From NCBI GenBank assembly GCA_041697335.1, contig JBGUGD010000009.1, positions 8,029 to 72,028 of the forward strand: 64,000 bases of DNA, written 5' to 3'. The notes beneath the pieces were generated by a model. It saw nothing but the letters and a program-made list of their open reading frames with translations, was not told where the DNA came from and ran no database searches. Positions 1-64,000 of the stretch are shown here, piece after piece (the first letter of the stretch is position 1; each line of letters begins with the position of its first letter). The translations under genes were made by a program, and so were the position numbers. This stretch comes from Vampirovibrionaceae bacterium NZW_1234. Lineage in GTDB: Bacteria; Cyanobacteriota; Vampirovibrionia; Vampirovibrionales; JAGQHJ01.

Positions 1-225
1 GATTGGGTCAGCACTGAGCGGAAGAATATTGTCGAAAAGCTGGTCGGTCAGTACTCGATTAACCGTAGATTCCTGGGTCGTCGTAATGCCCTGTTTTTGG
101 ATATTCAGAATCATGATCATTGGAACGGTCACAATCACCAAAATGGTGAGTTGAATCAAGGTTTCTGCCAGAGAAAACCCCGATTGTCCCAGCCTGGATG
201 TGCTCTTTGAGTGAGTGGAATTCAT
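1..225 (-). CDS. Prepilin-type (type IV pilin/pseudopilin) protein, 5' part only; runs off the window edge
   Basis: Not in the ORF track. Manual translation from ATG at 225 gives MNSTHSKSTSRLGQSG|FSLAETLIQLTILVIVTVPMIMIL..., a class III signal (G|FxxxE plus hydrophobic helix). GAGGA lies upstream and the frame is open to position 1. Confidence 0.85.
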   Translation of the reverse strand, partial: MNSTHSKSTSRLGQSGFSLAETLIQLTILVIVTVPMIMILNIQKQGITTTQESTVNRVLTDQLFDNILPLSADPI

Positions 226-233
226 AACATCCT

Positions 234-2954
234 CTAATCCAATTCTTCGTAGATTTTGTCAGAACCGTTCGCATATCGGTCGGAAACCGGTAACACCGTT
301 GTGCGTTGATACCCTGGAATAATCCCGTAACTGGATCGACTTGTTTTGGAAACACATTGCGGCGTTAAAGCGATTAGTGCTGGCCGGGTCGTCGAAGTAA
401 CTGTAGCAGGAAGATCCATGACGAACATGGTGGACAGGTGTTTAACGTACATCATATTCCCGTCACCCTGGGCGGGTCGGTTGGCAACGTTTAACTGGGA
501 ATTCGGGAGCAGTGGCTGAGGGGCTTGCCCCGGATTGTTCGAGTCCCAGACGTACAACGTGCTAGTTTGTCCTGCCGGTGTGGACTGGAGGCTGATATAA
601 ACCTTGCCGGTATGGTTATCGAAGGCTAACGAACGGGACGAACTTTGATTGACATTCAAGGTATCGGCTACGTTGCCCAGATAGCCTCGAGTCAAATCAA
701 TGCGCAGAACACGGTTAACGGATATTGCCAGAAACTCATTTCGTTTGGCGTTATATCGTAAATCAACAAGACCCCCGGCTGGCCAAATACGAGTGGGTGT
801 AACACCTGTGGCGGGACGGATTTCTTGTACCGTTTTGAACACCCCGGCGAAGGAGGATGTTCCAGCCAGTGAACCCAAGAGATGCTTTTGCTTACGACGA
901 GTTGAGAAGGAACCCTCAACGGAGTTTGCTTGGGGTGAGGCGGAAGAATAACTATATCCCCAAAAGTCTGGATCCCAGCGATAGACATTTTGGCCATCGT
1001 TGTTGCTTGCATCCGCGTTAATGACAATGTAAAAAGCACCATCGGCCTTGTTGTACATAATTTTAACCGCCGAGACATCACTAACTAGGTTGCGCTCGCC
1101 ATCGGTTCTGTTTGGACTCTGAGCAAAAGAGATCAAACGAGCCCAATTGGTTCCTTCATTACTAATACTGATCCCATTAACGAGACCATTGGCTTTTTGA
1201 GCTTTGACCAATTGCCCGGGTGGGATTTTGCCGCTGTTGTTCTGCCGGGGAGGCGACCAACTGCCTTGACCGCTGGAACCGTAAAGCCCAAATGGATCAC
1301 TGCTGCCACCTGAAGAACCGGTGCTTCCCGTACTGCCTCCAGAAGCACCAGTACCCAATAATCCTTCCGGATTAAGATTTGTCCGAAGGGCTTCATTCCG
1401 AGTATTGATAAAGATATTTTCTGTGTTAAAAGCTATTACCGAAACAGCTGTACGGACATTGGCACCGTTTCGAATATTGTGCTGTAATGGGAATAGGACA
1501 AATTTGCCGTCATCAGAGACCACGAGTTTACCGAAACGTATGGTGTTGGAGTCGGTGCGACTAAAGTTCGAGTTGGGGTTACCCGTACGAATAGGGGAGT
1601 TCGTAATTTTATTGTCCGTATCCAGTAAGGGAGCCCCTGGCACGCTATTCAAAGTGGCTGGATAGATAGCCGGTGGGGATGATGTCGTGTTTAACAAGAG
1701 CGGGAATTGAACAGGTAAAACGGCTACTTCTCGACGAAAGGGAGTGGTCGTTTGGTTAACGGTATAGGCTAGTAAGCGGCCCGGGTTGGCAGATGCATTG
1801 GAGAAAAAGGTGTAACTATCAATATTACTGTCCACAATTTGGGTTTGCGGTGTCGAGGCGAAAATGCCTTCGTCGTAAATGCGAGTGAGGTCCCAGCGTG
1901 CCCATGTGTAAATGAGTTGACCACTGGCATTGCGGTAAAAGATAAGGCTATAGGTGCCGGATTGACCGACACGAGGTGGAAGGGTTTCAATATAGATGGG
2001 GTTTTCAATTTGAGGATTCGAGGTAGAGTAATTAGGCAGCAATACATCTCTGCTCAGGGTTCGGTTACCATCCCAGCCGACTGTGAGCTGAAGTCGCCAT
2101 TGTGCTGTGGCAGCCAATGCAGGTGTTCTGTAGGCGACAAAGATGTTTGACGTATAGTCGGAATTGATGTTGGCCTGTTGCAGGCCGAACTTGTTTGAAC
2201 CGGACAACAGGTAAAGACCGCGTTGGCGGAAGCTGCAGGACACAGGATCTGTTTGTGTACGCGAAGGAATTGTGCAGACAAATTGGTCACCGACTTGAAA
2301 AAAAGGTCCGGAGGTCAGGCCAATGTTAAAATTGCCATTTTCGCCGAAAAAGTTAGGAATAGTTAAGCGCGTCAGTGGGCCAAGATTGTTTGTGTTACAC
2401 CGATCAATAGCAAGTGAGATGGTTTTTGCTCGAGATAAGGTTCCGGTTAAACCGTAGGGACCAGACTCTACAACGGCCTTAATTGTATTTTGGTAGGGCG
2501 CTTCGTTGTAATGGTAGAGCGAATAATTATTGTTATTGTCCCTGTGGAGTTTGGAGCGAACAACAAGGGTGTTGCCGCTGGATAGACGAATGGTTTCGGT
2601 AAATTCTCTCAAGTTAGCGGGGAGCTGATTAAAGGCCGTTTGAGTCAGTTGCCGGTAATTGGGCATATTGTCATTTGGGTTGTTATACAGGGAAGACCAG
2701 TTACTTCTGGCGAATAACTGCTGATTGTTCTGGAGATAGTTGTCTAGCTCGAGCAGGTGGTGGTCCATAACTCGCTCAATTTCTTGAGAAGTATCTCTGG
2801 ACAAGAGTGTGGTTTCATTGATTGGCGCCAACATGACGGATGTTAGACTTAAGGCAATGCTGACAATGGACATGGCACCCAGAAGCAAGGTAGTCGAGTT
2901 TCCCCGTGCTTTGGAGCGGGGTCGCTTATTTTCAATGGATCGAAGCAAGCGCAT
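234..2954 (-). CDS. Large PilX-like/pilus-associated protein with N-terminal hydrophobic helix and probable beta-propeller
   Basis: 906 aa. Basic leader ending KARG, then a hydrophobic helix lacking Glu5 (PilX/GspK-like). Asn/Ser/Thr-rich beta-strand body with a Gly/Ser linker. Lies between two prepilin genes. Confidence 0.55.
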   Translation of the reverse strand: MRLLRSIENKRPRSKARGNSTTLLLGAMSIVSIALSLTSVMLAPINETTLLSRDTSQEIERVMDHHLLELDNYLQNNQQLFARSNWSSLYNNPNDNMPNYRQLTQTAFNQLPANLREFTETIRLSSGNTLVVRSKLHRDNNNNYSLYHYNEAPYQNTIKAVVESGPYGLTGTLSRAKTISLAIDRCNTNNLGPLTRLTIPNFFGENGNFNIGLTSGPFFQVGDQFVCTIPSRTQTDPVSCSFRQRGLYLLSGSNKFGLQQANINSDYTSNIFVAYRTPALAATAQWRLQLTVGWDGNRTLSRDVLLPNYSTSNPQIENPIYIETLPPRVGQSGTYSLIFYRNASGQLIYTWARWDLTRIYDEGIFASTPQTQIVDSNIDSYTFFSNASANPGRLLAYTVNQTTTPFRREVAVLPVQFPLLLNTTSSPPAIYPATLNSVPGAPLLDTDNKITNSPIRTGNPNSNFSRTDSNTIRFGKLVVSDDGKFVLFPLQHNIRNGANVRTAVSVIAFNTENIFINTRNEALRTNLNPEGLLGTGASGGSTGSTGSSGGSSDPFGLYGSSGQGSWSPPRQNNSGKIPPGQLVKAQKANGLVNGISISNEGTNWARLISFAQSPNRTDGERNLVSDVSAVKIMYNKADGAFYIVINADASNNDGQNVYRWDPDFWGYSYSSASPQANSVEGSFSTRRKQKHLLGSLAGTSSFAGVFKTVQEIRPATGVTPTRIWPAGGLVDLRYNAKRNEFLAISVNRVLRIDLTRGYLGNVADTLNVNQSSSRSLAFDNHTGKVYISLQSTPAGQTSTLYVWDSNNPGQAPQPLLPNSQLNVANRPAQGDGNMMYVKHLSTMFVMDLPATVTSTTRPALIALTPQCVSKTSRSSYGIIPGYQRTTVLPVSDRYANGSDKIYEELD

Positions 2955-2978
2955 AAATGACCTCTCTGTCCGTAGGGC

Positions 2979-4910
2979 TTATTGCCGGTAAACAATGGTG
3001 AGGCGACGACTAGGAAGTAATTGGTAGTAGAAGAAATTGGTATTTCCTGAATCGTTCTCTGTAGTGGTAATGAACGGAATATTGTTTAAGGGATCAAATG
3101 CAACGCCAATGGCGCTTTGAGACTGAGGGGCCAGGTCGGCTTTGGATAGAATTGGTGCAACAGGCCCGTTTAGTGGTGCATGGATATTGGACACGGCTAA
3201 CACACGCTCATTGGCATTGGTACCAGTTTGAACATCTAAGCTGAGAAGTGTAGCGGTGGCGTTCGTCGAGACTGAAGAACCCAGTACCGTCAAATAACGT
3301 TGGTGCAGAGAGTCGTACTCTAGCCCAACAACACCGTTGGTATTCCAAGCTGCGGTAAAGTCTCCTGCAATGGCCGGGTCGTTCAGTTTTGCCGATTGCG
3401 CTGAATAAACCACTCGTGTGGGATCGTCCTCGTTCTGATCTTTAGGATAGACACGAATATGAAAATCCCCATTGGTTCGCTTGATGAGGGCGCAAATTTC
3501 GTTCGGAGTAGCAGAATTAAATGCGATACCGGCCACCTCCGAGACGTCGTTGGCTGTGATGTTAAAACGGGAAAGGAATTGACCTTCAGGTGAAAACCGT
3601 TGGATCCAGAAAAAATGGGTGGGATTAGCAGCTTGTGCTTGGGCGGGTGGACATAGAAAACCGAGGAGCCGACTCAAAATAGAATGGTCAGAAAAGGTAT
3701 GAGATTGTGCCAGCCGGGATGACGATGATGGAGAGTATTGGCTAAGCATGGTTAAATTTGTTTTCCCGAGTACATAGATATTGTCATCACTGTCCTGGGT
3801 AACGCTCAGAAATTCGGCTTCGCCAAAGGGCAGTGCACCCGGATCGTCGTTGTGTAATACCACGGGGAAATTATGAGTGATGGTTCCGCCTTGGGGAATG
3901 TTGATGTCATAGGAAACATAACTGGCAAGTCCGGGATGGAATTTGAAGATATAGTATCCACGCTCAGTTGGCGTAACGTTAGTATCAGAGTTACTGACAG
4001 CCAGGAGTTCACCGGTTCGGTAATTGTAATGAATGTCTTTCGGGCTCAATCGGATGGCAGTGGCCAACTCGGCTGCAGATTCCACAGGCACGCGATAATT
4101 CCCTATCATTGGGTCATTCTTTATTTTCTCAGCAATCCAGGCCTCCTGGGCATTCCAACGGCCTAAATGGGCAGAAAATGGAAAGAACTGGGATTCTTCC
4201 ATGAAGCGATCCGGATTGGGGCTCATACTGGCTAGCTTGAAGAAAAGCGGAGATATGGTGACGGTGGCATTTCGATAGCGTAGTAAAAGGCCTAACGGGG
4301 TTTCCCGGGTACCGGATTGAAGACGGATACTGTCCGCTTTTTCGGGTGGAATGGGGTTTGCAGATGTTCCGCAATTGTTCTGGTGGCAGTAGACAAAGAT
4401 GGGTGGCGTATTGCTTAGCCCTGAAATGGCATAGTTCACTTTATTGAGAATTTTAGACGCTGGTTTCCAGTTTTGGCTGTTACTGGCAAAGTCAGATAAA
4501 CGGGCGTTGGCTGGAATGATTGCCTTCAGAAGCTCCCATTTGCCAGACCCTGCTTCAATTTCTCGGAGTTGATACCCGACTCGAACTTCTTGATTGTTGG
4601 AGGGATTCCAGTAGGCCATGAATGTAAAACGCTCAATAGGCATGTCTTCGCCCAGGATGGCAGCATAGATATTAAACGGGAAGAAGCGATGTGCCAGATT
4701 AATATCTGTATGGAATTCCCGGAAGAAATTATCGCTTTCAAACTGTAACATCCCACTGTTTTTCAGCTCTTCTGTCTGATCGACAGCTTTAATGGGCAAC
4801 ATGATTAAGGGGAAAACAATGATGGAAAAAATAGCGAGACTGGTTAGCATTTCAACAAGTGAAACACCTGTCCGATGCGATTTGAAGATAAGGGAAGATG
4901 AGGCTTTCAT
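2979..4910 (-). CDS. Large prepilin-type N-terminal methylation domain protein
   Basis: From ATG 4910: MKASSSLIFKSHRTG|VSLVEMLTSLAIFSIIVFPLIML, a class III signal peptide. The C-terminal half has propeller-like repeats (GIAFN, GLEYD, GVAFD). Confidence 0.8.
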   Translation of the reverse strand: MKASSSLIFKSHRTGVSLVEMLTSLAIFSIIVFPLIMLPIKAVDQTEELKNSGMLQFESDNFFREFHTDINLAHRFFPFNIYAAILGEDMPIERFTFMAYWNPSNNQEVRVGYQLREIEAGSGKWELLKAIIPANARLSDFASNSQNWKPASKILNKVNYAISGLSNTPPIFVYCHQNNCGTSANPIPPEKADSIRLQSGTRETPLGLLLRYRNATVTISPLFFKLASMSPNPDRFMEESQFFPFSAHLGRWNAQEAWIAEKIKNDPMIGNYRVPVESAAELATAIRLSPKDIHYNYRTGELLAVSNSDTNVTPTERGYYIFKFHPGLASYVSYDINIPQGGTITHNFPVVLHNDDPGALPFGEAEFLSVTQDSDDNIYVLGKTNLTMLSQYSPSSSSRLAQSHTFSDHSILSRLLGFLCPPAQAQAANPTHFFWIQRFSPEGQFLSRFNITANDVSEVAGIAFNSATPNEICALIKRTNGDFHIRVYPKDQNEDDPTRVVYSAQSAKLNDPAIAGDFTAAWNTNGVVGLEYDSLHQRYLTVLGSSVSTNATATLLSLDVQTGTNANERVLAVSNIHAPLNGPVAPILSKADLAPQSQSAIGVAFDPLNNIPFITTTENDSGNTNFFYYQLLPSRRLTIVYRQ

Positions 4911-5277
4911 GGCCACCGAGACTCTGTTGCTGCCGTCCACACGAAACCAGGATCCACAGACCAGTATCGGCATCAATGGGAGGGTTCTGCAATATCGACA
5001 TAGGATCTTTATAAATGTTTACAGATAAGCCCTGGCTTGCCAACCATCGTTTGTAGGACATGATGTCGGTTTAAATCGGACGTCTTTCCTCAAGCGCAAC
5101 GTCTGGTTAATTTTTAAACATCCATTGCGTCACGTGATAAGGTTATCGTTAAAAATTCTGGCAACTTATTACACCATCAGCCATGGTGACCAGAATTCAG
5201 GAATATTTGCCACGCCAAGATTAAAAAAATCGCTTACAATGGTGTGCAAGTGTTGATGATGGTAAGAGGTCACCGCA

Positions 5278-5751
5278 ATGAATGCCTTAATGTCGAGTAT
5301 GAACTGTGTGAGTAAAGCCGTTGGGCCGTGGGCTCCTCTTGCGATTCGGTTGACCCTCGGAATAGTTTTTATGGCACATGGGGCAGATAAGCTCTTCGGG
5401 ACTTTTGGGGGCGGAGGACTGGAAGCAACAGCCTCTCAATTTGAGCAGCTAGGGCTTCAGCCAGCTAATGTGATGGCATTTATGGCGGGGGCTTCTGAGC
5501 TTGGAGGTGGCTTGCTCGTCTTCTTAGGACTTATGACTCGTCTTGGTGCGCTTATGATTGCAGGGACTATGGTTGTCGCGATTCTGACGGTTCATGGCAG
5601 TAATGGTTTATTTGCCCGTGACAATGGCTTTGAATATCCATTGATAGCACTCGGAGCCGCCTTGACCTTGATGCTTTCCGGTGGCGGTATGATGTCCCTG
5701 GATTGCTTGTTTACTCGGGCCTGCTGCAAGCAATCCGATTGCGGACAATAA
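5278..5751 (+). CDS. DoxX family membrane protein
   Basis: LAIRLTLGIVFMAHGADKLFG, ELGGGLLVFLGLMTR and NGFEYPL motifs; about 4 TM segments. Confidence 0.9.
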   Translation: MNALMSSMNCVSKAVGPWAPLAIRLTLGIVFMAHGADKLFGTFGGGGLEATASQFEQLGLQPANVMAFMAGASELGGGLLVFLGLMTRLGALMIAGTMVVAILTVHGSNGLFARDNGFEYPLIALGAALTLMLSGGGMMSLDCLFTRACCKQSDCGQ

Positions 5752-5772
5752 GTTGGTAGTTAAGAAAATAGA

Positions 5773-6113
5773 GCGGAGCTGTCCATAAGCCGGGTTCTGT
5801 TCTGGGCGATCATCTATCTGGGCCCTTGGTTGCCCAAAGGGCTCAAGCGACTTGGCGGGAACGGACGAGCCGCCCTTTCTGTTCCCTTGTCTTGCACCGG
5901 TCGGGGTTTACCTGGCCAGGACCTTCCGATCCTGCCGGTGGTCTCTTACACCACCGTTGCACCCTTGCCTGGTTACCCAGGCGGTCTTCATTTCTGTGGC
6001 ACTATCCTCGGGATCGCTCCCACCGGGCCTTTACCCGGCGACCTGCCCTATGGTGCCCGGACTTTCCTCAGCCGATTCCGAAGAATCCGCCGCGATCGCC
6101 TGTCCAGCTCCGC
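5773..6113 (-). ncRNA. rnpB: RNase P RNA (bacterial class A)
   Basis: Minus strand has GAGGAAAGTCCGGGC near the 5' end and ACAGAACCCGGCTTA near the 3' end. Termini GCGGAGCTG/CAGCTCCGC form P1. About 340 nt. Confidence 0.97.
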
Positions 6114-6545
6114 AAGTCACCATTGTGCCACAGGGAAGTTCTAAAAGCGAGGCCGAGAAAATTTGTATCATTATGCCGATGAAATGATAGATTGCTGTAC
6201 TGGAGTTCAGAGCAATATTATGAGGAGGATGTAAAATGGGCTATTACGAGTAAAGCCAGGAACTCTTCTGGTATTAATAGTATTTTGATGCCCAAAGTTG
6301 ATACTCTCCCACAAGAATCAACTTTCTTCGGACTAGCCTTTCTCGTATTCCAAAAACGTTGAGATTGACTGCCATGTTTGGGCTTCGATTGTTTTAAAGT
6401 GGTTAATGGGGTCGACTGGGCCCAATAAAAGCCTGAGAACAGAGCAGACAGCGAAAAGATTATGGTAAATTAAATACCATTATTTTGCTCTTTGGAGGCT
6501 CCTGTGTTTGAAAATGAGTTAATTTTGAACCGAGTGGGAGAGCTC

Positions 6546-7283
6546 TTATTCCCTAATAGCAATAAATATGTCAGGGCAGCCGCTAATACGATACCCTCGC
6601 TCCAATAACGTGGTAATAATCTGTGTTGCTGCCTCAAAGCCAATCATTCCCCAGTGAAGCTCCAGAATGATTTTATTTACATCAAGCTGGAAATCCTGAA
6701 ATAATTCTACCTCTCCCCCTTCTATGTCGCAGATGAGCAATGTCGTCTGATGTTCTTTGATAAGTGAGTCCAGGTTCACAGTTGGTATCTGAACCTGTTC
6801 CACTAATTGTAAATCATGTTCTAAATGTAATTCTAATAAACTTGATACCCAGAAGTCCTTATAAATATTAAATGTCATTGGCTCACTTTTGATGGATGCA
6901 ATGCCATTAATAATTCTGAGATTAGAGTATTGCTTGGTATTTTGTTTTATGAGTTCGCAGAACTTTGGAGATGCTTCTATTGCAATATGCTGTTGATTGC
7001 TTTGCTTGCAGTATTCATTCGCTAAGAAACCAATACCAGAGCCAAGTTCCACAACTTTATCAGCTGGAGAAATGTGTTTCAAAAGTAGTTCTCTCTCACT
7101 AGCTTCATAGTTCCCATTCATCAGCGTACGAAATATTGGCTTCGAAATGTGTGACGATGGTAGATAAAGTTTCCCAACCGCTGTTGAAAAAATCGATTTA
7201 AAGCAAAATCGTCTGAGCAGTTCGCACCAGACAGCCCCAATATTTAGATATATTTTGATAAATAAATGAAAATAATAATTCAT
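6546..7283 (-). CDS. FkbM family SAM-dependent methyltransferase
   Basis: VVELGSGIG SAM motif, IEASP, and LLICDIEGGE...IILELH FkbM motifs. AT-rich relative to neighbours; start uncertain. Confidence 0.85.
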   Translation of the reverse strand: MNYYFHLFIKIYLNIGAVWCELLRRFCFKSIFSTAVGKLYLPSSHISKPIFRTLMNGNYEASERELLLKHISPADKVVELGSGIGFLANEYCKQSNQQHIAIEASPKFCELIKQNTKQYSNLRIINGIASIKSEPMTFNIYKDFWVSSLLELHLEHDLQLVEQVQIPTVNLDSLIKEHQTTLLICDIEGGEVELFQDFQLDVNKIILELHWGMIGFEAATQIITTLLERGYRISGCPDIFIAIRE

Positions 7284-7569
7284 TCTGGAGTTAAACAACG
7301 TCCATGCATGTCATTACTATTATTTATTCTGGCTTTTTGATAACCCAGGTTAAAACATCGAAATAGATGATGTTGATTTCAAAGTTTAGAGAATTACTTT
7401 CACTGGTGTTAGATCTTTAAGTCTTTCTTAAGGCGGGCAATTTTGGGTGATCTGATGTTTTTTTTATCATAGAGAGAAGTGACACAACCAAAACCAAGCC
7501 AGAAAAATAAGAGAAGCAAGAAAGAGAGCGAAATTAAGAGAGAAGAAAGCGAGAGAAGCGAAAGTCCCC

Positions 7570-7743
7570 ATGTCTGTGAATGTGTTTGCGAATCAAAATG
7601 CCAATCAGGCCGCAGTGTTTTCCATGCAACCCAAGAAGTTGCCCAGCCCAGATCTCACTCGCCTGCCTGAGATGAACCCGTTTGCTCAATCTATCGTCAG
7701 TGATCGGTTTGAGATGAGTTCAAATCTGGTGTTCAAGTCATAG
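7570..7743 (+). CDS. Small hypothetical protein (57 aa)
   Basis: Manual translation MSVNVFANQNANQAAVFSMQPKKLPSPDLTRLPEMNPFAQSIVSDRFEMSSNLVFKS*. Preceded by a purine-rich leader and followed by a terminator. Confidence 0.6.
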   Translation: MSVNVFANQNANQAAVFSMQPKKLPSPDLTRLPEMNPFAQSIVSDRFEMSSNLVFKS

Positions 7744-7826
7744 ATTTCCCCCGTTTCCTATCCTTCCCCCAACCATCCCCCAGTCCCTCCCCCTAGTTCA
7801 TCTACCTGACATCTCGAATGACGACT

Positions 7827-7861
7827 CAAGCACCCCGTCGCCAACGGGGTGCTTGCTGTTT
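7827..7861 (+). terminator. Intrinsic terminator
   Basis: 12-bp stem CAAGCACCCCGT/ACGGGGTGCTTG followed by CTGTTT. Confidence 0.7.
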
Positions 7862-7952
7862 GCCAAGGAGGGCGACCTCAGGGCTGACAATTTTCCCAGT
7901 TTTGGGCATACTGGAAGAACGACTGATTGGGCAATTGATTTTGCGGAGATCT

Positions 7953-9083
7953 ATGGGTTTTCAGTTTACATTGCAGGCAACGGATGGTCAGGCTCGTGCA
8001 GGGCAGTTTATAACCCCGCATGGGGCGATTGAGACGCCCGTGTTCATGCCAGTAGGAACACATTCGACGGTTAAAACCATTACGATGCAGCACTTGCGGG
8101 ACATGAATGCCCAAATTATCTTGTCCAACGCGTATCATCTCTATCTGCGTCCAGGTCATGAGCTGATTAGGAAAGCTGGAGGCCTGCATGGCTGGGGTGG
8201 TTGGCATAAACCGATTTTGACGGATTCCGGCGGATTTCAGGTGTTCAGCCTGGGTAAGTTTCGGAAAATAACCGACGACGGTGTGACCTTTAGAGATCCT
8301 ATTACCGGCCGGACACACTATATCAATCCCGAAATCTCCATGGAGATCCAGAATGCCCTGGGGGCTGACATTATTATGGCCTTCGATGAGTGTCCGCCTT
8401 ACCCCTCAACCCATGAGTATGCCAAAAAGTCGATGGATATGACCCATGCCTGGCTGGAACGATGCTTTGCAGCTCACCAGCGCAAAGACGAGCAAGCGTT
8501 ATTTCCCATTGTTCAAGGCTCGACCTTTGAGGATCTCCGATCCGCAAGTGCTGAGTTTGTGACCCAGTTTGATGCTCATGGATTTGCTATTGGCGGTGTC
8601 AGTGTAGGGGAATCCAAGGATTGGGTGGATAAGGTTGTTGAGTTTACGGCTCCACTGCTCCCTGTTGATAAGCCCCGATATTTAATGGGGGTCGGGACAC
8701 CGGAAGATCTCCTGGACTCCATTGCTCGCGGCATTGATATGTTTGATTGTGTGAATCCCACCCGAGTTGCTCGCCATGGTGCCTTCTTTAGAAGCACTGG
8801 GCGTCGGAACATTAAAAACGCCGAGTTTGAAGAAAATTTTGGTCCACTGGAAGAGGGTTGCCAGTGTTACACCTGTCAGCATCATCACATTGCCTATGTC
8901 CGTCATCTTATGAAGATTAAAGAAGCAAGTGGGGCGACACTTTTATCCATTCACAATATTCATTTTCTGATTGATCTGGTGGTTCAAGCGCGTCAGGCAA
9001 TTCTCGCCGGAACCTTCCATTCGTTTTACAATACCTATAGAGCCCGCCTGGAAATGCAACGCGAGGTAACGTTGGTTGAGTAG
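7953..9083 (+). CDS. tgt: tRNA-guanine transglycosylase
   Basis: TPVFMPVGT, LTDSGGFQVFSL, DECPP, PRYLMGVG, DMFDCV and the CxCxxC Zn site. ATG 7953 follows GGAG. Confidence 0.97.
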   Translation: MGFQFTLQATDGQARAGQFITPHGAIETPVFMPVGTHSTVKTITMQHLRDMNAQIILSNAYHLYLRPGHELIRKAGGLHGWGGWHKPILTDSGGFQVFSLGKFRKITDDGVTFRDPITGRTHYINPEISMEIQNALGADIIMAFDECPPYPSTHEYAKKSMDMTHAWLERCFAAHQRKDEQALFPIVQGSTFEDLRSASAEFVTQFDAHGFAIGGVSVGESKDWVDKVVEFTAPLLPVDKPRYLMGVGTPEDLLDSIARGIDMFDCVNPTRVARHGAFFRSTGRRNIKNAEFEENFGPLEEGCQCYTCQHHHIAYVRHLMKIKEASGATLLSIHNIHFLIDLVVQARQAILAGTFHSFYNTYRARLEMQREVTLVE

Positions 9084-9297
9084 TAGGCAGATTGGTCAGG
9101 AGCGCCGTCGTCGAGAGGGAGACCGCCGCAAATCCCCCCGTCCTGGGAAATTTGAACGGCGTAAGAATACCTGTGGCCATTGTGTTTTCTTTAAGCCGAA
9201 AACAACTGAAGTTGGTTTGTGCACAAAGCATATGACCGATATTCGAGCCGATGAGTATGCTTGTGTCTGGTTTGCAGCACGCCCGGTTGAAGAATAG
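9076..9297 (+). CDS. Small Arg-rich, 4-Cys metal-binding protein
   Basis: ERRRREGDRR...ERR N-terminus followed by CxxC-x12-C-x13-CxxF. Overlaps the tgt stop; TTG start after GAGG. Confidence 0.6.
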   Translation: MSSRQIGQERRRREGDRRKSPRPGKFERRKNTCGHCVFFKPKTTEVGLCTKHMTDIRADEYACVWFAARPVEE

Positions 9298-9424
9298 ACG
9301 CTTTACTCCCAGGTTTTCGATTCTGTTACAGCGTGTAAAGTTTTCAACCGGTCGTTGGATATTTGCTCTCGATTGTCCGAACCCATGGTGAAATCCGTTG
9401 TTTAGATGAGCGAGGACAACACAC

Positions 9425-9982
9425 TTGAATTATTTCGGAGCAAATCCTCAGCCCTCTTGGAGCACAGGTGGTTATGGAGGCAGCTATGATGCATATAATC
9501 GTCTGAGACCTCAGCAAGGTCTGGAGCCCTCCGGAAGTTATGGCCCTCCTATGGTGTCGCCGGATCCTCTGCCCTTTGCCCAGCAGATTGAACAACAACT
9601 TGCTATTGTCGACTTTTGCTTTCCTGGCTTTACTCCTTTGGACACACAGTTAAAAACTCTGGCGTATCAATCCTTTCAGTTCGAGCCTGAGTCGCCCCAG
9701 GATATGCAAATCCAATCCCAGATGATGGCCTTGACACAAGGCTTGCCGGAGTATCAAGAGCCGCTACGACTGACCTTTAATGCCCTTAAAAGAGCCAAAT
9801 TGGCGAATGTGACAGGTTCTCTCTACACGATTATGGCCAACCTGGACCCGAGCTCCCCAGCGAGTTCCGAAATTCAGAATCGTGTCGCACTCATCCAGCA
9901 GCTGGATCAATCATTGGCTTATGAGCAGCAGACAAGCGCGCAGAATATTATGCAAATGCGCATGCCTCCCTTCTACGCGTAA
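9425..9982 (+). CDS. Hypothetical protein with Gly/Tyr/Pro-rich N-terminus and Gln-rich helical body
   Basis: 185-aa ORF with TTG start after GAGGA, ending at a hairpin. Confidence 0.6.
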   Translation: MNYFGANPQPSWSTGGYGGSYDAYNRLRPQQGLEPSGSYGPPMVSPDPLPFAQQIEQQLAIVDFCFPGFTPLDTQLKTLAYQSFQFEPESPQDMQIQSQMMALTQGLPEYQEPLRLTFNALKRAKLANVTGSLYTIMANLDPSSPASSEIQNRVALIQQLDQSLAYEQQTSAQNIMQMRMPPFYA

Positions 9983-10017
9983 ACGCAAGCACTAAATAAA
10001 ACGTCAGTGCTTGCGTT
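9982..10017. terminator. Probable bidirectional terminator between convergent genes
   Basis: 12-bp inverted repeat AACGCAAGCACT/AGTGCTTGCGTT. Confidence 0.6.
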
Positions 10018-10035
10018 CAAGAACACGATTTTATT

Positions 10036-10539
10036 TTATTGGGCTTGTCGTTGCTTTTGGCCCCATTTTCCATTGTTTTTAAACTGGGCTTTGCATTGTT
10101 CCTTTTTTTGTTGGAACTGGGCAAATTGGTCCGGGGTCAGGACTTGGCGCATCATGGCTTCACGCTTGGTCCGAAGCTGCTCGTGTTGTTGCTTTAACTG
10201 TTGATGGAGCTTTTCCGCTTCAGCAGAATTACCGCCTTGGGCTCTTCTGAGCTCTCGAAGCTGCTTGGCAGACGCTCTCATTTGTTCAATAGACGCCTGG
10301 TTTTCCTGTTTAAACTGAGACCGCTTGGCCTTGAGCTGTTCCTTTTGTGACTGGGTGAGGTTGAGATCTCGCATCATATGGCAGTGCTTGCCATGGTCAT
10401 GCTCACCTTTAAAGTAGGTGTCATGGTGTGGTGTATCCGACGCGTTGCCGGTCCAGTCATCATGATTAGCAAAGCTAAGGCTGGGAATCGTGACCAAAGT
10501 TAACAGGCCGATTGAAAGCGAAAGAATCTGACGGTTCAT
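10036..10539 (-). CDS. Spy/CpxP family periplasmic chaperone
   Basis: Sec signal (MNRQILSLSIGLLTLVTIPSLSFA) and two LTxxQ motifs (LNLTQSQ, VLTPDQ). GGAGG precedes ATG 10539. Confidence 0.85.
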   Translation of the reverse strand: MNRQILSLSIGLLTLVTIPSLSFANHDDWTGNASDTPHHDTYFKGEHDHGKHCHMMRDLNLTQSQKEQLKAKRSQFKQENQASIEQMRASAKQLRELRRAQGGNSAEAEKLHQQLKQQHEQLRTKREAMMRQVLTPDQFAQFQQKKEQCKAQFKNNGKWGQKQRQAQ

Positions 10540-10813
10540 GTATCGGATGCCTCCATAATACTGACTATATGTGAAGATAGAGCCCCATTTGACAGTGATT
10601 TCTGTCATGAAGCAAATAAAAAAGTGGGGATAATCACGAAGACGATCATCTCTTGCAAAAAGTTCATTATAGCGCTAAACCCCTAAAGAGAGTCATTGTG
10701 GTGTCTTTATGAAACCGAGCAGTTGTTCTTGGACAATGTTCTCGATAGGATGGCTACGTCTTGGGGGCCTGTCTCGCAACGGGTCAACGTGATGAGCTTA
10801 AGGAGAGTCGATT

Positions 10814-11752
10814 ATGATGTCGGTATATAGTAGCAGTGCATTGCTGGTGCATTCTTTTTCAACAACGAAATTAATACGTGGGGTAGCATCTCAGTCCCAC
10901 ACGTCTAAAACCCGGTTTTCAAGTCAATCATCTTCAGTAGATCAGACTGATTTTTCGCCCTTGGCGCAGTCGGGCCTATTGCCTCGTCTGGTTAAAGCCG
11001 AAGAAGCTGCCCGCCAAGCCGGAGCGATTATTCGAGCCTATGCCCGGGGCGAGGTCGAGGCTCGGGGAATCACATTCAAAAACGGTGATGAATTGGTTTC
11101 TCATGCCGATAAAGAGGCCGATGCGAAGATTCTGGATATTTTGAAACAGGCCTTTCCCGAGGACGATTTTTTAACGGAAGAAACATTTGATCCGACACGG
11201 TCAACGGCCGTTCGGACCGGTTGGATTATTGATCCGCTGGACGGTACGCGCAATTTTACAGCCAGTATCCCACATTTTGCGGTTTCGATTGCCTATGTTA
11301 AAGATGGCAAGCCTGTGATTGGCGTAGTTTACGATCCCATGAGCGATGAATTGTTTTCGGCCGCTGCCGGACAACCCATGGTCAATAAACGGCCCATGAA
11401 AGTGTCCTCGGCAACCGAGGTTAAAGACACCGTTATATCGATGTGTAATCCCCTACCTGCAGGCTTTATGCAACTCAAAAAGCCCTCTCACCGTCGTCTC
11501 GGTTGCACGGCGTTGGATATGGCCTATGTGGCGGCAGGCCGCCTGGGGGCATCATGTGAACGAAACCTCAAGGTCTGGGACATTGCGGCAGGGATGGCCT
11601 TAGTCGAAGCGGCGGGTGGAAAAGTCACGGACTTTCAAGGCCAGCCTCTGGATTTGACTAAAATTCAAGGCCGGGTAAGTTATGTGGCCTCAAATGGTCC
11701 GTTACACCAAGCAATGTTGGCTTTGGTGGCAGAAGCTCCAGGCAAATCCTAG
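10814..11752 (+). CDS. Inositol monophosphatase family protein with a Ser-rich N-terminal extension
   Basis: WIIDPLDGT, EE and WDIAAG motifs; AAGGAG upstream of the ATG. Confidence 0.9.
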   Translation: MMSVYSSSALLVHSFSTTKLIRGVASQSHTSKTRFSSQSSSVDQTDFSPLAQSGLLPRLVKAEEAARQAGAIIRAYARGEVEARGITFKNGDELVSHADKEADAKILDILKQAFPEDDFLTEETFDPTRSTAVRTGWIIDPLDGTRNFTASIPHFAVSIAYVKDGKPVIGVVYDPMSDELFSAAAGQPMVNKRPMKVSSATEVKDTVISMCNPLPAGFMQLKKPSHRRLGCTALDMAYVAAGRLGASCERNLKVWDIAAGMALVEAAGGKVTDFQGQPLDLTKIQGRVSYVASNGPLHQAMLALVAEAPGKS

Positions 11753-11854
11753 CTGGAGTAAAGAGTCAATGTGATAAACCTCCATGTGGGTGTGGTACCT
11801 TTGTGGCACTATAAAACGATTACAAGTCAACAATGCCACCGGAGGATGCACTCA

Positions 11855-12721
11855 ATGGACTATGCCAATGCGGATGCCTTGATTACGACAGAGCAGCTCG
11901 CTGAATTGCTGGATTCAGAGACGCTTAAAGTGGTTGATGCCACCTGGACGATGCCGAATCAGACGGGTGATGCCAGGGCACAGTATTTGGAAGCCCACCT
12001 ACCCGGGGCGGTGTATTTCGATATTGATGCCATTGCCGACCGGAATACCGATCTGCCGCATATGCTTCCCTCCGCCGAGCTGTTTGCCGAACGAGTCGGA
12101 GCGATGGGTATTTCCAACGATCATCACGTGATCGTCTATGATCGGGCCAAAATGGCCAGTGCGGCTCGGGTGTGGTGGATGTTCAAGACCTTTGGCCACC
12201 GGAAGGTGTCCGTATTGCAAGGTGGGCTTACCCAATGGCAAGCGGAAGGGCGTGAGGTAACTCGTGAGATTCCAACGCCGTTGCCCGTTGTTTACCGGGC
12301 TGACCTTCAAAAAAGTTGGGTCTGGACATGGCAGGATGTTCAGGGAAACCTGACCCATCATGGCGCCCAAGTTGTGGATGCCCGTTCTTCCGGTCGTTTC
12401 TCCGGTATTGATCCGGAACCACGGCAGGTTCCCCGTCTGGGGCATATTCCAGGGAGTGTTAATCTGCCTTGGGATACGCTTTTGGTGCCTGAGACCTCAT
12501 CGATAGATACCGTGGACGGCTTAATCGCTCGTATCGCCCAGGCGGGTATCCCTATGACTTCACCAGTGGTTTGCTCTTGTGGGTCCGGGGTCACCGCATG
12601 TGTCGCTGCCTTGGCATTACATCTTGCAGGGCATCCTGCGGTTGCGGTGTATGATGGTTCCTGGGCCGAGTGGAGCCAGCGTCTGGAGTTACCTGTTGAA
12701 ACCGGAAAGACACCTGTTTAA
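11855..12721 (+). CDS. sseA: 3-mercaptopyruvate sulfurtransferase (tandem rhodanese)
   Basis: HLPGA, LPHMLP, ARVWW, GHIPGS, active loop CGSGVTA and YDGSWAEW. Confidence 0.93.
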   Translation: MDYANADALITTEQLAELLDSETLKVVDATWTMPNQTGDARAQYLEAHLPGAVYFDIDAIADRNTDLPHMLPSAELFAERVGAMGISNDHHVIVYDRAKMASAARVWWMFKTFGHRKVSVLQGGLTQWQAEGREVTREIPTPLPVVYRADLQKSWVWTWQDVQGNLTHHGAQVVDARSSGRFSGIDPEPRQVPRLGHIPGSVNLPWDTLLVPETSSIDTVDGLIARIAQAGIPMTSPVVCSCGSGVTACVAALALHLAGHPAVAVYDGSWAEWSQRLELPVETGKTPV

Positions 12722-12807
12722 GGTTTGTTTGCTTAGAGCAATCGCTCCGGCCAAGAGAAAGGCCTGCTATTAAAGTGATCAGACTCTGGTTTTAGGAACG
12801 ACAGCGC

Positions 12808-13533
12808 TTACTGAACAGGCCTGGGCTGTTGTATATTGTATTTCCGACTCAACGCTTGAATCCGGGATGTGCTGAGTGGATGGCTTTGCAGGAACTCAGG
12901 TGTTAAGCCGCGACTTTGACGTTGAAGAATGTTCAGCACTTCCACGGCAGCCTGTGGATTGTATTGGGCTTGCTGCATCAGTTGAATGCCCAGCTCATCG
13001 GCTTGGTACTCAATGTTTCGGGAGAAATGCTTGTCAATCAGCCCAAGTCCGACACTGTTAATAGCACCCAAAGCGGGGTTGTCCGAGACCATTCGCTCTC
13101 GAACCAGGTAATCCACGACACCCAGCCCTGTTCGTCGAAGGCGGGTTTTGTTGACGTGGTCTGCCAGAATATGCGCCAATTCATGGCCGATGACAAATGC
13201 TTTCTGGTCGTCTGTTTGAAGGGCCTGCATCATTCCAGAGGTTACTACGATGCGTTTGCCATCTGTATAGGCGTTCAGCGTATTGGAGGATTGAACACCG
13301 ATACTGCTGACCAGTTGATCGGGAATTTTATTTGCCTGTTTTAGGCGGCGTAAAATTGCAGCGGCCTCTTGTCGCTGTATATCAATTCGGCTGGTAATCG
13401 ATGTCTGCCGCGAGACATTCCCAAAAATCACCTGGGCCAGAGTTGGTGGCGTAGTGGCTTGTGATGGGACGACGACCGCCATGCCCATATTCAAACTGAG
13501 AACCAATAACAGACCGGAAATCAGCCGCTTCAT
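12808..13533 (-). CDS. Secreted M48 family zinc metallopeptidase
   Basis: Signal peptide, LNAY, HELAH, FSRNIEYQAD and FLQSHP motifs. Confidence 0.92.
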   Translation of the reverse strand: MKRLISGLLLVLSLNMGMAVVVPSQATTPPTLAQVIFGNVSRQTSITSRIDIQRQEAAAILRRLKQANKIPDQLVSSIGVQSSNTLNAYTDGKRIVVTSGMMQALQTDDQKAFVIGHELAHILADHVNKTRLRRTGLGVVDYLVRERMVSDNPALGAINSVGLGLIDKHFSRNIEYQADELGIQLMQQAQYNPQAAVEVLNILQRQSRGLTPEFLQSHPLSTSRIQALSRKYNIQQPRPVQ

Positions 13534-13871
13534 TGTTCACCTCGTCTTGTTGTTCCGCCATCATAGATCGAAGACAATGTTTCGCCCATGAATGCTTAAC
13601 GCTCGCTTGGAATCGCTTTCAAAATTAAAGACGATCGTCTCCAGAGAAGGTTCTTTCTCAGAATGATGCATATTCTAAGGATTCAAAAGAACTCAATTTG
13701 GAAAATAGAGTGAAACAGGTTGTAACAATGAGCATAAAATTGTCGTCAAATTTAAACTTTTTTTGTAAAATCGTTCAGTTCTATTCAGATAGTAGTCTCC
13801 TAGGATTCTGGTTGAGGGACCACGTTTGGGGTTGATATCCGCGATTGCCTAGGTGGGAAGGAAGGTTGATC

Positions 13872-16800
13872 ATGCGAGTCGAATGGATGCCATCGGGATT
13901 CCGTCCTGTCACGAAGGCCACAAAAATACAGCGCGCTGACGATCGTGATCATCAGCTGCCCCAGGCTTTCTCCGCAGGCTATTCTGGTCCAAAAGGCCCG
14001 ACATTGGCCCAATGTGCTAACGTCTTGCCGCTTTACTTTGGAGCGGTTAAAGGTGCCTCCAAGGTATCGTTTCCACGTGGAGTTTCATCCCAGGAAAAGG
14101 CCGTACTGACACGCATTGCCGAACTGAAAGGGGAAACACCCACCTTCCTGGAAGTTCTTGCAAAAGCCCGCCAGTTGGCCAGCAAAATGCAGCACGAGGA
14201 AGTCACACCGCTGCACTTGATGATGGTCCAGATGCAGCAATCCCTTGAGTTTTTGGATTCTGAAGTCCACGACGGCACACCACATAAAATCTACGAATCA
14301 CTCATTCCGGAATTTTTAGGCCATTCCAGCGATGGTGCCAATACACCCAATATTATCAAACTGAATATCAATGGTATTGTGATTCCCGAGCTTCAGAGAA
14401 CACTGAAATCCCTGCCGATGAGCGGGGTAAAGTCGAAAAATCCGCCATTAAGTCCGGCCCTGTTACAGGCCTTGGAAATCACACTGGATCGAATTGGAGA
14501 AGAAGCTGCAAAGTGGGCTCAGCGAACAAAGAATCGTATTGACTACGGGTCGAAGCAGGAAAAAATTGCTGAATTGCTGGAGGAAAAGAAACGATTATTC
14601 CGTAAGCTGCGTAACCCTGAGCCAGAGGCCATCATGGCAAAGCAGGCAGTGGATGCCGCACAAGCCCAAGTGGATATTGCCCAGGATGTTGTTCAGGGCA
14701 TTGCCGATAAATTGTGCAAGACGGTCTTTAAGAAACCCTACAATGCCATTGTCCGGGAAGCCAAAGCCATCGCAACTGCTATGGAAGCTGCCGGTGAGGA
14801 TCAGGAAAAACTTCAGGCGATTGTTCTGCGTCAAGTCGGACTCCAGGCAAAAAACAAGGAGTTGCAGGGTAAATTGGAACAGTATATTGCCCAGCATTAT
14901 CCCAAGGAGTACGGAACCCTCCAGGATGCCCAAAAGCTTCTGAAGGAAACCCACACGACTTATGAACCGCATTTTAAGCGTTTTCAGCGTATGGGTGCCA
15001 AAGCTACTGCAATAGGAAAGGAATACGAACGGTTTAAAGCAGGTATCCGTAAAGCCATGAAGACGGTCCGGAATGAGGACATTCTGACATCGCTGATGCA
15101 GGTCGCCGTTCAACAGGATTTGCCTTACGATTTGGCAAAAGAGCCGACAATCCATGCGACAGGAGAAATGTATCGTGGGTTTTTGGATAGCTTGATGGCG
15201 TCGGCCGGGGGTGGTTCCTTTATCAATCACGATATGGTGGATCGCTTGGGCAAGCAGGCCAAGACCCTGGGTGCCGGTGTCTCCCAGATTAAGCGGTTGG
15301 TCAGTATTGTGGGTGATGCCAAACGTGCAATCGACAGTAAGAATTCGACCCAGGCCAATCGCATTTTGCATTATGCCCGCCTCTACGCGGCAACCCCCTG
15401 GGAGCGCGAAGTCCAGGGACGTAAAGTCGATTGGGACAGAGCCAAGAGCCTGCTCTCACAAAACAGCCTGATTCCTGAGTCGGTGCGACAAAAAATTCTG
15501 GCGTATATTCAGATCGGCAATGAGCATGGCTGGGACAAAGCCCCGGTGTTGATGCTGACTGGCGGCTGGGGACAGCATGTGACCAAGAAAGCGGTCATCC
15601 AGACGCTGGGTACCATTTTGAAAATGCCAACCCATTATGCCCAGGCCGATCAGGTGTTGCCCATTGGGGCCAATGAAAATCGTTCCTCGGCGGATGTCGG
15701 GATGTCCATTCCTGTTCAGGCCGTTCTTGCGACCGGAACTACCCAGACGATGGTGGTTCTGGATAAGGCCGAAGAGTTTATCTATGACAGTGTTTATTCA
15801 CGGACCCAGTTGAACGATATTTTGTCCCTGTCCCGTCGTCAGCAGTTCCAGGATCCCTTCCTGCAAATGGGTGTGGATCTCGCTCCAATGGTCTTTGTGG
15901 CCACCTCTCCGGAACTGGATATCGAGACTCGGGACTACTTGTTTAACGATAAACATGTGTTTGCCGTAGATATGGATCACACGTTATCGGCGAGTGAAAA
16001 GGTGGCAGTCTTGGAAGCTCGTGTGGGCGAACTTCAGAAAGAAACCGGCACCCAGAATCTTAAAATTGATCCGGAAGCCCTCGAGACCCTCGCCAGAGAC
16101 CATACCTTTAGCGGCTTGACTGATGAGTTGGAACACAAGTTAAAGCTGGTTTTGAACAAAGCGTTTGCTCACTGTATTGAGGAATTCGGCAAACCGGTTC
16201 CCATGAAGGTGACCAAAGAAATGATCAAAACCTACCTCGGGGTGCCCGTGTCGATGTCCATGAGCCATGTGATGAACGAGGATGCCGTAGGGGATATCAA
16301 CGGGCTGGCGGCCTTCCCGGGATACAATACGGGGGCGGCAATTCAGATTCAGATTACGGAACTGAAGAAAACCAAACGGTCAAAAACCGATAAGGCCATG
16401 AAGTATCAGATTCATAGTGTGAATGGTCCTGTGGGCGATATGATGAAAGACTCTGCCCAGAAGGCCGTGGAACAATATCTGCTTCATGCCAATGCCCAGT
16501 ACAAGCGCCTAGCCACGGATATGCATAATTATCTGTTTGCCGTAAACTACCTGTCCGAAACAGAAGGGCCCAGCGCCGGTCTGGCCATGTCGGCTGCTCT
16601 GGTCAGCCGGATTTCAGGCATTCCTGTTCGCAAGGATGTGGCCATGACCGGAACCGTCGATGCTCGAGGGAATGCCGGTCAAATCGGCGGAGTCTATGAA
16701 AAGGTTCTCGGCGCTGTCGATACAGGCAAAATCAAAACCGTTCTGGTGCCTCGTATCAATTACGAAGAGCTAAAGCTGGAACATCCACGCGGGTTTGCCA

Positions 16801-16955
16801 AAATTCAACAACGGATAAACGTGATACCTGTTGATAATATGGATCAGGTATTGCGTCATACATTAGTAGACTACGACAAACTTCATGAGCCTGCTCCAGC
16901 AGGGATGTCACGTCGAACCAAACCTGCACCGGCTACAGGCTCCGGAAAGAGATAA
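13872..16955 (+). CDS. Lon (S16)-like protease with Clp-N-like N-terminus, coiled coil and degenerate AAA+ module
   Basis: C-terminal EGPSAG (catalytic Ser), AMTGTVD and IGGVYEK (catalytic Lys). ARQLASKMQHEEVTPLHL resembles a Clp-N repeat. Walker A/B are degenerate. Confidence 0.8.
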   Translation: MRVEWMPSGFRPVTKATKIQRADDRDHQLPQAFSAGYSGPKGPTLAQCANVLPLYFGAVKGASKVSFPRGVSSQEKAVLTRIAELKGETPTFLEVLAKARQLASKMQHEEVTPLHLMMVQMQQSLEFLDSEVHDGTPHKIYESLIPEFLGHSSDGANTPNIIKLNINGIVIPELQRTLKSLPMSGVKSKNPPLSPALLQALEITLDRIGEEAAKWAQRTKNRIDYGSKQEKIAELLEEKKRLFRKLRNPEPEAIMAKQAVDAAQAQVDIAQDVVQGIADKLCKTVFKKPYNAIVREAKAIATAMEAAGEDQEKLQAIVLRQVGLQAKNKELQGKLEQYIAQHYPKEYGTLQDAQKLLKETHTTYEPHFKRFQRMGAKATAIGKEYERFKAGIRKAMKTVRNEDILTSLMQVAVQQDLPYDLAKEPTIHATGEMYRGFLDSLMASAGGGSFINHDMVDRLGKQAKTLGAGVSQIKRLVSIVGDAKRAIDSKNSTQANRILHYARLYAATPWEREVQGRKVDWDRAKSLLSQNSLIPESVRQKILAYIQIGNEHGWDKAPVLMLTGGWGQHVTKKAVIQTLGTILKMPTHYAQADQVLPIGANENRSSADVGMSIPVQAVLATGTTQTMVVLDKAEEFIYDSVYSRTQLNDILSLSRRQQFQDPFLQMGVDLAPMVFVATSPELDIETRDYLFNDKHVFAVDMDHTLSASEKVAVLEARVGELQKETGTQNLKIDPEALETLARDHTFSGLTDELEHKLKLVLNKAFAHCIEEFGKPVPMKVTKEMIKTYLGVPVSMSMSHVMNEDAVGDINGLAAFPGYNTGAAIQIQITELKKTKRSKTDKAMKYQIHSVNGPVGDMMKDSAQKAVEQYLLHANAQYKRLATDMHNYLFAVNYLSETEGPSAGLAMSAALVSRISGIPVRKDVAMTGTVDARGNAGQIGGVYEKVLGAVDTGKIKTVLVPRINYEELKLEHPRGFAKIQQRINVIPVDNMDQVLRHTLVDYDKLHEPAPAGMSRRTKPAPATGSGKR

Positions 16956-16986
16956 CCGGACACATTTCTTCTCTGTTCTCATTCCT

Positions 16987-18111
16987 TTATGGTGCAGCCG
17001 CTTCTGTCCTGGAGGTGGTTTCGGCCAGTTGGCGCCGAATAATGGCGAGGTTGGCTGACGCCATATCGCGCATGTCTTTGGGGGTTTCAGACAAGGTGAG
17101 GTAATTTTCATAAAGCGTTTGTGCTCGGGCCAATTTTTGTTTACCCAAATCAACCTGTCCGTTAGTCATATCGTCGTTACCTGCCAAGCCCAGGGAGCCT
17201 GCTAAAAAAAACTGGGCACTATCCTGGTAATGGCTTGGCAAGGTCTTTAAAGATTTTTCAAGGCTTTCAATGGCTAAGGGGAATGACTTTAACCGATAGG
17301 CACTGACACCAATATAATAGGCAATATAGGGATCCTGGGGATAATAGGTTTCCGCTTTTTTAAAATACGTCAATGCATGTTGATTTTGGTGCTGCTCCAA
17401 ATACGTATAGCCTCTTGAAGCCGCTTCCCGATAGCGCTGGTATCGAGCAAAACTGATGCCGACCGGATTCGTAATATCCGGTTTTAAGGCATACAGGGCT
17501 TTCATTGTGGCAATATCCCGGGGAGAGAGGTGAGTAACCTGAGGCTGAATAATGGGGTACATGATATCGGATTTATTGGGGCTATGGCCTTTAATGCCCA
17601 AGGCATGCCCAATTTCATGAAGAGCAGTGGCGTACAACATGGCGTTGTCCATCTGGGTCTTCTGGGGATTGCGAAGGCTGAGAACGACGTGTGTATCAGT
17701 CAGGGTTTGGGTGACTTTGTTCCAGGAATCTTTAGTGACACCCACGGTTTCACCCTTGGCATCCAACTGCCAGTTGACCAGCAGATCGGTTTCGTAGGGC
17801 GAGCTTGTATAGACAAATCGAAAGCGCGGGTGCATGGCACGTTCCCACTCGGAAAATGCGGATTTCACCAGGGCATCTTTTACGGGGCTCCAGCCAGGGA
17901 CTTTAAAGCCCGGCTGAATGTTGATACGAAGGGTCGTGGTGCTGTCATTCCAGCGAGAAACATAGCGGCCTTCGGCAAGAACCGCGTTTAAATAGGTCTC
18001 TATCGGCTTGGCTGATTTTCCGGGGGAGGTCGCTCCAATGCCAAGATCGTAGAGTCCCGCAGCGAGGATGACAATGAGGGTGATTATAAGCGTGAAACGG
18101 TGTAAAGCCAT
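16987..18111 (-). CDS. Matrixin-like (M10) metalloprotease with C-terminal TPRs
   Basis: HEIGHALGIKGHS plus Met-turn DIMYP, an N-terminal signal/TM helix and TPR-like helices. Confidence 0.9.
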   Translation of the reverse strand: MALHRFTLIITLIVILAAGLYDLGIGATSPGKSAKPIETYLNAVLAEGRYVSRWNDSTTTLRINIQPGFKVPGWSPVKDALVKSAFSEWERAMHPRFRFVYTSSPYETDLLVNWQLDAKGETVGVTKDSWNKVTQTLTDTHVVLSLRNPQKTQMDNAMLYATALHEIGHALGIKGHSPNKSDIMYPIIQPQVTHLSPRDIATMKALYALKPDITNPVGISFARYQRYREAASRGYTYLEQHQNQHALTYFKKAETYYPQDPYIAYYIGVSAYRLKSFPLAIESLEKSLKTLPSHYQDSAQFFLAGSLGLAGNDDMTNGQVDLGKQKLARAQTLYENYLTLSETPKDMRDMASANLAIIRRQLAETTSRTEAAAP

Positions 18112-18309
18112 ACAAACCTGTTTAGAAATTGAAAACGTCATTTTGACATTTGACATCATACGATGGCGAGGGCCATAAGCATCTCCATTAACCAATGGAG
18201 GTTATTGCGATAGGTCCTAAGGTATAGTGAACCATGATGAAGACTCTGGGGCTTTTCTACCCATGAGTAGTATGTCCCCGTTGAGTGAGAGAGAAAAAAG
18301 GGTTAATCG

Positions 18310-20301
18310 ATGTTTGAACGCAATATGGCGCTACTGTCCCAATGGCAACCAGCTGTGAGTCAGCGAGTAATGGCCACTCCCATGAGTGACGAGACCGTGT
18401 TGTTCCGAAAAGATGATGATTCGGATGTGAATCTGGCTTTTAAAGGTGAAGCCCTTCACAATATCGATAACCCGCGTCTGGAAGCGGCTGAGATTTTCGA
18501 AGGCACTGTTCCCGACGATCAACGGTCGGAGCAAAGCCTGGTTTTTCTTTTTGGCTTAGGGTTAGGCTATTTATTACGCTATGCGTTTCTGAACTGCAAA
18601 GGCAATATTATTGTCTATGAACCTTTTCCCGAGGTTCTTCGGATGACCCTGGAAGCCGTGGATTTTACACAGGAGTTGTCTTCCAACCGAGTGCGGATTA
18701 TCACCCAGTACGAGGATTTGGAAGAAGCTGTACGCAAAACTTTTTTAAACGGCGATGCCGTCCATTACCTGACGCTGCCGTCCTATGAGAAAGCGATGCC
18801 GAATCAGGCTCAGCAGATGCTTCAGGGGTTGCAAGACGTGCTCACGGCATCGGCAATGAATCAGCAAACCGTGTTGCAACACATGCATGAGTTTACTCAG
18901 AATGCCTTAAAAAACTTACCCCACATCCTCAAGTATCCCGATGTCGGACTCATCCAGAATACGCTGCAGGGAAAACCGGGAGTTCTGGTTTCAGCCGGAC
19001 CTTCACTGGATGTTCCTGGGGTGCTGGATACGTTAAAAGCTATTCGGGATCATGTGGTGGTCGTGTGTATTGGACAAGCGGCAAAAGCACTGGATAAAGC
19101 CGGTATTGTGCCGGATTTTGTGGTGATTGTCGAAACCAAGGATGTCACATCCCAATTGCAGGACGTGTCATTCTGCAAGGATGTGACCTTGGTAACCCAG
19201 CCCCAGGCCCATGCCAAGGTCTTCCAATTGCCCACCAGGCAAAAGCTGATGTCGTTTAATGAAGGCCATCAAATCACCCATTGGTTATCCAAGATTTCGA
19301 CCAAACCCCTTTTGGCTCATGATCAACAAGGAACTGTGTCCATTACGGCGTTACTGCTGTTACTTGATCTGGGATGCAACCCTATTTTCCTTCTGGGTCA
19401 GGATTTGGCGTGTCCGGATGGAAAGATGTATGCGCAAAACTCCGTCTATCAAAATTGCCGATTCATCTTGCTGGAGGGCAAGCAGAAGCTGGTCTTCATG
19501 GACAACAAGGAGACATTTTTCGGAGTTGAAGGGTACCTTGACGATCAGGAACACTGGCATAAACGCTATCGCTTTGACTTTGGAGGTCCCATTGCCAAAA
19601 CCAAAGGTTGGAATGGAGAAGAGATCTTGAGTCAACGTTCTTATAACAGTTTCCGGGTTTCTTTCGAGGCCATGGTGACTAAATTCCCGAATACTACCTT
19701 TGTGAATTGCTCCGAGGGCGGTGCCTTCATTCATGGGTATGAGCACATGCCCTTCTCCCAAGCCGTTCAAGCTTATGCTGTTAACCAATATAATACCCGG
19801 GCGGAACTCGCCGAGATTCTTGCGAGCAGATATGCTGAAGAGCCGGTAGACGGCACAAAATTCAAACGGGTCTTCGAGTTGTATCAGCGGGATCGGGCTG
19901 AGCTGGAAGAGCTGGCCCAGGCTCTGGAAGCAGGCATGAATCTCGGACAGAAAATCCTCAGTGAGCTTGCCACGCGAAAAGCCCTGACTCATTCTATCCA
20001 AGGTCTGATTCGCAAGTTGGACCAGTGCAATCTGGTAATGACACGAGTCACCAAAAACAATATGCTGTTGAACGATTACATCTGCAACGACCTGATGTTA
20101 TTTGAACAGATGTATGGTCGTCGCATGAATCGGCCTCAGGAGGAATTCCGTTCGGAAGCGGAAGAAATGCTTGAAAACATTGAGAGCAATATGTTCCTGT
20201 TTCAGGCGATCGAAAACGGTCGTCAACGCTTGATCCAGGTACTGGATGAGTCCTTCCGGAATTTTCCGAGAAATGGTTCTCCTCAGGTGGTCCCTGTCTA
20301 G
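18310..20301 (+). CDS. Motility-associated factor (Maf/DUF115) flagellin glycosyltransferase-like protein
   Basis: FGLGLGY, YEP, VSAGPSL, GCNPIFLLGQDLA and NCSEGGA motifs. Confidence 0.85.
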   Translation: MFERNMALLSQWQPAVSQRVMATPMSDETVLFRKDDDSDVNLAFKGEALHNIDNPRLEAAEIFEGTVPDDQRSEQSLVFLFGLGLGYLLRYAFLNCKGNIIVYEPFPEVLRMTLEAVDFTQELSSNRVRIITQYEDLEEAVRKTFLNGDAVHYLTLPSYEKAMPNQAQQMLQGLQDVLTASAMNQQTVLQHMHEFTQNALKNLPHILKYPDVGLIQNTLQGKPGVLVSAGPSLDVPGVLDTLKAIRDHVVVVCIGQAAKALDKAGIVPDFVVIVETKDVTSQLQDVSFCKDVTLVTQPQAHAKVFQLPTRQKLMSFNEGHQITHWLSKISTKPLLAHDQQGTVSITALLLLLDLGCNPIFLLGQDLACPDGKMYAQNSVYQNCRFILLEGKQKLVFMDNKETFFGVEGYLDDQEHWHKRYRFDFGGPIAKTKGWNGEEILSQRSYNSFRVSFEAMVTKFPNTTFVNCSEGGAFIHGYEHMPFSQAVQAYAVNQYNTRAELAEILASRYAEEPVDGTKFKRVFELYQRDRAELEELAQALEAGMNLGQKILSELATRKALTHSIQGLIRKLDQCNLVMTRVTKNNMLLNDYICNDLMLFEQMYGRRMNRPQEEFRSEAEEMLENIESNMFLFQAIENGRQRLIQVLDESFRNFPRNGSPQVVPV

Positions 20302-20363
20302 CACGACCCGGGTGAGCTACATCGCCGTAAAAAACCAAAGAGAGATTTTATGAGGAGAAGCAG

Positions 20364-21461
20364 ATGAGTGACAAGACCATTGGCATTATTGTGGCTCGGA
20401 TGACATCAACCCGTTTGCCCGGAAAATCTTTGGTTGGCATTCATGGGCGTCCCTTGCTCAGTTATCATGTAGAACGCTTAAAGGCGTGTAAAGGCTTTGA
20501 TGAGCTATGGTTGGCGACCACTCGGGATGATGCCGATACTCCTCTGGCCCAGTGGGCAGAAGCCCAAGGAATTCTTGTGTATCGCCATGCCGGGGATAGC
20601 AACGATGTTGTAGGGCGCCTGACGGCCACGGTAAGGCAAGCACAGGCCACTCAATTTGTCTTTGTCTTGGGAGATTCCCCGCTGGCCGATCCGTTTTTAC
20701 TGGATCAGTATGTCGAGACATTGAACCGGCATCCAGATTGGGAATATGTTGTGCTGCTCGATGACGAACTGGCTGGAAAAGTGGAGGCTGCCTATTGTGG
20801 TACCGGATGCTATCGTACACAAGGCTGGTTAAAAGTTGATGCGGCCTCCAATACGCCCCATTATCGAGAACACCTGGGGAGTGTCCTTCGGGAGAATCCA
20901 TCACTGGTTACTATGGGCTCAATGCGTCTTCCGGATTTGTATTATGAAGGTCCCTACCGACTGAGCATTGACACTCAGGCCGATGTGGATTTCTTTAATG
21001 CGGTGTTCTCGGCATTAAAGAAACCCGATAGCATGGTGACCATGGCGGATGTGCTGACCTACCTGAGAGAACATCCTGAGGTTGTGGCGATTAACAAGCA
21101 CGTTCGTCAAAAGCAGGTTCATGAAAAGACCAACACCTTTTTGTTCTGGGTGGATGCCGATGTTCCCGATTCGTGTGAACCCCGGATCCGGGAATTGGCC
21201 AAAATGCTGGAAGAGGTATTTTCTGTTGGCATTCAGTGGGTGCGTCCTTCTCAAATCCCGGTGAAAAAACAGGCGGTACTCCCGGTAAAACCGATCTCAA
21301 AATGCATTGTAATCTCAGCAGAGTCTCACATTCACCAGGACGTGCAACGCATTTTGTCAGAGGTACCTGAGATTCCCCTTATCGGGATTAGGCCCGAAGC
21401 CATTCCGCAGGATGCACAGCGGCTCAAACAGATGGGATATGATCTACTCACAGCAACCTGA
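20364..21461 (+). CDS. SpsF/PseF-like acylneuraminate cytidylyltransferase family protein
   Basis: ARMTSTRLPGK, ATT...D, DVVGR, GDSPL, REH and RLSIDTQAD motifs. Confidence 0.85.
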   Translation: MSDKTIGIIVARMTSTRLPGKSLVGIHGRPLLSYHVERLKACKGFDELWLATTRDDADTPLAQWAEAQGILVYRHAGDSNDVVGRLTATVRQAQATQFVFVLGDSPLADPFLLDQYVETLNRHPDWEYVVLLDDELAGKVEAAYCGTGCYRTQGWLKVDAASNTPHYREHLGSVLRENPSLVTMGSMRLPDLYYEGPYRLSIDTQADVDFFNAVFSALKKPDSMVTMADVLTYLREHPEVVAINKHVRQKQVHEKTNTFLFWVDADVPDSCEPRIRELAKMLEEVFSVGIQWVRPSQIPVKKQAVLPVKPISKCIVISAESHIHQDVQRILSEVPEIPLIGIRPEAIPQDAQRLKQMGYDLLTAT

Positions 21462-21603
21462 TATAGGCTGTTTCTTTCATTAACGGAAGATACACTGCTC
21501 AGCCGCTGCCAGTATGCTAGGATAGGGCATGTTATCGTGCGCCGATCGGACAATCACGGATCGGCTGAGAATCGGATATCGAGAGCGAGGATTCTACAGG
21601 GCC

Positions 21604-22365
21604 ATGACTGCAACCTACGATTTACATGACCGTGTCGCATTTGTCACCGGCGGTAGCCGGGGCCTGGGGGCAGGTATTGTGCGCCGTCTGGCCGAATGCG
21701 GGATGAAAGTGGCGTTTTGTTATGTGAGCCAACCTGAGGCAGCGGCACAATTGGAAAAAGAACTCACGGATGCCGGTTTTACCGTGGGAGCCTACGAGTG
21801 TGATGTGAGAAACCGTTCTGCAGTGAAGCAGGTTATGGCTCAAGTGGCCGAGCGTTTTGGTGGGTTGGATGTCCTGGTCAACAATGCCGGTATCAATCGT
21901 CGCAAGACGTTTGAAGAGACCACCGATGACGATTGGGATGCGGTCATAGAAACCAACTTGAAGGCCCCTTTTATTTGCTGCCAGGAAGCATTGCCTTACT
22001 TGAAAAAAAGCGAAGCCGGACGCATTATCAATATTTCGTCCGTCTCGGCTCAGATTGCCGGACCGAAAACAGCGCATTATGCCGTGGCAAAGAGTGGTTT
22101 GGATTGCTTGACCCACTTTTTGGGGCGTTACTGTGGGCCCATGAATATTACAGCCAACAGCGTTAACCCGAATGTGGTTATTACCGATCTGGTTCGCGAT
22201 TTGGAAACCAGTCCCGAAGGCAAGGCGTTTCTGGCTGAAACCCCTTTGGGGCGTTTCGGCACCGTTGAAGATGTGGCCAACAGTGTGGCCTTTTTAGCCT
22301 CAGACGAGTCGTCCTACATTACCGGCCATCTCCTGCATGTCAATGGTGGCCGTTATCTAGGCTAG
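21604..22365 (+). CDS. Short-chain dehydrogenase/reductase (FabG-like)
   Basis: TGGSRGLG, NNAG, YxxxK (YAVAK) and ITG...VNGG motifs. Confidence 0.92.
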   Translation: MTATYDLHDRVAFVTGGSRGLGAGIVRRLAECGMKVAFCYVSQPEAAAQLEKELTDAGFTVGAYECDVRNRSAVKQVMAQVAERFGGLDVLVNNAGINRRKTFEETTDDDWDAVIETNLKAPFICCQEALPYLKKSEAGRIINISSVSAQIAGPKTAHYAVAKSGLDCLTHFLGRYCGPMNITANSVNPNVVITDLVRDLETSPEGKAFLAETPLGRFGTVEDVANSVAFLASDESSYITGHLLHVNGGRYLG

Positions 22366-22381
22366 CTTTCAGGAAGAAATA

Positions 22382-22876
22382 TTAAAACAGGCCACCGCGA
22401 GGGCCATTCCCTCTGCCGGAAAACAGCAGCAGGAAGATGAGTAATAACTTCTTCAAGTCAAAGGATTTCTTGGGCGCGGGTTCCGGGTTCGGGTCGGGCT
22501 CAGCAATGCCAAAGTCTTCGTTATCCACAAAACGCTTGGAATAGCGGCTGCCGGACCGTTCTGAAAACACTTGCAACTCTGAGGAAGGTGCATTGGGGAT
22601 ACTGGGACTGACAATGGTCAGCTTTCCATCACCGTCCTGATCTACTGTCCGATTACCGAAGTCCAGGGCGTTTGCAAAGTTGTTTAGCACAATGGCAAGG
22701 TTATCATCGTCCCGCGCACTGGCCATGGTTGCAGCTTGACGCAACTGAGCGGCAGTGACCTTAATGCCTCCGCCAACAGTAGGCGGGGTGTCTCCAAAGA
22801 TTTGTAGAACCTGGTCTTTGATTTGATCAACGGTGACTCGTGTAAATCCCCGATACTGGGGGACTGCCATAACCAT
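22382..22876 (-). CDS. Hypothetical protein with an EF-hand-like loop and C-terminal hydrophobic segment
   Basis: DQDGDGKLT (DxDxDG), PEPDPNPEP linker, KKLLLIFLLLF; GGAGAAGG upstream. Confidence 0.65.
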   Translation of the reverse strand: MVMAVPQYRGFTRVTVDQIKDQVLQIFGDTPPTVGGGIKVTAAQLRQAATMASARDDDNLAIVLNNFANALDFGNRTVDQDGDGKLTIVSPSIPNAPSSELQVFSERSGSRYSKRFVDNEDFGIAEPDPNPEPAPKKSFDLKKLLLIFLLLFSGRGNGPRGGLF

Positions 22877-23134
22877 ACTTCCTTCTCCGCAGCTTTAATT
22901 CATAAATAAATAAAAACACCATTGGTCTAGAAATTACCTCGCTCTCTAACATGATGTTGCCAAACGTTTAGGTGGGTTCTTCAGGGATATCATAAACGAG
23001 GGGATTATTAACGATGTCTTAATTCACGTTACAAATCTTCAACAAGAATTCCAATTCAAAAATCCATTGTTTTTATACAGACATAATTCTTGTGGGCACA
23101 TTGGCTAAGTACGGATAAAAGAAGGTAGACAGCT

Positions 23135-23305
23135 ATGATTGTTGAAAATTTGCCTGTCGCAGAAACATACTGCGACAAGACGGATGTATTGCGGAACGAA
23201 ATGCATTATTTGGCAGAGAGAAATGCTTTTTGTATTTCGTTTTCCAGCAAAGCTTTGTCGAATTTTATAACAACCCTAAAAACGAATAAGGCCTTATACA
23301 AGTAA
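23135..23305 (+). CDS. Possible small protein (56 aa)
   Basis: Manual translation MIVENLPVAETYCDKTDVLRNEMHYLAERN...; GAAGG upstream; CAA-N14-GTTTTTA motif 60 bp upstream. Confidence 0.3.
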   Translation: MIVENLPVAETYCDKTDVLRNEMHYLAERNAFCISFSSKALSNFITTLKTNKALYK

Positions 23306-23469
23306 GCCCTTATCCAGACATTGGTGTGTATACTTTACCTCCCGATAAAACTGCGGCGTGGCAGTTTTATACGGCGGCTGTAGACCATGTTCCAAGAAGA
23401 ACAGGTTCTGAACAGCCTCCTTTTCCACGCTCTTACCTCACTCATCAATAAAACAAAAAGGAGATAACT

Positions 23470-23892
23470 ATGGCTACAACATTACCTCCTACTACATCCG
23501 ACCGAGTTAGCAATGCTCCTGGCTTAGGGCCAAAGCCTCCAACTACTCCCACGTTGGTAGAAGGCAATAATATAAAGGACCTACAGCCTGGGAAACGCTA
23601 TACCGTAGAACGGCAAAAGGATGGCCAGCCAATTAATGGTCCTATTCGTGCTGAAGTAAGTTTCCCAGCCGACGCCAAAGACACCACAATGGTGCCGGAC
23701 CCCTCCAATCCCGGCTATTTCAAGATTACCTGGCCTGGCGGTAAAAGCTCGAGCTACGGCATCAAAGATCCTCAGAATGGGGATACCATTACAATCCGGC
23801 GCGGCAATTCCACCAGCGATTACATTTGGAACGATAAACCGCTGGATGGCGGTAAACCCAAATTTGTGCCGAGAGAGGCCCGCGGTCTTTAA
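23470..23892 (+). CDS. Hypothetical protein with Pro/Thr-rich N-terminus and beta-rich domain
   Basis: 140-aa ORF with AAGGAG RBS and a downstream terminator. Confidence 0.75.
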   Translation: MATTLPPTTSDRVSNAPGLGPKPPTTPTLVEGNNIKDLQPGKRYTVERQKDGQPINGPIRAEVSFPADAKDTTMVPDPSNPGYFKITWPGGKSSSYGIKDPQNGDTITIRRGNSTSDYIWNDKPLDGGKPKFVPREARGL

Positions 23893-23926
23893 TTCTTTCC
23901 CTGCTCCTCGCCGCTCTCCCTAAATC

Positions 23927-23968
23927 GATCTCGCCTCATTCCGCAACAATGAGGCGAGATCTCTCTTT
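23927..23968 (+). terminator. Intrinsic terminator
   Basis: 14-bp stem GATCTCGCCTCATT/AATGAGGCGAGATC followed by TCTCTTT. Confidence 0.7.
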
Positions 23969-24164
23969 ATAGGTTATGCATAAATTGCATCTTAAAAAGC
24001 TCTGTGCTTGATATCACGTTCTGATTCTTCGCATTAAACGTAAAATAGAAGAGGAGGGCTAGAAGAGCGTGTCTGGCTGTAACAGTTTGTAACGGGCATT
24101 GAAGAAATAAAGCCGATTGACGATACGGCCTTGATAGGGCGGTGAACTGGCGAAAGGGAGAAAC

Positions 24165-25637
24165 ATGATGCGGATCAATCTTTTTCAACGAATTCTGGCG
24201 AGCTGTATGGTTGTGTCCCTCTATGCAGGATTCATGGTGAGCCTGATCCAGACTGCGCCTGTGGAGGCAAAGGGAAAAATGGCGCCTCATGCCCCAGGCG
24301 AGGTTATTGTGACCTTCCGGAATAAAACGACGGATGAAGACAAGGCCCGTTTTTACGAGTCCATTAAGGCAACTCCCAAGGAAAGTCTGGACTTTATCAA
24401 GGCCGATGTCGTCAAAGTCAACGACGAACGGTCGCTGGATTCCTGGATCAAAATTATCAAGAGCAATCCAACGGTCAAATATGCCGAACCGAATTTCGAA
24501 CTGTCAATTATTGGGAGTAAGCCTAAGAATATCGGTACTCCGCCAGGGAGCGGGTTGGACGGCAAAGTGCCCCAACCCAAGACAACGTCGACAGCCTCGT
24601 CAACACCCTCCATTCGATCGGCCCCGGCACCGAGAGACCCGTTATTTGCCCAGCAATGGGGGTTAAATAATACAGGGCAGAATCGGGGCAAAGCGGGTGC
24701 GGACATTCAATTCCTGAAGGCCTTGTCTCAATATACGGGGCGCACCAATGTCATTGTGGCGGTTATCGATACCGGTGTGGCTTATGAACACCCGGATTTG
24801 GCAGCCAGCGTCTACGTCAATCCCGGGGAAGACCTGAACAAGGATGGCCGTTGGACCAAACAGGACCAGAATCGGGTGGATAATGACAAACCTGCAAACA
24901 GGTTTATTGATGATGGTGTGGGTTGGAACTTTGTCTCCAACAATGCGAATGCCGGGGATGACAATGGCCATGGGACTCATGTTGCAGGCATCATAGCCGC
25001 CAGCACCGGAAATAATTTAGGGGTTAGTGGTGTCCTGGGAAATGGTCGGGTCAAGATCATGCCTCTCAAGTTTCTCAGCGCCAAGGGCAGTGGTTATGTG
25101 TCGGATGCTGTCAAGGCAATCGATTATTCCGTTCAAAAAGGGGCTCGTATCTCCAACAACAGTTGGGGTGGATCGGGTTACAGCCAGGCGCTGTATGATG
25201 CCATTCAACGGGCAGGCCAGGCGGGGCAATTGTTTATTGCAGCGGCGGGAAATTCCAGCACCAATATTGATACGGCTCCAAGTTATCCGGGGGCCTTCAA
25301 CTTACCCAACATCATTACCGTGGCGTCGACCGATGCTACCGATAACCTGTCCTCTTTTTCCAACTTCGGTGCCATTCGAACCCATATTGCGGCTCCCGGG
25401 AGTGGAATCGTCAGTACTTATACTAGTAATCGTTACGCCACCATGAGTGGAACATCTATGGCAACGCCCTTTGTTGCAGGTGTGGCGGCCATGATCTGGT
25501 CTCAAAGCCCCAGTCTTTCGGCTCAACAGGTCAGAAGCAATATCCTGTCTACGGCTCGAGCAGTAGATTCTCTGAATGGAAAAGTTGCCAACAGTGGAGT
25601 ACTCAACGCTTCGGAAGCCCTAAGGGCAAGCAAATAA
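24165..25637 (+). CDS. Secreted subtilisin-like S8 serine protease with prodomain
   Basis: Catalytic triad VIDTG, HGTHVAG and GTSMATP; AAAGN oxyanion motif; signal peptide; YAEPN prodomain end. Confidence 0.95.
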   Translation: MMRINLFQRILASCMVVSLYAGFMVSLIQTAPVEAKGKMAPHAPGEVIVTFRNKTTDEDKARFYESIKATPKESLDFIKADVVKVNDERSLDSWIKIIKSNPTVKYAEPNFELSIIGSKPKNIGTPPGSGLDGKVPQPKTTSTASSTPSIRSAPAPRDPLFAQQWGLNNTGQNRGKAGADIQFLKALSQYTGRTNVIVAVIDTGVAYEHPDLAASVYVNPGEDLNKDGRWTKQDQNRVDNDKPANRFIDDGVGWNFVSNNANAGDDNGHGTHVAGIIAASTGNNLGVSGVLGNGRVKIMPLKFLSAKGSGYVSDAVKAIDYSVQKGARISNNSWGGSGYSQALYDAIQRAGQAGQLFIAAAGNSSTNIDTAPSYPGAFNLPNIITVASTDATDNLSSFSNFGAIRTHIAAPGSGIVSTYTSNRYATMSGTSMATPFVAGVAAMIWSQSPSLSAQQVRSNILSTARAVDSLNGKVANSGVLNASEALRASK

Positions 25638-25638
25638 T

Positions 25639-26379
25639 TCAGCCGCTATTTGAGTCCAGAGAAGGTCCTGGGGCTTTCACCGCCTCAAGAATCTTATTGG
25701 CATAAAACTGGCACAATTCCAGGGTCGCATGGGCCAACAGGGTTGTCGGTAACAATTCTGACTTCCAGGGCTGATACCCGCAATGTTTGTACATCAGAAT
25801 CAGCGGGGTTTCCGGATAGTCGTCACAGATTTGAGGGCGCCGGGGATCGCCATAGAGACCGCATTGATTATTTTCGGTGAGATGAGGGCAGTGATAAAAG
25901 TACACTTCCCCATCGGTTTGTTCCAGAATCTCGGAAACCAGACTGGGAAATTTCGCACGGGCAGCCTCTGGAGACTCATAGGGCAGAAACACACTGGTGA
26001 ATTGGCGGGCAAAATAGTCGCCCTGTTCGGCTTTGGCTTTCAGGGTTGCCATATCGAATTCCGAACTTGCCAGGTTGCAACAGACACCACACTGGTGGCA
26101 TTGTCCAACCTCTTCTCGCTGCGCCTTGATATGCTCCAGGCTGTCGCAAATTTGTTTTCCGATGGTTTGTTCCAGGGTCAAAATGGCATCTTCCTGCCAC
26201 CGACGATAACCACATCCGGCATGTAAAATTTCATCAATAGTGGTGGGTTCTGTTAAACATTCGGTACAATGGTATTGCAACCGTAATTGCGAGAAGAGAT
26301 CCAAAAGTTTGCGATGGGCAAGCGGAAACAATTCCCGATACTGTTGTTTAATGGTAGATATGTCGTGAGTTAATCCCAT
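25639..26379 (-). CDS. YkgJ family CxxCxxCC (Fe-S/Zn cluster) protein
   Basis: CHQCGVCC, CPHL, CGLY and RPQICDDYP; start uncertain. Confidence 0.85.
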   Translation of the reverse strand: MGLTHDISTIKQQYRELFPLAHRKLLDLFSQLRLQYHCTECLTEPTTIDEILHAGCGYRRWQEDAILTLEQTIGKQICDSLEHIKAQREEVGQCHQCGVCCNLASSEFDMATLKAKAEQGDYFARQFTSVFLPYESPEAARAKFPSLVSEILEQTDGEVYFYHCPHLTENNQCGLYGDPRRPQICDDYPETPLILMYKHCGYQPWKSELLPTTLLAHATLELCQFYANKILEAVKAPGPSLDSNSG

Positions 26380-26422
26380 ACGAGTATTGTAAATGGTAAT
26401 TCGTCGTTCTGAAATCAATTCC

Positions 26423-27478
26423 ATGCATTACACGCCGGAGGCAACCCTGAATCCGCTCTGGAGATGGGCTGAGTTGGGCTACACTCTCGCTGTGAACGCT
26501 CGTTTGTGGTGTTATCGCCAGCGCATTCTTCTGCCCTCGCGATTGCCGGCCCCGGTGATCAGCATCGGGAATTTGACCACGGGTGGAACGGGAAAAACCC
26601 CCATGACGATTTCCCTGGGCAATTATTTGGAATCCAAGGGCCTGAAAGTGGCAGTGCTGTCCCGAGGCTATGGCCGTAAAGATCCGACGGTCTTTCATGA
26701 AGCCAATAGCCCGCAATATGGTGACGAGCCTTTCCTGATGCATCAGCGTCTGGAAAAAAGTAAGGTCTATGTTGGACGAGATCGGGTGTTTGTGGGGCAG
26801 GAAGCGTTTGAGCTTTATCGGCCCGATGTGTTTATCCTGGATGATGGGTTTCAGCACATGCGTTTATTCCGGGATCTCAATATTGTCCTCGTGGATGGTG
26901 AGCGCGGGTTTGGCAATAGCCATCTTCTTCCTGCCGGGCCACTGAGAGAGCCATTGGAACAACTGAAGCGAGCCGACTGGGTTCTGTTGACCAAGCAGAT
27001 AAATCCGGAGAAACGGGAAGAGATTGTGCGTCTTTTGTCTACGGTACCCCAAGGCGAGCGAATCCGCTTGGGAGAATGCCCTTTTGAGCCAATCGGCTTA
27101 TGGCACCCGGATTCCAGAACTTTGAAATCTTTGGATGCTCTTCGTGGGAAGGCAACGTATCTAATATCGGCGATTGCGCAGCCCAAAGCTTTTGAAAATC
27201 TGGTTGAGGAACGCTTGGGACTGGAGTTGATGCAACATTTTGTATTCGACGATCATTTTGACTATACCCGGGAGAGTCTCACGACCTTGATCACCCGCTT
27301 GTCAAATCAACCCAAGAGTGTTGTGGTGACCACTGAAAAGGACTGGATTAAGATCCAATACGTTTTGCCCACCGATTTCCATAATCGTATTTATTTACTC
27401 CGCTTTGAGCCGGTGTTTGATTGGGAGCCGGTGGTGCGGGATTGTCTGGCCCCAGTTTTAGCCCGGTATGTCTCCTGA
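26423..27478 (+). CDS. lpxK: Tetraacyldisaccharide 4'-kinase
   Basis: SIGNLTTGGTGKTP, LSRGYG, GDEP, LDDGFQH, LPAGPLRE and TTEKD. Confidence 0.96.
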   Translation: MHYTPEATLNPLWRWAELGYTLAVNARLWCYRQRILLPSRLPAPVISIGNLTTGGTGKTPMTISLGNYLESKGLKVAVLSRGYGRKDPTVFHEANSPQYGDEPFLMHQRLEKSKVYVGRDRVFVGQEAFELYRPDVFILDDGFQHMRLFRDLNIVLVDGERGFGNSHLLPAGPLREPLEQLKRADWVLLTKQINPEKREEIVRLLSTVPQGERIRLGECPFEPIGLWHPDSRTLKSLDALRGKATYLISAIAQPKAFENLVEERLGLELMQHFVFDDHFDYTRESLTTLITRLSNQPKSVVVTTEKDWIKIQYVLPTDFHNRIYLLRFEPVFDWEPVVRDCLAPVLARYVS

Positions 27479-28502
27479 AAACGCGTCATTAGGTTCCAAA
27501 ATCGTCGTGCTTCGGTATCGCTTCATTGGAGATACACTTCTGACGGTGCCTTTCTTGCGCGAACTGCGTCACCAGAATCCTGAATCCGAAATCCACTGGT
27601 TGGTAGGGCAAGATGCCTATGACCTGGCGGTCGGCTGCCCTTATGTGGATAAAGTTATGGCGTTTGAGCCGCGTCGGCTTGGCTTTTGGAAAGCAGTACA
27701 ACACTTAAAAGCGGAGTCCTATACAACCGCCTATGTTTTGAAACGCTCCTTTTCCAGTGCGCTGATGACGCTTTTGGCAGGTATTCCCAGCCGAATTGGA
27801 TTTAATACCGATCATCGGGGCTTTTTATTGACGCAACGTGTGCCCTATCGTTATCAGGAAGCCCACGAAGCCCAGTGCCTTCTGGATCATCTTCCACTGT
27901 CAAACGAGACGAATTCGGAAGACCGTCGTCTTTGTCTGGAAACCTGGATCCCGGAGGTGAATGCCAAACGAGCCCAGAAAATGCTGGCGCCCTTTCAAGG
28001 CCCTCGCGTGGTGCTGCATGCCACCAGTACCAATCCGGCCAAGACATGGCCCATGCGTCATTTCCAGGCCCTGGCGACGGCGCTGGTGCTAGAGCATCAG
28101 GCAACCGTCTTCTTTCTGGGAACCCCACAGGACAAGTTATATTATGAAACCCTGTGTCTGGAACTGCCGGATGAGGTGCAAGGGCGTTGTGTAAACTGGT
28201 GTGGGGAGACCACCTTGTTGGACAGTATGGCCTTACTTACCGGCATGTCCCTGGTTGTGGCCAATGATTCCGGGATGGTGCATATGGCTGCTGCCACCAA
28301 TGTCCCGCTTGTGGCGCTATTTGGTCCGATGGACCCGCAGCAGTGGCGGCCCTTAAGCACAAACGCCACAGTGCTCACACATCCGGATTTGACGTGCCGT
28401 CCCTGTCGAATGAAAATAACCTGTAGTCATCAATATCCGTGTTTGACCGAACTCACCCCGGAAAGAGTGCTACAGGCATGCAAAGCGTATTTGACATCCT
28501 AG
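27468..28502 (+). CDS. waaF: GT9 LPS heptosyltransferase II-like
   Basis: IGDTLL, K.WP, ANDSGMVHMAAA, ALFGP and the C-terminal CRPC...C...C motif. Confidence 0.85.
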   Translation: MSPENASLGSKIVVLRYRFIGDTLLTVPFLRELRHQNPESEIHWLVGQDAYDLAVGCPYVDKVMAFEPRRLGFWKAVQHLKAESYTTAYVLKRSFSSALMTLLAGIPSRIGFNTDHRGFLLTQRVPYRYQEAHEAQCLLDHLPLSNETNSEDRRLCLETWIPEVNAKRAQKMLAPFQGPRVVLHATSTNPAKTWPMRHFQALATALVLEHQATVFFLGTPQDKLYYETLCLELPDEVQGRCVNWCGETTLLDSMALLTGMSLVVANDSGMVHMAAATNVPLVALFGPMDPQQWRPLSTNATVLTHPDLTCRPCRMKITCSHQYPCLTELTPERVLQACKAYLTS

Positions 28503-30877
28503 AATGGCCCCAAGTGCTGGCACACTTGGAAAGTTGCTGTCAAACCGGTTATGGACGCTCAGCCATTTCCCAAGAGGGGTTGTTCCTGCCGGAAGTGAAC
28601 GCGGTAACCCGGGAAATGAATCGGGTCGATGAAGCGAAGCGCTTGCTCATGGCTCAAGGCGACATTTCCTTGTCCGAACCTCCCGATGTGTTGCCATTGA
28701 TACGGAGGCTGATGAAGCAAGGACAGGCCCAGTCATCCTCAGAGTTAGGGGCCTTGTTGATGACCCTCACGACATTGCGCCAACTGGTTCGCTTCTTTAT
28801 CCAAAACCGTTCTCGGGAAGTGACACCTACCCTGTTGTCTGAACTGGAAGAGATAACGCTCCCCAATGCGGTCATTGAGCGTTTGGAGACGGTGGTCAAT
28901 GCCCAGGGTGAACTGTTGGATTCTGCCAGCCCTGAATACGCACGCCTAAAGCATCGCATTCAGGAGACCAGGTCCGGGATCCGCAGCTATCTGCAACAGC
29001 TGATTCACCGGCATTCTTTTGCCAAGTATCTTCAGGAAGCCATTGTCACCGAACGCGAGGGCCGTTCGGTTTTACCGGTCAAGGTGGAGCATAAGCCCGA
29101 TGTCCCCGGGATTGTCCATGGGGCATCCTCGACCGGGGTGACTTTGTATATTGAACCCAAAGGGGTCATCGAACAGAATAATCGTTTGATTGCGCTTCGG
29201 GGCGACATGGAACGCGAGATTCGCCGTATTCTGGAGCAGACATCGCTTTGGCTCCAAGAGGAGGCCCAAGCCCTGGAGCGCTTTATTGAGCAGGCAGGTG
29301 CCTTGGATTTGCTGTTAGCCAAGGCGCGTCAGAGCCTGTTGTTGAAAGCCAATCCGCTTCAAGTCTTGGATACGCCCGGTGTCATCGAGCTGAAACAGGC
29401 CAAACATCCTTTGCTGATGCTGCAAACCGAGAGTGTCATCGCCAATGACATTATTATGAGACCGCCGCATCAGATCATGCTGATTACCGGGCCCAACACG
29501 GGGGGTAAAACCGTATTACTCAAACTTCTGGGCCTTTTTTCCTTGATGCTTCGGGCCGGTCTACACGTACCGGTGGCTGAAGGCTCCGCAATGGCCTTAT
29601 TTGACCCGGTGATGGCAGATATTGGGGACCCCCAGAGCATTACCCAAAGTCTGTCCACATTTTCGGGGCATATTGCTCGTCTACGTTCGTTTCTGGAGCC
29701 ACCGGATCTGTCCCGGGCCCTGATCCTTGTCGATGAGATCTGTGCCGGTACGGACCCGCAGGAGGGTTCTGCCTTGGCCCAGGCGCTTTTGGAGACGTTT
29801 TACGAACGCGGTGCCACGGCCATTGTGACAACCCACATTGGCGAACTCAAGGTGGCCGCTCACCAGCACGAAGGGTACTTGAACGCGAGTGTCGAGTTTG
29901 ATGCCGAATCTCTGAGACCCACCTATCGTTTGCTGTTGGGTGTGCCGGGCAGCAGTAATGCCTTATACATTGCCGAGCGTCTGGGGCTTCCTCCCGATCT
30001 GATTAGCCTGGCCCGGTCTCGACTGACCAAGCCGGTGTCCGAGTCGGCCAATTTGATTGAATCGCTGGAACTGAAAAATCGCCAGCTCAGCCAGGAACTG
30101 GCCGAAGCCACCCGCTTGCGGCAAGAGCTGCAATGGGAGGAAGAGCAGGTCCGTAACACGCTAAATCGAATCGAAGGCGAGAAGAAAAAGACCCTGCAAC
30201 TGTATCGGGAAGGCTTGAAAGATAAACTCCGGGGCATTGAGCAGGATGTGGATGCGTTGAAAGACGAGGTCCGTCGTCCGAAGCGATTGGATCGAAAATC
30301 GGTGCAGCAGCTCAGTGGCAAATTCCGCCATGCCCAGCGTCAAACAGGGGAGCTGTTTGGAGAAGAGGCCCGCAAGCTGTACCCCAACCCGGGCATTGAT
30401 TGGGATAGTCTCAAAGTGGGAGATACCGTGTCCTCGCATTCTCTGAACCTCACAGGAACCATTGTGGAAAAGAACGAGGCCAAGAAGGAATTGACCTTGC
30501 AATCGGGTATTTTAAAAACCACCGTGCCCTTTAGCGATATCATTCAACAAGTCAAACAGCCCTCCAATACCAAGAAGTCAAAACATCGTTCGTCGGAGAA
30601 GGGTAGTGGTCGGGTTCATTTGCAGCCTCGCCAGGGACTGCCACTGGAATGCGATGTCCGCGGCATGACGAGTGAGGACGCTCTGGGGATTCTCGACAAA
30701 TTCCTCGATGATGCCTTGGTGACCGGGGTTTCCACCATTAATATTATTCATGGCATGGGGACCGGGGTCTTGAAAAAAGCGGTTCGCCAGTACTTGAAAG
30801 AAATTCCTTTTGTTAAAGCCTTTGGCCCCGCCCCGGCCATGGAAGGCGGCGACGGAAAAACCATTGTTGAACTCTAG
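28478..30877 (+). CDS. mutS2: Endonuclease MutS2
   Basis: ITGPNTGGKT, DIGD.QSI.QSLSTFSGH, DE..AGTDP and a C-terminal Smr domain (IIHG.GTG.L). Confidence 0.96.
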   Translation: MQSVFDILEWPQVLAHLESCCQTGYGRSAISQEGLFLPEVNAVTREMNRVDEAKRLLMAQGDISLSEPPDVLPLIRRLMKQGQAQSSSELGALLMTLTTLRQLVRFFIQNRSREVTPTLLSELEEITLPNAVIERLETVVNAQGELLDSASPEYARLKHRIQETRSGIRSYLQQLIHRHSFAKYLQEAIVTEREGRSVLPVKVEHKPDVPGIVHGASSTGVTLYIEPKGVIEQNNRLIALRGDMEREIRRILEQTSLWLQEEAQALERFIEQAGALDLLLAKARQSLLLKANPLQVLDTPGVIELKQAKHPLLMLQTESVIANDIIMRPPHQIMLITGPNTGGKTVLLKLLGLFSLMLRAGLHVPVAEGSAMALFDPVMADIGDPQSITQSLSTFSGHIARLRSFLEPPDLSRALILVDEICAGTDPQEGSALAQALLETFYERGATAIVTTHIGELKVAAHQHEGYLNASVEFDAESLRPTYRLLLGVPGSSNALYIAERLGLPPDLISLARSRLTKPVSESANLIESLELKNRQLSQELAEATRLRQELQWEEEQVRNTLNRIEGEKKKTLQLYREGLKDKLRGIEQDVDALKDEVRRPKRLDRKSVQQLSGKFRHAQRQTGELFGEEARKLYPNPGIDWDSLKVGDTVSSHSLNLTGTIVEKNEAKKELTLQSGILKTTVPFSDIIQQVKQPSNTKKSKHRSSEKGSGRVHLQPRQGLPLECDVRGMTSEDALGILDKFLDDALVTGVSTINIIHGMGTGVLKKAVRQYLKEIPFVKAFGPAPAMEGGDGKTIVEL

Positions 30878-30947
30878 CTCAGATCGGATGTCTCCGTACG
30901 CGCAATTTGCGCGTACGGCGAAGACTGTATCCAGGCATGAATCAGGG

Positions 30948-31697
30948 CTACCACTGCCCGTTTTGGGTCTCGGCAATTTTCTGAAGTTCTTTTTCAACTT
31001 CCTGATAGCGATCCGAGTATTTGCCGCGTGAGGTTGTGGTAACCGGAATAAAATACATCCCCGACAAATTGCCGTTACCATCATAAATGTACTGTGGAAT
31101 CATGGTGGTCGTTTCCTCATCTTTCGGAAACTGATTGACCAGTTCCTGAAGCAAGGTTTTGATGGCAGGATCAAGGGCCGTGTCGTTCTGAAGTGTGGTC
31201 ACAGCGTTTTTAGAGGCGGCAACCACGGCATCGGAATCCCTCAGCCCGGCAATTGTCCATAGAATTTTCTCCGCAGGGTGGCCCGGCAATTTCGCCACTT
31301 CTTCAATGACAAAGGCCCGAATCTTTTCATTTTGATGCCGATGATAGGTATTCAAATACTCGAACGAACGCTGAGGGTTGTTCTCAGAAACGACTTGGGA
31401 GTAGGTCTGGGTGAAGCGGTTAAATTCCTGGGTGGAGCGGGGCGTAAGCCCGCCATTCACGCCAATCAGGACGCCCGTCGCCACGACCAGGGGGAGCCAT
31501 AGATTCTGGCGCAGGGTTTGTCCAATCTTTTGGAGGCCTCCAAAGCGGAGTCCCGAAACGTGAGGTTCAGACCCGACAGCTTGCGGCCGACGTATAAAAA
31601 CGTCTTTGGCTTTCGTTTGATTGGGCAGAACGCTTGGTTGATGTATTACACTCGACTTGGTTGAAAAAAAATGCTTTGTCTCGACAACCTGTATCAT
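30948..31697 (-). CDS. Hypothetical membrane-anchored protein with HEAT-like helices
   Basis: Low-complexity leader ending LRFGG, one TM segment (LWLPLVVATGVLIGV), then a helical domain. Confidence 0.65.
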   Translation of the reverse strand: MIQVVETKHFFSTKSSVIHQPSVLPNQTKAKDVFIRRPQAVGSEPHVSGLRFGGLQKIGQTLRQNLWLPLVVATGVLIGVNGGLTPRSTQEFNRFTQTYSQVVSENNPQRSFEYLNTYHRHQNEKIRAFVIEEVAKLPGHPAEKILWTIAGLRDSDAVVAASKNAVTTLQNDTALDPAIKTLLQELVNQFPKDEETTTMIPQYIYDGNGNLSGMYFIPVTTTSRGKYSDRYQEVEKELQKIAETQNGQW

Positions 31698-31786
31698 ATA
31701 CCCATCATCTCCCACGGTCCTATCAACCTTGAGCCATGGTAGCGAGGTTTTAGAATGCCGTCAATGACCTTGCAAGTGAACGCAGC

Positions 31787-32698
31787 CTATTCAGCGACTT
31801 CCCGAGCGGTTCGCGAACGGCCGTCATTCGGGTTTATCTTAAAGGTCAGAAGCCCTTCGGCATTCTGCGCCCCGCGGACATAAGTGCAGGCATCAATGCA
31901 TTCGCCGCAGTTGAAGCAGCCTTCGCCGACGCCTACCAGCAAGTTTTCCGGTAGCCTCGGGTCAATCTCGACGGGACATGCGGTTTTGCACGCTTGGCAG
32001 CTTTTACAGGCACTCAGATTTTCCCCAAACTTATACCGAATCTCCATGGGCACCCATTTGGCTGACAGATAGGCGGACAGGGATTGCGCCAGGCCATAGG
32101 GGCAGGCGCTTCGGCAAAATTCGTGCCCGGCATACAGCATAAAAAAGCCAATCAGCATCATCAACCCCTGCCCCATCCAGATGACGGGCTCCAGGGTACC
32201 TTGAATCAGGTTTTGGTACCACCAGGAAATGGGAACAAAATAAAACAGAAACAGGGTGCTGATCATATACGTAATGGCCGCACCCCAGAGAAGGCTAAAG
32301 GCCACATTCACTGCTTTAAGCCACGGGTATTTTGTTTCCCATTGCTTCAAATAAAAGGGCTTGGGTTTAAGACCAATGAGCACCCGGACGGGGTGGGTCC
32401 ATTCGGTCAGAGTATTATGGGGACAAACCCAGCCACAGAACAGACGTCCAAACAGGGTGGACATAAAGGCAATAATCAGGACACAGCTAAAAAAGCCCAG
32501 GGGCAGCCAAAGCAGGGTCTGTGGGTTTAACGGGTATGATTGACCCAGGGCGATGAGTTTTTGGGAAATCACGTCCATCCGGAAAATATCGAACACCGGA
32601 CTCAAAAGCATCAGGGCCCAGAAAAGAGGCTGTACAACCAAACCGCGGAAGGTGTGAAAGGGATATTTGACCGGGTTGCGAGGAAAGACGAAAGTCAT
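31787..32698 (-). CDS. Membrane 4Fe-4S protein (CcoG/FixG/NapH-like)
   Basis: GRLFCGWVCP, FCRSACPYG, CxxCxxCxxxCP and CFNCGECIDAC motifs; several TM segments. Confidence 0.88.
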   Translation of the reverse strand: MTFVFPRNPVKYPFHTFRGLVVQPLFWALMLLSPVFDIFRMDVISQKLIALGQSYPLNPQTLLWLPLGFFSCVLIIAFMSTLFGRLFCGWVCPHNTLTEWTHPVRVLIGLKPKPFYLKQWETKYPWLKAVNVAFSLLWGAAITYMISTLFLFYFVPISWWYQNLIQGTLEPVIWMGQGLMMLIGFFMLYAGHEFCRSACPYGLAQSLSAYLSAKWVPMEIRYKFGENLSACKSCQACKTACPVEIDPRLPENLLVGVGEGCFNCGECIDACTYVRGAQNAEGLLTFKINPNDGRSRTAREVAE

Positions 32699-32799
32699 AA
32701 GCGAACTCGCCAAAAGCAAGGTGTGGAAACAACAATCCCTATACTGTCGCGTAAAAGACACAACCTGACTATGGTTTGTCTCATATTTGGGAATCGTCC

Positions 32800-33405
32800 T
32801 CAGGACGGGACCGGGCCCAGACAGAGTTGTGTAATGAGTGCCGTCAATTCCTCCTGGCAGTTCTCCAGGACATCATTCATCACCACATAATCAAACTGGG
32901 ATTTTTGAGCCAATTCGCTCCGGGCGGTTTCCAACCGGCGCTGGATGTCAGCTTCGTCGTTGGTGTTTCGATTTCTGAGGCGGGCTTCCAAGGCTTCCAG
33001 GGAAGGGGGTTCAATGAAAATTAGATGAGCTTGTGGGAACAGCCGCTTGATGTTGAGGGCCCCCTGGACTTCGATTTCGAGCAGAATGGAGTTCCCTTGT
33101 GCCAACGTGTTTTCAAAAAACGCTTTTGGCGTACCGTAATAATTCCCGGCGAATTCAGCCCATTCAATGAGAGCGTTATCTGCTATCATTTGTTCAAAAT
33201 CGGTTCGGCTGACGAAGAAATAGTCCACTCCGTCCTCTTCGCCAGGTCGTTGAGCCCGAGTCGTTGCTGAAACAGATTCCTTGAGCCAGGGCATCTGTTT
33301 GGACAGAAACACTCGAAGCGAGCCTTTTCCAACGCCCGAAGGGCCGGTCAAAACAAGGAGACTTCCACTGGGGTTTGGGGAGTTATCACCAAGGGACTGT
33401 TGCAT
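32800..33405 (-). CDS. gmk: Guanylate kinase
   Basis: GPSGVGKG, SATTR..RPGE.DGVDYFF, YYGT and EIEVQGA. Confidence 0.97.
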   Translation of the reverse strand: MQQSLGDNSPNPSGSLLVLTGPSGVGKGSLRVFLSKQMPWLKESVSATTRAQRPGEEDGVDYFFVSRTDFEQMIADNALIEWAEFAGNYYGTPKAFFENTLAQGNSILLEIEVQGALNIKRLFPQAHLIFIEPPSLEALEARLRNRNTNDEADIQRRLETARSELAQKSQFDYVVMNDVLENCQEELTALITQLCLGPVPS

Positions 33406-33528
33406 CGGGAATTACCCTATATAATGGAGAAACAGCGTCGGATGAGGTTCTGGTCAAGACACTTCGGAGGACACCCATCCTGGTCTTTTAATCGTATCAG
33501 CAAAATAGACTGGTCGTAAAACATCTCC

Positions 33529-35100
33529 ATGACATCATCGTCGGATCATACACAAATTCAGCTATCGCTCGGTCAGGGCCGCATATTTGTGGTCGATGAC
33601 GAGCCGATGGTGACGACCAGTATTTGCACCATGCTGTCACTGGAGGCGGACTACGATGTTGAAGGGTTCAACTCGCCCTTAAGTGCTCTGGAGGCTGTCA
33701 AAAAAGGCCCTGCTCCCGATATTGTCATCTCGGACTTTTTGATGCCTGAGATGGACGGCATCAGTTTTCTGCAAGAGGTTCGAAAGCTTTGCCCGCAATC
33801 CACCTTGATCCTCCTGACCGGCTATGCCGACAAGGAAAATGCCATTCAAGCCATCAACGAGGTTGGGATTTATCGCTACATCGAAAAGCCTTGGGATAAC
33901 GAGACATTAACCCTGGCAATTCGCAACGGGATTGAGCGAACACGCCTGTTGGTCCGACTGAACGAAAAAATCAGCGATCTGGAAAAAGCCCAGCACGATC
34001 TGCGCGAGTATAGCGAACATCTGGAAGAGCGGGTGACCGAGAAGACCCATGACCTGATGCTGGCGTTGGACAAGCTCAGAGCCGTGGTGGAAAACACTGG
34101 GGATGCCATTGTGACCTTGGATTGCGATGGTCACATTGTGGGCGTGAACCCGACCTTTGCCCGATGGACCCGGCGCTCGCCCGAATTTTTAGAGACCCGC
34201 TCCATTGCGGAATATCTGACCTTTCAGAACGGAACCACGCTGGCGGCATTGATAGCCTCCGGCGAGCAGTCGCAGTTGTTTGAAGGCAAGCTGGGAACGG
34301 TCTCTGTGGAGGTTAACTTATCGTTGCTGCCCGGAAATGAAGGTGTGGTCCTGATTTGCCGGGACATGACCAAACGAAAAGAGGCTGAACGGCTTCGGGA
34401 GGATTTTGTGTCCACCTTGACCCATGATTTGCGCACCCCGCTTCTGGCCGCCATTCAGACCATCGACTTTTTCCTGGACGGAACCTTGGGCGATACCTCG
34501 GAGCGGCAAAAGGACATGCTGACCATGATGAAGCAAAACAACCAGCAAATGCTGGAACTGGTCAATGTCTTGCTCGAAGTGTATCGCTATGAAGCCAGGC
34601 AGCAGAAGTTGCTCATGGGTGAATTCAGCTTGAATGAACTGATTGAAGGGGTTGTTTCCGAATTGCAACCCTTGGCCTTGAAAAAAGAACAACAGTTATC
34701 TTTTAATCCCGATTGGGAGCTTCCTACGGTGTTTGGGGATAAGCAAGCCATTCGCCGTGTCCTGGTGAATCTGACTGCCAATGCCATCAATTACACACCG
34801 GCACAAGGCCATATCCGTATCCATACCTCCCAGAATGAAGGTCGGGTTGTGGTCTCGGTAGAAGATAATGGTCGAGGCATTCCACCGAAGGACCTGGCGC
34901 AATTATTTGAACGCTTTGCCCAAGGGACCAGTCGGCATCGAACCACCGGAACGGGGTTGGGGCTTTATCTCAGCCGCCAGATCATGGAGGCCCATGGGGG
35001 GCGAATTTGGGCTCAAAGTGATGTGGGCAAAGGCAGTATTTTTTCGTTTGAACTGGGCAAGGCGGCCGAGGCCAAGCCCCAGCCGCTGGTATCAGAGTAA
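33529..35100 (+). CDS. Hybrid sensor kinase (REC-PAS-HisKA-HATPase)
   Basis: VVDDE, SDFLMP, KPW; H-box THDLRTPL; NLTANAINY; DNGRG; GTGLGL. Confidence 0.95.
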   Translation: MTSSSDHTQIQLSLGQGRIFVVDDEPMVTTSICTMLSLEADYDVEGFNSPLSALEAVKKGPAPDIVISDFLMPEMDGISFLQEVRKLCPQSTLILLTGYADKENAIQAINEVGIYRYIEKPWDNETLTLAIRNGIERTRLLVRLNEKISDLEKAQHDLREYSEHLEERVTEKTHDLMLALDKLRAVVENTGDAIVTLDCDGHIVGVNPTFARWTRRSPEFLETRSIAEYLTFQNGTTLAALIASGEQSQLFEGKLGTVSVEVNLSLLPGNEGVVLICRDMTKRKEAERLREDFVSTLTHDLRTPLLAAIQTIDFFLDGTLGDTSERQKDMLTMMKQNNQQMLELVNVLLEVYRYEARQQKLLMGEFSLNELIEGVVSELQPLALKKEQQLSFNPDWELPTVFGDKQAIRRVLVNLTANAINYTPAQGHIRIHTSQNEGRVVVSVEDNGRGIPPKDLAQLFERFAQGTSRHRTTGTGLGLYLSRQIMEAHGGRIWAQSDVGKGSIFSFELGKAAEAKPQPLVSE

Positions 35101-35105
35101 TTCGT

Positions 35106-35333
35106 TTACGGCAGGGATGTCCCCGAACTGATTGGGCCGGCCCAAGGTCCTTGGCTGGTTGTTCCTGGAGTTTGGACCGACGTTGGTGGTGTTGGAATGG
35201 TGGGGCCAAGAGAAGTGGGAGAAGACTTTGTCTTGTCTCTGGGGTCTTGACTGTAGGGAGTGCCGCAATAGGGTTTTGGGGGATTAGGGGTGCCGCAGAT
35301 GCGGTTGGACGCGCCAACATTTCCAAATGCCAT
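35106..35333 (-). CDS. Small Pro/Thr/Ser-rich protein (75 aa)
   Basis: GGAGGA RBS, repeated CGTP, near match to the orphan-gene upstream motif. Confidence 0.55.
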   Translation of the reverse strand: MAFGNVGASNRICGTPNPPKPYCGTPYSQDPRDKTKSSPTSLGPTIPTPPTSVQTPGTTSQGPWAGPISSGTSLP

Positions 35334-35622
35334 ATGTTATGTCCTCCAATGATGCCTTACGTACGATGGCTTGAATACATCAAGCTATGAGTAAAAAAAC
35401 ATGATTTTTTCAGTTGATGCTAGGATTAAGCAAGTCTTAATGTTAGACCTTCAATGGCTGGAAACATTGAAATAGGCTGGTATACTCGTGTTTGTACCAG
35501 TGTCCCAATGGGAGTGTCTGCGGGTGTCAACACGACTTGGCCGATGTCACGTATAATGAAGAATGAATTGTGATTTTCTAAGTTCTGTAGTCTAAGTCCT
35601 GTCGATTAATGAGAGCGTATCC

Positions 35623-36294
35623 ATGGCGATAACCTTGTTTCTGGTCGAAGACCACCAAATGACACTGGTGGGTCTTAAAATGTTATTGGAAAAGGACGCT
35701 GATATTCAGGTAGTGGGTGAGGCCAGTGATGGGTTGACCGCTACAAAGTTGATTCCAGAGAAAATGCCGGATGTGGTGTTAATGGATATTGGCTTGCCGG
35801 AAATGGATGGTATTGAAGCCACCCAGTTATTAAAAGAATCCCATCCCCAGATGAAAATTATTATGCTAACCTCCAAAGACAGCGAAGAAGATGTCATGGC
35901 GGCCCTGGCGGCGGGAGCAGATGCCTACTGCATGAAAGGGATTCCACCGGAAACGCTGTCAACCGCAATTCGAGCCGTGAATGAAGGCACGGCCTGGTTG
36001 GATCCGGGTATTGCACGCATTGTTCTTGGCAAATTCAAAGGGGTCCAGATGGGTAGCGACGCTGTTCAGCCGCCCGTAAGCCCGCCGGCAGATTCGCCCC
36101 TGACCGAAAGGGAGATGGAAGTGTTGGCCCTGATTGTGGAAGGCTTGTCCAACCCGCAGATTGCCGAGCGTTTATTTATCACCAAAGCAACAGCGAAAGC
36201 TCACGTCCATAGTATTCTTCAAAAACTGTGTGTGGATGATCGGACACAGGCTGCTGTATTGGCAATGCGCCAAGGATATGTACAACGATTCTGA
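35623..36294 (+). CDS. NarL/LuxR family response regulator
   Basis: VEDH, MDIGLP, and LTEREMEVL...GLSNPQIAERL HTH. Confidence 0.95.
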   Translation: MAITLFLVEDHQMTLVGLKMLLEKDADIQVVGEASDGLTATKLIPEKMPDVVLMDIGLPEMDGIEATQLLKESHPQMKIIMLTSKDSEEDVMAALAAGADAYCMKGIPPETLSTAIRAVNEGTAWLDPGIARIVLGKFKGVQMGSDAVQPPVSPPADSPLTEREMEVLALIVEGLSNPQIAERLFITKATAKAHVHSILQKLCVDDRTQAAVLAMRQGYVQRF

Positions 36295-36502
36295 TTTGAC
36301 ATGTGTTTGGACAGGTAGTGCAAAGAAAGTGCCATTCCCTTGTTGTGATTTCAAAAGGTCTTATTGCTCTCTACAGATACCCTTGGGTCGGTGCTTTGGG
36401 AATTGCATCCAGAAAATACGGTCGTTAAAGGTTGAAAAATGGCTCTATTGGAGTCATGATGATTGGACCACCTGTTAAGAGAGTAAGTAGGTAATTGCTG
36501 CC

Positions 36503-37645
36503 ATGAGTCAGACATACGCGCTTACCGGTAACCAAATTGTCGCAAGAGCGGCTCTGGATGCTGGTTGTACGTTTTATGCCGGTTATCCCATTTCCCCCTC
36601 CTCGGAGATTGCGGCCGAAATGGCCCGGGAATTGCCCAAGATTGGTGGCGCGTTTATTCAAATGGAAGATGAAATTGCCAGTATGGCAGCGATTGTGGGT
36701 GGAGCCCTAACCGGCAAAAAGTGCATGACGGCCACCAGTGGTCCCGGATTTTCTTTGAAACAGGAAAATTTAGGCTTTGCCTGTATGACGGAAGTTCCCT
36801 GTGTGGTGGTCAACGTCATGCGCAGTGGTCCTTCTACGGGGATGCCGACGTTTCCGGCCCAAGGCGACTTTATGCAGACACGATGGGGGACCCACGGGGA
36901 TCACCCCATTATTGTTTTGGCACCGTGTTTTCACGATGAGCTTTATTCTGAAACCATCAGAGCCTTTAACCTTTCCGAAAAGTATCGCCAGCCGGTCGTG
37001 CTGCTTTCCGATGAAGTGTTGGCACAGATGAGTGCCCGGATTGATATTCCGGATCGCAGTGAGCTGACCATTGTGGATCGGGCAAAACCGGATACAGCCA
37101 ATAAAAAAGGCTACAAGCCCTATGATAATAGTCAGCTGGTGCCCCCCTTGGCTAGCTTTTTCGAAGGCTATCATTTTCACGTTACCGGCTTAACCCACGA
37201 CGAATTCGGTTTTCCGACGGAAAATACCAAGCTGGCCCAGACCATGCTGGATCGTCTGAATCGTAAGATTAGCGAGAATGTGGATGATATCTGCAAGTGG
37301 GTGGAGATTGACACGGCAGATGCCGATATTTTGTTGGTCTCTGTGGGCTCTTCCGGTCGCTCAGCCCAGCAGGCCATGCAGGAAGCGCGTCAAAAGCACG
37401 GTTTAAAAGTGGGATTGTTTCGACCTCTGACGGTTTGGCCTTTCCCGGAGAAAGGGCTGCGCGCAGCTGCCCAAGGGAAATCCCGTGTTATTGTGGCGGA
37501 GATGAACGAGGGCCAGATTGCACTGGAAGTGGAACGGGTTTTGCATCGCCCGGTGGAGACAGCGTTGCGGTATAACGGCGAAATGATTACACCGGATGAT
37601 ATTCTCAAACAGTTGTTGAAAGAACGAGAAACGGTCGGGGTCTAG
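36503..37645 (+). CDS. 2-oxoacid:ferredoxin oxidoreductase alpha subunit
   Basis: YAGYPISPSSEI, QMEDEI, TATSGPG and RSGPSTG. Confidence 0.95.
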   Translation: MSQTYALTGNQIVARAALDAGCTFYAGYPISPSSEIAAEMARELPKIGGAFIQMEDEIASMAAIVGGALTGKKCMTATSGPGFSLKQENLGFACMTEVPCVVVNVMRSGPSTGMPTFPAQGDFMQTRWGTHGDHPIIVLAPCFHDELYSETIRAFNLSEKYRQPVVLLSDEVLAQMSARIDIPDRSELTIVDRAKPDTANKKGYKPYDNSQLVPPLASFFEGYHFHVTGLTHDEFGFPTENTKLAQTMLDRLNRKISENVDDICKWVEIDTADADILLVSVGSSGRSAQQAMQEARQKHGLKVGLFRPLTVWPFPEKGLRAAAQGKSRVIVAEMNEGQIALEVERVLHRPVETALRYNGEMITPDDILKQLLKERETVGV

Positions 37646-37650
37646 AGACG

Positions 37651-38490
37651 ATGAGTAGCAAATTAGCTGAAGTAGATTATAACGAATACCTTCGGGTCGA
37701 TCGCCTCCCCACCACGTGGTGCGCCGGTTGTGGCGATGGGGCTATTATGAAAGCCCTAATACGGGCGATGGATGAGTTGAAGATCGATCGGGACAACACG
37801 GCCATTATTTCCGGTATTGGCTGCTCTGGCCGTTTTTCCGGCTATCTGGATTTTAACACCTTGCATGTCACCCACGGGCGAACCCTGGCGTTTGCAACCG
37901 GAATGAAAATGGCAAGCCCCAAATCCAAAATTATTGTCATCTCCGGTGATGGCGATTCGTTGGCTATTGGCGGCAACCACTTTATTCATGCCTGCCGACG
38001 CAACATCGATTTGACTCTGATCATTATCAATAATTACACTTATGGCTTGACCGGTGGACAGGTTTCTCCCTCGACGCCCCTGGCCAGCTCGTCCCCAACT
38101 GCCCCCTATGGCAGTATCGAGCCTACGTTTGATACGTGTGAGCTGGCCATGGCTGCTGGCGCGTCTTTTGTTTCCCGTACCGTGGTGGCAAGTCCGCTCC
38201 ATATGGACAAGATGATGAAAGCGGCGTTATCACACAACGGATTTTCCGTGGTGGAGGTCATGTCTAATTGCCATATCAACTGGGGCCGCAAAAACGAGTA
38301 TGCCGCCGCGGCGGATTTGATCAAGCACTTGAAGGATCAGTCGACCTTCAGTAAAGAGGAAGCCATAAACGATGGCAAACATTTGCTGGGGATTCTGGCT
38401 CAACGCCCTGAGATGAAAGAATACAGCCAAACGTACTATGACTTGGTAGAACGGGCGAAGGCCAAGGCTGCTGCGAAAAAAGGAGCATAG
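37651..38490 (+). CDS. 2-oxoacid:ferredoxin oxidoreductase beta subunit
   Basis: WCAGCG, SGIGCS, HGR, GDGD...IGGNH TPP motif and YGLTGGQ.SP. Confidence 0.95.
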   Translation: MSSKLAEVDYNEYLRVDRLPTTWCAGCGDGAIMKALIRAMDELKIDRDNTAIISGIGCSGRFSGYLDFNTLHVTHGRTLAFATGMKMASPKSKIIVISGDGDSLAIGGNHFIHACRRNIDLTLIIINNYTYGLTGGQVSPSTPLASSSPTAPYGSIEPTFDTCELAMAAGASFVSRTVVASPLHMDKMMKAALSHNGFSVVEVMSNCHINWGRKNEYAAAADLIKHLKDQSTFSKEEAINDGKHLLGILAQRPEMKEYSQTYYDLVERAKAKAAAKKGA

Positions 38491-38493
38491 TTG

Positions 38494-39078
38494 ATGAGTA
38501 GTTTTGATCGCCTTGAAGCGCGTTTTTGTGGGGTCGGTGGTCAAGGGATTGTTTTGGGCACCACCATCCTTGCCGATGCGGCCATTTTTCATGAAGGCAA
38601 ATACGCCGTTCAGAGTCCCACTTACGGCTCCCAGGTCCGGGGCGGCCCAACCAAGGTCGATTTGATCGTGGATACGAAAGAGATTCTGTATCCCAAGGCG
38701 ACGAACATCAATTTCTTTCTGGCCATTGCCCAGGTGTCTTTCAATCGGTATTTTTACGATATTGCCGAAGACAGCACCATTCTGGTGGATGAAAACCTGG
38801 TGGTAAATATTCCGGACGAGTGGATTAAAGGCACCAAGCGAAAGCTCTTCACGGTCCCGGTGATGGAGATGGCCAAGCAGGAGTTTAACAATAATATGCT
38901 GGCCAATATGATTTGCCTGGGTATCACTCAGGAAGTAACGCAGGTGGTCACCATGGAGCATTTGCTGCAGTCTGTTAAAAAGCTGGTGCCTTCCAAGCAT
39001 TACGAGAAAAATGTCGCGGCCCTGGAGATGGGTATCGAGCTGGCCAAGAACCGCAAACGCGAAGAGTTGGCGGTTTAG
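38494..39078 (+). CDS. 2-oxoacid:ferredoxin oxidoreductase gamma subunit
   Basis: GVGGQG, YGSQVRGG and NMICLG. Confidence 0.93.
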   Translation: MSSFDRLEARFCGVGGQGIVLGTTILADAAIFHEGKYAVQSPTYGSQVRGGPTKVDLIVDTKEILYPKATNINFFLAIAQVSFNRYFYDIAEDSTILVDENLVVNIPDEWIKGTKRKLFTVPVMEMAKQEFNNNMLANMICLGITQEVTQVVTMEHLLQSVKKLVPSKHYEKNVAALEMGIELAKNRKREELAV

Positions 39079-39102
39079 CCCTTCACAGTGATTTTCTACC
39101 AG

Positions 39103-39134
39103 AAAAGCCCTCTGATTTTTTCAGAGGGCTTTTT
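39103..39134. terminator. Bidirectional intrinsic terminator
   Basis: AAAAGCCCTCTGA/TCAGAGGGCTTTT between convergent genes. Confidence 0.85.
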
Positions 39135-39313
39135 GGTTCGAGAAATAAAAGATGAGGGAGTGGGGATATTTTCAGCAAGTAATTATAGAGTCAATGAGGA
39201 AGCAAAAACAAACCAATTGACTTTTTTACGATCCATTCATGTGCCTGGAATCATAACGAGCCAGGTTTTTTAGCAAACCTGAGGTTATTATGGCGCATGG
39301 GGTTTCGTGTCGA

Positions 39314-39925
39314 TTAAGCACCCATCCGAGCGTCACGAATGCCGCCCAGGAGCAAGCTGGCAAACAGTGCTTGCGGCAACTGGCTCAAAGGATTCGGACT
39401 GCTCATGGCTTGAGGGCTTTGAACAAATGTTGGTTGAACTTGATAGGCCGAGGTTCCCCATTGCATTGGACGAGGCTGCTGTTGTCCGGCAAGTTGGCCA
39501 AAGATTCCAGCTAAGCCGCCAAAGAGCATTTGCATGGTGCGGGGGTCTAATGCTGCCGCAGGCGGTTGTTGGCCCGTGGGATAGGACGGCTGCATCGGAT
39601 AGGATGGCTGCGTCGGATATGAAGGCTGTGTTGGATATGAAGGCTGGGCCGGGTAGGAGGGGTAACTTGGCTGGTGTTGGTGGTGCGGCTGCCAGGGTTT
39701 ATGCTGATGCTGCACCGGATAAAAAATCGGTTGTTGAATAATGAGTGTCGGTGGCACGGGGGCCGGAGCCGGAGCTGGAGGCGTATAGGTCGGCTGCTGC
39801 TGATAGGGTGGAATGACGACCGGAGGTTGTTGAACAACATAGGGTTGACCTCCGCCATAAGGATTAGCGCCACCTTGAGAAGGGTAACCTCCATAAGCTT
39901 GGGATGGGCTTGAGTTGCTAAACAT
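39314..39925 (-). CDS. Pro/Gln/Tyr-rich low-complexity protein
   Basis: 203 aa, GAGGAG RBS, QPSYP repeats with synonymous codon variation. Confidence 0.8.
   Translation of the reverse strand: MFSNSSPSQAYGGYPSQGGANPYGGGQPYVVQQPPVVIPPYQQQPTYTPPAPAPAPVPPTLIIQQPIFYPVQHQHKPWQPHHQHQPSYPSYPAQPSYPTQPSYPTQPSYPMQPSYPTGQQPPAAALDPRTMQMLFGGLAGIFGQLAGQQQPRPMQWGTSAYQVQPTFVQSPQAMSSPNPLSQLPQALFASLLLGGIRDARMGA
39575..39673 (-). repeat. Coding 18-bp tandem repeat (QPSYPx, about 5 copies)
   Basis: QPSYPS...QPSYPTQPSYPTQPSYPMQPSYPT in the translation. Confidence 0.85.
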
Positions 39926-40003
39926 TGCTGAAACTCCTCACATGTCTTCTCTCAACACATTACTATTCAATGTCGGGAACAGTAACTACTCTCTATATTT
40001 ATA

Positions 40004-40031
40004 TAAAAACAATCTTAAGAGATAATTGTGA
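40004..40031 (-). promoter_or_regulatory. Putative alternative-sigma promoter TCACAA-N15-GTTTTTA
   Basis: About 80 bp upstream of 39925; motif shared with five other loci. Confidence 0.6.
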
Positions 40032-40349
40032 TAGAGTGTTGCTATATGTAAATCTGAATTTGCTGAATTGTTTTTCGTTGAAAAGCTTGCTATAAGGCTT
40101 TTTATTGGAAATCTTATGAATCCGGAAAATGAAACAAAGCATAAAAATTGGCAGTGTTATGTAATTATTTCTGCATGGTCTGTAAAAAGCGACGAAACAC
40201 AGTATATGGTTTTCTACCAGAATTAACGCAAGAAAAGAAAAAACCCTCTCAGGTCATGAGCGGGTTGTTCAGTGTGTGATAATGTGTGTGGGGGATATGA
40301 AACGGTATGTTTGGTGTAAGAAAATCTATAAAATGATTCTAATCCTGAT

Positions 40350-42026
40350 CTAGTACTGCGGCGGTGGAGCCGGTGTCGGCGTCGGACTCGGTGAGGGTCC
40401 TGGCGTCGGCGATGGGCTTGGGGACGGCCCAGGGCTCGGCGTCGGGCTAGGACTCGGTGAGGGTCCTGGCGTCGGTGATGGGCTTGGAGACGGACCAGGG
40501 CTCGGTGAGGGTCCTGGCGTCGGTGATGGGCTTGGAGACGGGCCAGGGCTCGGCGAAGGTCCGGGTGCTGGTGTTGTTCCACCACCACCGCCACCACCGC
40601 TTACTGGGGCAGGCGCTGGAGATACGGGTGGGTTCACCGGTGCCGGAGCAGCTACGGGAGTCTCCGCTTCTGCTTCCGCTGCTTCTTTACGCTTACGGAT
40701 CAAGTCAATAATCACCAGGACGAGGGCAAACATGGCTCCAGAGTTTTGTTGTGGCGGCTTAGGCTGTGTACCTCCTGGTTTTGGAGCGCCTGGCTGCTGG
40801 CCTTTGATCTTCTCCAAAAGCATCCGGATGAGTTGCGGATCCAGCTGGGGTTGAACAGGGGCAGGCTGTGGCATAGGCTGAGGCATGCTTAAACCAGGTG
40901 GGATTTGACCTGATGGCCCGGGATTATAGGGAATATAAACGGGCTGGAATAAGACTTGTGGTTGCTGAATTGGCGGTTGTGTCGGGGCTGGCAATCCCAT
41001 GATCATGGGAGGTTGCTGACCCATACCAGGCATTCCTGGAAAACCGCCCATTGGTGGCTGTTGACCGAATCCTGGCATTGGGGGGAAACCGCCTGCCATG
41101 GGAGGTTGCTGGCCGAAGCCTGGAACCTGTGGAAATCCACCTAAGGCGGGTTGCTGACCAAATCCGGGAACTCCTGGGAATCCGCCACCCATCGGAGGCT
41201 GACCCATACCGGGCATACCTGGGAATCCACCACCCATTGGAGGCTGGCCCATGCCTGGGAATCCACCGCCCATCGGGGGCTGGCCCATGCCAGGGAATCC
41301 GCCACCCATCGGGGGTTGACCCATGCCAGGGAATCCACCGCCCATCGGGGGTTGACCCATGCCTGGGAATTCACCACCCATTGGAGGCTGGCCCATGCCA
41401 GGGAATCCGCCACCCATTGGAGGCTGGCCCATGCCAGGGAATCCACCGCCCATCGGGGGTTGACCCATGCCTGGGAATCCGCCACCCATCGGAGGCTGCT
41501 GACCTAGACCTGGGAATCCACCGCCCATCGGGGGCTGCTGACCTAGACCTGGGAATCCACCGCCCATCGGGGGCTGCTGACCCATGCCTGGGAATCCACC
41601 ACCCATCGGAGGCTGGCCCATACCTGGGAATCCGCCACCCATCATGGGAGGTTGCTGTTGTTGTGGTGGTGGGAAGAAACTACCGCTGCCCATAGGAGGT
41701 TGCTGCTGCATGGGCGGGAAGAAACTACCACTGCCCATACCCGGTTGCTGCATGCCTCCGAGGCCAAGACCGGACATGCTTGGGAAACCGCCACCAAAGA
41801 AGGTGGGATTCTCAAACGTTTGTAATGTGGTTGGTGCCTGGTAGTTGGTCCCGAAATCCGGGAGGTACTGCATCGCACCAGGACCATTATTTAAGGCAAT
41901 ATTTAAACCAATATTTAAATTCTGCTCATTCCCGTAACCTGACACATCACCATAAAAGGTACCCGTGTTCACCTGATTCATGTTTATGGGAGGGGAGAAA
42001 GAAATATTGTTGACGTAAGATCCCAT
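40350..42026 (-). CDS. Pro/Gly/Met/Gln-rich repeat protein with a hydrophobic segment and Ser-Pro tail
   Basis: 558 aa, AGGAG RBS. Repeats are conserved at protein level with wobble variation. Confidence 0.85.
40353..40565 (-). repeat. Coding ([10 protein letters not shown])n Ser-Pro repeat
   Basis: About 70 aa made almost entirely of P/S/T/G at the C-terminus. Confidence 0.85.
41000..41655 (-). repeat. Coding 36-39-bp tandem repeat G(Q)[11 protein letters not shown], about 13 near-perfect plus 3 degenerate units
   Basis: GGGAATCC(A/G)CC(A/G)CCCAT recurs every 36-39 bp on the + strand with no unique spacers. Confidence 0.92.
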
Positions 42027-42090
42027 GATCTACTCCTAACTCTCTTATCTTCTCTGTGTGACAACACAAGGTCTAACTCTCTTATGAATA

Positions 42091-42117
42091 TAAAAACAAT
42101 ATTTATGAGTCTTGTGA
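42091..42117 (-). promoter_or_regulatory. Putative alternative-sigma promoter TCACAA-N14-GTTTTTA
   Basis: About 65 bp upstream of 42026. Confidence 0.6.
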
Positions 42118-42223
42118 TATTTCGTAAACATTTATTACACATGGAGGCAGAACACGCACGGCGAAAAGCTTAGCGCTGATCGGTCATTGACTATGATCAA
42201 ACAGATGCGAGAGAAATCGCGAT

Positions 42224-43732
42224 TTAAACGTTCACGAAACGGGTTTGGGTTTGCCCTTGTAATGCTTTAAAGGGGCTGTTTTGAGCAGTCATTTGAAAGC
42301 TTCCCAACGGGGAGGGTTGAGGTTTTACAGGGGCTGGTTTTTTCATGTCGTTTTTGAATTTCTCGGGCACCGGGCCGCGAATACGAGTCAGGAACATAAA
42401 GGCCGTGCTGGCGACAAATGCACTGAGGGCAGCAAAACCGGTTAATGCAAAGGATCCGAGATAGCCAAGCCGCTGAACGAAGGGTAACTTGCTGACCAGC
42501 ATAAAGGTGGCAGCTGCGGGAATAATACCCAGATACGCCGGGGCAATCATTTCACGTGACGTCCCGCGCTCTTTCACCAGTTGACGCTGGTAGGGTTGCA
42601 GGAACTTGGCGTCAAAGGTGTTGGCCAACAGACCGTACATCAGGAAGACGCCGATGATGCTGATAGGCAGCTTCAACCAGAAGCCACTGCCTTCAAAGAC
42701 TTTGGCCAATTTCACCATCTTCAGTTTGCTGGCGCCCAACTCCTTGAATAAATTGGCTGTGGCGGGCGAAACCTGTTTTTCATGGCGAAACAGCGGAAAG
42801 ATGATGTGCTTGTTGACTTCCTGCACCAGTTGTTCCGGTGTGTAGTTGGGTCCCTTGAAGAACTTGCGGAGCCAGCCGATGGGATTGCGGGTAAATTTAT
42901 AGGAGTCGCCTTTAATGTAACGGACCAGTTGAACGTCGTTCATGGAAGCCAGTTTTTTAATGAAGGTGCTGTTCTTTGTGGCCGGATGTTTCGCCAGCAT
43001 GTTAAGGCGGCGGCGTAGGGATTGCAATGCGTTATCACTGGCTTCTTTCAATATTTTGGCACTATCTTGCTGGTTTTTTCCCTTGAGGGATTTCCGGACA
43101 TTGCTCATGACCTGACTTTCATCCAGCTTGTTGAACAGGCTGAAATACCGCTCTTGGCGCCCCAGGTGCTTTTTCAGCAACCTGGCTTCTTCCTTGGACA
43201 GATTCAAATGTTTATCAATGTACTGTGGGGTGTTCATGATCCGGCGCAGATGTTTGGCCAGATCCTGGGTTGCCGTGATTTCTTTTTTAATTTCCTTGTG
43301 CAGGGCGCGGTTCTTGGGAGAGTATTGCACTGCTTCTTTCAGCTTGGCTTGTAGCGCCGGGATGTCACTGGTTTCCAAAAGATCGGGAACCATATAGTAA
43401 CTGCGCGAACTGACAATACTCCCCATCATTTTGCCTCGCAGGCTCTTGGGGACTTCTTTCAGGCCAAGCTTGTCCAGTTCCAGGAATTTCATAAACTGGG
43501 GCATGACATAGATCTTTTCCGCCCAACGGTAAGTGCATTCCATGACATAGGCATTGGCCCAGGGCATAAACGTATCCCGCCACAGGTAGTCGATTTTCCG
43601 ATCGTTGGGGACGGCTTGGGGCATGCCGAAATCTTCGGACGACACCCGGGCAATGCCTCGGATATAGGAACCAAAGTTCCCCATCTGGGTCAGAATACGG
43701 CCAGCCATAACCGGGTTTACGAGGAAGTTCAT
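42224..43732 (-). CDS. Hypothetical Lys-rich multi-pass membrane protein
   Basis: 502 aa with three C-terminal hydrophobic segments; 4-bp ATGA overlap with the upstream gene. Confidence 0.75.
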   Translation of the reverse strand: MNFLVNPVMAGRILTQMGNFGSYIRGIARVSSEDFGMPQAVPNDRKIDYLWRDTFMPWANAYVMECTYRWAEKIYVMPQFMKFLELDKLGLKEVPKSLRGKMMGSIVSSRSYYMVPDLLETSDIPALQAKLKEAVQYSPKNRALHKEIKKEITATQDLAKHLRRIMNTPQYIDKHLNLSKEEARLLKKHLGRQERYFSLFNKLDESQVMSNVRKSLKGKNQQDSAKILKEASDNALQSLRRRLNMLAKHPATKNSTFIKKLASMNDVQLVRYIKGDSYKFTRNPIGWLRKFFKGPNYTPEQLVQEVNKHIIFPLFRHEKQVSPATANLFKELGASKLKMVKLAKVFEGSGFWLKLPISIIGVFLMYGLLANTFDAKFLQPYQRQLVKERGTSREMIAPAYLGIIPAAATFMLVSKLPFVQRLGYLGSFALTGFAALSAFVASTAFMFLTRIRGPVPEKFKNDMKKPAPVKPQPSPLGSFQMTAQNSPFKALQGQTQTRFVNV

Positions 43733-44862
43733 GCGTTAACCCTCCGCCCGGTTGGGACCGATTGAATGAGCGAATTCATACGCTTCTGGAAGCCCGTGGC
43801 ATCATCGTCATCATCACCGGTTTTGGGTTTGAGCTTGGTCTTGGGTACCAGGTGCTTATCCAGAGGGGCGATAAACATAAAGACCAGCTTTTGCAGGAAG
43901 ACGCCGACAACAACGGCCATCAGGAGTGCGGCAGCCATAACCGACATGATTTTGGTGGACGAGATCCGTTTGGAAATCTGCTCAATGCTATCGATTTTAC
44001 GAATCAAATTCTTTTGCCAACCTTTCTTTCGGGCAGCCTGGAGTAACTGATCCTCGGCACTGAGTCCGCCCGTCAACAGGCCGGTCAACTTCGAGGGATT
44101 CTTCCAGAAATACGTGATCCGATTCATCAAGCCTTGCGGTGCCGGATTGATTTTCGGGCGATTTTTATCGGTAAAGAGTTTATTGATGAGGGAATTTTTG
44201 TAGACAATCAGCTTGTTCTGTTCATTCACATCAATTTTGGACCATAAGGCTTTTTCGGCTGCTTTCGCCAGTTCAGCGGAACGTTTTGCCGGGTCTCCGC
44301 TTAGTTTAACGCCCAAGGGGCTCAGATTGATTCCGGCTTCTTGGGCGATGGCAAGATAATTGGCGGTGGGACGCATCGAGTTGACGGTGGTTAACAAGAA
44401 CTGCTTGGGGTGTTTCACGAAATACATCAGGCGGTACATGGGATTGTTCTTCATTCGAAGCAGTTCTGCCTGGGGCACAATAGTATTCACCGGGACACGG
44501 GGCTTCATAAACTGATTAAACCCGGGGTTAAAGCCGTATTTGTCGTGCTTACCGACCAGCGTTACACCCAGCATGCCAAGCCAGATGACGATGTTCCGGC
44601 CCCACGTTTCAAAGGGGTGCTGGCGGTACTTGATGGCCATAATGCCTTGAGGAATGTAGATGGTCCAGACCATCAGGCGGTTTGAAAAATCTTCGATGGA
44701 CATCCCGCCCACGTTCACATTGACGGGCTGGGGCAATTTCTGGAATAACCAGTCCGAAAGTCCTGCGGAGAAACGCGTATGAGTGGCTTGCTGTGGCTGT
44801 GGCCGAAGCGCATGTCCCCCTTTGGTGTTATTTCCCGGTAAGGTAATACCCCGTGTTAGCAT
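43729..44862 (-). CDS. Hypothetical membrane protein with an RFS-ending leader
   Basis: 377 aa with 2-3 hydrophobic segments. Confidence 0.75.
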   Translation of the reverse strand: MLTRGITLPGNNTKGGHALRPQPQQATHTRFSAGLSDWLFQKLPQPVNVNVGGMSIEDFSNRLMVWTIYIPQGIMAIKYRQHPFETWGRNIVIWLGMLGVTLVGKHDKYGFNPGFNQFMKPRVPVNTIVPQAELLRMKNNPMYRLMYFVKHPKQFLLTTVNSMRPTANYLAIAQEAGINLSPLGVKLSGDPAKRSAELAKAAEKALWSKIDVNEQNKLIVYKNSLINKLFTDKNRPKINPAPQGLMNRITYFWKNPSKLTGLLTGGLSAEDQLLQAARKKGWQKNLIRKIDSIEQISKRISSTKIMSVMAAALLMAVVVGVFLQKLVFMFIAPLDKHLVPKTKLKPKTGDDDDDATGFQKRMNSLIQSVPTGRRVNA

Positions 44863-44906
44863 AGAATAGCCTGTACTCTGTCAGTGTTATCTTGCTCTTA
44901 TACAGG

Positions 44907-44934
44907 TAAAAACAGAACAAAGAAAAAATTGTCC
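44907..44934 (-). promoter_or_regulatory. Putative alternative-sigma promoter GGACAA-N15-GTTTTTA
   Basis: About 45 bp upstream of 44862. Confidence 0.55.
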
Positions 44935-45022
44935 TGAACGGGGAGTATTATCCCAAGAAGGAAGGCTTTCCAAAAGTAAATTTCCGTAAAGTCCTTGTGC
45001 CCCAAGGGTATTGCCATGTTAA

Positions 45023-45066
45023 GCTGTTGCCATAAAACTGCCACATTGGCATTTTATGACAACAGC
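45023..45066. other. Long imperfect inverted repeat (terminator or operator)
   Basis: GCTGTTG-C-CATAAAA-C-TGCCA-cat-TGGCA-TTTTATG-A-CAACAGC. Confidence 0.55.
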
Positions 45067-45119
45067 ACCGTAAATCGGATGGGAGATAGGCACCTTGCCC
45101 AGAGGCGAATGGGGAAATC

Positions 45120-45395
45120 CTAGTTTCGTTGGGTTGGAATGTAATAGGTTTTGGAACGAGTTTGCGCCAATTCGGCGTTGACCATATCGGAAATCAACCC
45201 CAGGCTTTTGATAAATGTCGTGGACGTTGCAACCACCACCAGGATAAAGGACAGAAAAGCCAGATCCGTTGGCGGATGAAAACCCAGGGAAAAGGGATTC
45301 ACATGAATGAAGGTCATGGCAATGTAGGTATAAAAGAAAATAATAAATGTGCCGTAGGTAATGTCCAAGACCAGACTAATGAGTTTCGGAATCAC
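45120..45395 (-). CDS. Small two-TM membrane protein
   Basis: GTG start after CAGGAGG; two hydrophobic helices. Confidence 0.65.
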   Translation of the reverse strand: MIPKLISLVLDITYGTFIIFFYTYIAMTFIHVNPFSLGFHPPTDLAFLSFILVVVATSTTFIKSLGLISDMVNAELAQTRSKTYYIPTQRN

Positions 45396-45500
45396 AAGCA
45401 GCCTCCTGAAAACAGATCGCTATCCTCGAACAACGCATCAAGAAACGCCAGGTACATCCATGTACCGACAAGTATAGCTTTGGGACTGAAGAACAACCTT

Positions 45501-45700
45501 GGCGTACTGCTCATATACCTCCGTTTCTGGAAAATCAAACGTGGGACACCCCCCTCATGTCATGAAAATTCACATGCAACTTCCCGGACTGGGCAGCGTC
45601 ATGGATGACATCGCTTCACCGAGCTGTCCTGACGTTCGGGTTAGCCCATCTGTGGCTCCCGACCCAAGGGGGCGGAGTGTGGTAAAATGCAAGCAGCGGT
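45501..45700 (-). ncRNA. ssrS: 6S RNA (cyanobacteria-type), candidate
   Basis: About 200-nt intergenic rod. 5' GCTGCT..CAT..TAC..CTCCG pairs with 3' CGGAG.GTA.ATG.AGCAGT, CCCCCT pairs with AGGGGG, and there is an inner ACGTCA/TGACGC hairpin. Contains GGGAGC and GGTGTCCCAC...AAACGGAG segments recalled from 6S RNAs. Needs an Rfam RF00013 check. Confidence 0.65.
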
Positions 45701-45832
45701 TGTCCTTCTTACCTGAAGGCAAAAATAAGTCATCATTTCCTGACCGCATTGACAGAGGTAGAATAGATCCCGGGTTGGTTTTCCGTCTCACCCTAGCCCG
45801 TTGCAGACTGGAACCTGTCGCAGAATAGAAAT

Positions 45833-46993
45833 ATGAAGAAAGAGCCTTTTATGACCACAACCTTGCCTAGACATCGTTCATTCCTATTAAGCGCATTGTT
45901 TGCCGTATCCCTGTTTCTGACGCCTGCCGCATTGGCAGAGGCTCCTTCTCTACCTGCGACCTCTCACGCTTGCACCAAGGACATCACCGTCTATTTACCG
46001 GAAGCTATTCCTATTGTAGGTGTCGATCCTCAGTCGCAACAGGCCAAAGATCTGGTTCATGTCTACAATGATCTGCTGAAAGCTTCCAACGAGCACAATA
46101 TTACCGAAATCTTGAAGCTGTACAATCCCAAGTTCATCAGCGGCGACAACCTGAACCTGGAACAGCTGAAAAGTATGATTCAGGAAACCTGGCAATCCTA
46201 TCCGGGGATCTGCTATCAGTCCAAGCCGCTTGAAATTCGTGTTCATGGCGATTGGGCCACTATCGAGAGCCTGGATCACTCCTATGCGACGGCTCCGCCG
46301 GATAAAGACGTGATCAACGTACCCGGTAAAATGGTCAGTCATTCCCGCAGTCAACTCTTTCTGCGACGCATCGGCAGCAGCTGGGAAATTATGAGTGACG
46401 CGACCATTTGGGAAGAAGCCACCATCCGCTACGGTCTGGCCGATGACCTGAAAATCGTGTTATCGGCGCCTGAACAGGTGAAAGCCGGTGAAACCTACTC
46501 TGCAACCATTCAAGCCAACCTGCCGGAAGGCACCTTTACCCTGGCCACCATCGATAACGAGCCGACGATATACCCGCACCAGAAAATTGATGACAAGTTC
46601 CGGGCCTTGAACAATGAAACCAACCAACTTCAGCGGGTGCTTCGTGCCAATACCACAAACCACAACGAAATTGTCACGGCTACCCTTGGTTTAACCACGG
46701 TGGAGCAATCCAACCCCGAACGCCCTTCGCTTTCCCTCAGCGGGATTGCGACCATCGTGAAGCGGGTCAATGTGGTTCCCATCTCGGCGGAAGACGTTAT
46801 GGCCGAAATGAAAAAACAGGAACTGGTCCGGACCTCGGCCAATGGGAAGTTTAACTTCAGCGATCAGACCTCGTCACCCAACAATGCCAACAATGTCGCT
46901 CCCAAAACCCCAGTGAATGGAAGTCTGGAAGTCCAGCCTCTGGAGAGTTCTCCTGCAAAAAACGGCAGGTCGGAAGAGGACGCTGAAGACTAG
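45833..46993 (+). CDS. Secreted NTF2/SnoaL-like domain protein
   Basis: Sec signal ending ALAE; NTF2-like pattern (LLKASNEHNI..ILKLY..KF.SGD...WEI). Confidence 0.6.
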   Translation: MKKEPFMTTTLPRHRSFLLSALFAVSLFLTPAALAEAPSLPATSHACTKDITVYLPEAIPIVGVDPQSQQAKDLVHVYNDLLKASNEHNITEILKLYNPKFISGDNLNLEQLKSMIQETWQSYPGICYQSKPLEIRVHGDWATIESLDHSYATAPPDKDVINVPGKMVSHSRSQLFLRRIGSSWEIMSDATIWEEATIRYGLADDLKIVLSAPEQVKAGETYSATIQANLPEGTFTLATIDNEPTIYPHQKIDDKFRALNNETNQLQRVLRANTTNHNEIVTATLGLTTVEQSNPERPSLSLSGIATIVKRVNVVPISAEDVMAEMKKQELVRTSANGKFNFSDQTSSPNNANNVAPKTPVNGSLEVQPLESSPAKNGRSEEDAED

Positions 46994-46996
46994 TCA

Positions 46997-47512
46997 ATGT
47001 CCCAGAGCCCGGTAAATCTCAAGGTGAAGCTCAAGCCAACCATTCGTCACGACCACTGGATTTCCTTCGGTTTTGCTGCCCTGGTCTATGGTCTGGACGC
47101 CCTGTCCAAGGCCTGGATCATTCGGGCCCTGCAGGCCGGGGAGAGCCAGCCTGTGATTCCGGGGATTTTTCACATCACCCGGGTTCATAATACCGGCGCC
47201 GCCTTTAGTATGTTTTACGAGCATCCCGAAGTCCTGACGTTGGTCTCAGGGCTTCTGCTGGTTGCATTTCTGGGCTACATGCTTACCAAACCCAAGCTTA
47301 GCCGGGCGGAGATTATGGGATTCGGCTTTGTCATCGGCGGGGCCTTTGGCAATCTCATGGATCGCATTCGCCTGGGGGCGGTGACGGACTTTCTCGATGT
47401 GGTTGCCATTCGGTATCCCGTGTTTAATTTGGCCGACGCCTTTATTTTGATGGGCGTCGTGGTGTTAATGGTCGCGTATGTCAAACAGTTCAATCAATCT
47501 GCTTGTCGCTGA
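46997..47512 (+). CDS. lspA: Lipoprotein signal peptidase II
   Basis: NTGAAFS, GAFGNLMDR, VTDFL and FNLAD. Confidence 0.96.
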   Translation: MSQSPVNLKVKLKPTIRHDHWISFGFAALVYGLDALSKAWIIRALQAGESQPVIPGIFHITRVHNTGAAFSMFYEHPEVLTLVSGLLLVAFLGYMLTKPKLSRAEIMGFGFVIGGAFGNLMDRIRLGAVTDFLDVVAIRYPVFNLADAFILMGVVVLMVAYVKQFNQSACR

Positions 47513-48419
47513 GGATGCCGACGGCGAACGGGTCGATCGGTTTTTGGCCGAAAGCCTGCCTCAGTATTCCCGAGAATATCTCAAGCAACTGATTTCCCAG
47601 GACTGCCTTCAGGTGAACGGCAAGACGGTCACCAAACCGGCTTTTGCCCTGACCGAAGGCCAGGAGTTGACGCTGTCGGTTCCGGAGCTCAAGCCGCTGA
47701 CGCTTTCTCCTGAGGAGATTCCGGTGGAGATAATCTTCGAGGACGAGCACCTGCTGGTGGTGAACAAGCCCTCGGGAATGTTGACCCATCCTTCGGGCAA
47801 AGAATTGACCGGGACATTGGTCAATGCCCTGCTGCATCATTGTCATGGGCAATTGTCTGGGATCAACGGCATTGAGCGCCCTGGGATTGTTCATCGCCTG
47901 GATCGCCAGACCTCGGGATTGTTGATGGTGGCCAAGAACGACATCGCACACAGGGGCCTTCAGGATCAACTTCGAGATCGCACGGCCAAGCGTCAGTACC
48001 GGGCGATTGTTCAGGGGGAAATGCCCGAGCTTCAAGGCGTGGTGAATGCTCCTATCGATCGAAACCCTCAGAAACGGGACAAGATGGCGGTGATGCCTGG
48101 CGGACGATCCGCCGTCACCCATTGGGAAGTTACGGACCCGATTGGTCGCAAGATGACGGTGCTTCGGCTGACGCTGGAAACCGGGCGAACCCATCAGATC
48201 CGGGTACACATGGCCCATATCGGGCATCCGGTTTTTGCCGATCCGCTCTACGGGTCCGGCTTGGAGAAGCAGCTCAAGTACAAATGCGATGGCCAGATTT
48301 TACAGGCCTTTCGTTTGCAGTTTACCCATCCCGTCAGTGGCGAGGCAATGAGCTTTGAGATTCCGCCGGACGACAAATTCCTTCAGGCATGGGCCTTTCT
48401 GGATGCATGGATTCAATAA
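47478..48419 (+). CDS. rluD: RluA/RluD family 23S rRNA pseudouridine synthase with S4 domain
   Basis: RVDRFL S4 domain, NKPSG, HRLDRQTSG and TGRTHQIRVH. Confidence 0.93.
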   Translation: MSNSSINLLVAEDADGERVDRFLAESLPQYSREYLKQLISQDCLQVNGKTVTKPAFALTEGQELTLSVPELKPLTLSPEEIPVEIIFEDEHLLVVNKPSGMLTHPSGKELTGTLVNALLHHCHGQLSGINGIERPGIVHRLDRQTSGLLMVAKNDIAHRGLQDQLRDRTAKRQYRAIVQGEMPELQGVVNAPIDRNPQKRDKMAVMPGGRSAVTHWEVTDPIGRKMTVLRLTLETGRTHQIRVHMAHIGHPVFADPLYGSGLEKQLKYKCDGQILQAFRLQFTHPVSGEAMSFEIPPDDKFLQAWAFLDAWIQ

Positions 48420-48481
48420 TGTCCTTTGGGTAAAATGACAGCATCGTCACAGGCAATACTGGCAAGAAAAGGAAGACCGTC

Positions 48482-48862
48482 ATGGCAATTGCAAAATCGT
48501 CGATCTTGACCGGACTGTCCGTTGTATTTGCGGTCGCTGCCGTCCTCTTGGTGGCGCAGAACTGGGCCGGAGAGATGTCGGTGATGTTTTTGGCCAAGTC
48601 CTGGGGGCCTTATCCGCAGGGTCTGGTTCTCCTGAAACTTTTTGCCCTGGGTGCCCTGGCCGGGTTGTGCCTTTACTGGAACAGCCGCACCCAATACAAC
48701 CGCGAGATTAAGCACTTTGAACTCCGCCGTGAAAAAGCCGAAGTGAAGGCCGAGGCCTCCACCGATCAGGTCCGGGTGCTGGAGTCCAAAATTCAAACCC
48801 TGGAGAAAGCCTTGGAACAAGCCCTTTCTTCCGGTTCGACAACCAAAAAGGACAGGTCCTAG
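48482..48862 (+). CDS. LapA-like membrane protein with C-terminal coiled coil
   Basis: TM-QN-TM pattern followed by a heptad-rich tail. Confidence 0.6.
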   Translation: MAIAKSSILTGLSVVFAVAAVLLVAQNWAGEMSVMFLAKSWGPYPQGLVLLKLFALGALAGLCLYWNSRTQYNREIKHFELRREKAEVKAEASTDQVRVLESKIQTLEKALEQALSSGSTTKKDRS

Positions 48863-48871
48863 GAAGACGGC

Positions 48872-49576
48872 ATGAGCCCAGGCAAATACACCACGCTCTT
48901 ACATCTGGTTGGCCCGGTGGGCAGTGGTAAGTCCACGTTATGTCGGTTATTTCTGGACAGCTTTTCCGATAAATCCGTGCTGGTGGTTGATGCCTCCAGC
49001 GATCAGCTGTTGTTGCTCAGCTATGGCTTGCAAGCGTCGGTCACGGTGGCGACGTTGATGCAGCAGATGTCCATGGGCCCGATGACCCGCGAAGCCGTGG
49101 ACTGGGCCTTGCAGGATCTGCCGGTGTCCATTGCCGCCGAAGCCGATGCGGAACTTCTGGCCTGGGGTGATGTGCCGGTGTCGCTGAGCGATGTGCAGCT
49201 GGAATTAATGAATTACGCGCTTCCCCGCCTGTTTCGGGAGTATGATGTGGTCATCTGGGATGGTCCCCTGGGGCTGGTCGAGCAGATCTACCCCAAATCC
49301 GAAATTTCAACCCTTCTGGTCATCACGCCCAAGGACGAAGCCTTCTGCCAGGAGGTCCGGGAGACCAATGCCATGGTCTTGCTCAGCAAAGCCGAGGCTT
49401 CTGATATCCTGCCGCCCACGGCGGTCATGAACATCCAATCGGGTAACTGGAAATTCCTGGGCAAGTTGCCTCCCCTGTCCCCGCCGGAACGACGCATTCG
49501 GGAGCTTCCCCAGTATTTTCAGGACTGCCTGCACAAGTTGGATCTGCCCTTCGAGCTTCGCTCCTCCTCGTTATAG
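48872..49576 (+). CDS. Divergent CooC/MinD-like P-loop NTPase
   Basis: GPVGSGKST, VLVVDA and YDVVIWD. Confidence 0.55.
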   Translation: MSPGKYTTLLHLVGPVGSGKSTLCRLFLDSFSDKSVLVVDASSDQLLLLSYGLQASVTVATLMQQMSMGPMTREAVDWALQDLPVSIAAEADAELLAWGDVPVSLSDVQLELMNYALPRLFREYDVVIWDGPLGLVEQIYPKSEISTLLVITPKDEAFCQEVRETNAMVLLSKAEASDILPPTAVMNIQSGNWKFLGKLPPLSPPERRIRELPQYFQDCLHKLDLPFELRSSSL

Positions 49577-49605
49577 TTGTCATTACGGAAAGGATACACG
49601 GGTTC

Positions 49606-50487
49606 ATGAGTTCTGCCACACTGTTGGATGGAAAAGTAGTATCGCAACGATTACTGGATCAGGTCCGCGAGGAGGTGGATGCTCTGGTCGGCCGTGCCCG
49701 GCCCAAGCTTGTGGCCGTCATTGTCGGCGAGGACCCGGCGAGCGAAGTGTACGTGGGACGCAAAATGAAAGTCGCTGCGGAAGTCGGGATTGAGTCCGAG
49801 TTATTGCGCTTTCCCGCGTCCATTCAAGAGTTTGAACTCCGGGAAGAACTGCAGAAGTTGAACAACGACCCGTCGGTTCACGCCATTCTGGTCCAACAAC
49901 CCTTTCCCAAGCATATTCGCACCAATGTCATCGTCGAAACCATTTCTCCGGAAAAAGACGTCGATGGCTTTCATGCCGAAAGCATCGGCAATCTGGTTCT
50001 GGGCGTCGAACCTGCCGCCATGGCCTGCACTCCGGCGGGGATTATTCACCTGCTGGATGCCTATGAAATCAACCTCGAGGGCATGCGTGCCGCCGTGGTG
50101 GGGCGCTCCAATATCGTGGGCAAGCCCATCAGCATGATGCTCCTCCATCGCAACGCCACGGTCACCATGTGCCACAGCCGCACCCATGGCCTGGATGACA
50201 TCTTGCGCCAATCCGATTTGATTGTGGCAGCCGCAGGCCAGCCGGGCCTCATCCGGGCCGAATGCATCAAGCCGGGGGCCGTCGTGGTGGATGTGGGCAT
50301 CAACCGCCTCCCCAACGGCAAGCTCACCGGCGATGTGGATTTTGAAGCGGCCTGCCAGCATGCGGGCTACATCACCCCCGTTCCCGGCGGGGTCGGCCCT
50401 ATGACCATTGCCATGCTCATGATGAACACCGTCCGCCTGTGCAAGCAGCAACAAGGCCTCCGCCTCTCCAGCCTGCTTTTTGCTTAG
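49606..50487 (+). CDS. folD: Methylene-THF dehydrogenase/cyclohydrolase
   Basis: KDVDGFH, CTPAG, GRSNIVGKP, DVGINR and TPVPGGVGPMT. Confidence 0.97.
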   Translation: MSSATLLDGKVVSQRLLDQVREEVDALVGRARPKLVAVIVGEDPASEVYVGRKMKVAAEVGIESELLRFPASIQEFELREELQKLNNDPSVHAILVQQPFPKHIRTNVIVETISPEKDVDGFHAESIGNLVLGVEPAAMACTPAGIIHLLDAYEINLEGMRAAVVGRSNIVGKPISMMLLHRNATVTMCHSRTHGLDDILRQSDLIVAAAGQPGLIRAECIKPGAVVVDVGINRLPNGKLTGDVDFEAACQHAGYITPVPGGVGPMTIAMLMMNTVRLCKQQQGLRLSSLLFA

Positions 50488-52319
50488 TTTTTCGTGCTTT
50501 CTTCCGCCAGATGCTTCTCCATCAGGCTGTAGCCGTAGGAGGCCAGGAGCAGGCCAACGCCCAGGAGGATGAACAGGCCGATCTTGTAGGGTGTGCTCAG
50601 GGATTCAATGTCGTGAAACAGCAGGTTCAGGCCAGCCATTAAAAGCCAAAGCAACGCTGTTCTGCGATGCTTGCGGCGCTTGGCCAGGAAGCCCAGGGTC
50701 ATGTAGGCAAAGGCCGTGCTGACAAAGCCGATGGTCAGCCATTGCGGGGGCAGTTCGATGCACAGGCTGTAGAAGAGCCCAAACGATGAAAAGACGAGGG
50801 TAATCAGGCTCATAAATCGATGTTGAGGGCAGAACACGAAGTAATCCAGCGCCAGACCAATGGCTGCGACCCAGGCGCCGGTCAGCACCATGCCGGTTTT
50901 TGCGGTAAAGCCCTGGAAAAATAAAATAGAGCCGGACACCATCCAGAACACCAGGGCGCTCCACCGAAACGTTCTTGGGTAGGAGGATTGCCGGGACAGA
51001 AACCCCAGCAAGAAGGCTTCAGCAGCCAACACAGCGGCTTCCACTTTGCCGTGGCTGTAATCCAGCGTGGCCAAACCTGTAAACAGAATACCCAGCATCA
51101 GCGAGCTCCACGCCCAGCGACTGGGAATCTCATCCCGGAATGCTGTCACCATCTGCCCCAGGGAGGCAAAATGCACGGTGGCAATCATCACCATCACCAG
51201 GCCTGACTCCAGCATGGGATGATCCAAGACTCCAGCGTACACCCAGAAAAAGGCAACCGTGTTCAGGATGTTCAGGGCCGCATCGGCTTTATGCCGAGGC
51301 CACAAGGCGGCCCCGTGAAACAGCAGGAAGACGCCCCAGGTATAAAATTCCAGCAGACTCAAGCCCGTGGGCCGCATGGGAGAGCCCGGGCGAACCGGAT
51401 CGCTCCAGTACCCTGCCGTGGCGAAGGCGCCAAGAACACTCGCTTTTTTCAAAATGCCCCATTCCGGTCGATACAGGGCAATGGCCAGGGTCGTGAAAAC
51501 CAGAATCCCTGTGGAGGCCAGGGCAATGGATTCCATGCCGGAATAGCTTGCGGTGTAGTAGCCAAACCCCATCGACAAAACAGCGAGGGTCTGGGAGTTG
51601 GATTTCAGGGAAATGCCGATGGCGGCAGCCACATACAGCACCAGGCAGACCCACCCGGCCGGGTGGGAATGAAACATCTGGACCGAGGGGATGAAAAACA
51701 TGGCGTACAGGCTCAGGTAACCCAAGGCCAAACCGCCACCTTGCAGAATGGGGGCCAGCCGAGGGGCTTTGGATCGGATGTTCTCGCCCACCCCAAACAG
51801 GGCACCACTTAGGATCCAGCCCAGCAGAATTTTTAAGCTCGGTGCAAAGAAGGCAAAGGAATAATTCAGGGCCATGGCCAGGCCTATCAGCAGGGCCACA
51901 ATGCCCAGACGACTGAACCACTTGGTGCCGATAGACATTTCCAGCGAACTTTCCGGTCGGGCCGGTTCGGCATGGGAGGCCGATGCAGGTGGATGAAGGT
52001 GCACCACCGTGGACGCGGGTTCCGAAACAGCCTCGTCCGGAGGGACTTCACTGTCTTCAATATTGTCTTTCCCGGGCGGTTTGATGGGGAACACCACCGA
52101 TTGGGCAACGGAATCGGCCAGCGCACCGAGTTCTTTCGACAAGGCGTCGGAACGTTCCCCCAGTGTGGCCATCCGATGCGTCAGCTCGGTCATGTCGGCC
52201 CGAATGGCTGTTTGCTCTTTTATTAAATCCTGGGAGACCTCAAGCAGGTGCTTCAAGGTTTTTTCCACATAATCGGAATGCGGGGGTCGATCAGTCATGG
52301 AGGCCTCCAACACGGTCAT
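50484..52319 (-). CDS. DUF2339 family multi-pass membrane protein
   Basis: Coiled coil, then LEMSIGTKWFSRLGIVALLIG and many TM segments; C-terminal HDIESLST.YKI..FI.LG pattern. Confidence 0.8.
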   Translation of the reverse strand: MTVLEASMTDRPPHSDYVEKTLKHLLEVSQDLIKEQTAIRADMTELTHRMATLGERSDALSKELGALADSVAQSVVFPIKPPGKDNIEDSEVPPDEAVSEPASTVVHLHPPASASHAEPARPESSLEMSIGTKWFSRLGIVALLIGLAMALNYSFAFFAPSLKILLGWILSGALFGVGENIRSKAPRLAPILQGGGLALGYLSLYAMFFIPSVQMFHSHPAGWVCLVLYVAAAIGISLKSNSQTLAVLSMGFGYYTASYSGMESIALASTGILVFTTLAIALYRPEWGILKKASVLGAFATAGYWSDPVRPGSPMRPTGLSLLEFYTWGVFLLFHGAALWPRHKADAALNILNTVAFFWVYAGVLDHPMLESGLVMVMIATVHFASLGQMVTAFRDEIPSRWAWSSLMLGILFTGLATLDYSHGKVEAAVLAAEAFLLGFLSRQSSYPRTFRWSALVFWMVSGSILFFQGFTAKTGMVLTGAWVAAIGLALDYFVFCPQHRFMSLITLVFSSFGLFYSLCIELPPQWLTIGFVSTAFAYMTLGFLAKRRKHRRTALLWLLMAGLNLLFHDIESLSTPYKIGLFILLGVGLLLASYGYSLMEKHLAEESTKN

Positions 52320-52461
52320 GGAATCATGGCTGTTTCATTATCCTACGATTCCGTCCGCTGTCCCTCCTCTGTCGTTAGGGGATTCGTCGCGACACCAGGT
52401 CGAGCAGGATGAGTGCGAGACACATCGTTAAATTGGGTGGATGGCGGTTTTCAGGACGAGG

Positions 52462-52899
52462 CTAGCCTTGCTGCATCAGGGTGTCGATTGTTTCGACTTC
52501 GGCCAGAAGGCGTTCTTTGTATTGCTCCGGGGTTTCCTCGTTATGCGGGTGTTCCTGATAGTTCACAAAGCCCATGGGGGATAACACCAGTTTGCGTCCC
52601 GGCGCTTCTGCATATTCTTTCGGGGGCAAGACACCTTTCACATAGGCTCTGGCATTGGTATGTCCCCGCCAAGTGGTAATTTCGATGCCCACCAGAGGGT
52701 AGTCGCCCGGTTTGGCTTTCACCACGGCGCCAACCTCATCGGCAACCCGCTGAAAAGTATCCTGGTCTGCCAGGGCCTGTGGTCGTTTCGGATCCCGCTC
52801 CGGGTTGCCGTGAAACGAATCCGACCGATCCAAATCCGAGACCTTCACGGAAACCTGCCCTGAAAAGCGGGGGCGCAGAGGCGAGATGGCGGATGTCAT
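52462..52899 (-). CDS. Hypothetical protein with a short RFSG leader
   Basis: 145 aa with GGAG RBS. Confidence 0.7.
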   Translation of the reverse strand: MTSAISPLRPRFSGQVSVKVSDLDRSDSFHGNPERDPKRPQALADQDTFQRVADEVGAVVKAKPGDYPLVGIEITTWRGHTNARAYVKGVLPPKEYAEAPGRKLVLSPMGFVNYQEHPHNEETPEQYKERLLAEVETIDTLMQQG

Positions 52900-52964
52900 A
52901 GATAAAAAACTCCAAAAGTGGCCGGTAACGATGCGAGAAGCATATCACCAGCACTGTTCAGAAT

Positions 52965-53771
52965 CTAGGATTCCATATCCTCGTATATTTTCCGAAAGTC
53001 GGCTTCGTTGCAGCCAAAGGCCTTGGCTAGATCTTGGCCGATTTTATTGATGCGCGAGCTGGGATGGCCCGTTAATGTCAGAATAGTGAAGCTCAGATCC
53101 TTTTGGAGCTGATAGGATAAGTCTTTAAACAACTTGGCCTCCCGCATTTTCAAAAGCAGATTACTGCCGTTTTTCGCCCAACTGTGTGCAAAGCGAACCA
53201 TCGGGGACTGGTTCTTTTGGGGAATGTTCTCAAGCAGGACATCCGACAAGGTCGCCATGGTTTTGGCCACTTTGTAAGGGCTGGCGTTGGTCGGTATTTG
53301 GCCAAGGGCGGCATCGACCTGTTCGGTTTGGCCGGTTTGGCGCCCGATATATTTGACGAAACGGGTCATGATCTCGGCCATCTTGACGTTGCCGGGGGCC
53401 AGGGCTTTTTCATAGAATGCGGGTTTGGGGAGTAATTTTTGCTTCAGTCTCTGTAGGAACGAATGGGATTTGTAGGCCCACAGCATATGACCGGCAATTT
53501 GAATCGGGAGTGCCAAAAAGCCGGTACCCAGGGTCACCAGGCCCAACACGCTTCCAATGACGACGTGTCCCGAAATGGAAAACACCAGCGGGTGGGTCAA
53601 CATGCTTTTGATGCCGTTACCCAGCCACCGAAAAAACGAGGGCCGCTCCTGGGTCTGCTTGGATTCCGGGTTTGCCGAAAACTGCAGCGATGGGCGCCCG
53701 GTGGACACGGCTTTTTGAGATGCCGTCCGATGGGTAAGGGCTGTGAAGGGGGCTTGTGGGGAAATGTGCAT
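52965..53771 (-). CDS. Hypothetical membrane protein with a QFS-ending leader
   Basis: ATG 53771 follows GAGGA; hydrophobic hairpin (ISGHVVIGSVLGLVTLGTGFLALPIQI). Confidence 0.7.
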   Translation of the reverse strand: MHISPQAPFTALTHRTASQKAVSTGRPSLQFSANPESKQTQERPSFFRWLGNGIKSMLTHPLVFSISGHVVIGSVLGLVTLGTGFLALPIQIAGHMLWAYKSHSFLQRLKQKLLPKPAFYEKALAPGNVKMAEIMTRFVKYIGRQTGQTEQVDAALGQIPTNASPYKVAKTMATLSDVLLENIPQKNQSPMVRFAHSWAKNGSNLLLKMREAKLFKDLSYQLQKDLSFTILTLTGHPSSRINKIGQDLAKAFGCNEADFRKIYEDMES

Positions 53772-53826
53772 CGTACCCAATCCTCGTTTAAGAACGCCGG
53801 TCCCTATGATGACCGCCATACCCAAC

Positions 53827-53854
53827 TAAAAACCGCCCAAAAAATTTCTTGCTA
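53827..53854 (-). promoter_or_regulatory. Putative alternative-sigma promoter TAGCAA-N15-GTTTTTA
   Basis: About 56 bp upstream of ATG 53771. Confidence 0.55.
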
Positions 53855-53894
53855 GGAAATTTTTCCCATCTGCCTTGGGCTGGAATGCAGGCTT

Positions 53895-55409
53895 CTAATG
53901 GAAGGTTGAGTCGATATGAGCCACATGGTCGCTGCGTTTTTCGTAGGATTTGGGGAGCAGCTCACTGCGAAGGCCGAAGTGGATGCGGAATGTGGAGCCG
54001 AGGGTAGCTGCGCCCAGGTTTTGTTCACTGAAGTTATTGGTCCCGCCAATACGCCATGCCGAGTCCACAAAGCCTTGCAGGTATTGGGTCAACCGGCAGC
54101 GAAGGCCCAGGCCTGCGGACATCAGCGTGGTGTTGTGGTTGTTGACCACACGGCTGCCCCGGAGCCAGCCTTGGGCGATGTCATAGAACACCACGCCCTT
54201 GACCCGCTGGGCCAGCGTCGGGTTGACCTGGGCCAGAAAGGGAATGGGCCAGCGATATTCAATGTTGTACAGCTGGGCGCTATCGGAATACAGCATGCCT
54301 TCGGAGAACCCGCGTACGGCGTAGGCTCCGGCCAGGGGAAACATTTGGACCGGAATCAGGGCATCCGGCGAATATTGCCAGGAACCCCGCAGAATCAGAT
54401 TCGAGTCGTGGGGCAGGTTGAAGGTCCGGGTCATTTGCCCCCGAACCCGCCAGAACCGGGCGTTGCCTCCCAGCCATTGTTCTCCCAGGTAGGTCTGGGC
54501 ATAGGCATGGGTCAAACCCCATTTGTCGGGCTTGTTAAACCGCAGTCCTGCCGAAATAAAGCGAGGCTGGACATGAAGATTATTGACCCGAATTTCCCGG
54601 CCCGTGACTCCGATATCGGCGGTCCAGATGCGCTGCAAGTCCAGGGGTTGAATGTATCGAAACCCAATGCCGACCTGATCGGCGGAGCGGTCCTGCAGGG
54701 CCACCGGAAAATCCAGGCTGTTCCGGGTGTATTCTGCAAAACCACCGATGGTGCCGCCGCGACGGTTGATGGGAACGTCATAACTGCCGTTAAAGAAATA
54801 TGACCCCACAGAGCCAATGTACTGGAGGTTCAGTTTATCGCCGTACCCCAGCAAACTTTCGTGGGTCAGTTGGTGTCCCCAGCGGTATGTGCCAATTAGG
54901 GGGCGGCCCTGGTTGTCGAAGGTGGAGGTCAGTTGCCAGGGTTGGCGCTCGTACACGTCAACCATCAGGTTGGCCTTGTCCGGCGAGGAGCCTGGGGTAA
55001 TGCGTGCCCGCAGCTTGAAAGGATTCTGCTTGTTGATGCGAACGAGTTCCTGCTCCAGGTGTTGGGCGTCCATGGCTTTTGCGGGATCGTCAAGCAACGG
55101 CTTTAACTGACGCTGGATAACGGCGTCCCGATAATAGTGGTTCCCTTCAAACTGAATGGTTTCCAACTGCAACCGATCCGCTTGCTGGGGTATCGATTCG
55201 GGATCGGTCACCTCATTTCGGATGACGCCTTTCAAAAAAGGTTTTTCCGGGGAGGGTCCCAGGGGCTGGGCTTCCGGGGCCGGGGTGGTGAAGACGGGAT
55301 TATCCTGAAGGATGACCTTGGTCGGGGCCGCCAGGCTGGCGGGGGTAACACCGTAAAGGAAGCACAGGCTGGAAATCAGCAGAGCCATTCTGGTGGTCGG
55401 GGGAAACAT
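53895..55409 (-). CDS. ShlB/FhaC/HecB (TpsB, Omp85 superfamily) outer-membrane protein
   Basis: Signal peptide, POTRA (IQFEGN), FDNQG...G, LLGYGD, and the VRGF loop-6 motif. Confidence 0.9.
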   Translation of the reverse strand: MFPPTTRMALLISSLCFLYGVTPASLAAPTKVILQDNPVFTTPAPEAQPLGPSPEKPFLKGVIRNEVTDPESIPQQADRLQLETIQFEGNHYYRDAVIQRQLKPLLDDPAKAMDAQHLEQELVRINKQNPFKLRARITPGSSPDKANLMVDVYERQPWQLTSTFDNQGRPLIGTYRWGHQLTHESLLGYGDKLNLQYIGSVGSYFFNGSYDVPINRRGGTIGGFAEYTRNSLDFPVALQDRSADQVGIGFRYIQPLDLQRIWTADIGVTGREIRVNNLHVQPRFISAGLRFNKPDKWGLTHAYAQTYLGEQWLGGNARFWRVRGQMTRTFNLPHDSNLILRGSWQYSPDALIPVQMFPLAGAYAVRGFSEGMLYSDSAQLYNIEYRWPIPFLAQVNPTLAQRVKGVVFYDIAQGWLRGSRVVNNHNTTLMSAGLGLRCRLTQYLQGFVDSAWRIGGTNNFSEQNLGAATLGSTFRIHFGLRSELLPKSYEKRSDHVAHIDSTFH

Positions 55410-55540
55410 TCAAGCGAAACTCCTAAGGAATTGCATCACTATCACGTTGAGGCGAATAGACTGGTGTATGGGTTCTCTCTCGGGGGAAAGGGACAGTATC
55501 CATTCCCGGTTCCTATCACCGAAGGGGTTAGGGCACCCGC

Positions 55541-57856
55541 TTATGACATCCGGTCACGCATGGTGCGTTGGGCCAGTTTAAATTGGTCCACCAGCGAATT
55601 CAACTGGCTGGCCATTTGGGACAGGTTTACGGCAGCGGCCTTGGTATGTTCCGCACCTATCGCCGTTTCTTTCGTGGACGCTTTGACGGATTCAACGCTT
55701 TGAGACATGGTTTTGGCGCCCAATGCGGCCTGTTGAGCATTGGAAGAAATGGCTTGGGTCCCTTGCATCAGGCTCTCCAGGCTCTTCACAATAAATTGCA
55801 CTTCCTCCGCCGACTCGGCGATTTGCTTCGCCACATCTTCCGCCCGCTCTGCAGATGCCTGTACATGGGTCGAGACGTCATTGGACGATTGGGCCGCACC
55901 GGTGACATTGCGGCAGATCTCGTTGACGGTGGCGGTTTGTTCTTCCACGGTGTTGGCAATGGTATTGTTAATGCAGGTCAAGTCGGAAATAACGTCGGAA
56001 ATGCCGTTAATTTCCACCACCACGGTGCCGGTAATGGATTGAATTTCATTGATTTTCACATGAATATCCTGGGTGGCTTCCTCCACTTGTTTGGCCAGTT
56101 CCTTGACTTCATTGGCGACAACGGCAAAGCCTTTCCCGGCCTCTCCGGCATTGGCGGCTTCAATGGTGGCATTCAATGCCAGCAGGTTGGTCTGGGAAGC
56201 AATGCCTTTAATCAGATCAATGACCTTGCCGATGGCTTCGGCGGATGAATCCAGCTTCTGGACAATGGCCTTGCTGCTGTCCACGGACTGCTGGGCCGCA
56301 ATGGCAAAGTTGGCCGCTTTGCCGGTGTTCTGGGAGACCTCGATGAGGGAGCAGGACATTTCCTCAATGGCAGCGGCAACCGAGGAAACCGAGGCGGAAA
56401 TATCAGCCGTTGCCGTTGCCATGGCAGACATGCCCGTGGACAAGTGCTGCGTTACCTCGCCGATAGATTGGTTATTGGCGGCAATTTTCTCGCTGGCCTT
56501 AAACAGCTGCTGGATATTCACCGACGATTCTTCCACGGCAACCGACACCGTTTTGAGGTTATCGTTGCATTGGTGGGCCAGTTCCGAGGCAGTCATAGAC
56601 AAGTGGGACATTTCGCCCGAGGCCTGTTCCATTTGCGAAGAGGTGGCCGACAGTTCTTCGGACGATGAGACAACGGACTGGGCATTTTGCTTAATCTCCA
56701 GCACCATGCGTTCCAGGTTCCGCACCATCTCGTTTAATGACCGCCCGAGCTGGCCGATCTCATCCTGGCGATCCAGGCTGGTGTGATGGGACAAGTCGCC
56801 CTGGGCCACATGCATGGCCACCGTCATACATTCCTGAATGGGCGGGACGATGCTGTTGGTCAGGTAATACATCGCAAAGCCGACAAAGACCAGGGTTAAT
56901 AGGGCCACCCCGACGGCAATCCACAGTTCCGTCGTAAAGTGAGCCTGTTCACTGGAGACGATGTCCTTCAGATCGGCGGTCAATTGCGTTTCAACCTCTC
57001 TGAGGCTGTTGATATAGGTGGTGGCGGCGGAAAACCAGGTGGCGGAATCGACATTGAAACGACCGCCGGTTCCGTTGATCAATGCGATTTCTCGGAATTC
57101 CTTGACTTGTTTCGCTGCGCCAGTGGCCATTTGCTGGTTAAACAACAGGTTTTGTTTCTGTGAAGCCATCAGGGTAAAGGTTTCCAGATAGGTTGCTTCT
57201 TTGCCAATGACCGAGATTACGTTTAGGAGGTGTTCCGGGGTCATGGTGTCGCTTTTGAATGCGGCAGCCAGAAGGGCCCGGCTTCGTCCGGCGTTTTCCT
57301 TGCCACGCAGCAGGGTCACGTAGCCCCGCAAGGTGTTGACCACCTTGGCATTGGGTGTAAATTTGGAAACCACCTCGATGGAATCCAACATATCGGCATT
57401 CAGCCGGGTATAGAATGCGATGGCCTCTTTGGCCGTCCATTCCTGCCGATCCACTTTTTCACGCACCTCCGGCAGTTGTTTCAGGGAGGCCTGTATGGAC
57501 GCTAAGGGCTTCTCCAGTTCGGCACTGTAGCCATGCGAATCGAAGCGGCCCAGGAATGCCGTTAATGTCTGTAGGGCCTTATCTGCCTGCTGGCGCTGTT
57601 CCTTCAGTTGCTCCTGGCTTTTGGCATCCTTCGCGGTGAGATACAAGCTGCTGAGGCCGCGTTCTTTTTGTGTTTCATGCATAAACTGGCTCAGATGAAT
57701 GCTGAGATCCGAGAGCGTGGCGACCGACTGCATATTGTGCAGTTTCACGGACTTGTCCACAATATCGGTGAGGGCGAAGTAAATTAAACACAGCAAGGGA
57801 AGCAATAACAGATAAAGGAATTTATGACTGAGTTTGGCGTCTTGAATCCACTTCAT
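55541..57856 (-). CDS. Methyl-accepting chemotaxis protein with nitrate/nitrite-sensing NIT domain
   Basis: HETQKERG and KENAGRSRA (NIT), two TM segments, HAMP (RQDEIGQL), and [17 protein letters not shown]...[12 protein letters not shown]. Confidence 0.93.
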
Positions 57857-58580
57857 GCGTTTGTCCTTCTGTCTCGTCGTTCGTCATACGGTTCTCGTCA
57901 CGTATCCTAAAATTTTTCAGCAACAGACTGCATCCTCTGGGCAATGGAGAACGATACAGCCCAAAACCACGGCCTACCTTATGAAACACAAGAATCCGAA
58001 CTCGAAACCCAAGTCCCCAAAAGACATTCCTATCCCCTCTCTACCAGAGGGTATACGTGTAGGGGGCTGCCCTTCTCACCGGATTCCAAGACTCATCCCT
58101 GACTCTTAACGGCCTTTGCTAATGGGGTCCTTGAGAGATCGGATTATAGTCTGCCTATCGATTGTTCTATCTCAGGATGACATCCTGCTCAAAATGCTTG
58201 TCATGGTTTTATTCCTGAAAAATATGCACTATGAAAAGAAATAGGGTTACTTTAATGTTCCTTGTTGCCGAACGGATTTAATCTGACCAGTATCAATGTT
58301 GAAGATGCCTACATATAGTCAATTACAGCGATAGAAACATTAAAAAAGCCTTAAGAATAAAGGGTTTGAGACAAATTAGTATATAATAAAGATATAATTA
58401 AATAGCTTGGGAACTCGACCCGCCATGCGTAAAATAGCGGAAAACCGCGTGAAAATCGCCAAAATTCAAAATTTCAGCCTGAACAGCAACCCATTGCAGC
58501 ATTGCTTGATGGCTGAAATGCAGGTTTTGAGGGGTTTTTCAGGGTTGAGTCCTTTGAGCCCACCGGGGCAAAGGCGGGGA

Positions 58581-58687
58581 AAATCACGCGCGTTTCACGC
58601 GAATTCACGGCGTGAATTTGAAAAACACGCGCGTGAATTGGGCCAAATCACGCGAAAACACGCGAAATTCACGCGCAAGAACACGCG
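58581..58687. repeat. Intergenic array of A/T-tract plus CACGCG motifs
   Basis: CACGCG at 58585, 58596, 58626, 58649, 58659, 58670 and 58682; variant CACGGCG at 58606. Confidence 0.8.
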
Positions 58688-58713
58688 GCGCGAGACCCCA
58701 AGGAGCGGCATAC

Positions 58714-58744
58714 AAAAACGCCGTCCTATAGAAGAGGACGGCGT
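58714..58744 (-). terminator. Intrinsic terminator of infC-rpmI-rplT
   Basis: 10-bp stem ACGCCGTCCT/AGGACGGCGT with a T-run on the minus strand. Confidence 0.85.
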
Positions 58745-58769
58745 CTTGAAAAAGAGTAGTCAGCCCTGG

Positions 58770-59129
58770 TTACGCAGGAAGGGCCTCTTTGGCCTGCTGG
58801 GCGATTTTGGCAAAGGCGTCTTTGTCACGCACAGCCAGGTCGGCGAGAAACTTGCGGTTCACGTCGATGTTGGCCCGTTTCAGGCCGAAGGAGAATTGGC
58901 TGTAGGACAAGCCGTGCAGACGGGCTGCTGCGTTGATGCGGGTAATCCACAGACGACGCAGGTTCCGGCGCTTGTTGCGGCGATCGCGGTATGCGTATTT
59001 CAGGGACTTCATGACCGCTTGGTTGGCGACCTTGAAGAGTTTGCTGCGAGTGCCACGGAAGCCTTTAGCGAGCTTCAGGACTTTCTTGTGGCGCTTGCGG
59101 AGGACATTTCCACGTTTAACCCGAGACAT
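58770..59129 (-). CDS. rplT: 50S ribosomal protein L20
   Basis: MSRVKRG...AKGFRG...[22 protein letters not shown]. Confidence 0.99.
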
Positions 59130-59165
59130 GTTCTATCTAGACCTCAATTTCAGGGTATCAAAAAT

Positions 59166-59384
59166 CTATTTATGGATGTATTTGAGATACGGAATCTCAT
59201 CCAGGATTTTAATGGCATTACCGGAATAAATCTCGATGTTGCCTTCCAAGCGACGCTTGCGTGCGGACGATTTCTTGGAGTTCAAGTGACCGCGCCCTGC
59301 CTGACCACGGACCAGCTTGCCTGTCCCGGTCAGTCTGTAGCGTTTAGCGCCCGCTTTATGGGTTTTCATTTTGTTCTTAGGCAT
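59166..59384 (-). CDS. rpmI: 50S ribosomal protein L35
   Basis: KMKTHKAGAKRY..TGTGK; located between infC and rplT. Confidence 0.97.
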   Translation of the reverse strand: MPKNKMKTHKAGAKRYRLTGTGKLVRGQAGRGHLNSKKSSARKRRLEGNIEIYSGNAIKILDEIPYLKYIHK

Positions 59385-59401
59385 AACTCCGACTGGGGCT
59401 C

Positions 59402-59977
59402 CTATTCAGGATTCGAACTACTCTTTTTCTTCCCGGGTGAGAGGATGGTAATGATCTGTCTGCCTTCCATCTTCGGAGGCGATTCGACAACACCCGAGTT
59501 TTCCAAGTCTACAACAAACTTATTTGCCAGGTCAAAGGCCAAATTTGAATGTTGTACTTCACGGCCCCGCAGTCGGATGGTGAGCTTGAGCTTATGGCCG
59601 TGATTAAGGAAGTCTTCGGCCTTTTTGCGCTTGACCTCGTAGTCGTGTGTATCAATGCGCACACCCAGTTTGAGTTCTTTGACTTCAACGTTGTGTTGTT
59701 TTTTCTTGGCCTCGCGGGCTTTTTTCTCCCGCTCAAATTTAAACTTGCCGAAATCCATCAACCGAACCACAGGCGGCGACGAGTCCAAACTCATAATAAT
59801 GAGGTCAAGGCCTCGTTCGGCGGCAATCTTTTCCGCTTCAGCCCGGGAGACGACGCCGAAGGATTCATCATCGGCAATCAGGCGGACTTCCGAAGCCCGG
59901 ATCTTGTCGGTCAGCAGTTGGGGGCCTTTATCAGCGGATTTGGGGTTGGATTGGGGGTTTTGGGATGATGGTTTCAT
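59402..59977 (-). CDS. infC: Translation initiation factor IF-3
   Basis: IRASEVRLI, PPVVRLMDFGKFKFE, IDTHDY and RLRGRE. Confidence 0.97.
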   Translation of the reverse strand: MKPSSQNPQSNPKSADKGPQLLTDKIRASEVRLIADDESFGVVSRAEAEKIAAERGLDLIIMSLDSSPPVVRLMDFGKFKFEREKKAREAKKKQHNVEVKELKLGVRIDTHDYEVKRKKAEDFLNHGHKLKLTIRLRGREVQHSNLAFDLANKFVVDLENSGVVESPPKMEGRQIITILSPGKKKSSSNPE

Positions 59978-60471
59978 ACCGTTTGTGTCTGTTTCCTCCG
60001 GTTAGGGTCAATAAGGGTGAGCGACAGATGCTCGAAATAAAACTACATTATATTACACGAGTTTATCAATCCCCGCTATGGGTCGACCTTCTTCGTTTGA
60101 TGGATTCTCCGGGCCGGTGGCGGGAAACGGCGGTCTGGCCGGAAAGGGGGTGTCAAAACATGAGTTTCTCATGGTGACGTTTTCGGCATAATGGGGTAAT
60201 CCGCCAACGGAATCCGGGCAATATGAAGAAATATTACAAAAAGGGTATCAGGACCCGGTCCGGCTATCAATAGAGACGATTGATGGATTTAGTACATCTG
60301 AAAGCATTTTGACCGACCCCACCGGCCAGGGTAAAGAACGTACTCAAAAAAGTGGCTCAGGAAAACAATGCTTTACTTTATGAACTCCCATGGCTTTGGT
60401 ACAATACCAACCATCGGGGACCTATAAAGAAGTCGATGATACCCTCATCTAAGAAGGACAGACGAACCAAG

Positions 60472-60600
60472 ATGACGTTTTTGGTTGAATCCATTATTCA
60501 GTTTCTCCTGCTGCCTTATCGGGTGATCAAGGCCATGAAGACGGCCTACCAACAGTTCACCCAAAGCCTGGCCAAGCCCAGACCCCTGGGTCTTCTGTAA
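60472..60600 (+). CDS. Possible small amphipathic protein (42 aa)
   Basis: MTFLVESIIQFLLLPYRVIKAMK...; AAGAAGGA upstream. Confidence 0.4.
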   Translation: MTFLVESIIQFLLLPYRVIKAMKTAYQQFTQSLAKPRPLGLL

Positions 60601-60857
60601 TTCCCGGGTTGGTAATTCCCATTTAGGTTGGCCGAGAAACCCATATCCATTACATTGCCCGTGGCATCCCGCCGGGAGCTTTTTCAATGCTACAATTGGC
60701 GCAGGAGTAAAGCCTCATGCTTTTCTCTTGAGGGCTTCTTGGGTACAATACCCCTATACCCGGCCCTGCGGCTGTCGGCAACGCATTCGGACACAAACCG
60801 GGTTTGGCTCGCGTAAAGCGGCAAACCCCAAGGAAGGTCATCCCAAAAGGAGTCACA

Positions 60858-61694
60858 ATGGTCCTGCAATCTGGAAAACTCGGCATTATTGGAGCGGGCG
60901 TGATGGGTCAGGCCCTTGCCCGAGGCATGCTGGCCACCGGCGTGGTTGAGGCCAACCAGCTCTGGGCGGCTGCCCGAACCGAGGCCACTTGCCGCAAAAT
61001 TACCGAAGACCTGGGAATTGCCGCCGTCACCGATTACAAGGACCACTTGGCCGACACCGACATCCTGCTCCTCTGCGTCAAGCCGTCGACCGTCGACAAG
61101 GTCCTGGCTAATCTTAAAAAGCACAAGCTGTCACCCAAGACCCTGGTGATTTCCATCACGGCAGGCACCTCCATTGCCCATCTGGAAGACACCCTCGCCC
61201 AAAGCAACCCGGTTATTCGGGCCATGCCCAACACCCCCTGCATCGTGGGCCAGGGGATGACCGTTGTCTGCCCCGGTACCCACGCCACCGCCGAGGATCT
61301 GCGCAAGGCCCTCAACATCTTCGAGGCCGTCGGGCAGTGCATGGAACTGGAAGAACTTCATTTTGACGCCGTGACCGGCCTAAGCGGCAGCGGTCCGGCC
61401 TACCTCTTTCTCATCATCGAAGCCCTGGCCGATGGCGGGGTCCGTGTGGGCCTGCCGCGGGAAGTGGCCTTGAAAATCGTCAGCCAGGTGGTCCTCGGTG
61501 CTGCGACCATGGTCCAGCAAACCGGACGCCACCCGGCCTCGCTGAGAGACGATGTTACAACCCCAGCCGGCTGCACCATTGGCGGCCTTCTGATGATGGA
61601 GGACGGTAAGATCCGCTCGGTCCTGGCACGGGCCGTCGAGGAAGCCGCACAAATCGCCGGCCAATTGGGGCGCCATGAGACCGGCAAGTCATAA
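60858..61694 (+). CDS. proC: Pyrroline-5-carboxylate reductase
   Basis: IGAGVMG, CVKP, RAMPNTP, GLSGSGPAY and VTTPAGCT; AAGGAG RBS. Confidence 0.96.
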   Translation: MVLQSGKLGIIGAGVMGQALARGMLATGVVEANQLWAAARTEATCRKITEDLGIAAVTDYKDHLADTDILLLCVKPSTVDKVLANLKKHKLSPKTLVISITAGTSIAHLEDTLAQSNPVIRAMPNTPCIVGQGMTVVCPGTHATAEDLRKALNIFEAVGQCMELEELHFDAVTGLSGSGPAYLFLIIEALADGGVRVGLPREVALKIVSQVVLGAATMVQQTGRHPASLRDDVTTPAGCTIGGLLMMEDGKIRSVLARAVEEAAQIAGQLGRHETGKS

Positions 61695-61721
61695 GACACA
61701 TTGATTGAAGGGAGAACCGAT

Positions 61722-62930
61722 ATGATGTTGAACCAAAGCACCACCACCCAAGACTACATTGCGCTTGAAGAACAGTACGGCGCCCATAACTACCACCCCC
61801 TGGACATCGTCATTGAACGCGGCGAAGGGGTGTGGGTGTACGACGTGGACGGCAACCGCTACATGGACTGCTTAAGCGCCTACTCCGCCGTCAACCAGGG
61901 CCACTGTCACCCCAAAATTGTCCAAGCCCTCAAGGATCAGGCCGACAAAGTGACCCTGACCTCCCGGGCCTTTCGCAACAGTCAATTGCCCCTCTTTTAT
62001 AAGGAATTGACCGAGCTGACCGGAACCGAGTCCGTGTTGCCCATGAACTCCGGCGCCGAAGCCATGGAAACCGCCATTAAGACCGCCCGCAAGTGGGGCT
62101 ACAAGGTCAAGGGCATCCCCGAGAACCAGGCCGAAATCATCGTCTGCGAAAACAACTTCCACGGCCGCACCACCACCATCATCAGCTGCTCCACCGAGCC
62201 CCAGTATAAAGATGGCTTCGGGCCCTTCACGCCCGGCTTCAAAATCGTGCCCTTTGGCGACATCGAGGCCCTGAAGAAGGCCATCACCCCCAACACCTGT
62301 GCCTTTATGGTCGAACCCATCCAGGGCGAAGCCGGTATCCTGATGCCCCCGGACGGCTACTTGAAGGCGGCCGAGGACGTCTGCAAGGCCAACAACGTTC
62401 TCCTGGTCATGGACGAGGTTCAAACCGGCCTGGGCCGTACCGGCAAGCTCTTTGCCTTCCAGCACGAAGGCGTCACCCCCGACATCATCGTCATCGGCAA
62501 AGCCCTCTCCGGCGGCTTCTACCCGGTTTCTGCGATGCTGACCTCCCGGGCCATCATGTCCGTCTTCCACCCCGGCGATCATGGCAGTACCTTCGGTGGT
62601 AACCCCCTGGCCTGTGCCGTCGCCCGGGCTGCGCTCCAGGTCATCGTGGACGAGGGCCTGGTCGCCCGCTCCGAGACCTTGGGCAACAGCTTCCTGGAGA
62701 AGCTCAAGACCTTGAAGAACCCCCATATCAAAGAAGTCCGTGGCCGTGGCCTCTTCATCGGCATCGAGCTGGACACCAAGGCGCGCCCCTACTGCGAAGC
62801 CTTGAAAGCCCAGGGCTTGCTGTGCAAGGAGACCCACGAAAACGTCATCCGAATCGCTCCGCCTCTGGTCATCACCGAAGAAGAACTGAACTGGGCCTTC
62901 GAACGCATCCAGAACGTCCTGGACGCCTAG
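61722..62930 (+). CDS. rocD: Ornithine aminotransferase
   Basis: [52 protein letters not shown] and HGSTFGGNP. Confidence 0.96.
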
Positions 62931-62947
62931 ACTATTACCCCATTCCC

Positions 62948-62985
62948 AACGAGGCCCCTGTTATCCGACAGGGGCCTCGTTCGTT
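62948..62985 (+). terminator. Intrinsic terminator after rocD
   Basis: 14-bp stem AACGAGGCCCCTGT/ACAGGGGCCTCGTT. Confidence 0.8.
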
Positions 62986-63053
62986 ACCAACGCCCTGAGC
63001 CGATCCGACCGACCCTGTCTTTACAGCGATCTCAGCATGGGGCATAATCATGC

Positions 63054-63079
63054 CTAGAGGTTCGGGCTAGAGGTTCGGG
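63054..63079 (+). repeat. Perfect 13-bp tandem duplication CTAGAGGTTCGGG x2
   Basis: Read directly; ends 15 bp upstream of the ORF at 63095. Confidence 0.85.
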
Positions 63080-63094
63080 AATGAGGATACGAAC

Positions 63095-63622
63095 GTGAGA
63101 TCCCCAGGGAGAGTGTCACGACATGGGTTCATGGCTATGGTGGGCCTCATCCTGCTGATGGTGCTCGTGTCACCCCACGCAACTGCGGAAGAAGTCTTCA
63201 TGGTCAAATTCCCCAAGACCTTTCCGGTCCCCACCCGAATGCTTGAAGCGGACGGCGTCGGTGGACGCTATGTGACCTCCAAAGATCGGGGCGCTCAAGT
63301 CTGCATGGTGGCATGGAACCGCATCCCCGATGCGGTTCTGAAGAAGAAGACAGCCGAGCAGATCCTGAACGACGCGGCCAAAGGTGGGGTGGGCCAATTC
63401 GAAAAGCTCCTGGAACGGGTGACCCCCATCTCCCTGCAGGGCCATCCCGGACGCTATATCGAACGCCAGAGCCTCCAAAACGGCATGGACGTCTTCTTCG
63501 TGGACAAGGTCATTTACAAAAAACCCCGCCTCTACCAGGTGGTCTACATTGGCACCCGCAAAGCCGACATGCGGGCTCCCGAGGTGCAGCACTTCCTCGA
63601 GTCATTCCGCTTCAAACCTTAA
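63095..63622 (+). CDS. Secreted PsbP/Mog1-like fold protein
   Basis: Signal peptide ending HATA; F.VKFP, ISLQGHPG, RLYQV and FLESFRF pattern. Confidence 0.6.
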   Translation: MRSPGRVSRHGFMAMVGLILLMVLVSPHATAEEVFMVKFPKTFPVPTRMLEADGVGGRYVTSKDRGAQVCMVAWNRIPDAVLKKKTAEQILNDAAKGGVGQFEKLLERVTPISLQGHPGRYIERQSLQNGMDVFFVDKVIYKKPRLYQVVYIGTRKADMRAPEVQHFLESFRFKP

Positions 63623-63647
63623 GGTTTCATTAGAATCCCAAAAACCG

Positions 63648-63675
63648 GGGCAAAAAATCCCGTCCGTGGTTTTTA
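63648..63675 (+). promoter_or_regulatory. Putative alternative-sigma promoter GGGCAA-N15-GTTTTTA
   Basis: About 46 bp upstream of 63721. Confidence 0.55.
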
Positions 63676-63720
63676 TTCATGTACCCAGAATTGGTAGAGG
63701 AACACTGAGGAGGGAACCCG

Positions 63721-63921
63721 ATGACCCAAGATTTCGATTTCAGCCAACTTGAACGCTTGCACTCCGACGAGGCCTGGACAATGGCTGAACTCATCCATCT
63801 CCAGAAAGAGCCCGGCTTTTCACGCAAGGATTGGGATTCGGATAGCCCGGCCCCTCGCGCCATCTACCGCGACGTCGATTTGAGCTGGATGCCCCCTGTG
63901 CCCGAACTGTGCGTGCATTAG
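63721..63921 (+). CDS. Small acidic hypothetical protein (66 aa)
   Basis: GAGGAGGG RBS; CAA-N15-GTTTTTA motif upstream. Confidence 0.6.
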   Translation: MTQDFDFSQLERLHSDEAWTMAELIHLQKEPGFSRKDWDSDSPAPRAIYRDVDLSWMPPVPELCVH

Positions 63922-64000
63922 ACTGAACGAACTCCTAAACGGAATTAGACGTCCAGCCGGGTGTGCTTGAACGCCGTGGCGTTTTCGCCCACATAGTCGC

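Follow-up and report, generated by a model that had tools for sequence, protein, structure and literature searches.

A two-class bipartite promoter motif in Vampirovibrionia, with two divergent FliA-like sigma factors as candidate readers

Flagellin genes are the classical targets of FliA, ECF sigma factors have -35 elements of an AAC-type consensus, and in plant-pathogenic Pseudomonas the HrpL-type ECF regulons carry a hrp box before effector genes. In the Bacteroidetes, sigma-A has a lineage-specific -33/-7 promoter consensus. For the class Vampirovibrionia (Melainabacteria), non-photosynthetic relatives of cyanobacteria that are almost entirely uncultured, we found no work on promoters or sigma specificity in the full-text literature.

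The sigma-28 promoter of P. aeruginosa fliC consists of TCTAAAG (-36 to -30) and GCCGATAA (-15 to -8) (PMC12784957). As far as that source describes it, this promoter has the same 7+14+8 layout as the motif analysed here, in which 14 non-conserved bases separate a 7-nt -35 element from an 8-nt -10 element (PMC12784957), and in both cases the -10 element starts with G (the extended -10 G) and has a T-A near its 3' end. The two differ in sequence, the motif having GGCAATT and GTTTTTAT where the sigma-28 promoter described there has TCTAAAG and GCCGATAA, and also in register, with a T at -11 of the motif where, according to the same account, sigma-28 and sigma-70 flip an A (PMC12784957). If the single invariant A of the motif is placed at -11, the -35 block lies 2 nt further upstream than usual. 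The motif blocks do not match the sigma-28 consensus TAAA(G)-N-GCCGATAA, and TAAA-N14-16-CCGATA is as frequent in the reversed control (40) as in the genome itself (40).

We analysed a stretch of 64,000 nt (the window), in which a first-pass annotation had noticed CAA-N14/15-GTTTTTA upstream of orphan genes. The window has 17 copies of GTTTTTA, compared with 8.3 ± 3.0 in shuffled sequence (17 was reached by 1 of 100 shuffles). At other spacers, about 14-34 CAA are found per 1159 GTTTTTA in the whole genome, a background from which ~0.6 CAA-N14/15 pairs would be expected for the window's 17 copies, while 6 are seen. Genome-wide, the CAA-Nk-GTTTTTA spacing peaks at N16 (88 cases, with 46 for N14, 31 for N15 and a background of about 20), and the layout was revised to GGCAATT-N14-GTTTTTAT; what was noticed in the window is part of a longer motif that recurs across the genome, GGCAATT-N14-(T)GTTTTTAT-N5-TA. 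The conserved blocks are broader than first described: GGCAATT or TAGCAMAAA is followed by TTGTTTTTAT(T/A) and by T-A at +13/+14 from the G. We refer to GGCAATT...GTTTTTATT as class I and to TAGCAMAAA...GTTTTTATA as class II.

A weight matrix recovers 278 genomic sites at a score of at least 14, 171 at 16 (47 of which are the seeds from which the matrix was built), 109 at 18 and 66 at 20, against 49, 16, 2 and 0 in the reversed genome. The blocks have the canonical offset in 105 of the 171 sites. By our home-made gene calls, 144/171 sites lie outside genes, though called genes cover 83% of the genome, and a co-directional gene start lies within 100 nt of 89/171 sites, compared with 9/171 for a mirrored control; the predicted leader before the start codon has a median of 33 nt (IQR 16-65, n = 105). 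The motif thus has the layout of a sigma-70-type bipartite core promoter, with narrowly fixed spacing, short distance and gene-facing orientation, and the genome-wide scan places it far above the composition background, with both spacer and orientation bias. Intergenic DNA is AT-rich here and unconstrained matrix refinement drifted to T-runs, as a composition artefact would predict. However, the reversed control keeps composition, the spacer length is sharply peaked, and enrichment is seen in all 40 sampled genomes of the order, with controls near zero. Nor are the copies repeats, their spacers showing no sequence conservation, and we give an artefact or a remnant of a dispersed repeat practically no weight. 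Judged from these patterns, the motif is a genuine promoter signal, predicted to switch on hundreds of lineage-specific genes.

Within the window, the six exact copies lie where first described and in sense orientation, at 40004-, 42091-, 44907-, 53827-, 63669+ and 23069+; counted from their last A, the start codon assumed for each gene is 79, 65, 45, 56, 46 and ~60 nt away, respectively. The near matches at 7457+, 22917- and 35400- were confirmed as well, and ATAAGAG or ATAGAG follows 44913, 42097, 40010 and 7457, as reported. Scored with a matrix built from other genomic copies, no site in the window beyond these nine reaches 13. The predicted promoters and the genes behind them are as follows:

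7436..7471 (+), class-I-like promoter, GGCAATTTT and TGTTTTTTTTAT with 17-bp hexamer spacing, predicted +1 near 7471, score 21.8; next come ~100 nt of purine-rich leader and ORF 7570-7743 (57 aa), no Pfam domain
22903..22938 (-), class I promoter, GGTAATTT ... TGTTTTTATTT, predicted +1 near 22903, score 24.1; ORF 22382-22876 (164 aa) lies 27 nt past the predicted +1, no Pfam domain
23050..23083 (+), weak promoter candidate, class-II type -10 TTGTTTTTATAC (contributing 13.3) and poor -35 (0.4), score 13.7; a possible small ORF begins near 23135
35386..35421 (-), weak promoter candidate, CTAGCATCAAC ... ATGTTTTTTTAC, score 13.5; before ORF 34982-35326, no Pfam domain
39996..40030 (-), class II promoter, TCACAAT ... 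CTTAAGATTGTTTTTATATAAATA, predicted +1 near 39996, score 19.5; ORF 39314-39925 (203 aa) downstream, no Pfam domain
42083..42116 (-), class II promoter, TCACAAGAC ... TTGTTTTTATATTCATA, an exact CAMAA-N14-GTTTTTATA match (C9:50117-50144), predicted +1 near 42083, score 17.4; low-complexity ORF 40350-42026 (558 aa) downstream, no Pfam domain
44899..44933 (-), weaker promoter, GGACAATTTT ... CTGTTTTTACC, score 13.0; followed by a two-gene unit, 43729-44862 (377 aa) and 42224-43732 (502 aa), with no Pfam domain above cut-off for the window gene or genes of the unit
53819..53853 (-), promoter, CTAGCAAGAAA ... CGGTTTTTAGTT, score 18.8; before ORF 52965-53771 (268 aa), no Pfam domain
63649..63683 (+), promoter, GGGGCAAAAAA ... 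TGGTTTTTATTC, spacer 1 base under the norm, predicted +1 near 63683, score 25.2; ORF 63721-63921 (66 aa) lies 38 nt past the predicted +1, no Pfam domain

The three sites near score 13 are individually less certain, because the reversed control already returns a sizeable share of hits at a score of 14. Among 5.8 billion proteins, just 4 are homologous to the gene behind the site at 44899..44933, whose homologue in genome G004 has a site scoring 24.1 in the same place. For homologues of one window gene, a promoter (score of at least 15) was found at 1 of 13 relatives' loci, solely in the closest genome examined, with 1 of the 13 lacking upstream sequence.

The motif also stands apart from the housekeeping promoter. 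A strict TTGACA-N16-18-TAnnnT lies upstream of 16/42 tRNA genes, 34/596 random genes and 6/105 motif genes, and no tRNA gene has a motif score above 12.5. A housekeeping promoter, read by a group 1 sigma, was ruled out, as the sequence differs and tRNAs carry TTGACA/TATAAT. Since tRNA genes use these canonical promoters, the motif is ascribed to an alternative sigma; together with site enrichment and orientation, this bears out the first-pass proposal of a bipartite alternative-sigma promoter distinct from the housekeeping one. The blocks might instead be the operator of a DNA-binding activator or repressor acting over ordinary promoters. A CTTAAG palindrome accompanies some class II sites, 9-11 nt ahead of the G; in this genome 12 of the 434 GTTTTTAT sites have it, as do many sites in the small f2 genomes. 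A loosely canonical promoter-like match lies within 150 nt at 36/105 motif genes, and an operator would allow both observations. However, such loose matches are about as frequent at random genes (166/596), and strict ones are no commoner at motif genes than at random genes. The blocks are, moreover, asymmetric and oriented to the gene, and lie at -35/-10 distances from the conserved T-A, with no conserved hexamer further 3'. We therefore regard an operator as improbable.

The -35 and -10 variants are tightly linked, which defines two promoter classes and would fit two sigma paralogs. When CAATT or CAMAA is paired with ATT or ATA, the four combinations occur 28, 1, 0 and 31 times, in this order, in this genome, and 592, 117, 17 and 144 times in 40 relatives (odds ratio 43). 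The link is present in each of three families. Mutual information amounts to 0.3-0.5 bit at -17 to -14, and in the spacer it is close to 0.

The titles of the nearest TGT homologues read Vampirovibrionales or cyanobacterium, and sigma homologues bear the names Vampirovibrio or Melainabacteria, which identifies the organism as a relative of the Vampirovibrionales, in line with the first-pass guess. GCAA-N16-GTTTTTAT occurs 47 times in this genome (reversed control, 0), 1010 times in 40 genomes of the same order (34; enriched in all 40), 705 times in 76 genomes from other orders of the class (67) and 224 times in 124 genomes of other cyanobacterial classes (153), where the motif is not enriched over the reversed control. 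The motif and both FliA-like sigmas described below also occur in another order of the class (f4, genomes of 1.6-2.3 Mb), and the programme is therefore not confined to this lineage. The attack or attachment phase suggested in the first-pass annotation finds no support in these data. Three f5 genomes show no motif excess and have one divergent copy of the C16-type sigma.

At least 10 sigma-70-family proteins are encoded in the genome. The most likely readers of the motif appear to be two paralogous, divergent FliA-like sigmas specific to the class, both encoded outside the window:

C16:18950-19630, candidate FliA-like sigma (226 aa)
C29:179872-180600, candidate FliA-like sigma (242 aa)

FliA/WhiG profiles cover both of them from end to end, with Aquifex FliA (1rp3, E 2e-9) as closest solved structure. 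They fall under every NCBIfam subfamily cut-off (73.6 and 74.8 bits for TIGR02479, FliA_WhiG, compared with 189.6) and pass only the general sigma-70 superfamily model TIGR02937; their region 2 is undetected by Pfam. A separate, canonical FliA/WhiG is encoded at C10. Close homologues of the C16 sigma (E 1e-50 to 1e-60, usually two per genome) are found in 73/73 f4 genomes and in all 41 of its own order, and other classes have weak matches only (E 1e-13 or worse) or none. The divergent pair thus has the same distribution as the motif. In 19/30 genomes of the order the C16-type sigma gene is preceded by the motif, in sense and at 215-563 nt (class I in 16 of the 19), where site density predicts about 0.5 by chance; the motif was found upstream of the C29-type paralog in 0/21 genomes. 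The position of the C16-type gene behind a class-I promoter would imply either autoregulation or a cascade of two sigmas in which it forms the second step. In f4 the motif is near none of the 11 sigma loci examined, and autoregulation is therefore not class-wide. The assignment to these sigmas rests on co-distribution, in which related genomes are non-independent observations, and on the promoter before one sigma gene.

Recognition by another sigma is less likely, though not negligible. The candidates are an ECF sigma (C22, 224 aa), a SigF/SigB-type sigma (C28), the canonical FliA/WhiG (C10) or group-1/2-like sigmas, including one of 719 aa (C2). The large sigma inventory leaves room for such a reader, GGCAAT loosely resembles the ECF -35 GGAAC, and a ubiquitous sigma whose specificity changed in this class would be compatible with the co-distribution. 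However, of ten located sigma genes only that at C16 has a site scoring at least 16 within ~1 kb upstream, the nearest other site lying ~1.3 kb before the FliA gene. Among the alternative sigmas, phyletic pattern was examined for the SigF-like sigma only, which is found (E 1e-30 or better) in 192/201 genomes, equally where the motif is not enriched. The group-1/2-like sigmas retain a canonical region 2.4 (STYATWWI...) and are therefore expected, from what is known of the family, to read TATAAT-type -10 elements. The canonical FliA does not fit well either, as the motif was not found upstream of its expected targets, three tandem flagellin genes, or of a FlgL-like gene. Any single sigma would, in addition, leave the two tightly linked classes unexplained. 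The ECF-like sigma of the first-pass annotation is replaced by the FliA-like candidates: the one clear ECF sigma gene, at C22, has no upstream site scoring at least 16, and an ECF promoter was rejected on this ground and because the -35 core of the motif is GCAA rather than AAC.

The genes downstream are mostly orphans. A Pfam domain above cut-off was found for 9/40 motif genes and 23/30 random genes (Fisher p = 9e-6), a contrast somewhat inflated by drawing the random genes from calls biased to typical codon usage. The earlier description of an orphan regulon holds for most members, and the motif is indeed enriched at domain-poor genes, but the set also includes GMP synthase, an M20 peptidase, an OmpR-type regulator and a CHASE2 cyclase, and two motif genes encode papain-like C39/C70 (AvrRpt2-like) proteases. 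The products are lower in complexity than the rest (p = 1e-13), as anticipated for lineage-specific, low-complexity proteins; they are not leader-bearing as had been proposed, an N-terminal hydrophobic stretch being rarer (4%) than genome-wide (16%).

The position and orientation of the motif, its target bias, distribution and covariation, and the sigma inventory make it probable that an alternative sigma-70-family holoenzyme uses the motif as its core promoter, with the two divergent FliA-like sigmas as likely readers. GGCAATT (about -36 to -30) and (T)GTTTTTAT (about -15 to -8), separated by 14 non-conserved bases, would be the recognition elements, and transcription would probably begin at the T-A step 6-7 nt after GTTTTTAT, giving the short leader noted above; among RNA runs, none was found to contain this sequence. 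Roughly 150-300 such promoters in this genome would mostly drive lineage-specific, low-complexity (N/G/P/Q-rich) proteins without Sec-type leaders. Each FliA-like paralog may read one promoter class, with the C16-type gene itself predicted to be under class I.

Such a regulon is about an order of magnitude above typical FliA regulons in size, and consists mostly of orphans. It resembles HrpL regulons in that one alternative-sigma promoter tags dispersed, fast-evolving, poorly annotated genes without Sec signals, so that the motif can be used as a gene finder, but it has no ECF features (neither an AAC -35 core nor the motif before the ECF sigma gene). HrpL is linked to effectors, whereas here a link to a secretion system and export of the products would be speculative. 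As with the Bacteroidetes sigma-A consensus, the motif is limited to one large clade and missed by standard -35/-10 scans; in contrast to that case, the housekeeping promoter stays canonical, as seen at the tRNAs, and the new code would belong to additional sigmas. A more far-reaching proposal, which we put forward tentatively and consider doubtful as a whole, is a private two-letter promoter code in Vampirovibrionia, in which two sigma-28-derived paralogs would each read their own -35/-10 pair (GGCAATT with GTTTTTATT, TAGCAMAAA with GTTTTTATA), maybe in a cascade, because one paralog's gene lies behind a class-I promoter. Several hundred low-complexity proteins, fast-evolving and leaderless, would be under their joint control, possibly as Sec-independent export substrates of a flagellar-type or type IV apparatus in prey or host contact.

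A class-wide promoter code with a candidate sigma pair would offer a sequence-only handle on a co-regulated programme of roughly 5-10% of the genes, and the motif flags which 'hypothetical' ORFs, very small ones included, are probably real genes. It also makes a biochemical prediction, of two sigmas with two matched -35/-10 pairs, and the long-range linkage between the two elements would be an unusually clean natural case of duplicated sigmas splitting promoter space. If the products are export substrates, the motif would be a ready finder for the effector repertoire of an uncultured class.

We compared the window with dinucleotide-preserving shuffles, which contain 8.3 ± 3.0 copies of GTTTTTA, against 17 in the window itself. 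Six of the 17 are preceded by CAA at a distance of 14 or 15 bases, exactly where the first-pass annotation had located them (23052-23075 on the plus strand; 40004-40028, 42091-42114, 44907-44931 and 53827-53851 on the minus strand; 63651-63675 on the plus strand), and each is directed at an ORF beginning 45-79 nt beyond. Since any one spacer gives only ~14-34 CAA per 1159 GTTTTTA genome-wide, 17 copies should contain about 0.6 such pairs by chance. The three near matches, at 7457 (plus strand), 22917 (minus) and 35400 (minus), were also confirmed.

In the 3.70-Mb genome containing the window (41 contigs, 50% G+C), the number of CAA-Nk-GTTTTTA copies, counted for k = 8-23, has a sharp maximum at k = 16 (88 copies, background ~20), with secondary peaks at k = 14 (46), k = 13 (32) and k = 15 (31). 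The CAA-N14/15 layout originally proposed describes real copies, but the dominant genome-wide spacing is N16 and the blocks are wider: the 88 copies share GGCAAT(T) followed, after ~14 variable bases, by TTGTTTTTAT, with a T-A step at +13/+14 from the G. Some of the N14/N15 copies are predicted promoters with a spacer one base under the norm, and in others the -35 block reads CACAA, which places a second CAA two bases closer.

We converted this pattern into a two-block weight matrix seeded with the 47 copies of GCAA-N16-GTTTTTAT, using the genome reversed, not complemented, as control. The motif holds up in a genome-wide scan with this gapped model: 171 sites (seeds included) score at least 16 against 16 in the control, 109 against 2 score at least 18, and 66 against 0 at least 20; the canonical offset is present in 105 of the 171, the 47 seeds among these. 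Iterative re-estimation of the matrix at a fixed threshold was abandoned, as it drifted to generic T-rich sequence, and the seed matrix and reversed control were retained. CTTAAG, found at -9 or -11 in just 12 of the 434 GTTTTTAT sites of this genome, was ruled out as a general component of the motif. With a matrix built from other genomic copies, the window has no site scoring 13 or more apart from the nine described (21.8, 24.1, 13.7, 13.5, 19.5, 17.4, 13.0, 18.8 and 25.2); the three near 13 are singly less sure, because the control yields 49 sites scoring at least 14 against 278 real ones. The observation of motif copies in the window stands.

By position and orientation, the motif behaves as a promoter. 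With our own gene calls (3002 genes, 83% coding), 144 of the 171 sites lie outside called genes, and at 89 a gene running in the same direction begins no more than 100 nt from the predicted start point, compared with 9 of 171 mirrored sites; the predicted leader has a median length of 33 nt (interquartile range 16-65, n = 105). A conserved hexamer 3' of the motif was looked for in the aligned copies and none was found, which argues that the motif is the -35/-10 pair itself and not an operator ahead of another promoter. The upstream regions of tRNA genes carry the textbook TTGACA-N17-TAtAAT instead. A strict consensus of the TTGACA/TATAAT type is present within 150 nt upstream of 16/42 tRNAs, 34/596 random genes and 6/105 motif genes, and the top motif score ahead of any tRNA is 12.5. 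The motif failed the membership tests for housekeeping promoters, from which, judged by sequence, it is distinct. The earlier idea of a bipartite promoter for an alternative sigma factor is supported by these intergenic, gene-oriented sites and by the canonical consensus at tRNAs. Among the 12 sequencing runs matching window positions 38500-45500 there is no RNA run, all being DNA.

The closest homologues of the tRNA-guanine transglycosylase in the window (78-80% identity) are titled Vampirovibrionales or uncultured cyanobacterium. The distribution of the motif across genomes was measured by exact pattern counts.

Copies of GCAA-N16-GTTTTTAT and of its reversed control
Own genome: 47; control 0
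40 other genomes of the order, three families (5-65 copies each): 1010; control 34
76 genomes of other orders of the class: 705; control 67
124 genomes of other classes of the phylum: 224; control 153

Within the class, the three genomes of family f5 show no excess of the pattern (2, 1 and 5 copies).

At least ten proteins of the sigma-70 family are encoded in the genome, including the following.

Sigma factors of the genome
Group-1/2-like sigmas: four, one truncated by a contig end
719-aa sigma form: one
C10: canonical FliA/WhiG, above the subfamily cut-off
C28: SigF/SigB-type sigma
C22: ECF sigma, one
C16:18950-19630 (226 aa) and C29:179872-180600 (242 aa): small paralogous sigmas, best profile FliA/WhiG, full length

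The 719-aa protein (L083, about 487-2646, plus strand) is sigma-70-like, with a ~390-aa N-terminal half preceding the detected sigma-70 domains and long inserts between regions 2 and 4. The NCBIfam model for the anti-phage MzaA sigma is among the weaker matches of other sigmas in this genome.

Distribution, a motif ahead of the C16 gene and promoter layout point to the C16/C29 pair as the readers of the motif, an assignment that is correlative and in which related genomes are non-independent observations. Close homologues of the C16 sigma, as a rule two in each genome (E 1e-50 to 1e-60), are present in 73/73 genomes of f4, the second order of the class, and in 41/41 of the order studied here. 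The motif-poor f5 genomes have one divergent C16-type copy (35-37% identity), and other classes gave weak generic matches or none. The SigF-like sigma, used as a control, is found at E ≤ 1e-30 in 192/201 genomes, including motif-lacking ones. In a large protein collection, members of the C16 family have generic names only ('sigma-70 family', occasionally 'FliA'), and the named organisms that carry them are usually Vampirovibrio, Vampirovibrionales or Melainabacteria. In f8 and f12, outside the class, some genomes have a slight pattern excess (e.g. 7 vs 0, 5 vs 0, 5 vs 1), the group as a whole having none, and these families also yield the better of the weak C16-sigma matches (E 1e-8 to 1e-11); a remote relative of the motif/sigma system may be present there.

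A top-scoring site (28.7) is located 290 nt upstream of the C16 sigma gene, separated from it by a 61-aa ORF that is conserved within the family only and is not taken for an anti-sigma. Of the 30 C16-type loci in the order, 19 carry a sense site scoring at least 17.7 at 215-563 nt upstream (two have weak sites and nine none), where ~0.5 would be expected by chance from genome site density. The motif is upstream of the C29-type paralog at 0/21 loci and of the sigma genes of the second order at 0/11 loci, and none of the other sigma genes of the genome has a site scoring at least 16 within ~1 kb upstream. The ECF-like reader that the first-pass annotation had proposed is not supported, as the C22 ECF gene has no such site upstream and the motif fails ECF promoter tests. 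Our full-text search, covering listings and abstracts, returned nothing on sigma factors, promoters or transcription starts in Vampirovibrio or Melainabacteria.

The layout can be compared with that of sigma-28 promoters. According to PMC12784957, the Pseudomonas aeruginosa fliC promoter has TCTAAAG at -36 to -30 and GCCGATAA at -15 to -8, the leading G-C of the -10 element serving as an extended -10. GGCAATT, 14 bases and GTTTTTAT fit this fliC frame with A-33, A-32, G-15, T-10 and A-9 in common, and the conserved T-A step then falls at about -2/-1 or -1/+1. In that register the motif has T at -11, in contrast to the flipped A of sigma-28; in the alternative register, with the lone A as -11, the -35 block moves 2 nt outward. 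The profile scores of the C16 and C29 sigmas (73.6 and 74.8 bits) are far under the FliA/WhiG cut-off of 189.6, and the closest solved structure to the pair is Aquifex FliA (1rp3, E 2e-9). A genome scan with the FliA consensus TAAA-N14-16-CCGATA gave 40 matches against 40 in the control, so that a canonical FliA regulon could not be defined in this way. The flagellin genes have no motif upstream, which indicates that the motif set is not the classical FliA regulon. In its workings the system resembles a promoter/sigma pair of the sigma-28 type, but by score, consensus and targets it falls outside the FliA family.

When the non-coding GTTTTTAT sites are split by the following base, two logos are obtained: GTTTTTATT pairs with aGGCAATTT (class I), and GTTTTTATA with cTAGCAmAAA and a TATAtnnATA tail (class II). 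Among sites with CA at -19/-18, those with T at +8 have TT at -16/-15 in 30 cases and AA in 0, and those with A at +8 have AA in 34 and TT in 3 (p = 5e-16 for linkage). For positions -17 to -14, the mutual information amounts to 0.3-0.5 bit; across the spacer it is ~0.

Sites with CAATT/ATT, CAATT/ATA, CAMAA/ATT and CAMAA/ATA, in that order
Own genome: 28, 1, 0, 31
40 relatives: 592, 117, 17, 144 (odds ratio 43)
Controls for the 40 relatives: 3, 4, 4, 14
Family f1: 60, 10, 1, 45
Family f2: 98, 36, 6, 19
Family f3: 434, 71, 10, 80

The linkage is seen in all three families. The spacers are unrelated, and the linkage between -35 and -10 is therefore not due to copy ancestry. Two different readers would give such coupled changes in elements 22 bp apart, and the candidate sigma occurs in the class Vampirovibrionia as exactly two paralogs. 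The promoter ahead of the C16-type gene is class I in 16 of the 19 cases. The C16-type sigma would then either read class I and feed back on itself, with the paralog reading class II, or read class II after being turned on by the paralog, which would read class I. CAATT with ATA is commoner in f2 genomes; in the small ones (among G005-G039), the CAATT -35 often occurs with GTTTTTATA and a CTTAAGATT spacer element abutting the -10, a combination that would represent either a third type of promoter or the addition of an operator.

None of the eight motif-driven window ORFs tested has a Pfam domain above cut-off. Among 40 ORFs of at least 110 aa behind the highest-scoring sites genome-wide, nine have one, compared with 23 of 30 randomly drawn called genes (Fisher p = 9e-6), a contrast somewhat inflated by drawing the random set from calls that favour typical codon usage. 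The nine comprise XYPPX and collagen repeats, two papain-like C39/C70 proteases, an M20 peptidase, Inhibitor_I10, GMP synthase, a CHASE2 cyclase and an OmpR-type regulator. The proteins encoded downstream (93 of at least 100 aa) have an excess of N (1.40x), G (1.32x), P (1.22x) and Q (1.16x) and a deficit of C, H, L, I, V and E, and their local complexity is lower (p = 1e-13). Of the product character first suggested, orphan and low-complexity are retained, but leader-bearing is not, an N-terminal hydrophobic stretch being present in 4% of motif products against a genome average of 16%.

A search of 5.8 billion proteins gave only 4 homologues (E ≤ 1e-5) of the 377-aa window protein encoded at 43729-44862, and a six-frame search detected weaker relatives of it in 24/41 genomes of the order; its nearest protein-atlas clusters are Melainabacteria 'hypothetical protein' only (scores 0.92-0.93). 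For the 581-aa protein behind the top site, the atlas has no reliable match (0.78). An upstream site scoring at least 15 is kept at 1 of 13 relatives' loci homologous to 43729-44862 (one of the 13 being without upstream sequence), which suggests that regulon membership changes fast across relatives. The motif genes of the window are scattered and form no island, being interspersed with ordinary genes for LspA, a pseudouridine synthase, FolD, an MCP and a ShlB-type transporter.

Two adjacent genes with Inhibitor_I10 (marinostatin/microviridin-type) matches, L114 (1-462) and L122 (1-534), have their own motif each, and an ATP-grasp gene with an MvdD pre-ATP-grasp match, L149 (1-930), lies ~7 kb away on the same contig; together they may be a microviridin-like peptide cluster under the motif promoter. 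Three motif genes are paralogous, L100 (1-948), L104 (1-699) and C37:143692-144786 of the same genome; the two scanned against Pfam are papain-like Peptidase_C39_2/C70 (AvrRpt2-like), and the paralogs look like candidate secreted proteases. In the window, a ShlB/FhaC-type outer-membrane transporter gene (53895-55409, minus strand) sits immediately 5' of a motif-driven orphan (52965-53771), also on the minus strand. This gene order is similar to that of two-partner secretion; at 268 aa, however, the orphan is short, and no TpsA-type domain matches it. Predicted transcripts, at 7471-7569 (plus strand) and many other sites, often start purine-rich (TAAGAGAG..., long GA runs), and many have GTGTGTG or GAGAGAG immediately 5' of the start codon, which may be a lineage-specific translation-initiation signal.

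Two RNA features of the window bear on its annotation.

5771-6111, minus strand: RNase P RNA, bacterial class A (268 bits, full length)
54144-54222, minus strand: ARAGORN tRNA-His, anticodon 'atg', inside the ShlB/FhaC-type ORF

The RNase P RNA makes the ORFs called over 5826-6187 spurious. The tRNA-His is probably a false call; a normal one is present at C29:160174-160249.

From sequence comparison, the system is best classed as an alternative-sigma code specific to its clade, which appears to be divided between two paralogs and stands ahead of a large orphan regulon. Because it is also found in the second order, with small genomes, the motif/sigma system is, judging from this distribution, not peculiar to the way this lineage lives.

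Follow-up and report, generated by a model that had tools for sequence, protein, structure and literature searches.

We show that a short N-terminal tag occurs on unrelated proteins of a 64,000-nucleotide stretch of bacterial DNA (the window) and of the genome to which it belongs, that of a non-photosynthetic relative of the cyanobacteria. We also show that this tag is genuine and translated, that it is under selection as protein sequence, and that it is portable across unrelated families and limited to one order. At its core, Arg-Phe-(Gly>Ser, Ala, Gln) follows a Pro, Val, Leu or Ile. The full form reads [Ser]-[Pro/Val/Leu/Ile]-Arg-Phe-[Gly>Ser,Ala,Gln] and lies 3 to about 70 residues from the protein start; Arg-Phe is nearly invariant, and the residue following the Gly is variable. 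We found no published description of such a tag in the literature. A first-pass annotation of the window had noticed leaders closing on a (R/Q/Y)-F-(S/G) motif in six proteins and had read them as a candidate export or targeting signal. That observation is confirmed here and its interpretation is partly supported.

Enrichment of the tag at protein N-termini

In order to count the motif across the whole genome (3.7 Mb), we used plain patterns and a weight matrix. In frame, [PVLI]RF[GS] was found 178 times within the first 70 codons; the two other frames gave 42 and 31 matches, the three frames of the opposite strand together gave 98, and 56 internal matches were found in about 730,000 residues. 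Proteins were predicted with a crude purpose-made caller, which takes the first ATG, GTG or TTG of the open frame as start and over-extends some genes. In the first 60 residues of the 2988 proteins so predicted, [PVLI]RF[GS] occurred 160 times versus 17±3.6 in shuffled sequences, RF[GS] 244 times versus 58±7, and the broader pattern [RKQYL]F[GS] 496 times versus 291±17 (60 shuffles). The enrichment is narrower than the first-pass annotation had stated and belongs to the Arg form only; the QF, YF, KF and LF forms followed by Gly or Ser showed no enrichment in the same residues (z -1.6 to 1.4). The density of RF[GS] per 1000 residues fell from 1.67 (residues 0-20) to 1.51 (20-40), 0.94 (40-60) and 0.59 (60-80), and was about 0.4 deeper in the proteins.

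With a threshold of 12, the weight matrix, which was trained on the same data that it later counted (the plain-pattern counts are independent of it), placed the tag on 216 of the 2988 proteins (7.2%, about 1 in 14), some of these matches being native internal motifs, e.g. in chorismate synthase and ribosomal protein L14. Among the 1235 proteins of at least 340 aa, 94 N-terminal matches were counted, and two internal windows of 80 residues gave 2 and 1. Codon choice at the tag Arg, Phe and Gly followed genome usage, and hence the tag is a protein-level rather than a DNA-level signal.

The six starting proteins of the window

The open reading frames, start codons and Phe positions of the six proteins were correct as first annotated (F35, F33/F56, F52, F31, F12 and F31). 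Four of them exceeded the matrix threshold. The inositol-monophosphatase-family protein (IMPase; 10814..11752, plus strand; 312 aa, Pfam Inositol_P at residues 62-303) carries T-R-F-S-S at residues 33-37 (bases 10910-10924, plus strand; score 18.9) in a leader of about 45 residues that is predicted to be disordered (AlphaFold2 pLDDT <50 for residues 1-45). Its four closest homologues all have unconserved extensions of 50-90 residues, one of them bearing IRFGA; distant homologues start at about residue 57, and untagged paralogues in the same genome share 39% and 31% identity with it. An orphan protein with one predicted membrane helix (30948..31697, minus strand; no Pfam or NCBIfam family) carries L-R-F-G-G at residues 50-54 (bases 31536-31550, minus strand; F52, score 13.4). 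A membrane protein without a Pfam family (43729..44862, minus strand) bears T-R-F-S-A at residues 29-33 (bases 44764-44778, minus strand; F31, score 16.4). Three of its homologues have ARFRG, MRFKG (Arg being residue 2) and VAFSG at the tag position; Phe is invariant in this family and leader length varies from 0 to about 35 residues. Its nearest Atlas clusters bear the label Candidatus Melainabacteria. The fourth is a small orphan of 145 aa (52462..52899, minus strand; no family in Pfam or NCBIfam), with P-R-F-S-G at residues 10-14 (bases 52858-52872, minus strand; F12, score 20.7), for which the Atlas look-up returned chance-level scores only (0.80).

The other two carry variants of the motif. 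The Lon-like protein (13872..16955, plus strand; C-terminal S16 protease domain, Lon_C at residues 788-1008) has the leader variants QAFSA and LYFGA (bases 13962-13976 and 14031-14045, plus strand; F33 and F56 counted from ATG 13872), and its best matrix score of -0.5 leaves it outside the statistical tag set. Near the N-terminus, its relatives in the order carry PRFAS and IYFGAS (G020), LRFGQ (G018), PRFGY (G025), VLFSG (G012) and VKFGAG (G004), and a paralogue on contig C29 of G000 carries LRFGE. The last protein is an orphan with a two-lobed hydrophobic stretch of about 40 residues (52965..53771, minus strand; no Pfam family). Its variant L-Q-F-S-A at residues 29-33 (bases 53673-53687, minus strand; F31) is not scored by the matrix, and the protein is at most a putative member of the tag set. 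The sole match to this protein among 1.84 billion representative proteins was itself, at 268 aa, the length given by a start at ATG 53771.

Translation and composition of the leaders

In principle, the true starts could lie downstream of the leaders, which would then be untranslated, or the motif could be a product of chance or composition; this explanation is largely refuted and hardly credible. It could draw on the over-extended gene starts, on an in-frame ATG within 40 codons past the motif in 100 of the 216 tagged genes, and on a promoter lying inside the called leader in 3 of the 38 tagged genes that have one. Against it, the frame, position and shuffle controls all exclude chance, homologues conserve the motif, and the independent gene calls of public collections retain the leaders. 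In 118 leaders, the mean codon score was -0.03 in frame versus -0.60 and -0.37 in the other two frames, and the sequence before the start codons scored -0.59; the best score was in frame for 80% of leaders. A Shine-Dalgarno-like site precedes 55% of tagged-gene starts, 50% of the starts of other genes and 15% of internal ATG codons, and a downstream ATG preceded by one was seen in only 24 of the 216 tagged genes. The leaders are thus translated, as the first-pass annotation had assumed.

They are disordered, rich in Ser, Thr, Pro and Arg, poor in acidic residues (Glu 1.8% versus 6.0% in the proteome, Asp 2.7% versus 5.3%) and, as also claimed before, without a Sec-type hydrophobic core, a hydrophobic 12-residue window being found in 2% of them. 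A signal-peptide-like or membrane-like stretch follows within 60 residues of the tag in 5% of tagged proteins; for other proteins the figure is 20%, counted over the first 70 residues. Membrane segments occur in 14% of tagged proteins versus 31% of others. In about 5% of tagged proteins the tag precedes an apparent ordinary signal peptide or lipobox, e.g. RFGARRSGW...LSGGC.

The CAA-N15-GTTTTTA motif noted earlier upstream of two of the six genes was read at both sites. It appears as ACAATTTT-N-GTTTTTA at 44907..44932 (minus strand), about 45 bases upstream of ATG 44862, and as GCAA-N-GTTTTTA at 53827..53852 (minus strand). The latter ends 2 bases before TTG 53825, which favours ATG 53771 as the true start. 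Both belong to a genome-wide promoter-like element, GCAATTTT-N10-T-N-GTTTTTATT, which precedes 163 genes at a matrix score of at least 14 versus 42 in a reversed-orientation control. Tagged genes make up 35 of these 163 (21%) versus 7.2% of all genes. The element precedes only 16% of tagged genes, and it lies upstream of the motif in all 38 tagged genes that have it.

Cargo and distribution

The tagged proteins are mostly orphans and extra enzyme copies (IMPase, lactate/malate dehydrogenase, NAD/nucleotide salvage, proteases), and the earlier claim that the signal is added to enzymes as well thus held. Among 20 tagged proteins checked one by one, 10 had no Pfam family, and the other 10 fell into the families M16, ClpB-like AAA, NAMPT/NAPRTase, isochorismatase, adenosine deaminase, enoyl-CoA hydratase, alpha/beta hydrolase, TPR, HEAT and PALP. 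A wider tally took in 82 tagged proteins. The cargo also includes copies of aldehyde dehydrogenase, RtcB and Lon-like proteases. Paralogues, many of them untagged, are known for 74 of the 216, the tagged enzyme copies have untagged counterparts in this genome, and many cargo domains are those of typical cytoplasmic enzymes. The part after the tag has a median pI of 8.1 versus 6.2 for other proteins, and contains less Cys (0.52% versus 0.98%).

In agreement with the lineage specificity proposed before, four of the five genomes sampled from the order carried the tag (6/213, 4/131, 7/162 and 2/163 genes; 0/152 in G005), and sampled genes of four other orders of the class gave 0/150, 1/188, 0/167 and 0/164. 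The lone match among the 188 is a native nucleotide-binding loop. Of 19 tagged proteins of relatives, 11 had no homologue in this genome; the other 8 had one, which is tagged in 4 cases and is the Lon-like variant in 1. Arg-Phe stays aligned among homologues while the leader varies.

Possible functions of the tag

Our best reading, which we hold tentatively, is that this is a new lineage-specific non-Sec sorting tag: one common receptor would recognise the short linear motif and divert tagged proteins from the general cytoplasmic pool along a route that is neither Sec nor Tat. Fast-turnover orphans and second enzyme copies, which form the cargo, would accordingly work in a different compartment. 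The likeliest would be the exterior of the cell or the interior of prey, given that Vampirovibrionales are the nearest named relatives. Tat signal peptides share with the tag an N-terminal motif with Ser, Arg and Phe; the tag, however, has a single Arg followed by Phe instead of S/T-R-R-x-F-L-K, and in 95% of cases no hydrophobic region follows. It also resembles effector marker motifs such as the conserved chaperone-binding motif of Shigella and Salmonella, MIX/FIX/RIX of type VI effectors, RxLR of oomycetes and PEXEL of Plasmodium, in being a short N-terminal motif common to many unrelated, fast-evolving proteins of one lineage. The sequence is different, neither a type VI sheath gene nor an excess of chaperone-like neighbours was found here, and RxLR and PEXEL have a signal peptide ahead of the motif, whereas the tag has none.

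Alternatively, the tag may never leave the cytoplasm and bind an intracellular partner (a protease adaptor, an unfoldase or a stage-specific regulator), so that the cohort is degraded, sequestered or activated jointly, e.g. at a life-cycle switch. We consider this unlikely, although it has several points in its favour: a position 3-70 residues from the start suits a linear motif in a disordered tail, some tags stand ahead of a conventional signal peptide or lipobox, cytoplasmic-type enzymes account for much of the cargo, with Lon-like, ClpB-like and M16 proteins in the set, and a subset has a common alternative promoter element, as in a stage-specific regulon. Such a motif does not predict the scarcity of Sec signals and membrane segments, the low Cys or the basic pI of the cargo, and the fast turnover of orphan cargo between genomes recalls secreted repertoires. 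No degron system known to us labels 7% of a proteome by means of a single strict motif.

Less probable still is a processing site, in which the leader would be a propeptide cut by a lineage-specific Arg-Phe-Gly/Ser protease (M16 or subtilisin-like), with or without export. The leader before the motif is unconserved and 0 to 70 residues long, copies of IMPase, dehydrogenase, RtcB and aldehyde dehydrogenase have 8-20 residues between the motif and the folded domain, and the genome has genes for large M16 peptidases and for a mycosin-like S8 protease. The presequences that M16 enzymes cut in organelles are likewise acid-poor and Ser/Thr-rich with a key Arg; yet the Arg of the tag adjoins Phe, unlike the Arg-x-Phe spacing of mitochondrial processing sites, and the conserved domain of the 44862 family begins at the motif itself. 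Double-glycine leaders of peptidase-containing ABC transporters are similarly short and often end in Gly followed by Gly, Ala or Ser. The tag differs in its variable post-Gly residue and in lacking the classic hydrophobic positions, and C39 peptidases, which classically remove leaders at Gly-Gly-type sites, were found in 7 of 31 genomes and not in the tag-bearing relatives G003, G004 and G020. A far-fetched alternative, by pure analogy, is that the leader could act after delivery, mimicking a plastid or mitochondrial transit peptide and sending enzymes into an organelle of algal prey. The cultured member of the Vampirovibrionales preys on Chlorella, the cargo resembles a parallel metabolic set, and the Ser/Thr/Pro/Arg-rich, acid-poor, unstructured leader with its Phe-Gly core recalls plastid transit peptides. 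Organellar leaders, too, sit on second copies of metabolic enzymes, and close to the junction they have an important Arg together with an aromatic residue. The tag, however, is bacterial, with no organelle and no import machinery implied, transit peptides have no strict Arg-Phe-Gly consensus, and a delivery route would still be needed.

Returning to a sorting tag, we infer that it would mean export, with a flagellar-type type III apparatus as putative reader; this is the only kind of non-Sec, non-Tat system found that takes N-terminal signals without a hydrophobic core. In this reading the tagged proteins may be exported effectors, as the first-pass annotation had proposed. Type III and flagellar signals are likewise N-terminal, unstructured, Ser/Thr/Pro-rich and acid-poor, lack a hydrophobic core and serve unrelated cargo. 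The near-invariant Arg-Phe sets the tag apart, and to our knowledge type III signals have no strict sequence consensus. The tag differs as well from the flagellar gate-recognition motif, reported as F-x-x-x-hydrophobic (PMC8983047).

Two full sets of flagellar-type type III export genes are present in the genome, together with one TatC gene. VirB4, VipB and phage-sheath genes were searched for in the genome and not found; the type III systems are the only candidate non-Sec exporters found. Small acidic chaperone-like proteins were not in excess beside tagged genes (11 of 429 neighbours versus 127 of 2988 overall). Both FlhA types occur in all 31 genomes of the order, including G005 with its 0/152, and also in other orders, one of whose genomes, G031, had 0/150 genes tagged. 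Tag load thus does not track the type III genes or follow the second FlhA, and the link between tag and type III export can only be inferred. Within the second export set, a lytic transglycosylase without a Sec signal carries TRFSAG, with a score of 11.3, just below the threshold.

Results

The motif is read as protein and is concentrated at N-termini

The genome of Vampirovibrionaceae bacterium NZW_1234 (G000) is assembled in 41 contigs (3.70 Mb, about 50% G+C, 94.75% complete), and the window corresponds to C9:8029-72028. We called 2988 genes (83.5% coding) with a simple codon-usage-based caller of our own, which begins every gene at the earliest start codon in its open frame, and these crude calls are the basis of every proteome count. 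The first-pass annotation had described six proteins of the window whose leaders close on a Phe motif; upon translation, all six open frames read as written there, and every Phe position quoted was correct. Across the proteome, Arg-Phe followed by Gly or Ser (RF[GS], the tag) fell from 1.67 per 1000 residues at positions 0-20 to 1.51 at 20-40, 0.94 at 40-60 and 0.59 at 60-80, and to about 0.4 deeper in the proteins. For the extended pattern [PVLI]RF[GS], the first 70 codons held 178 in-frame occurrences. Reading this DNA in its two remaining frames gave 42 and 31, the opposite strand gave 98 over its three frames, and all internal in-frame positions together yielded 56. Within the first 60 residues of every protein the pattern was observed 160 times, against 16.9±3.6 in 60 shuffles. 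The wider pattern proposed at first, [RKQYL]F[GS], also exceeded its shuffled controls (496 against 291±17), but the excess came wholly from Arg, and Gln, Tyr, Lys or Leu before Phe-Gly/Ser remained at shuffle level in the first 60 residues.

For [PVLI]xF[GS], the ratio of N-terminal to internal rates was 10.8 with Arg at x, 2.6 with Lys or Ser, 1.7 with Gln and 1.1 with Tyr. Among residues following Arg-Phe, this ratio was 14.5 for Gly, 5.9 for Ser, 5.5 for Ala and 4.9 for Gln, and by the same measure no residue substituted for Phe. N-terminal RF[GS] sites were flanked by Ser at -2, by Pro, Val, Leu or Ile at -1, and by Ser, Ala or Gly at +3, flanks that were absent around internal sites. A weight matrix refined from the N-terminal sites and scored over the first 80 residues reached the threshold of 12 in 216 of the 2988 proteins. 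The matrix takes in the start Met and was trained on the same data that it then counted, so independent evidence comes from the plain-pattern controls. In the 1235 proteins of at least 340 residues, the matrix matched 94 times at the N-terminus, whereas two internal windows gave 2 matches and 1 match. Two proteins that score just above the threshold, chorismate synthase and ribosomal protein L14, carry native internal motifs and are false positives. Tandem tags were also considered and dropped, as a second [RK]F[GSAQ] within the first 110 residues was present in 29 of the 216 tagged proteins, no clear excess over the roughly 11% expected.

The frame-specific excess indicates that the motif is read in frame, and its Arg, Phe and Gly codons are chosen as in the genome at large, so that selection acts on the protein; codon usage and the frame controls rule out an explanation at the level of DNA. 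Codon scores averaged -0.03 in frame over 118 leaders 20-60 codons long, as against -0.60 and -0.37 out of frame and -0.59 in frame upstream of the start, and the best-scoring frame was the true one in 80% of these leaders. A Shine-Dalgarno-like site preceded the start of 55% of tagged genes, 50% of other genes and 15% of internal ATG codons. In only 24 of the 216 tagged genes did such a site stand before an ATG that follows the motif within 40 codons. In all 38 tagged genes that bear the promoter-like element described below, the element lies upstream of the motif. The coding signal, the Shine-Dalgarno frequency and the position of the element thus agree that the leaders are translated and do not lie ahead of the true starts. 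We regard it as extremely improbable that the tag is an artefact of untranslated leaders or chance motifs.

A promoter-like element precedes a part of the tagged genes

The motif CAA-N15-GTTTTTA, noted in the first reading before two of the six genes, turned out to be part of a larger element, GCAATTTT-N10-T-N-GTTTTTATT. The fuller form is the true unit, as the exact pattern first given precedes just 2 of the 216 tagged genes and 10 of the 2703 others. With a matrix score of at least 14, the full element was found within 200 bases upstream of 163 genes, against 42 in reversed orientation; measured from where the element starts, the median distance to the start codon is 75 bases. Tagged genes made up 35 of these 163 (21%), as compared with 7.2% of all genes, and the remaining element-bearing genes mostly code for low-complexity proteins rich in Gly, Asn, Gln, Tyr or Pro, without signal peptides. 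In the window, copies lie on the minus strand at 44907-44932 and 53827-53852. Since the latter ends 2 bases before an upstream TTG, the ATG chosen in the first reading is favoured as the start of the protein at 53771, and the public gene call agrees. The genes behind this element probably form a regulon under an alternative sigma factor.

Properties of the leaders and of the tagged proteins

The motif lies 5-62 residues from the called start (5th-95th percentile; median 25.5). Ser, Pro, Arg, Thr and His are over-represented in the leaders, Glu and Asp are under-represented, and only 2% of the 158 leaders of at least 14 residues contain a hydrophobic core (12-residue window, mean Kyte-Doolittle of at least 2.0). 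A hydrophobic 15-residue stretch resembling a signal peptide or membrane segment occurs in the 60 residues past the tag in 5% of tagged proteins; the first 70 residues of other proteins have such a stretch in 20%. Membrane segments were found in 14% of tagged proteins versus 31% of others. The portion after the tag is more basic (median pI 8.1 versus 6.2) and poorer in Cys (0.52% versus 0.98%), and 75% of tagged genes, compared with 57% of others, have an upstream spacer of more than 100 bases.

A Pfam search of 82 tagged proteins returned 76 families, nearly all with a single member, among them aldehyde dehydrogenase, RtcB, DUF885, M16 peptidase, lactate/malate dehydrogenase, CinA, ribose-phosphate pyrophosphokinase, enoyl-CoA hydratase, guanylate kinase, Lon_C, AAA ATPases and FliW. 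No family was assigned to 10 of 20 inspected singly, and 74 of the 216 have paralogues in the same genome, many of them untagged. Several tagged proteins belong to NAD and nucleotide salvage (outside the window, C37:127898-129694, C37:141086-142021, C5:213851-216118 and C25:35135-36052); they include NAMPT/NAPRTase-, isochorismatase/nicotinamidase- and adenosine-deaminase-like proteins as well as CinA, ribose-phosphate pyrophosphokinase and guanylate kinase, so that part of the cargo may have a coherent function. Chaperone-like genes beside tagged genes were not enriched.

The six proteins of the window and their relatives

By the matrix, four of the six proteins first grouped together do carry the tag: the IMPase at 10814 (score 18.9) and the proteins at 31697 (13.4), 44862 (16.4) and 52899 (20.7). 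The protein at 53771 (QFSA) and the Lon-like protein at 13872 (AFSA, YFGA) fall outside the tag set and are not scored by the matrix. None of the six leaders matched an NCBIfam sorting-signal model at E up to 0.01, and the proteins at 31697, 44862, 52899 and 53771 belong to no Pfam or NCBIfam family.

In the IMPase, Pfam places the inositol-monophosphatase domain at residues 62-303, and AlphaFold2 predicts a confident enzyme fold preceded by unstructured residues 1-45 (pLDDT below 50). Two untagged paralogues are present in the genome (39% and 31% identity). At the N-terminus, each of the four closest homologues of the IMPase (52-60% identity) is extended by a long, unconserved stretch, which contains IRFGA in one of them and the looser PAFAG and LHFRG in two others. 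Distant homologues begin at about residue 57 of the query, and all hits of a related-locus search with the IMPase were distant homologues in other phyla that lack the leader. In the 44862 family, Arg-Phe is aligned in three of four members and Phe is invariant, while the preceding leader varies from 0 to about 35 residues. The 52899 protein gave only chance-level scores in the Atlas, and homologues of the 53771 protein, sought to test the Gln variant, were absent from 1.84 billion representatives.

The Lon-like gene (13845-16955, plus strand) encodes an S16 protease domain, the Lon C-terminal protease domain of Pfam at residues 788-1008, with no AAA domain reported by Pfam. Its relatives in other genomes of the order carry LRFGQ, PRFGY, PRFAS together with IYFGAS, VLFSG or VKFGAG, and these motifs suggest that the protein in the window probably has a decayed or looser form of the tag. 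Two more paralogues exist in the genome and three in a relative (G020).

Distribution of the tag

The tag is specific to the lineage, as had been proposed. Relatives of the same order were sampled at 167-284 kb each and other orders at 200 kb each. Five genomes of the same order had 6 of 213, 4 of 131, 7 of 162, 2 of 163 and 0 of 152 genes tagged, and four other orders of the class had 0 of 150, 1 of 188, 0 of 167 and 0 of 164. The sole match in another order is a native nucleotide-binding loop, leaving no genuine tag in the four sampled. The tagged set differs from genome to genome: of 19 tagged proteins in the relatives, 11 have no homologue in G000, and the homologues of the remaining 8 are tagged in 4 cases. 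Two families that were tested are orphans in collections of billions of proteins; for one of them, a tagged tandem family (contig C37), the search recovered only the query and its paralogue. The nearest Atlas clusters are labelled Melainabacteria and remoter IMPase homologues Vampirovibrionales and Vampirovibrio; from these labels we infer the order assignment.

Candidate export machines

The first-pass annotation had supposed a secretion signal, and the genome does encode possible machinery: two flagellar-type cores, one TatC gene and a Tad/Flp pilus locus with its own secretin (C2:140729-150242). VirB4, VipB (PF05943) and phage-sheath genes were not found in this 94.75% complete genome. Of its two secretins, one lies in the Tad locus and the other at a separate site, and neither stands beside the type III sets. 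FlhA, FlhB, FliP, FliQ, FliR, FliI and FliF genes are each present in two sets, both of the flagellar type. The first set is part of a complete flagellar gene complement that includes hook, junction and L- and P-ring genes as well as three flagellins. The second, a complete type III core outside the window (C32:8784-20950, C8:66046-68072, C29:178730-180600), has its own FlgB, FlgC, FliE, FliF, FliG, FliH, FlhA, FliI, FliPQR and FlhB together with a lytic transglycosylase; its FlhA gene lies between fliH and fliI, and a FliA/WhiG-like sigma factor gene stands beside flhB. In the whole genome, only a single hook gene and a single FlgK gene were detected. The transglycosylase (C32:18041-18655, minus strand) begins MFNTSVSFTRFSAG, a tag-like start that scores 11.3, near the threshold; it has no Sec signal, and its counterpart beside the rod genes of the first system has no such motif.

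Both FlhA types and the second FlhB were found in all 31 sampled genomes of the order. Two full FlhA genes also occur in other orders, including G031, whose sample contained no tag, and the second system is thus older than the tag. A 168-residue protein encoded after the second fliI was found only in G000 among 41 genomes of the class, which makes it uninformative here.

Comparison with known signals

Sec signals of types I and II have a core of about 7-15 hydrophobic residues after a short charged start, which nearly all tag leaders lack. The Tat signal reads S/T-R-R-x-F-L-K and requires a hydrophobic region to follow; the tag, in contrast, has a single Arg after Pro, Val, Leu or Ile, with Phe directly next and no hydrophobic region. 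Type IV prepilins have Gly before Phe or Met and then about 20 hydrophobic residues, whereas in the tag Gly follows Phe and no such stretch is present. The MIX, FIX and RIX markers need a type VI system, and VipB was not found. A double-glycine leader should occur together with a C39 exporter, but of the 31 genomes of the order only 7 gave a match to the C39 peptidase (PF03412), and none was found in the tag-bearing G003, G004 and G020, and C39 peptidases were thus rejected as a general reader of the tag. In G000 itself, seven C39-like matches were counted (C37:142858-144627, C16:4114-4509, C5:228486-228863, C14:49684-50067, C17:11267-11665 and C4:52497-52922), against none or one in 30 relatives; most of the seven lie in stand-alone proteins of 256-389 residues, one frame is interrupted by TAA, and the one on contig C17 is itself tagged.

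Type III and flagellar signals are N-terminal, disordered, rich in Ser, Thr and Pro, poor in acidic residues and without a hydrophobic core. The tag leaders share all of these properties, and the export apparatus that such signals require is encoded twice, in flagellar form. In composition the tag resembles type III signals and the organellar targeting peptides of mitochondria and plastids, and it joins unrelated proteins as effector marker motifs do elsewhere. To our knowledge, the type III signals described so far are consensus-free, and no description of a motif like the tag was found in the literature searched.

Discussion

Taken together, these results show that the tag is a portable, protein-level, N-terminal linear motif under selection and limited to one order. 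The proteins that bear it, orphans and surplus copies of enzymes, form a cohort that changes rapidly and stays clear of the Sec route. A selected, portable motif on such a cohort fits the pattern expected of a sorting tag. Export by a non-Sec route is a reading to which we give a little less than an even chance, and about a third of it falls to one of the flagellar-type systems as the route. The main rival is a cytoplasmic binding motif that controls the stability or activity of a stage-specific cohort; we hold this to be rather unlikely, and even as a cytoplasmic degron or regulatory motif, one motif spread over 7% of a proteome would be unusual. To a pure processing site, which could coexist with export, we allow a slim chance.

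In the most specific form of non-Sec export, the tag would be the signal of the order's second flagellar-type type III apparatus. This apparatus has separate genes for the rod, MS ring, C ring, ATPase and gate, but hook or filament genes belonging to it were not found. A predatory, non-photosynthetic relative of cyanobacteria would then deliver about 200 proteins into its prey through this apparatus, and the putative cargo would comprise orphan membrane proteins along with parallel enzymes of NAD and nucleotide salvage, proteases and unfoldases. That the second apparatus exports tagged cargo into prey is clearly unlikely in our estimate. If true, however, the tag would be the first signal of the type III class to follow a strict sequence consensus, and it would represent, in the sister lineage of the plastid ancestors, a bacterial counterpart to targeting in the style of transit peptides.

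If the motif is a sorting tag, a one-line sequence rule is enough to name every exported or re-targeted protein of a poorly known, probably predatory lineage with almost no cultured member. With such a cargo list, about 200 proteins here and a different set in each genome, the biology of the group would become open to direct tests. The strict consensus also eases the search for a receptor, with a peptide and its Phe-to-Ala control, as consensus-free type III signals never allowed. The likeness to organellar targeting peptides, seen here in the sister group of the plastid ancestors, bears on the old question of how transit peptides arose.

Additional observations

Four contigs of about 3-4 kb each (C11, C33, C36 and C40) have 34-39% G+C, compared with about 50% in the rest of the assembly, and may be mobile elements or mis-binned DNA. 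In the window, a TPR protein gene (16987-18195, minus strand) lies next to the Lon-like gene on the opposite strand. A subtilisin-like protease (24165-25637, plus strand) has its best NCBIfam match in the type VII secretion mycosin model, at 158.6 bits and under the cut-off of 278.75, and is more weakly similar to cyanobactin maturation proteases. A PseD-like (flagellin modification) gene and a sugar-nucleotide cytidylyltransferase-like gene (18310-21461, plus strand) hint at flagellin glycosylation.
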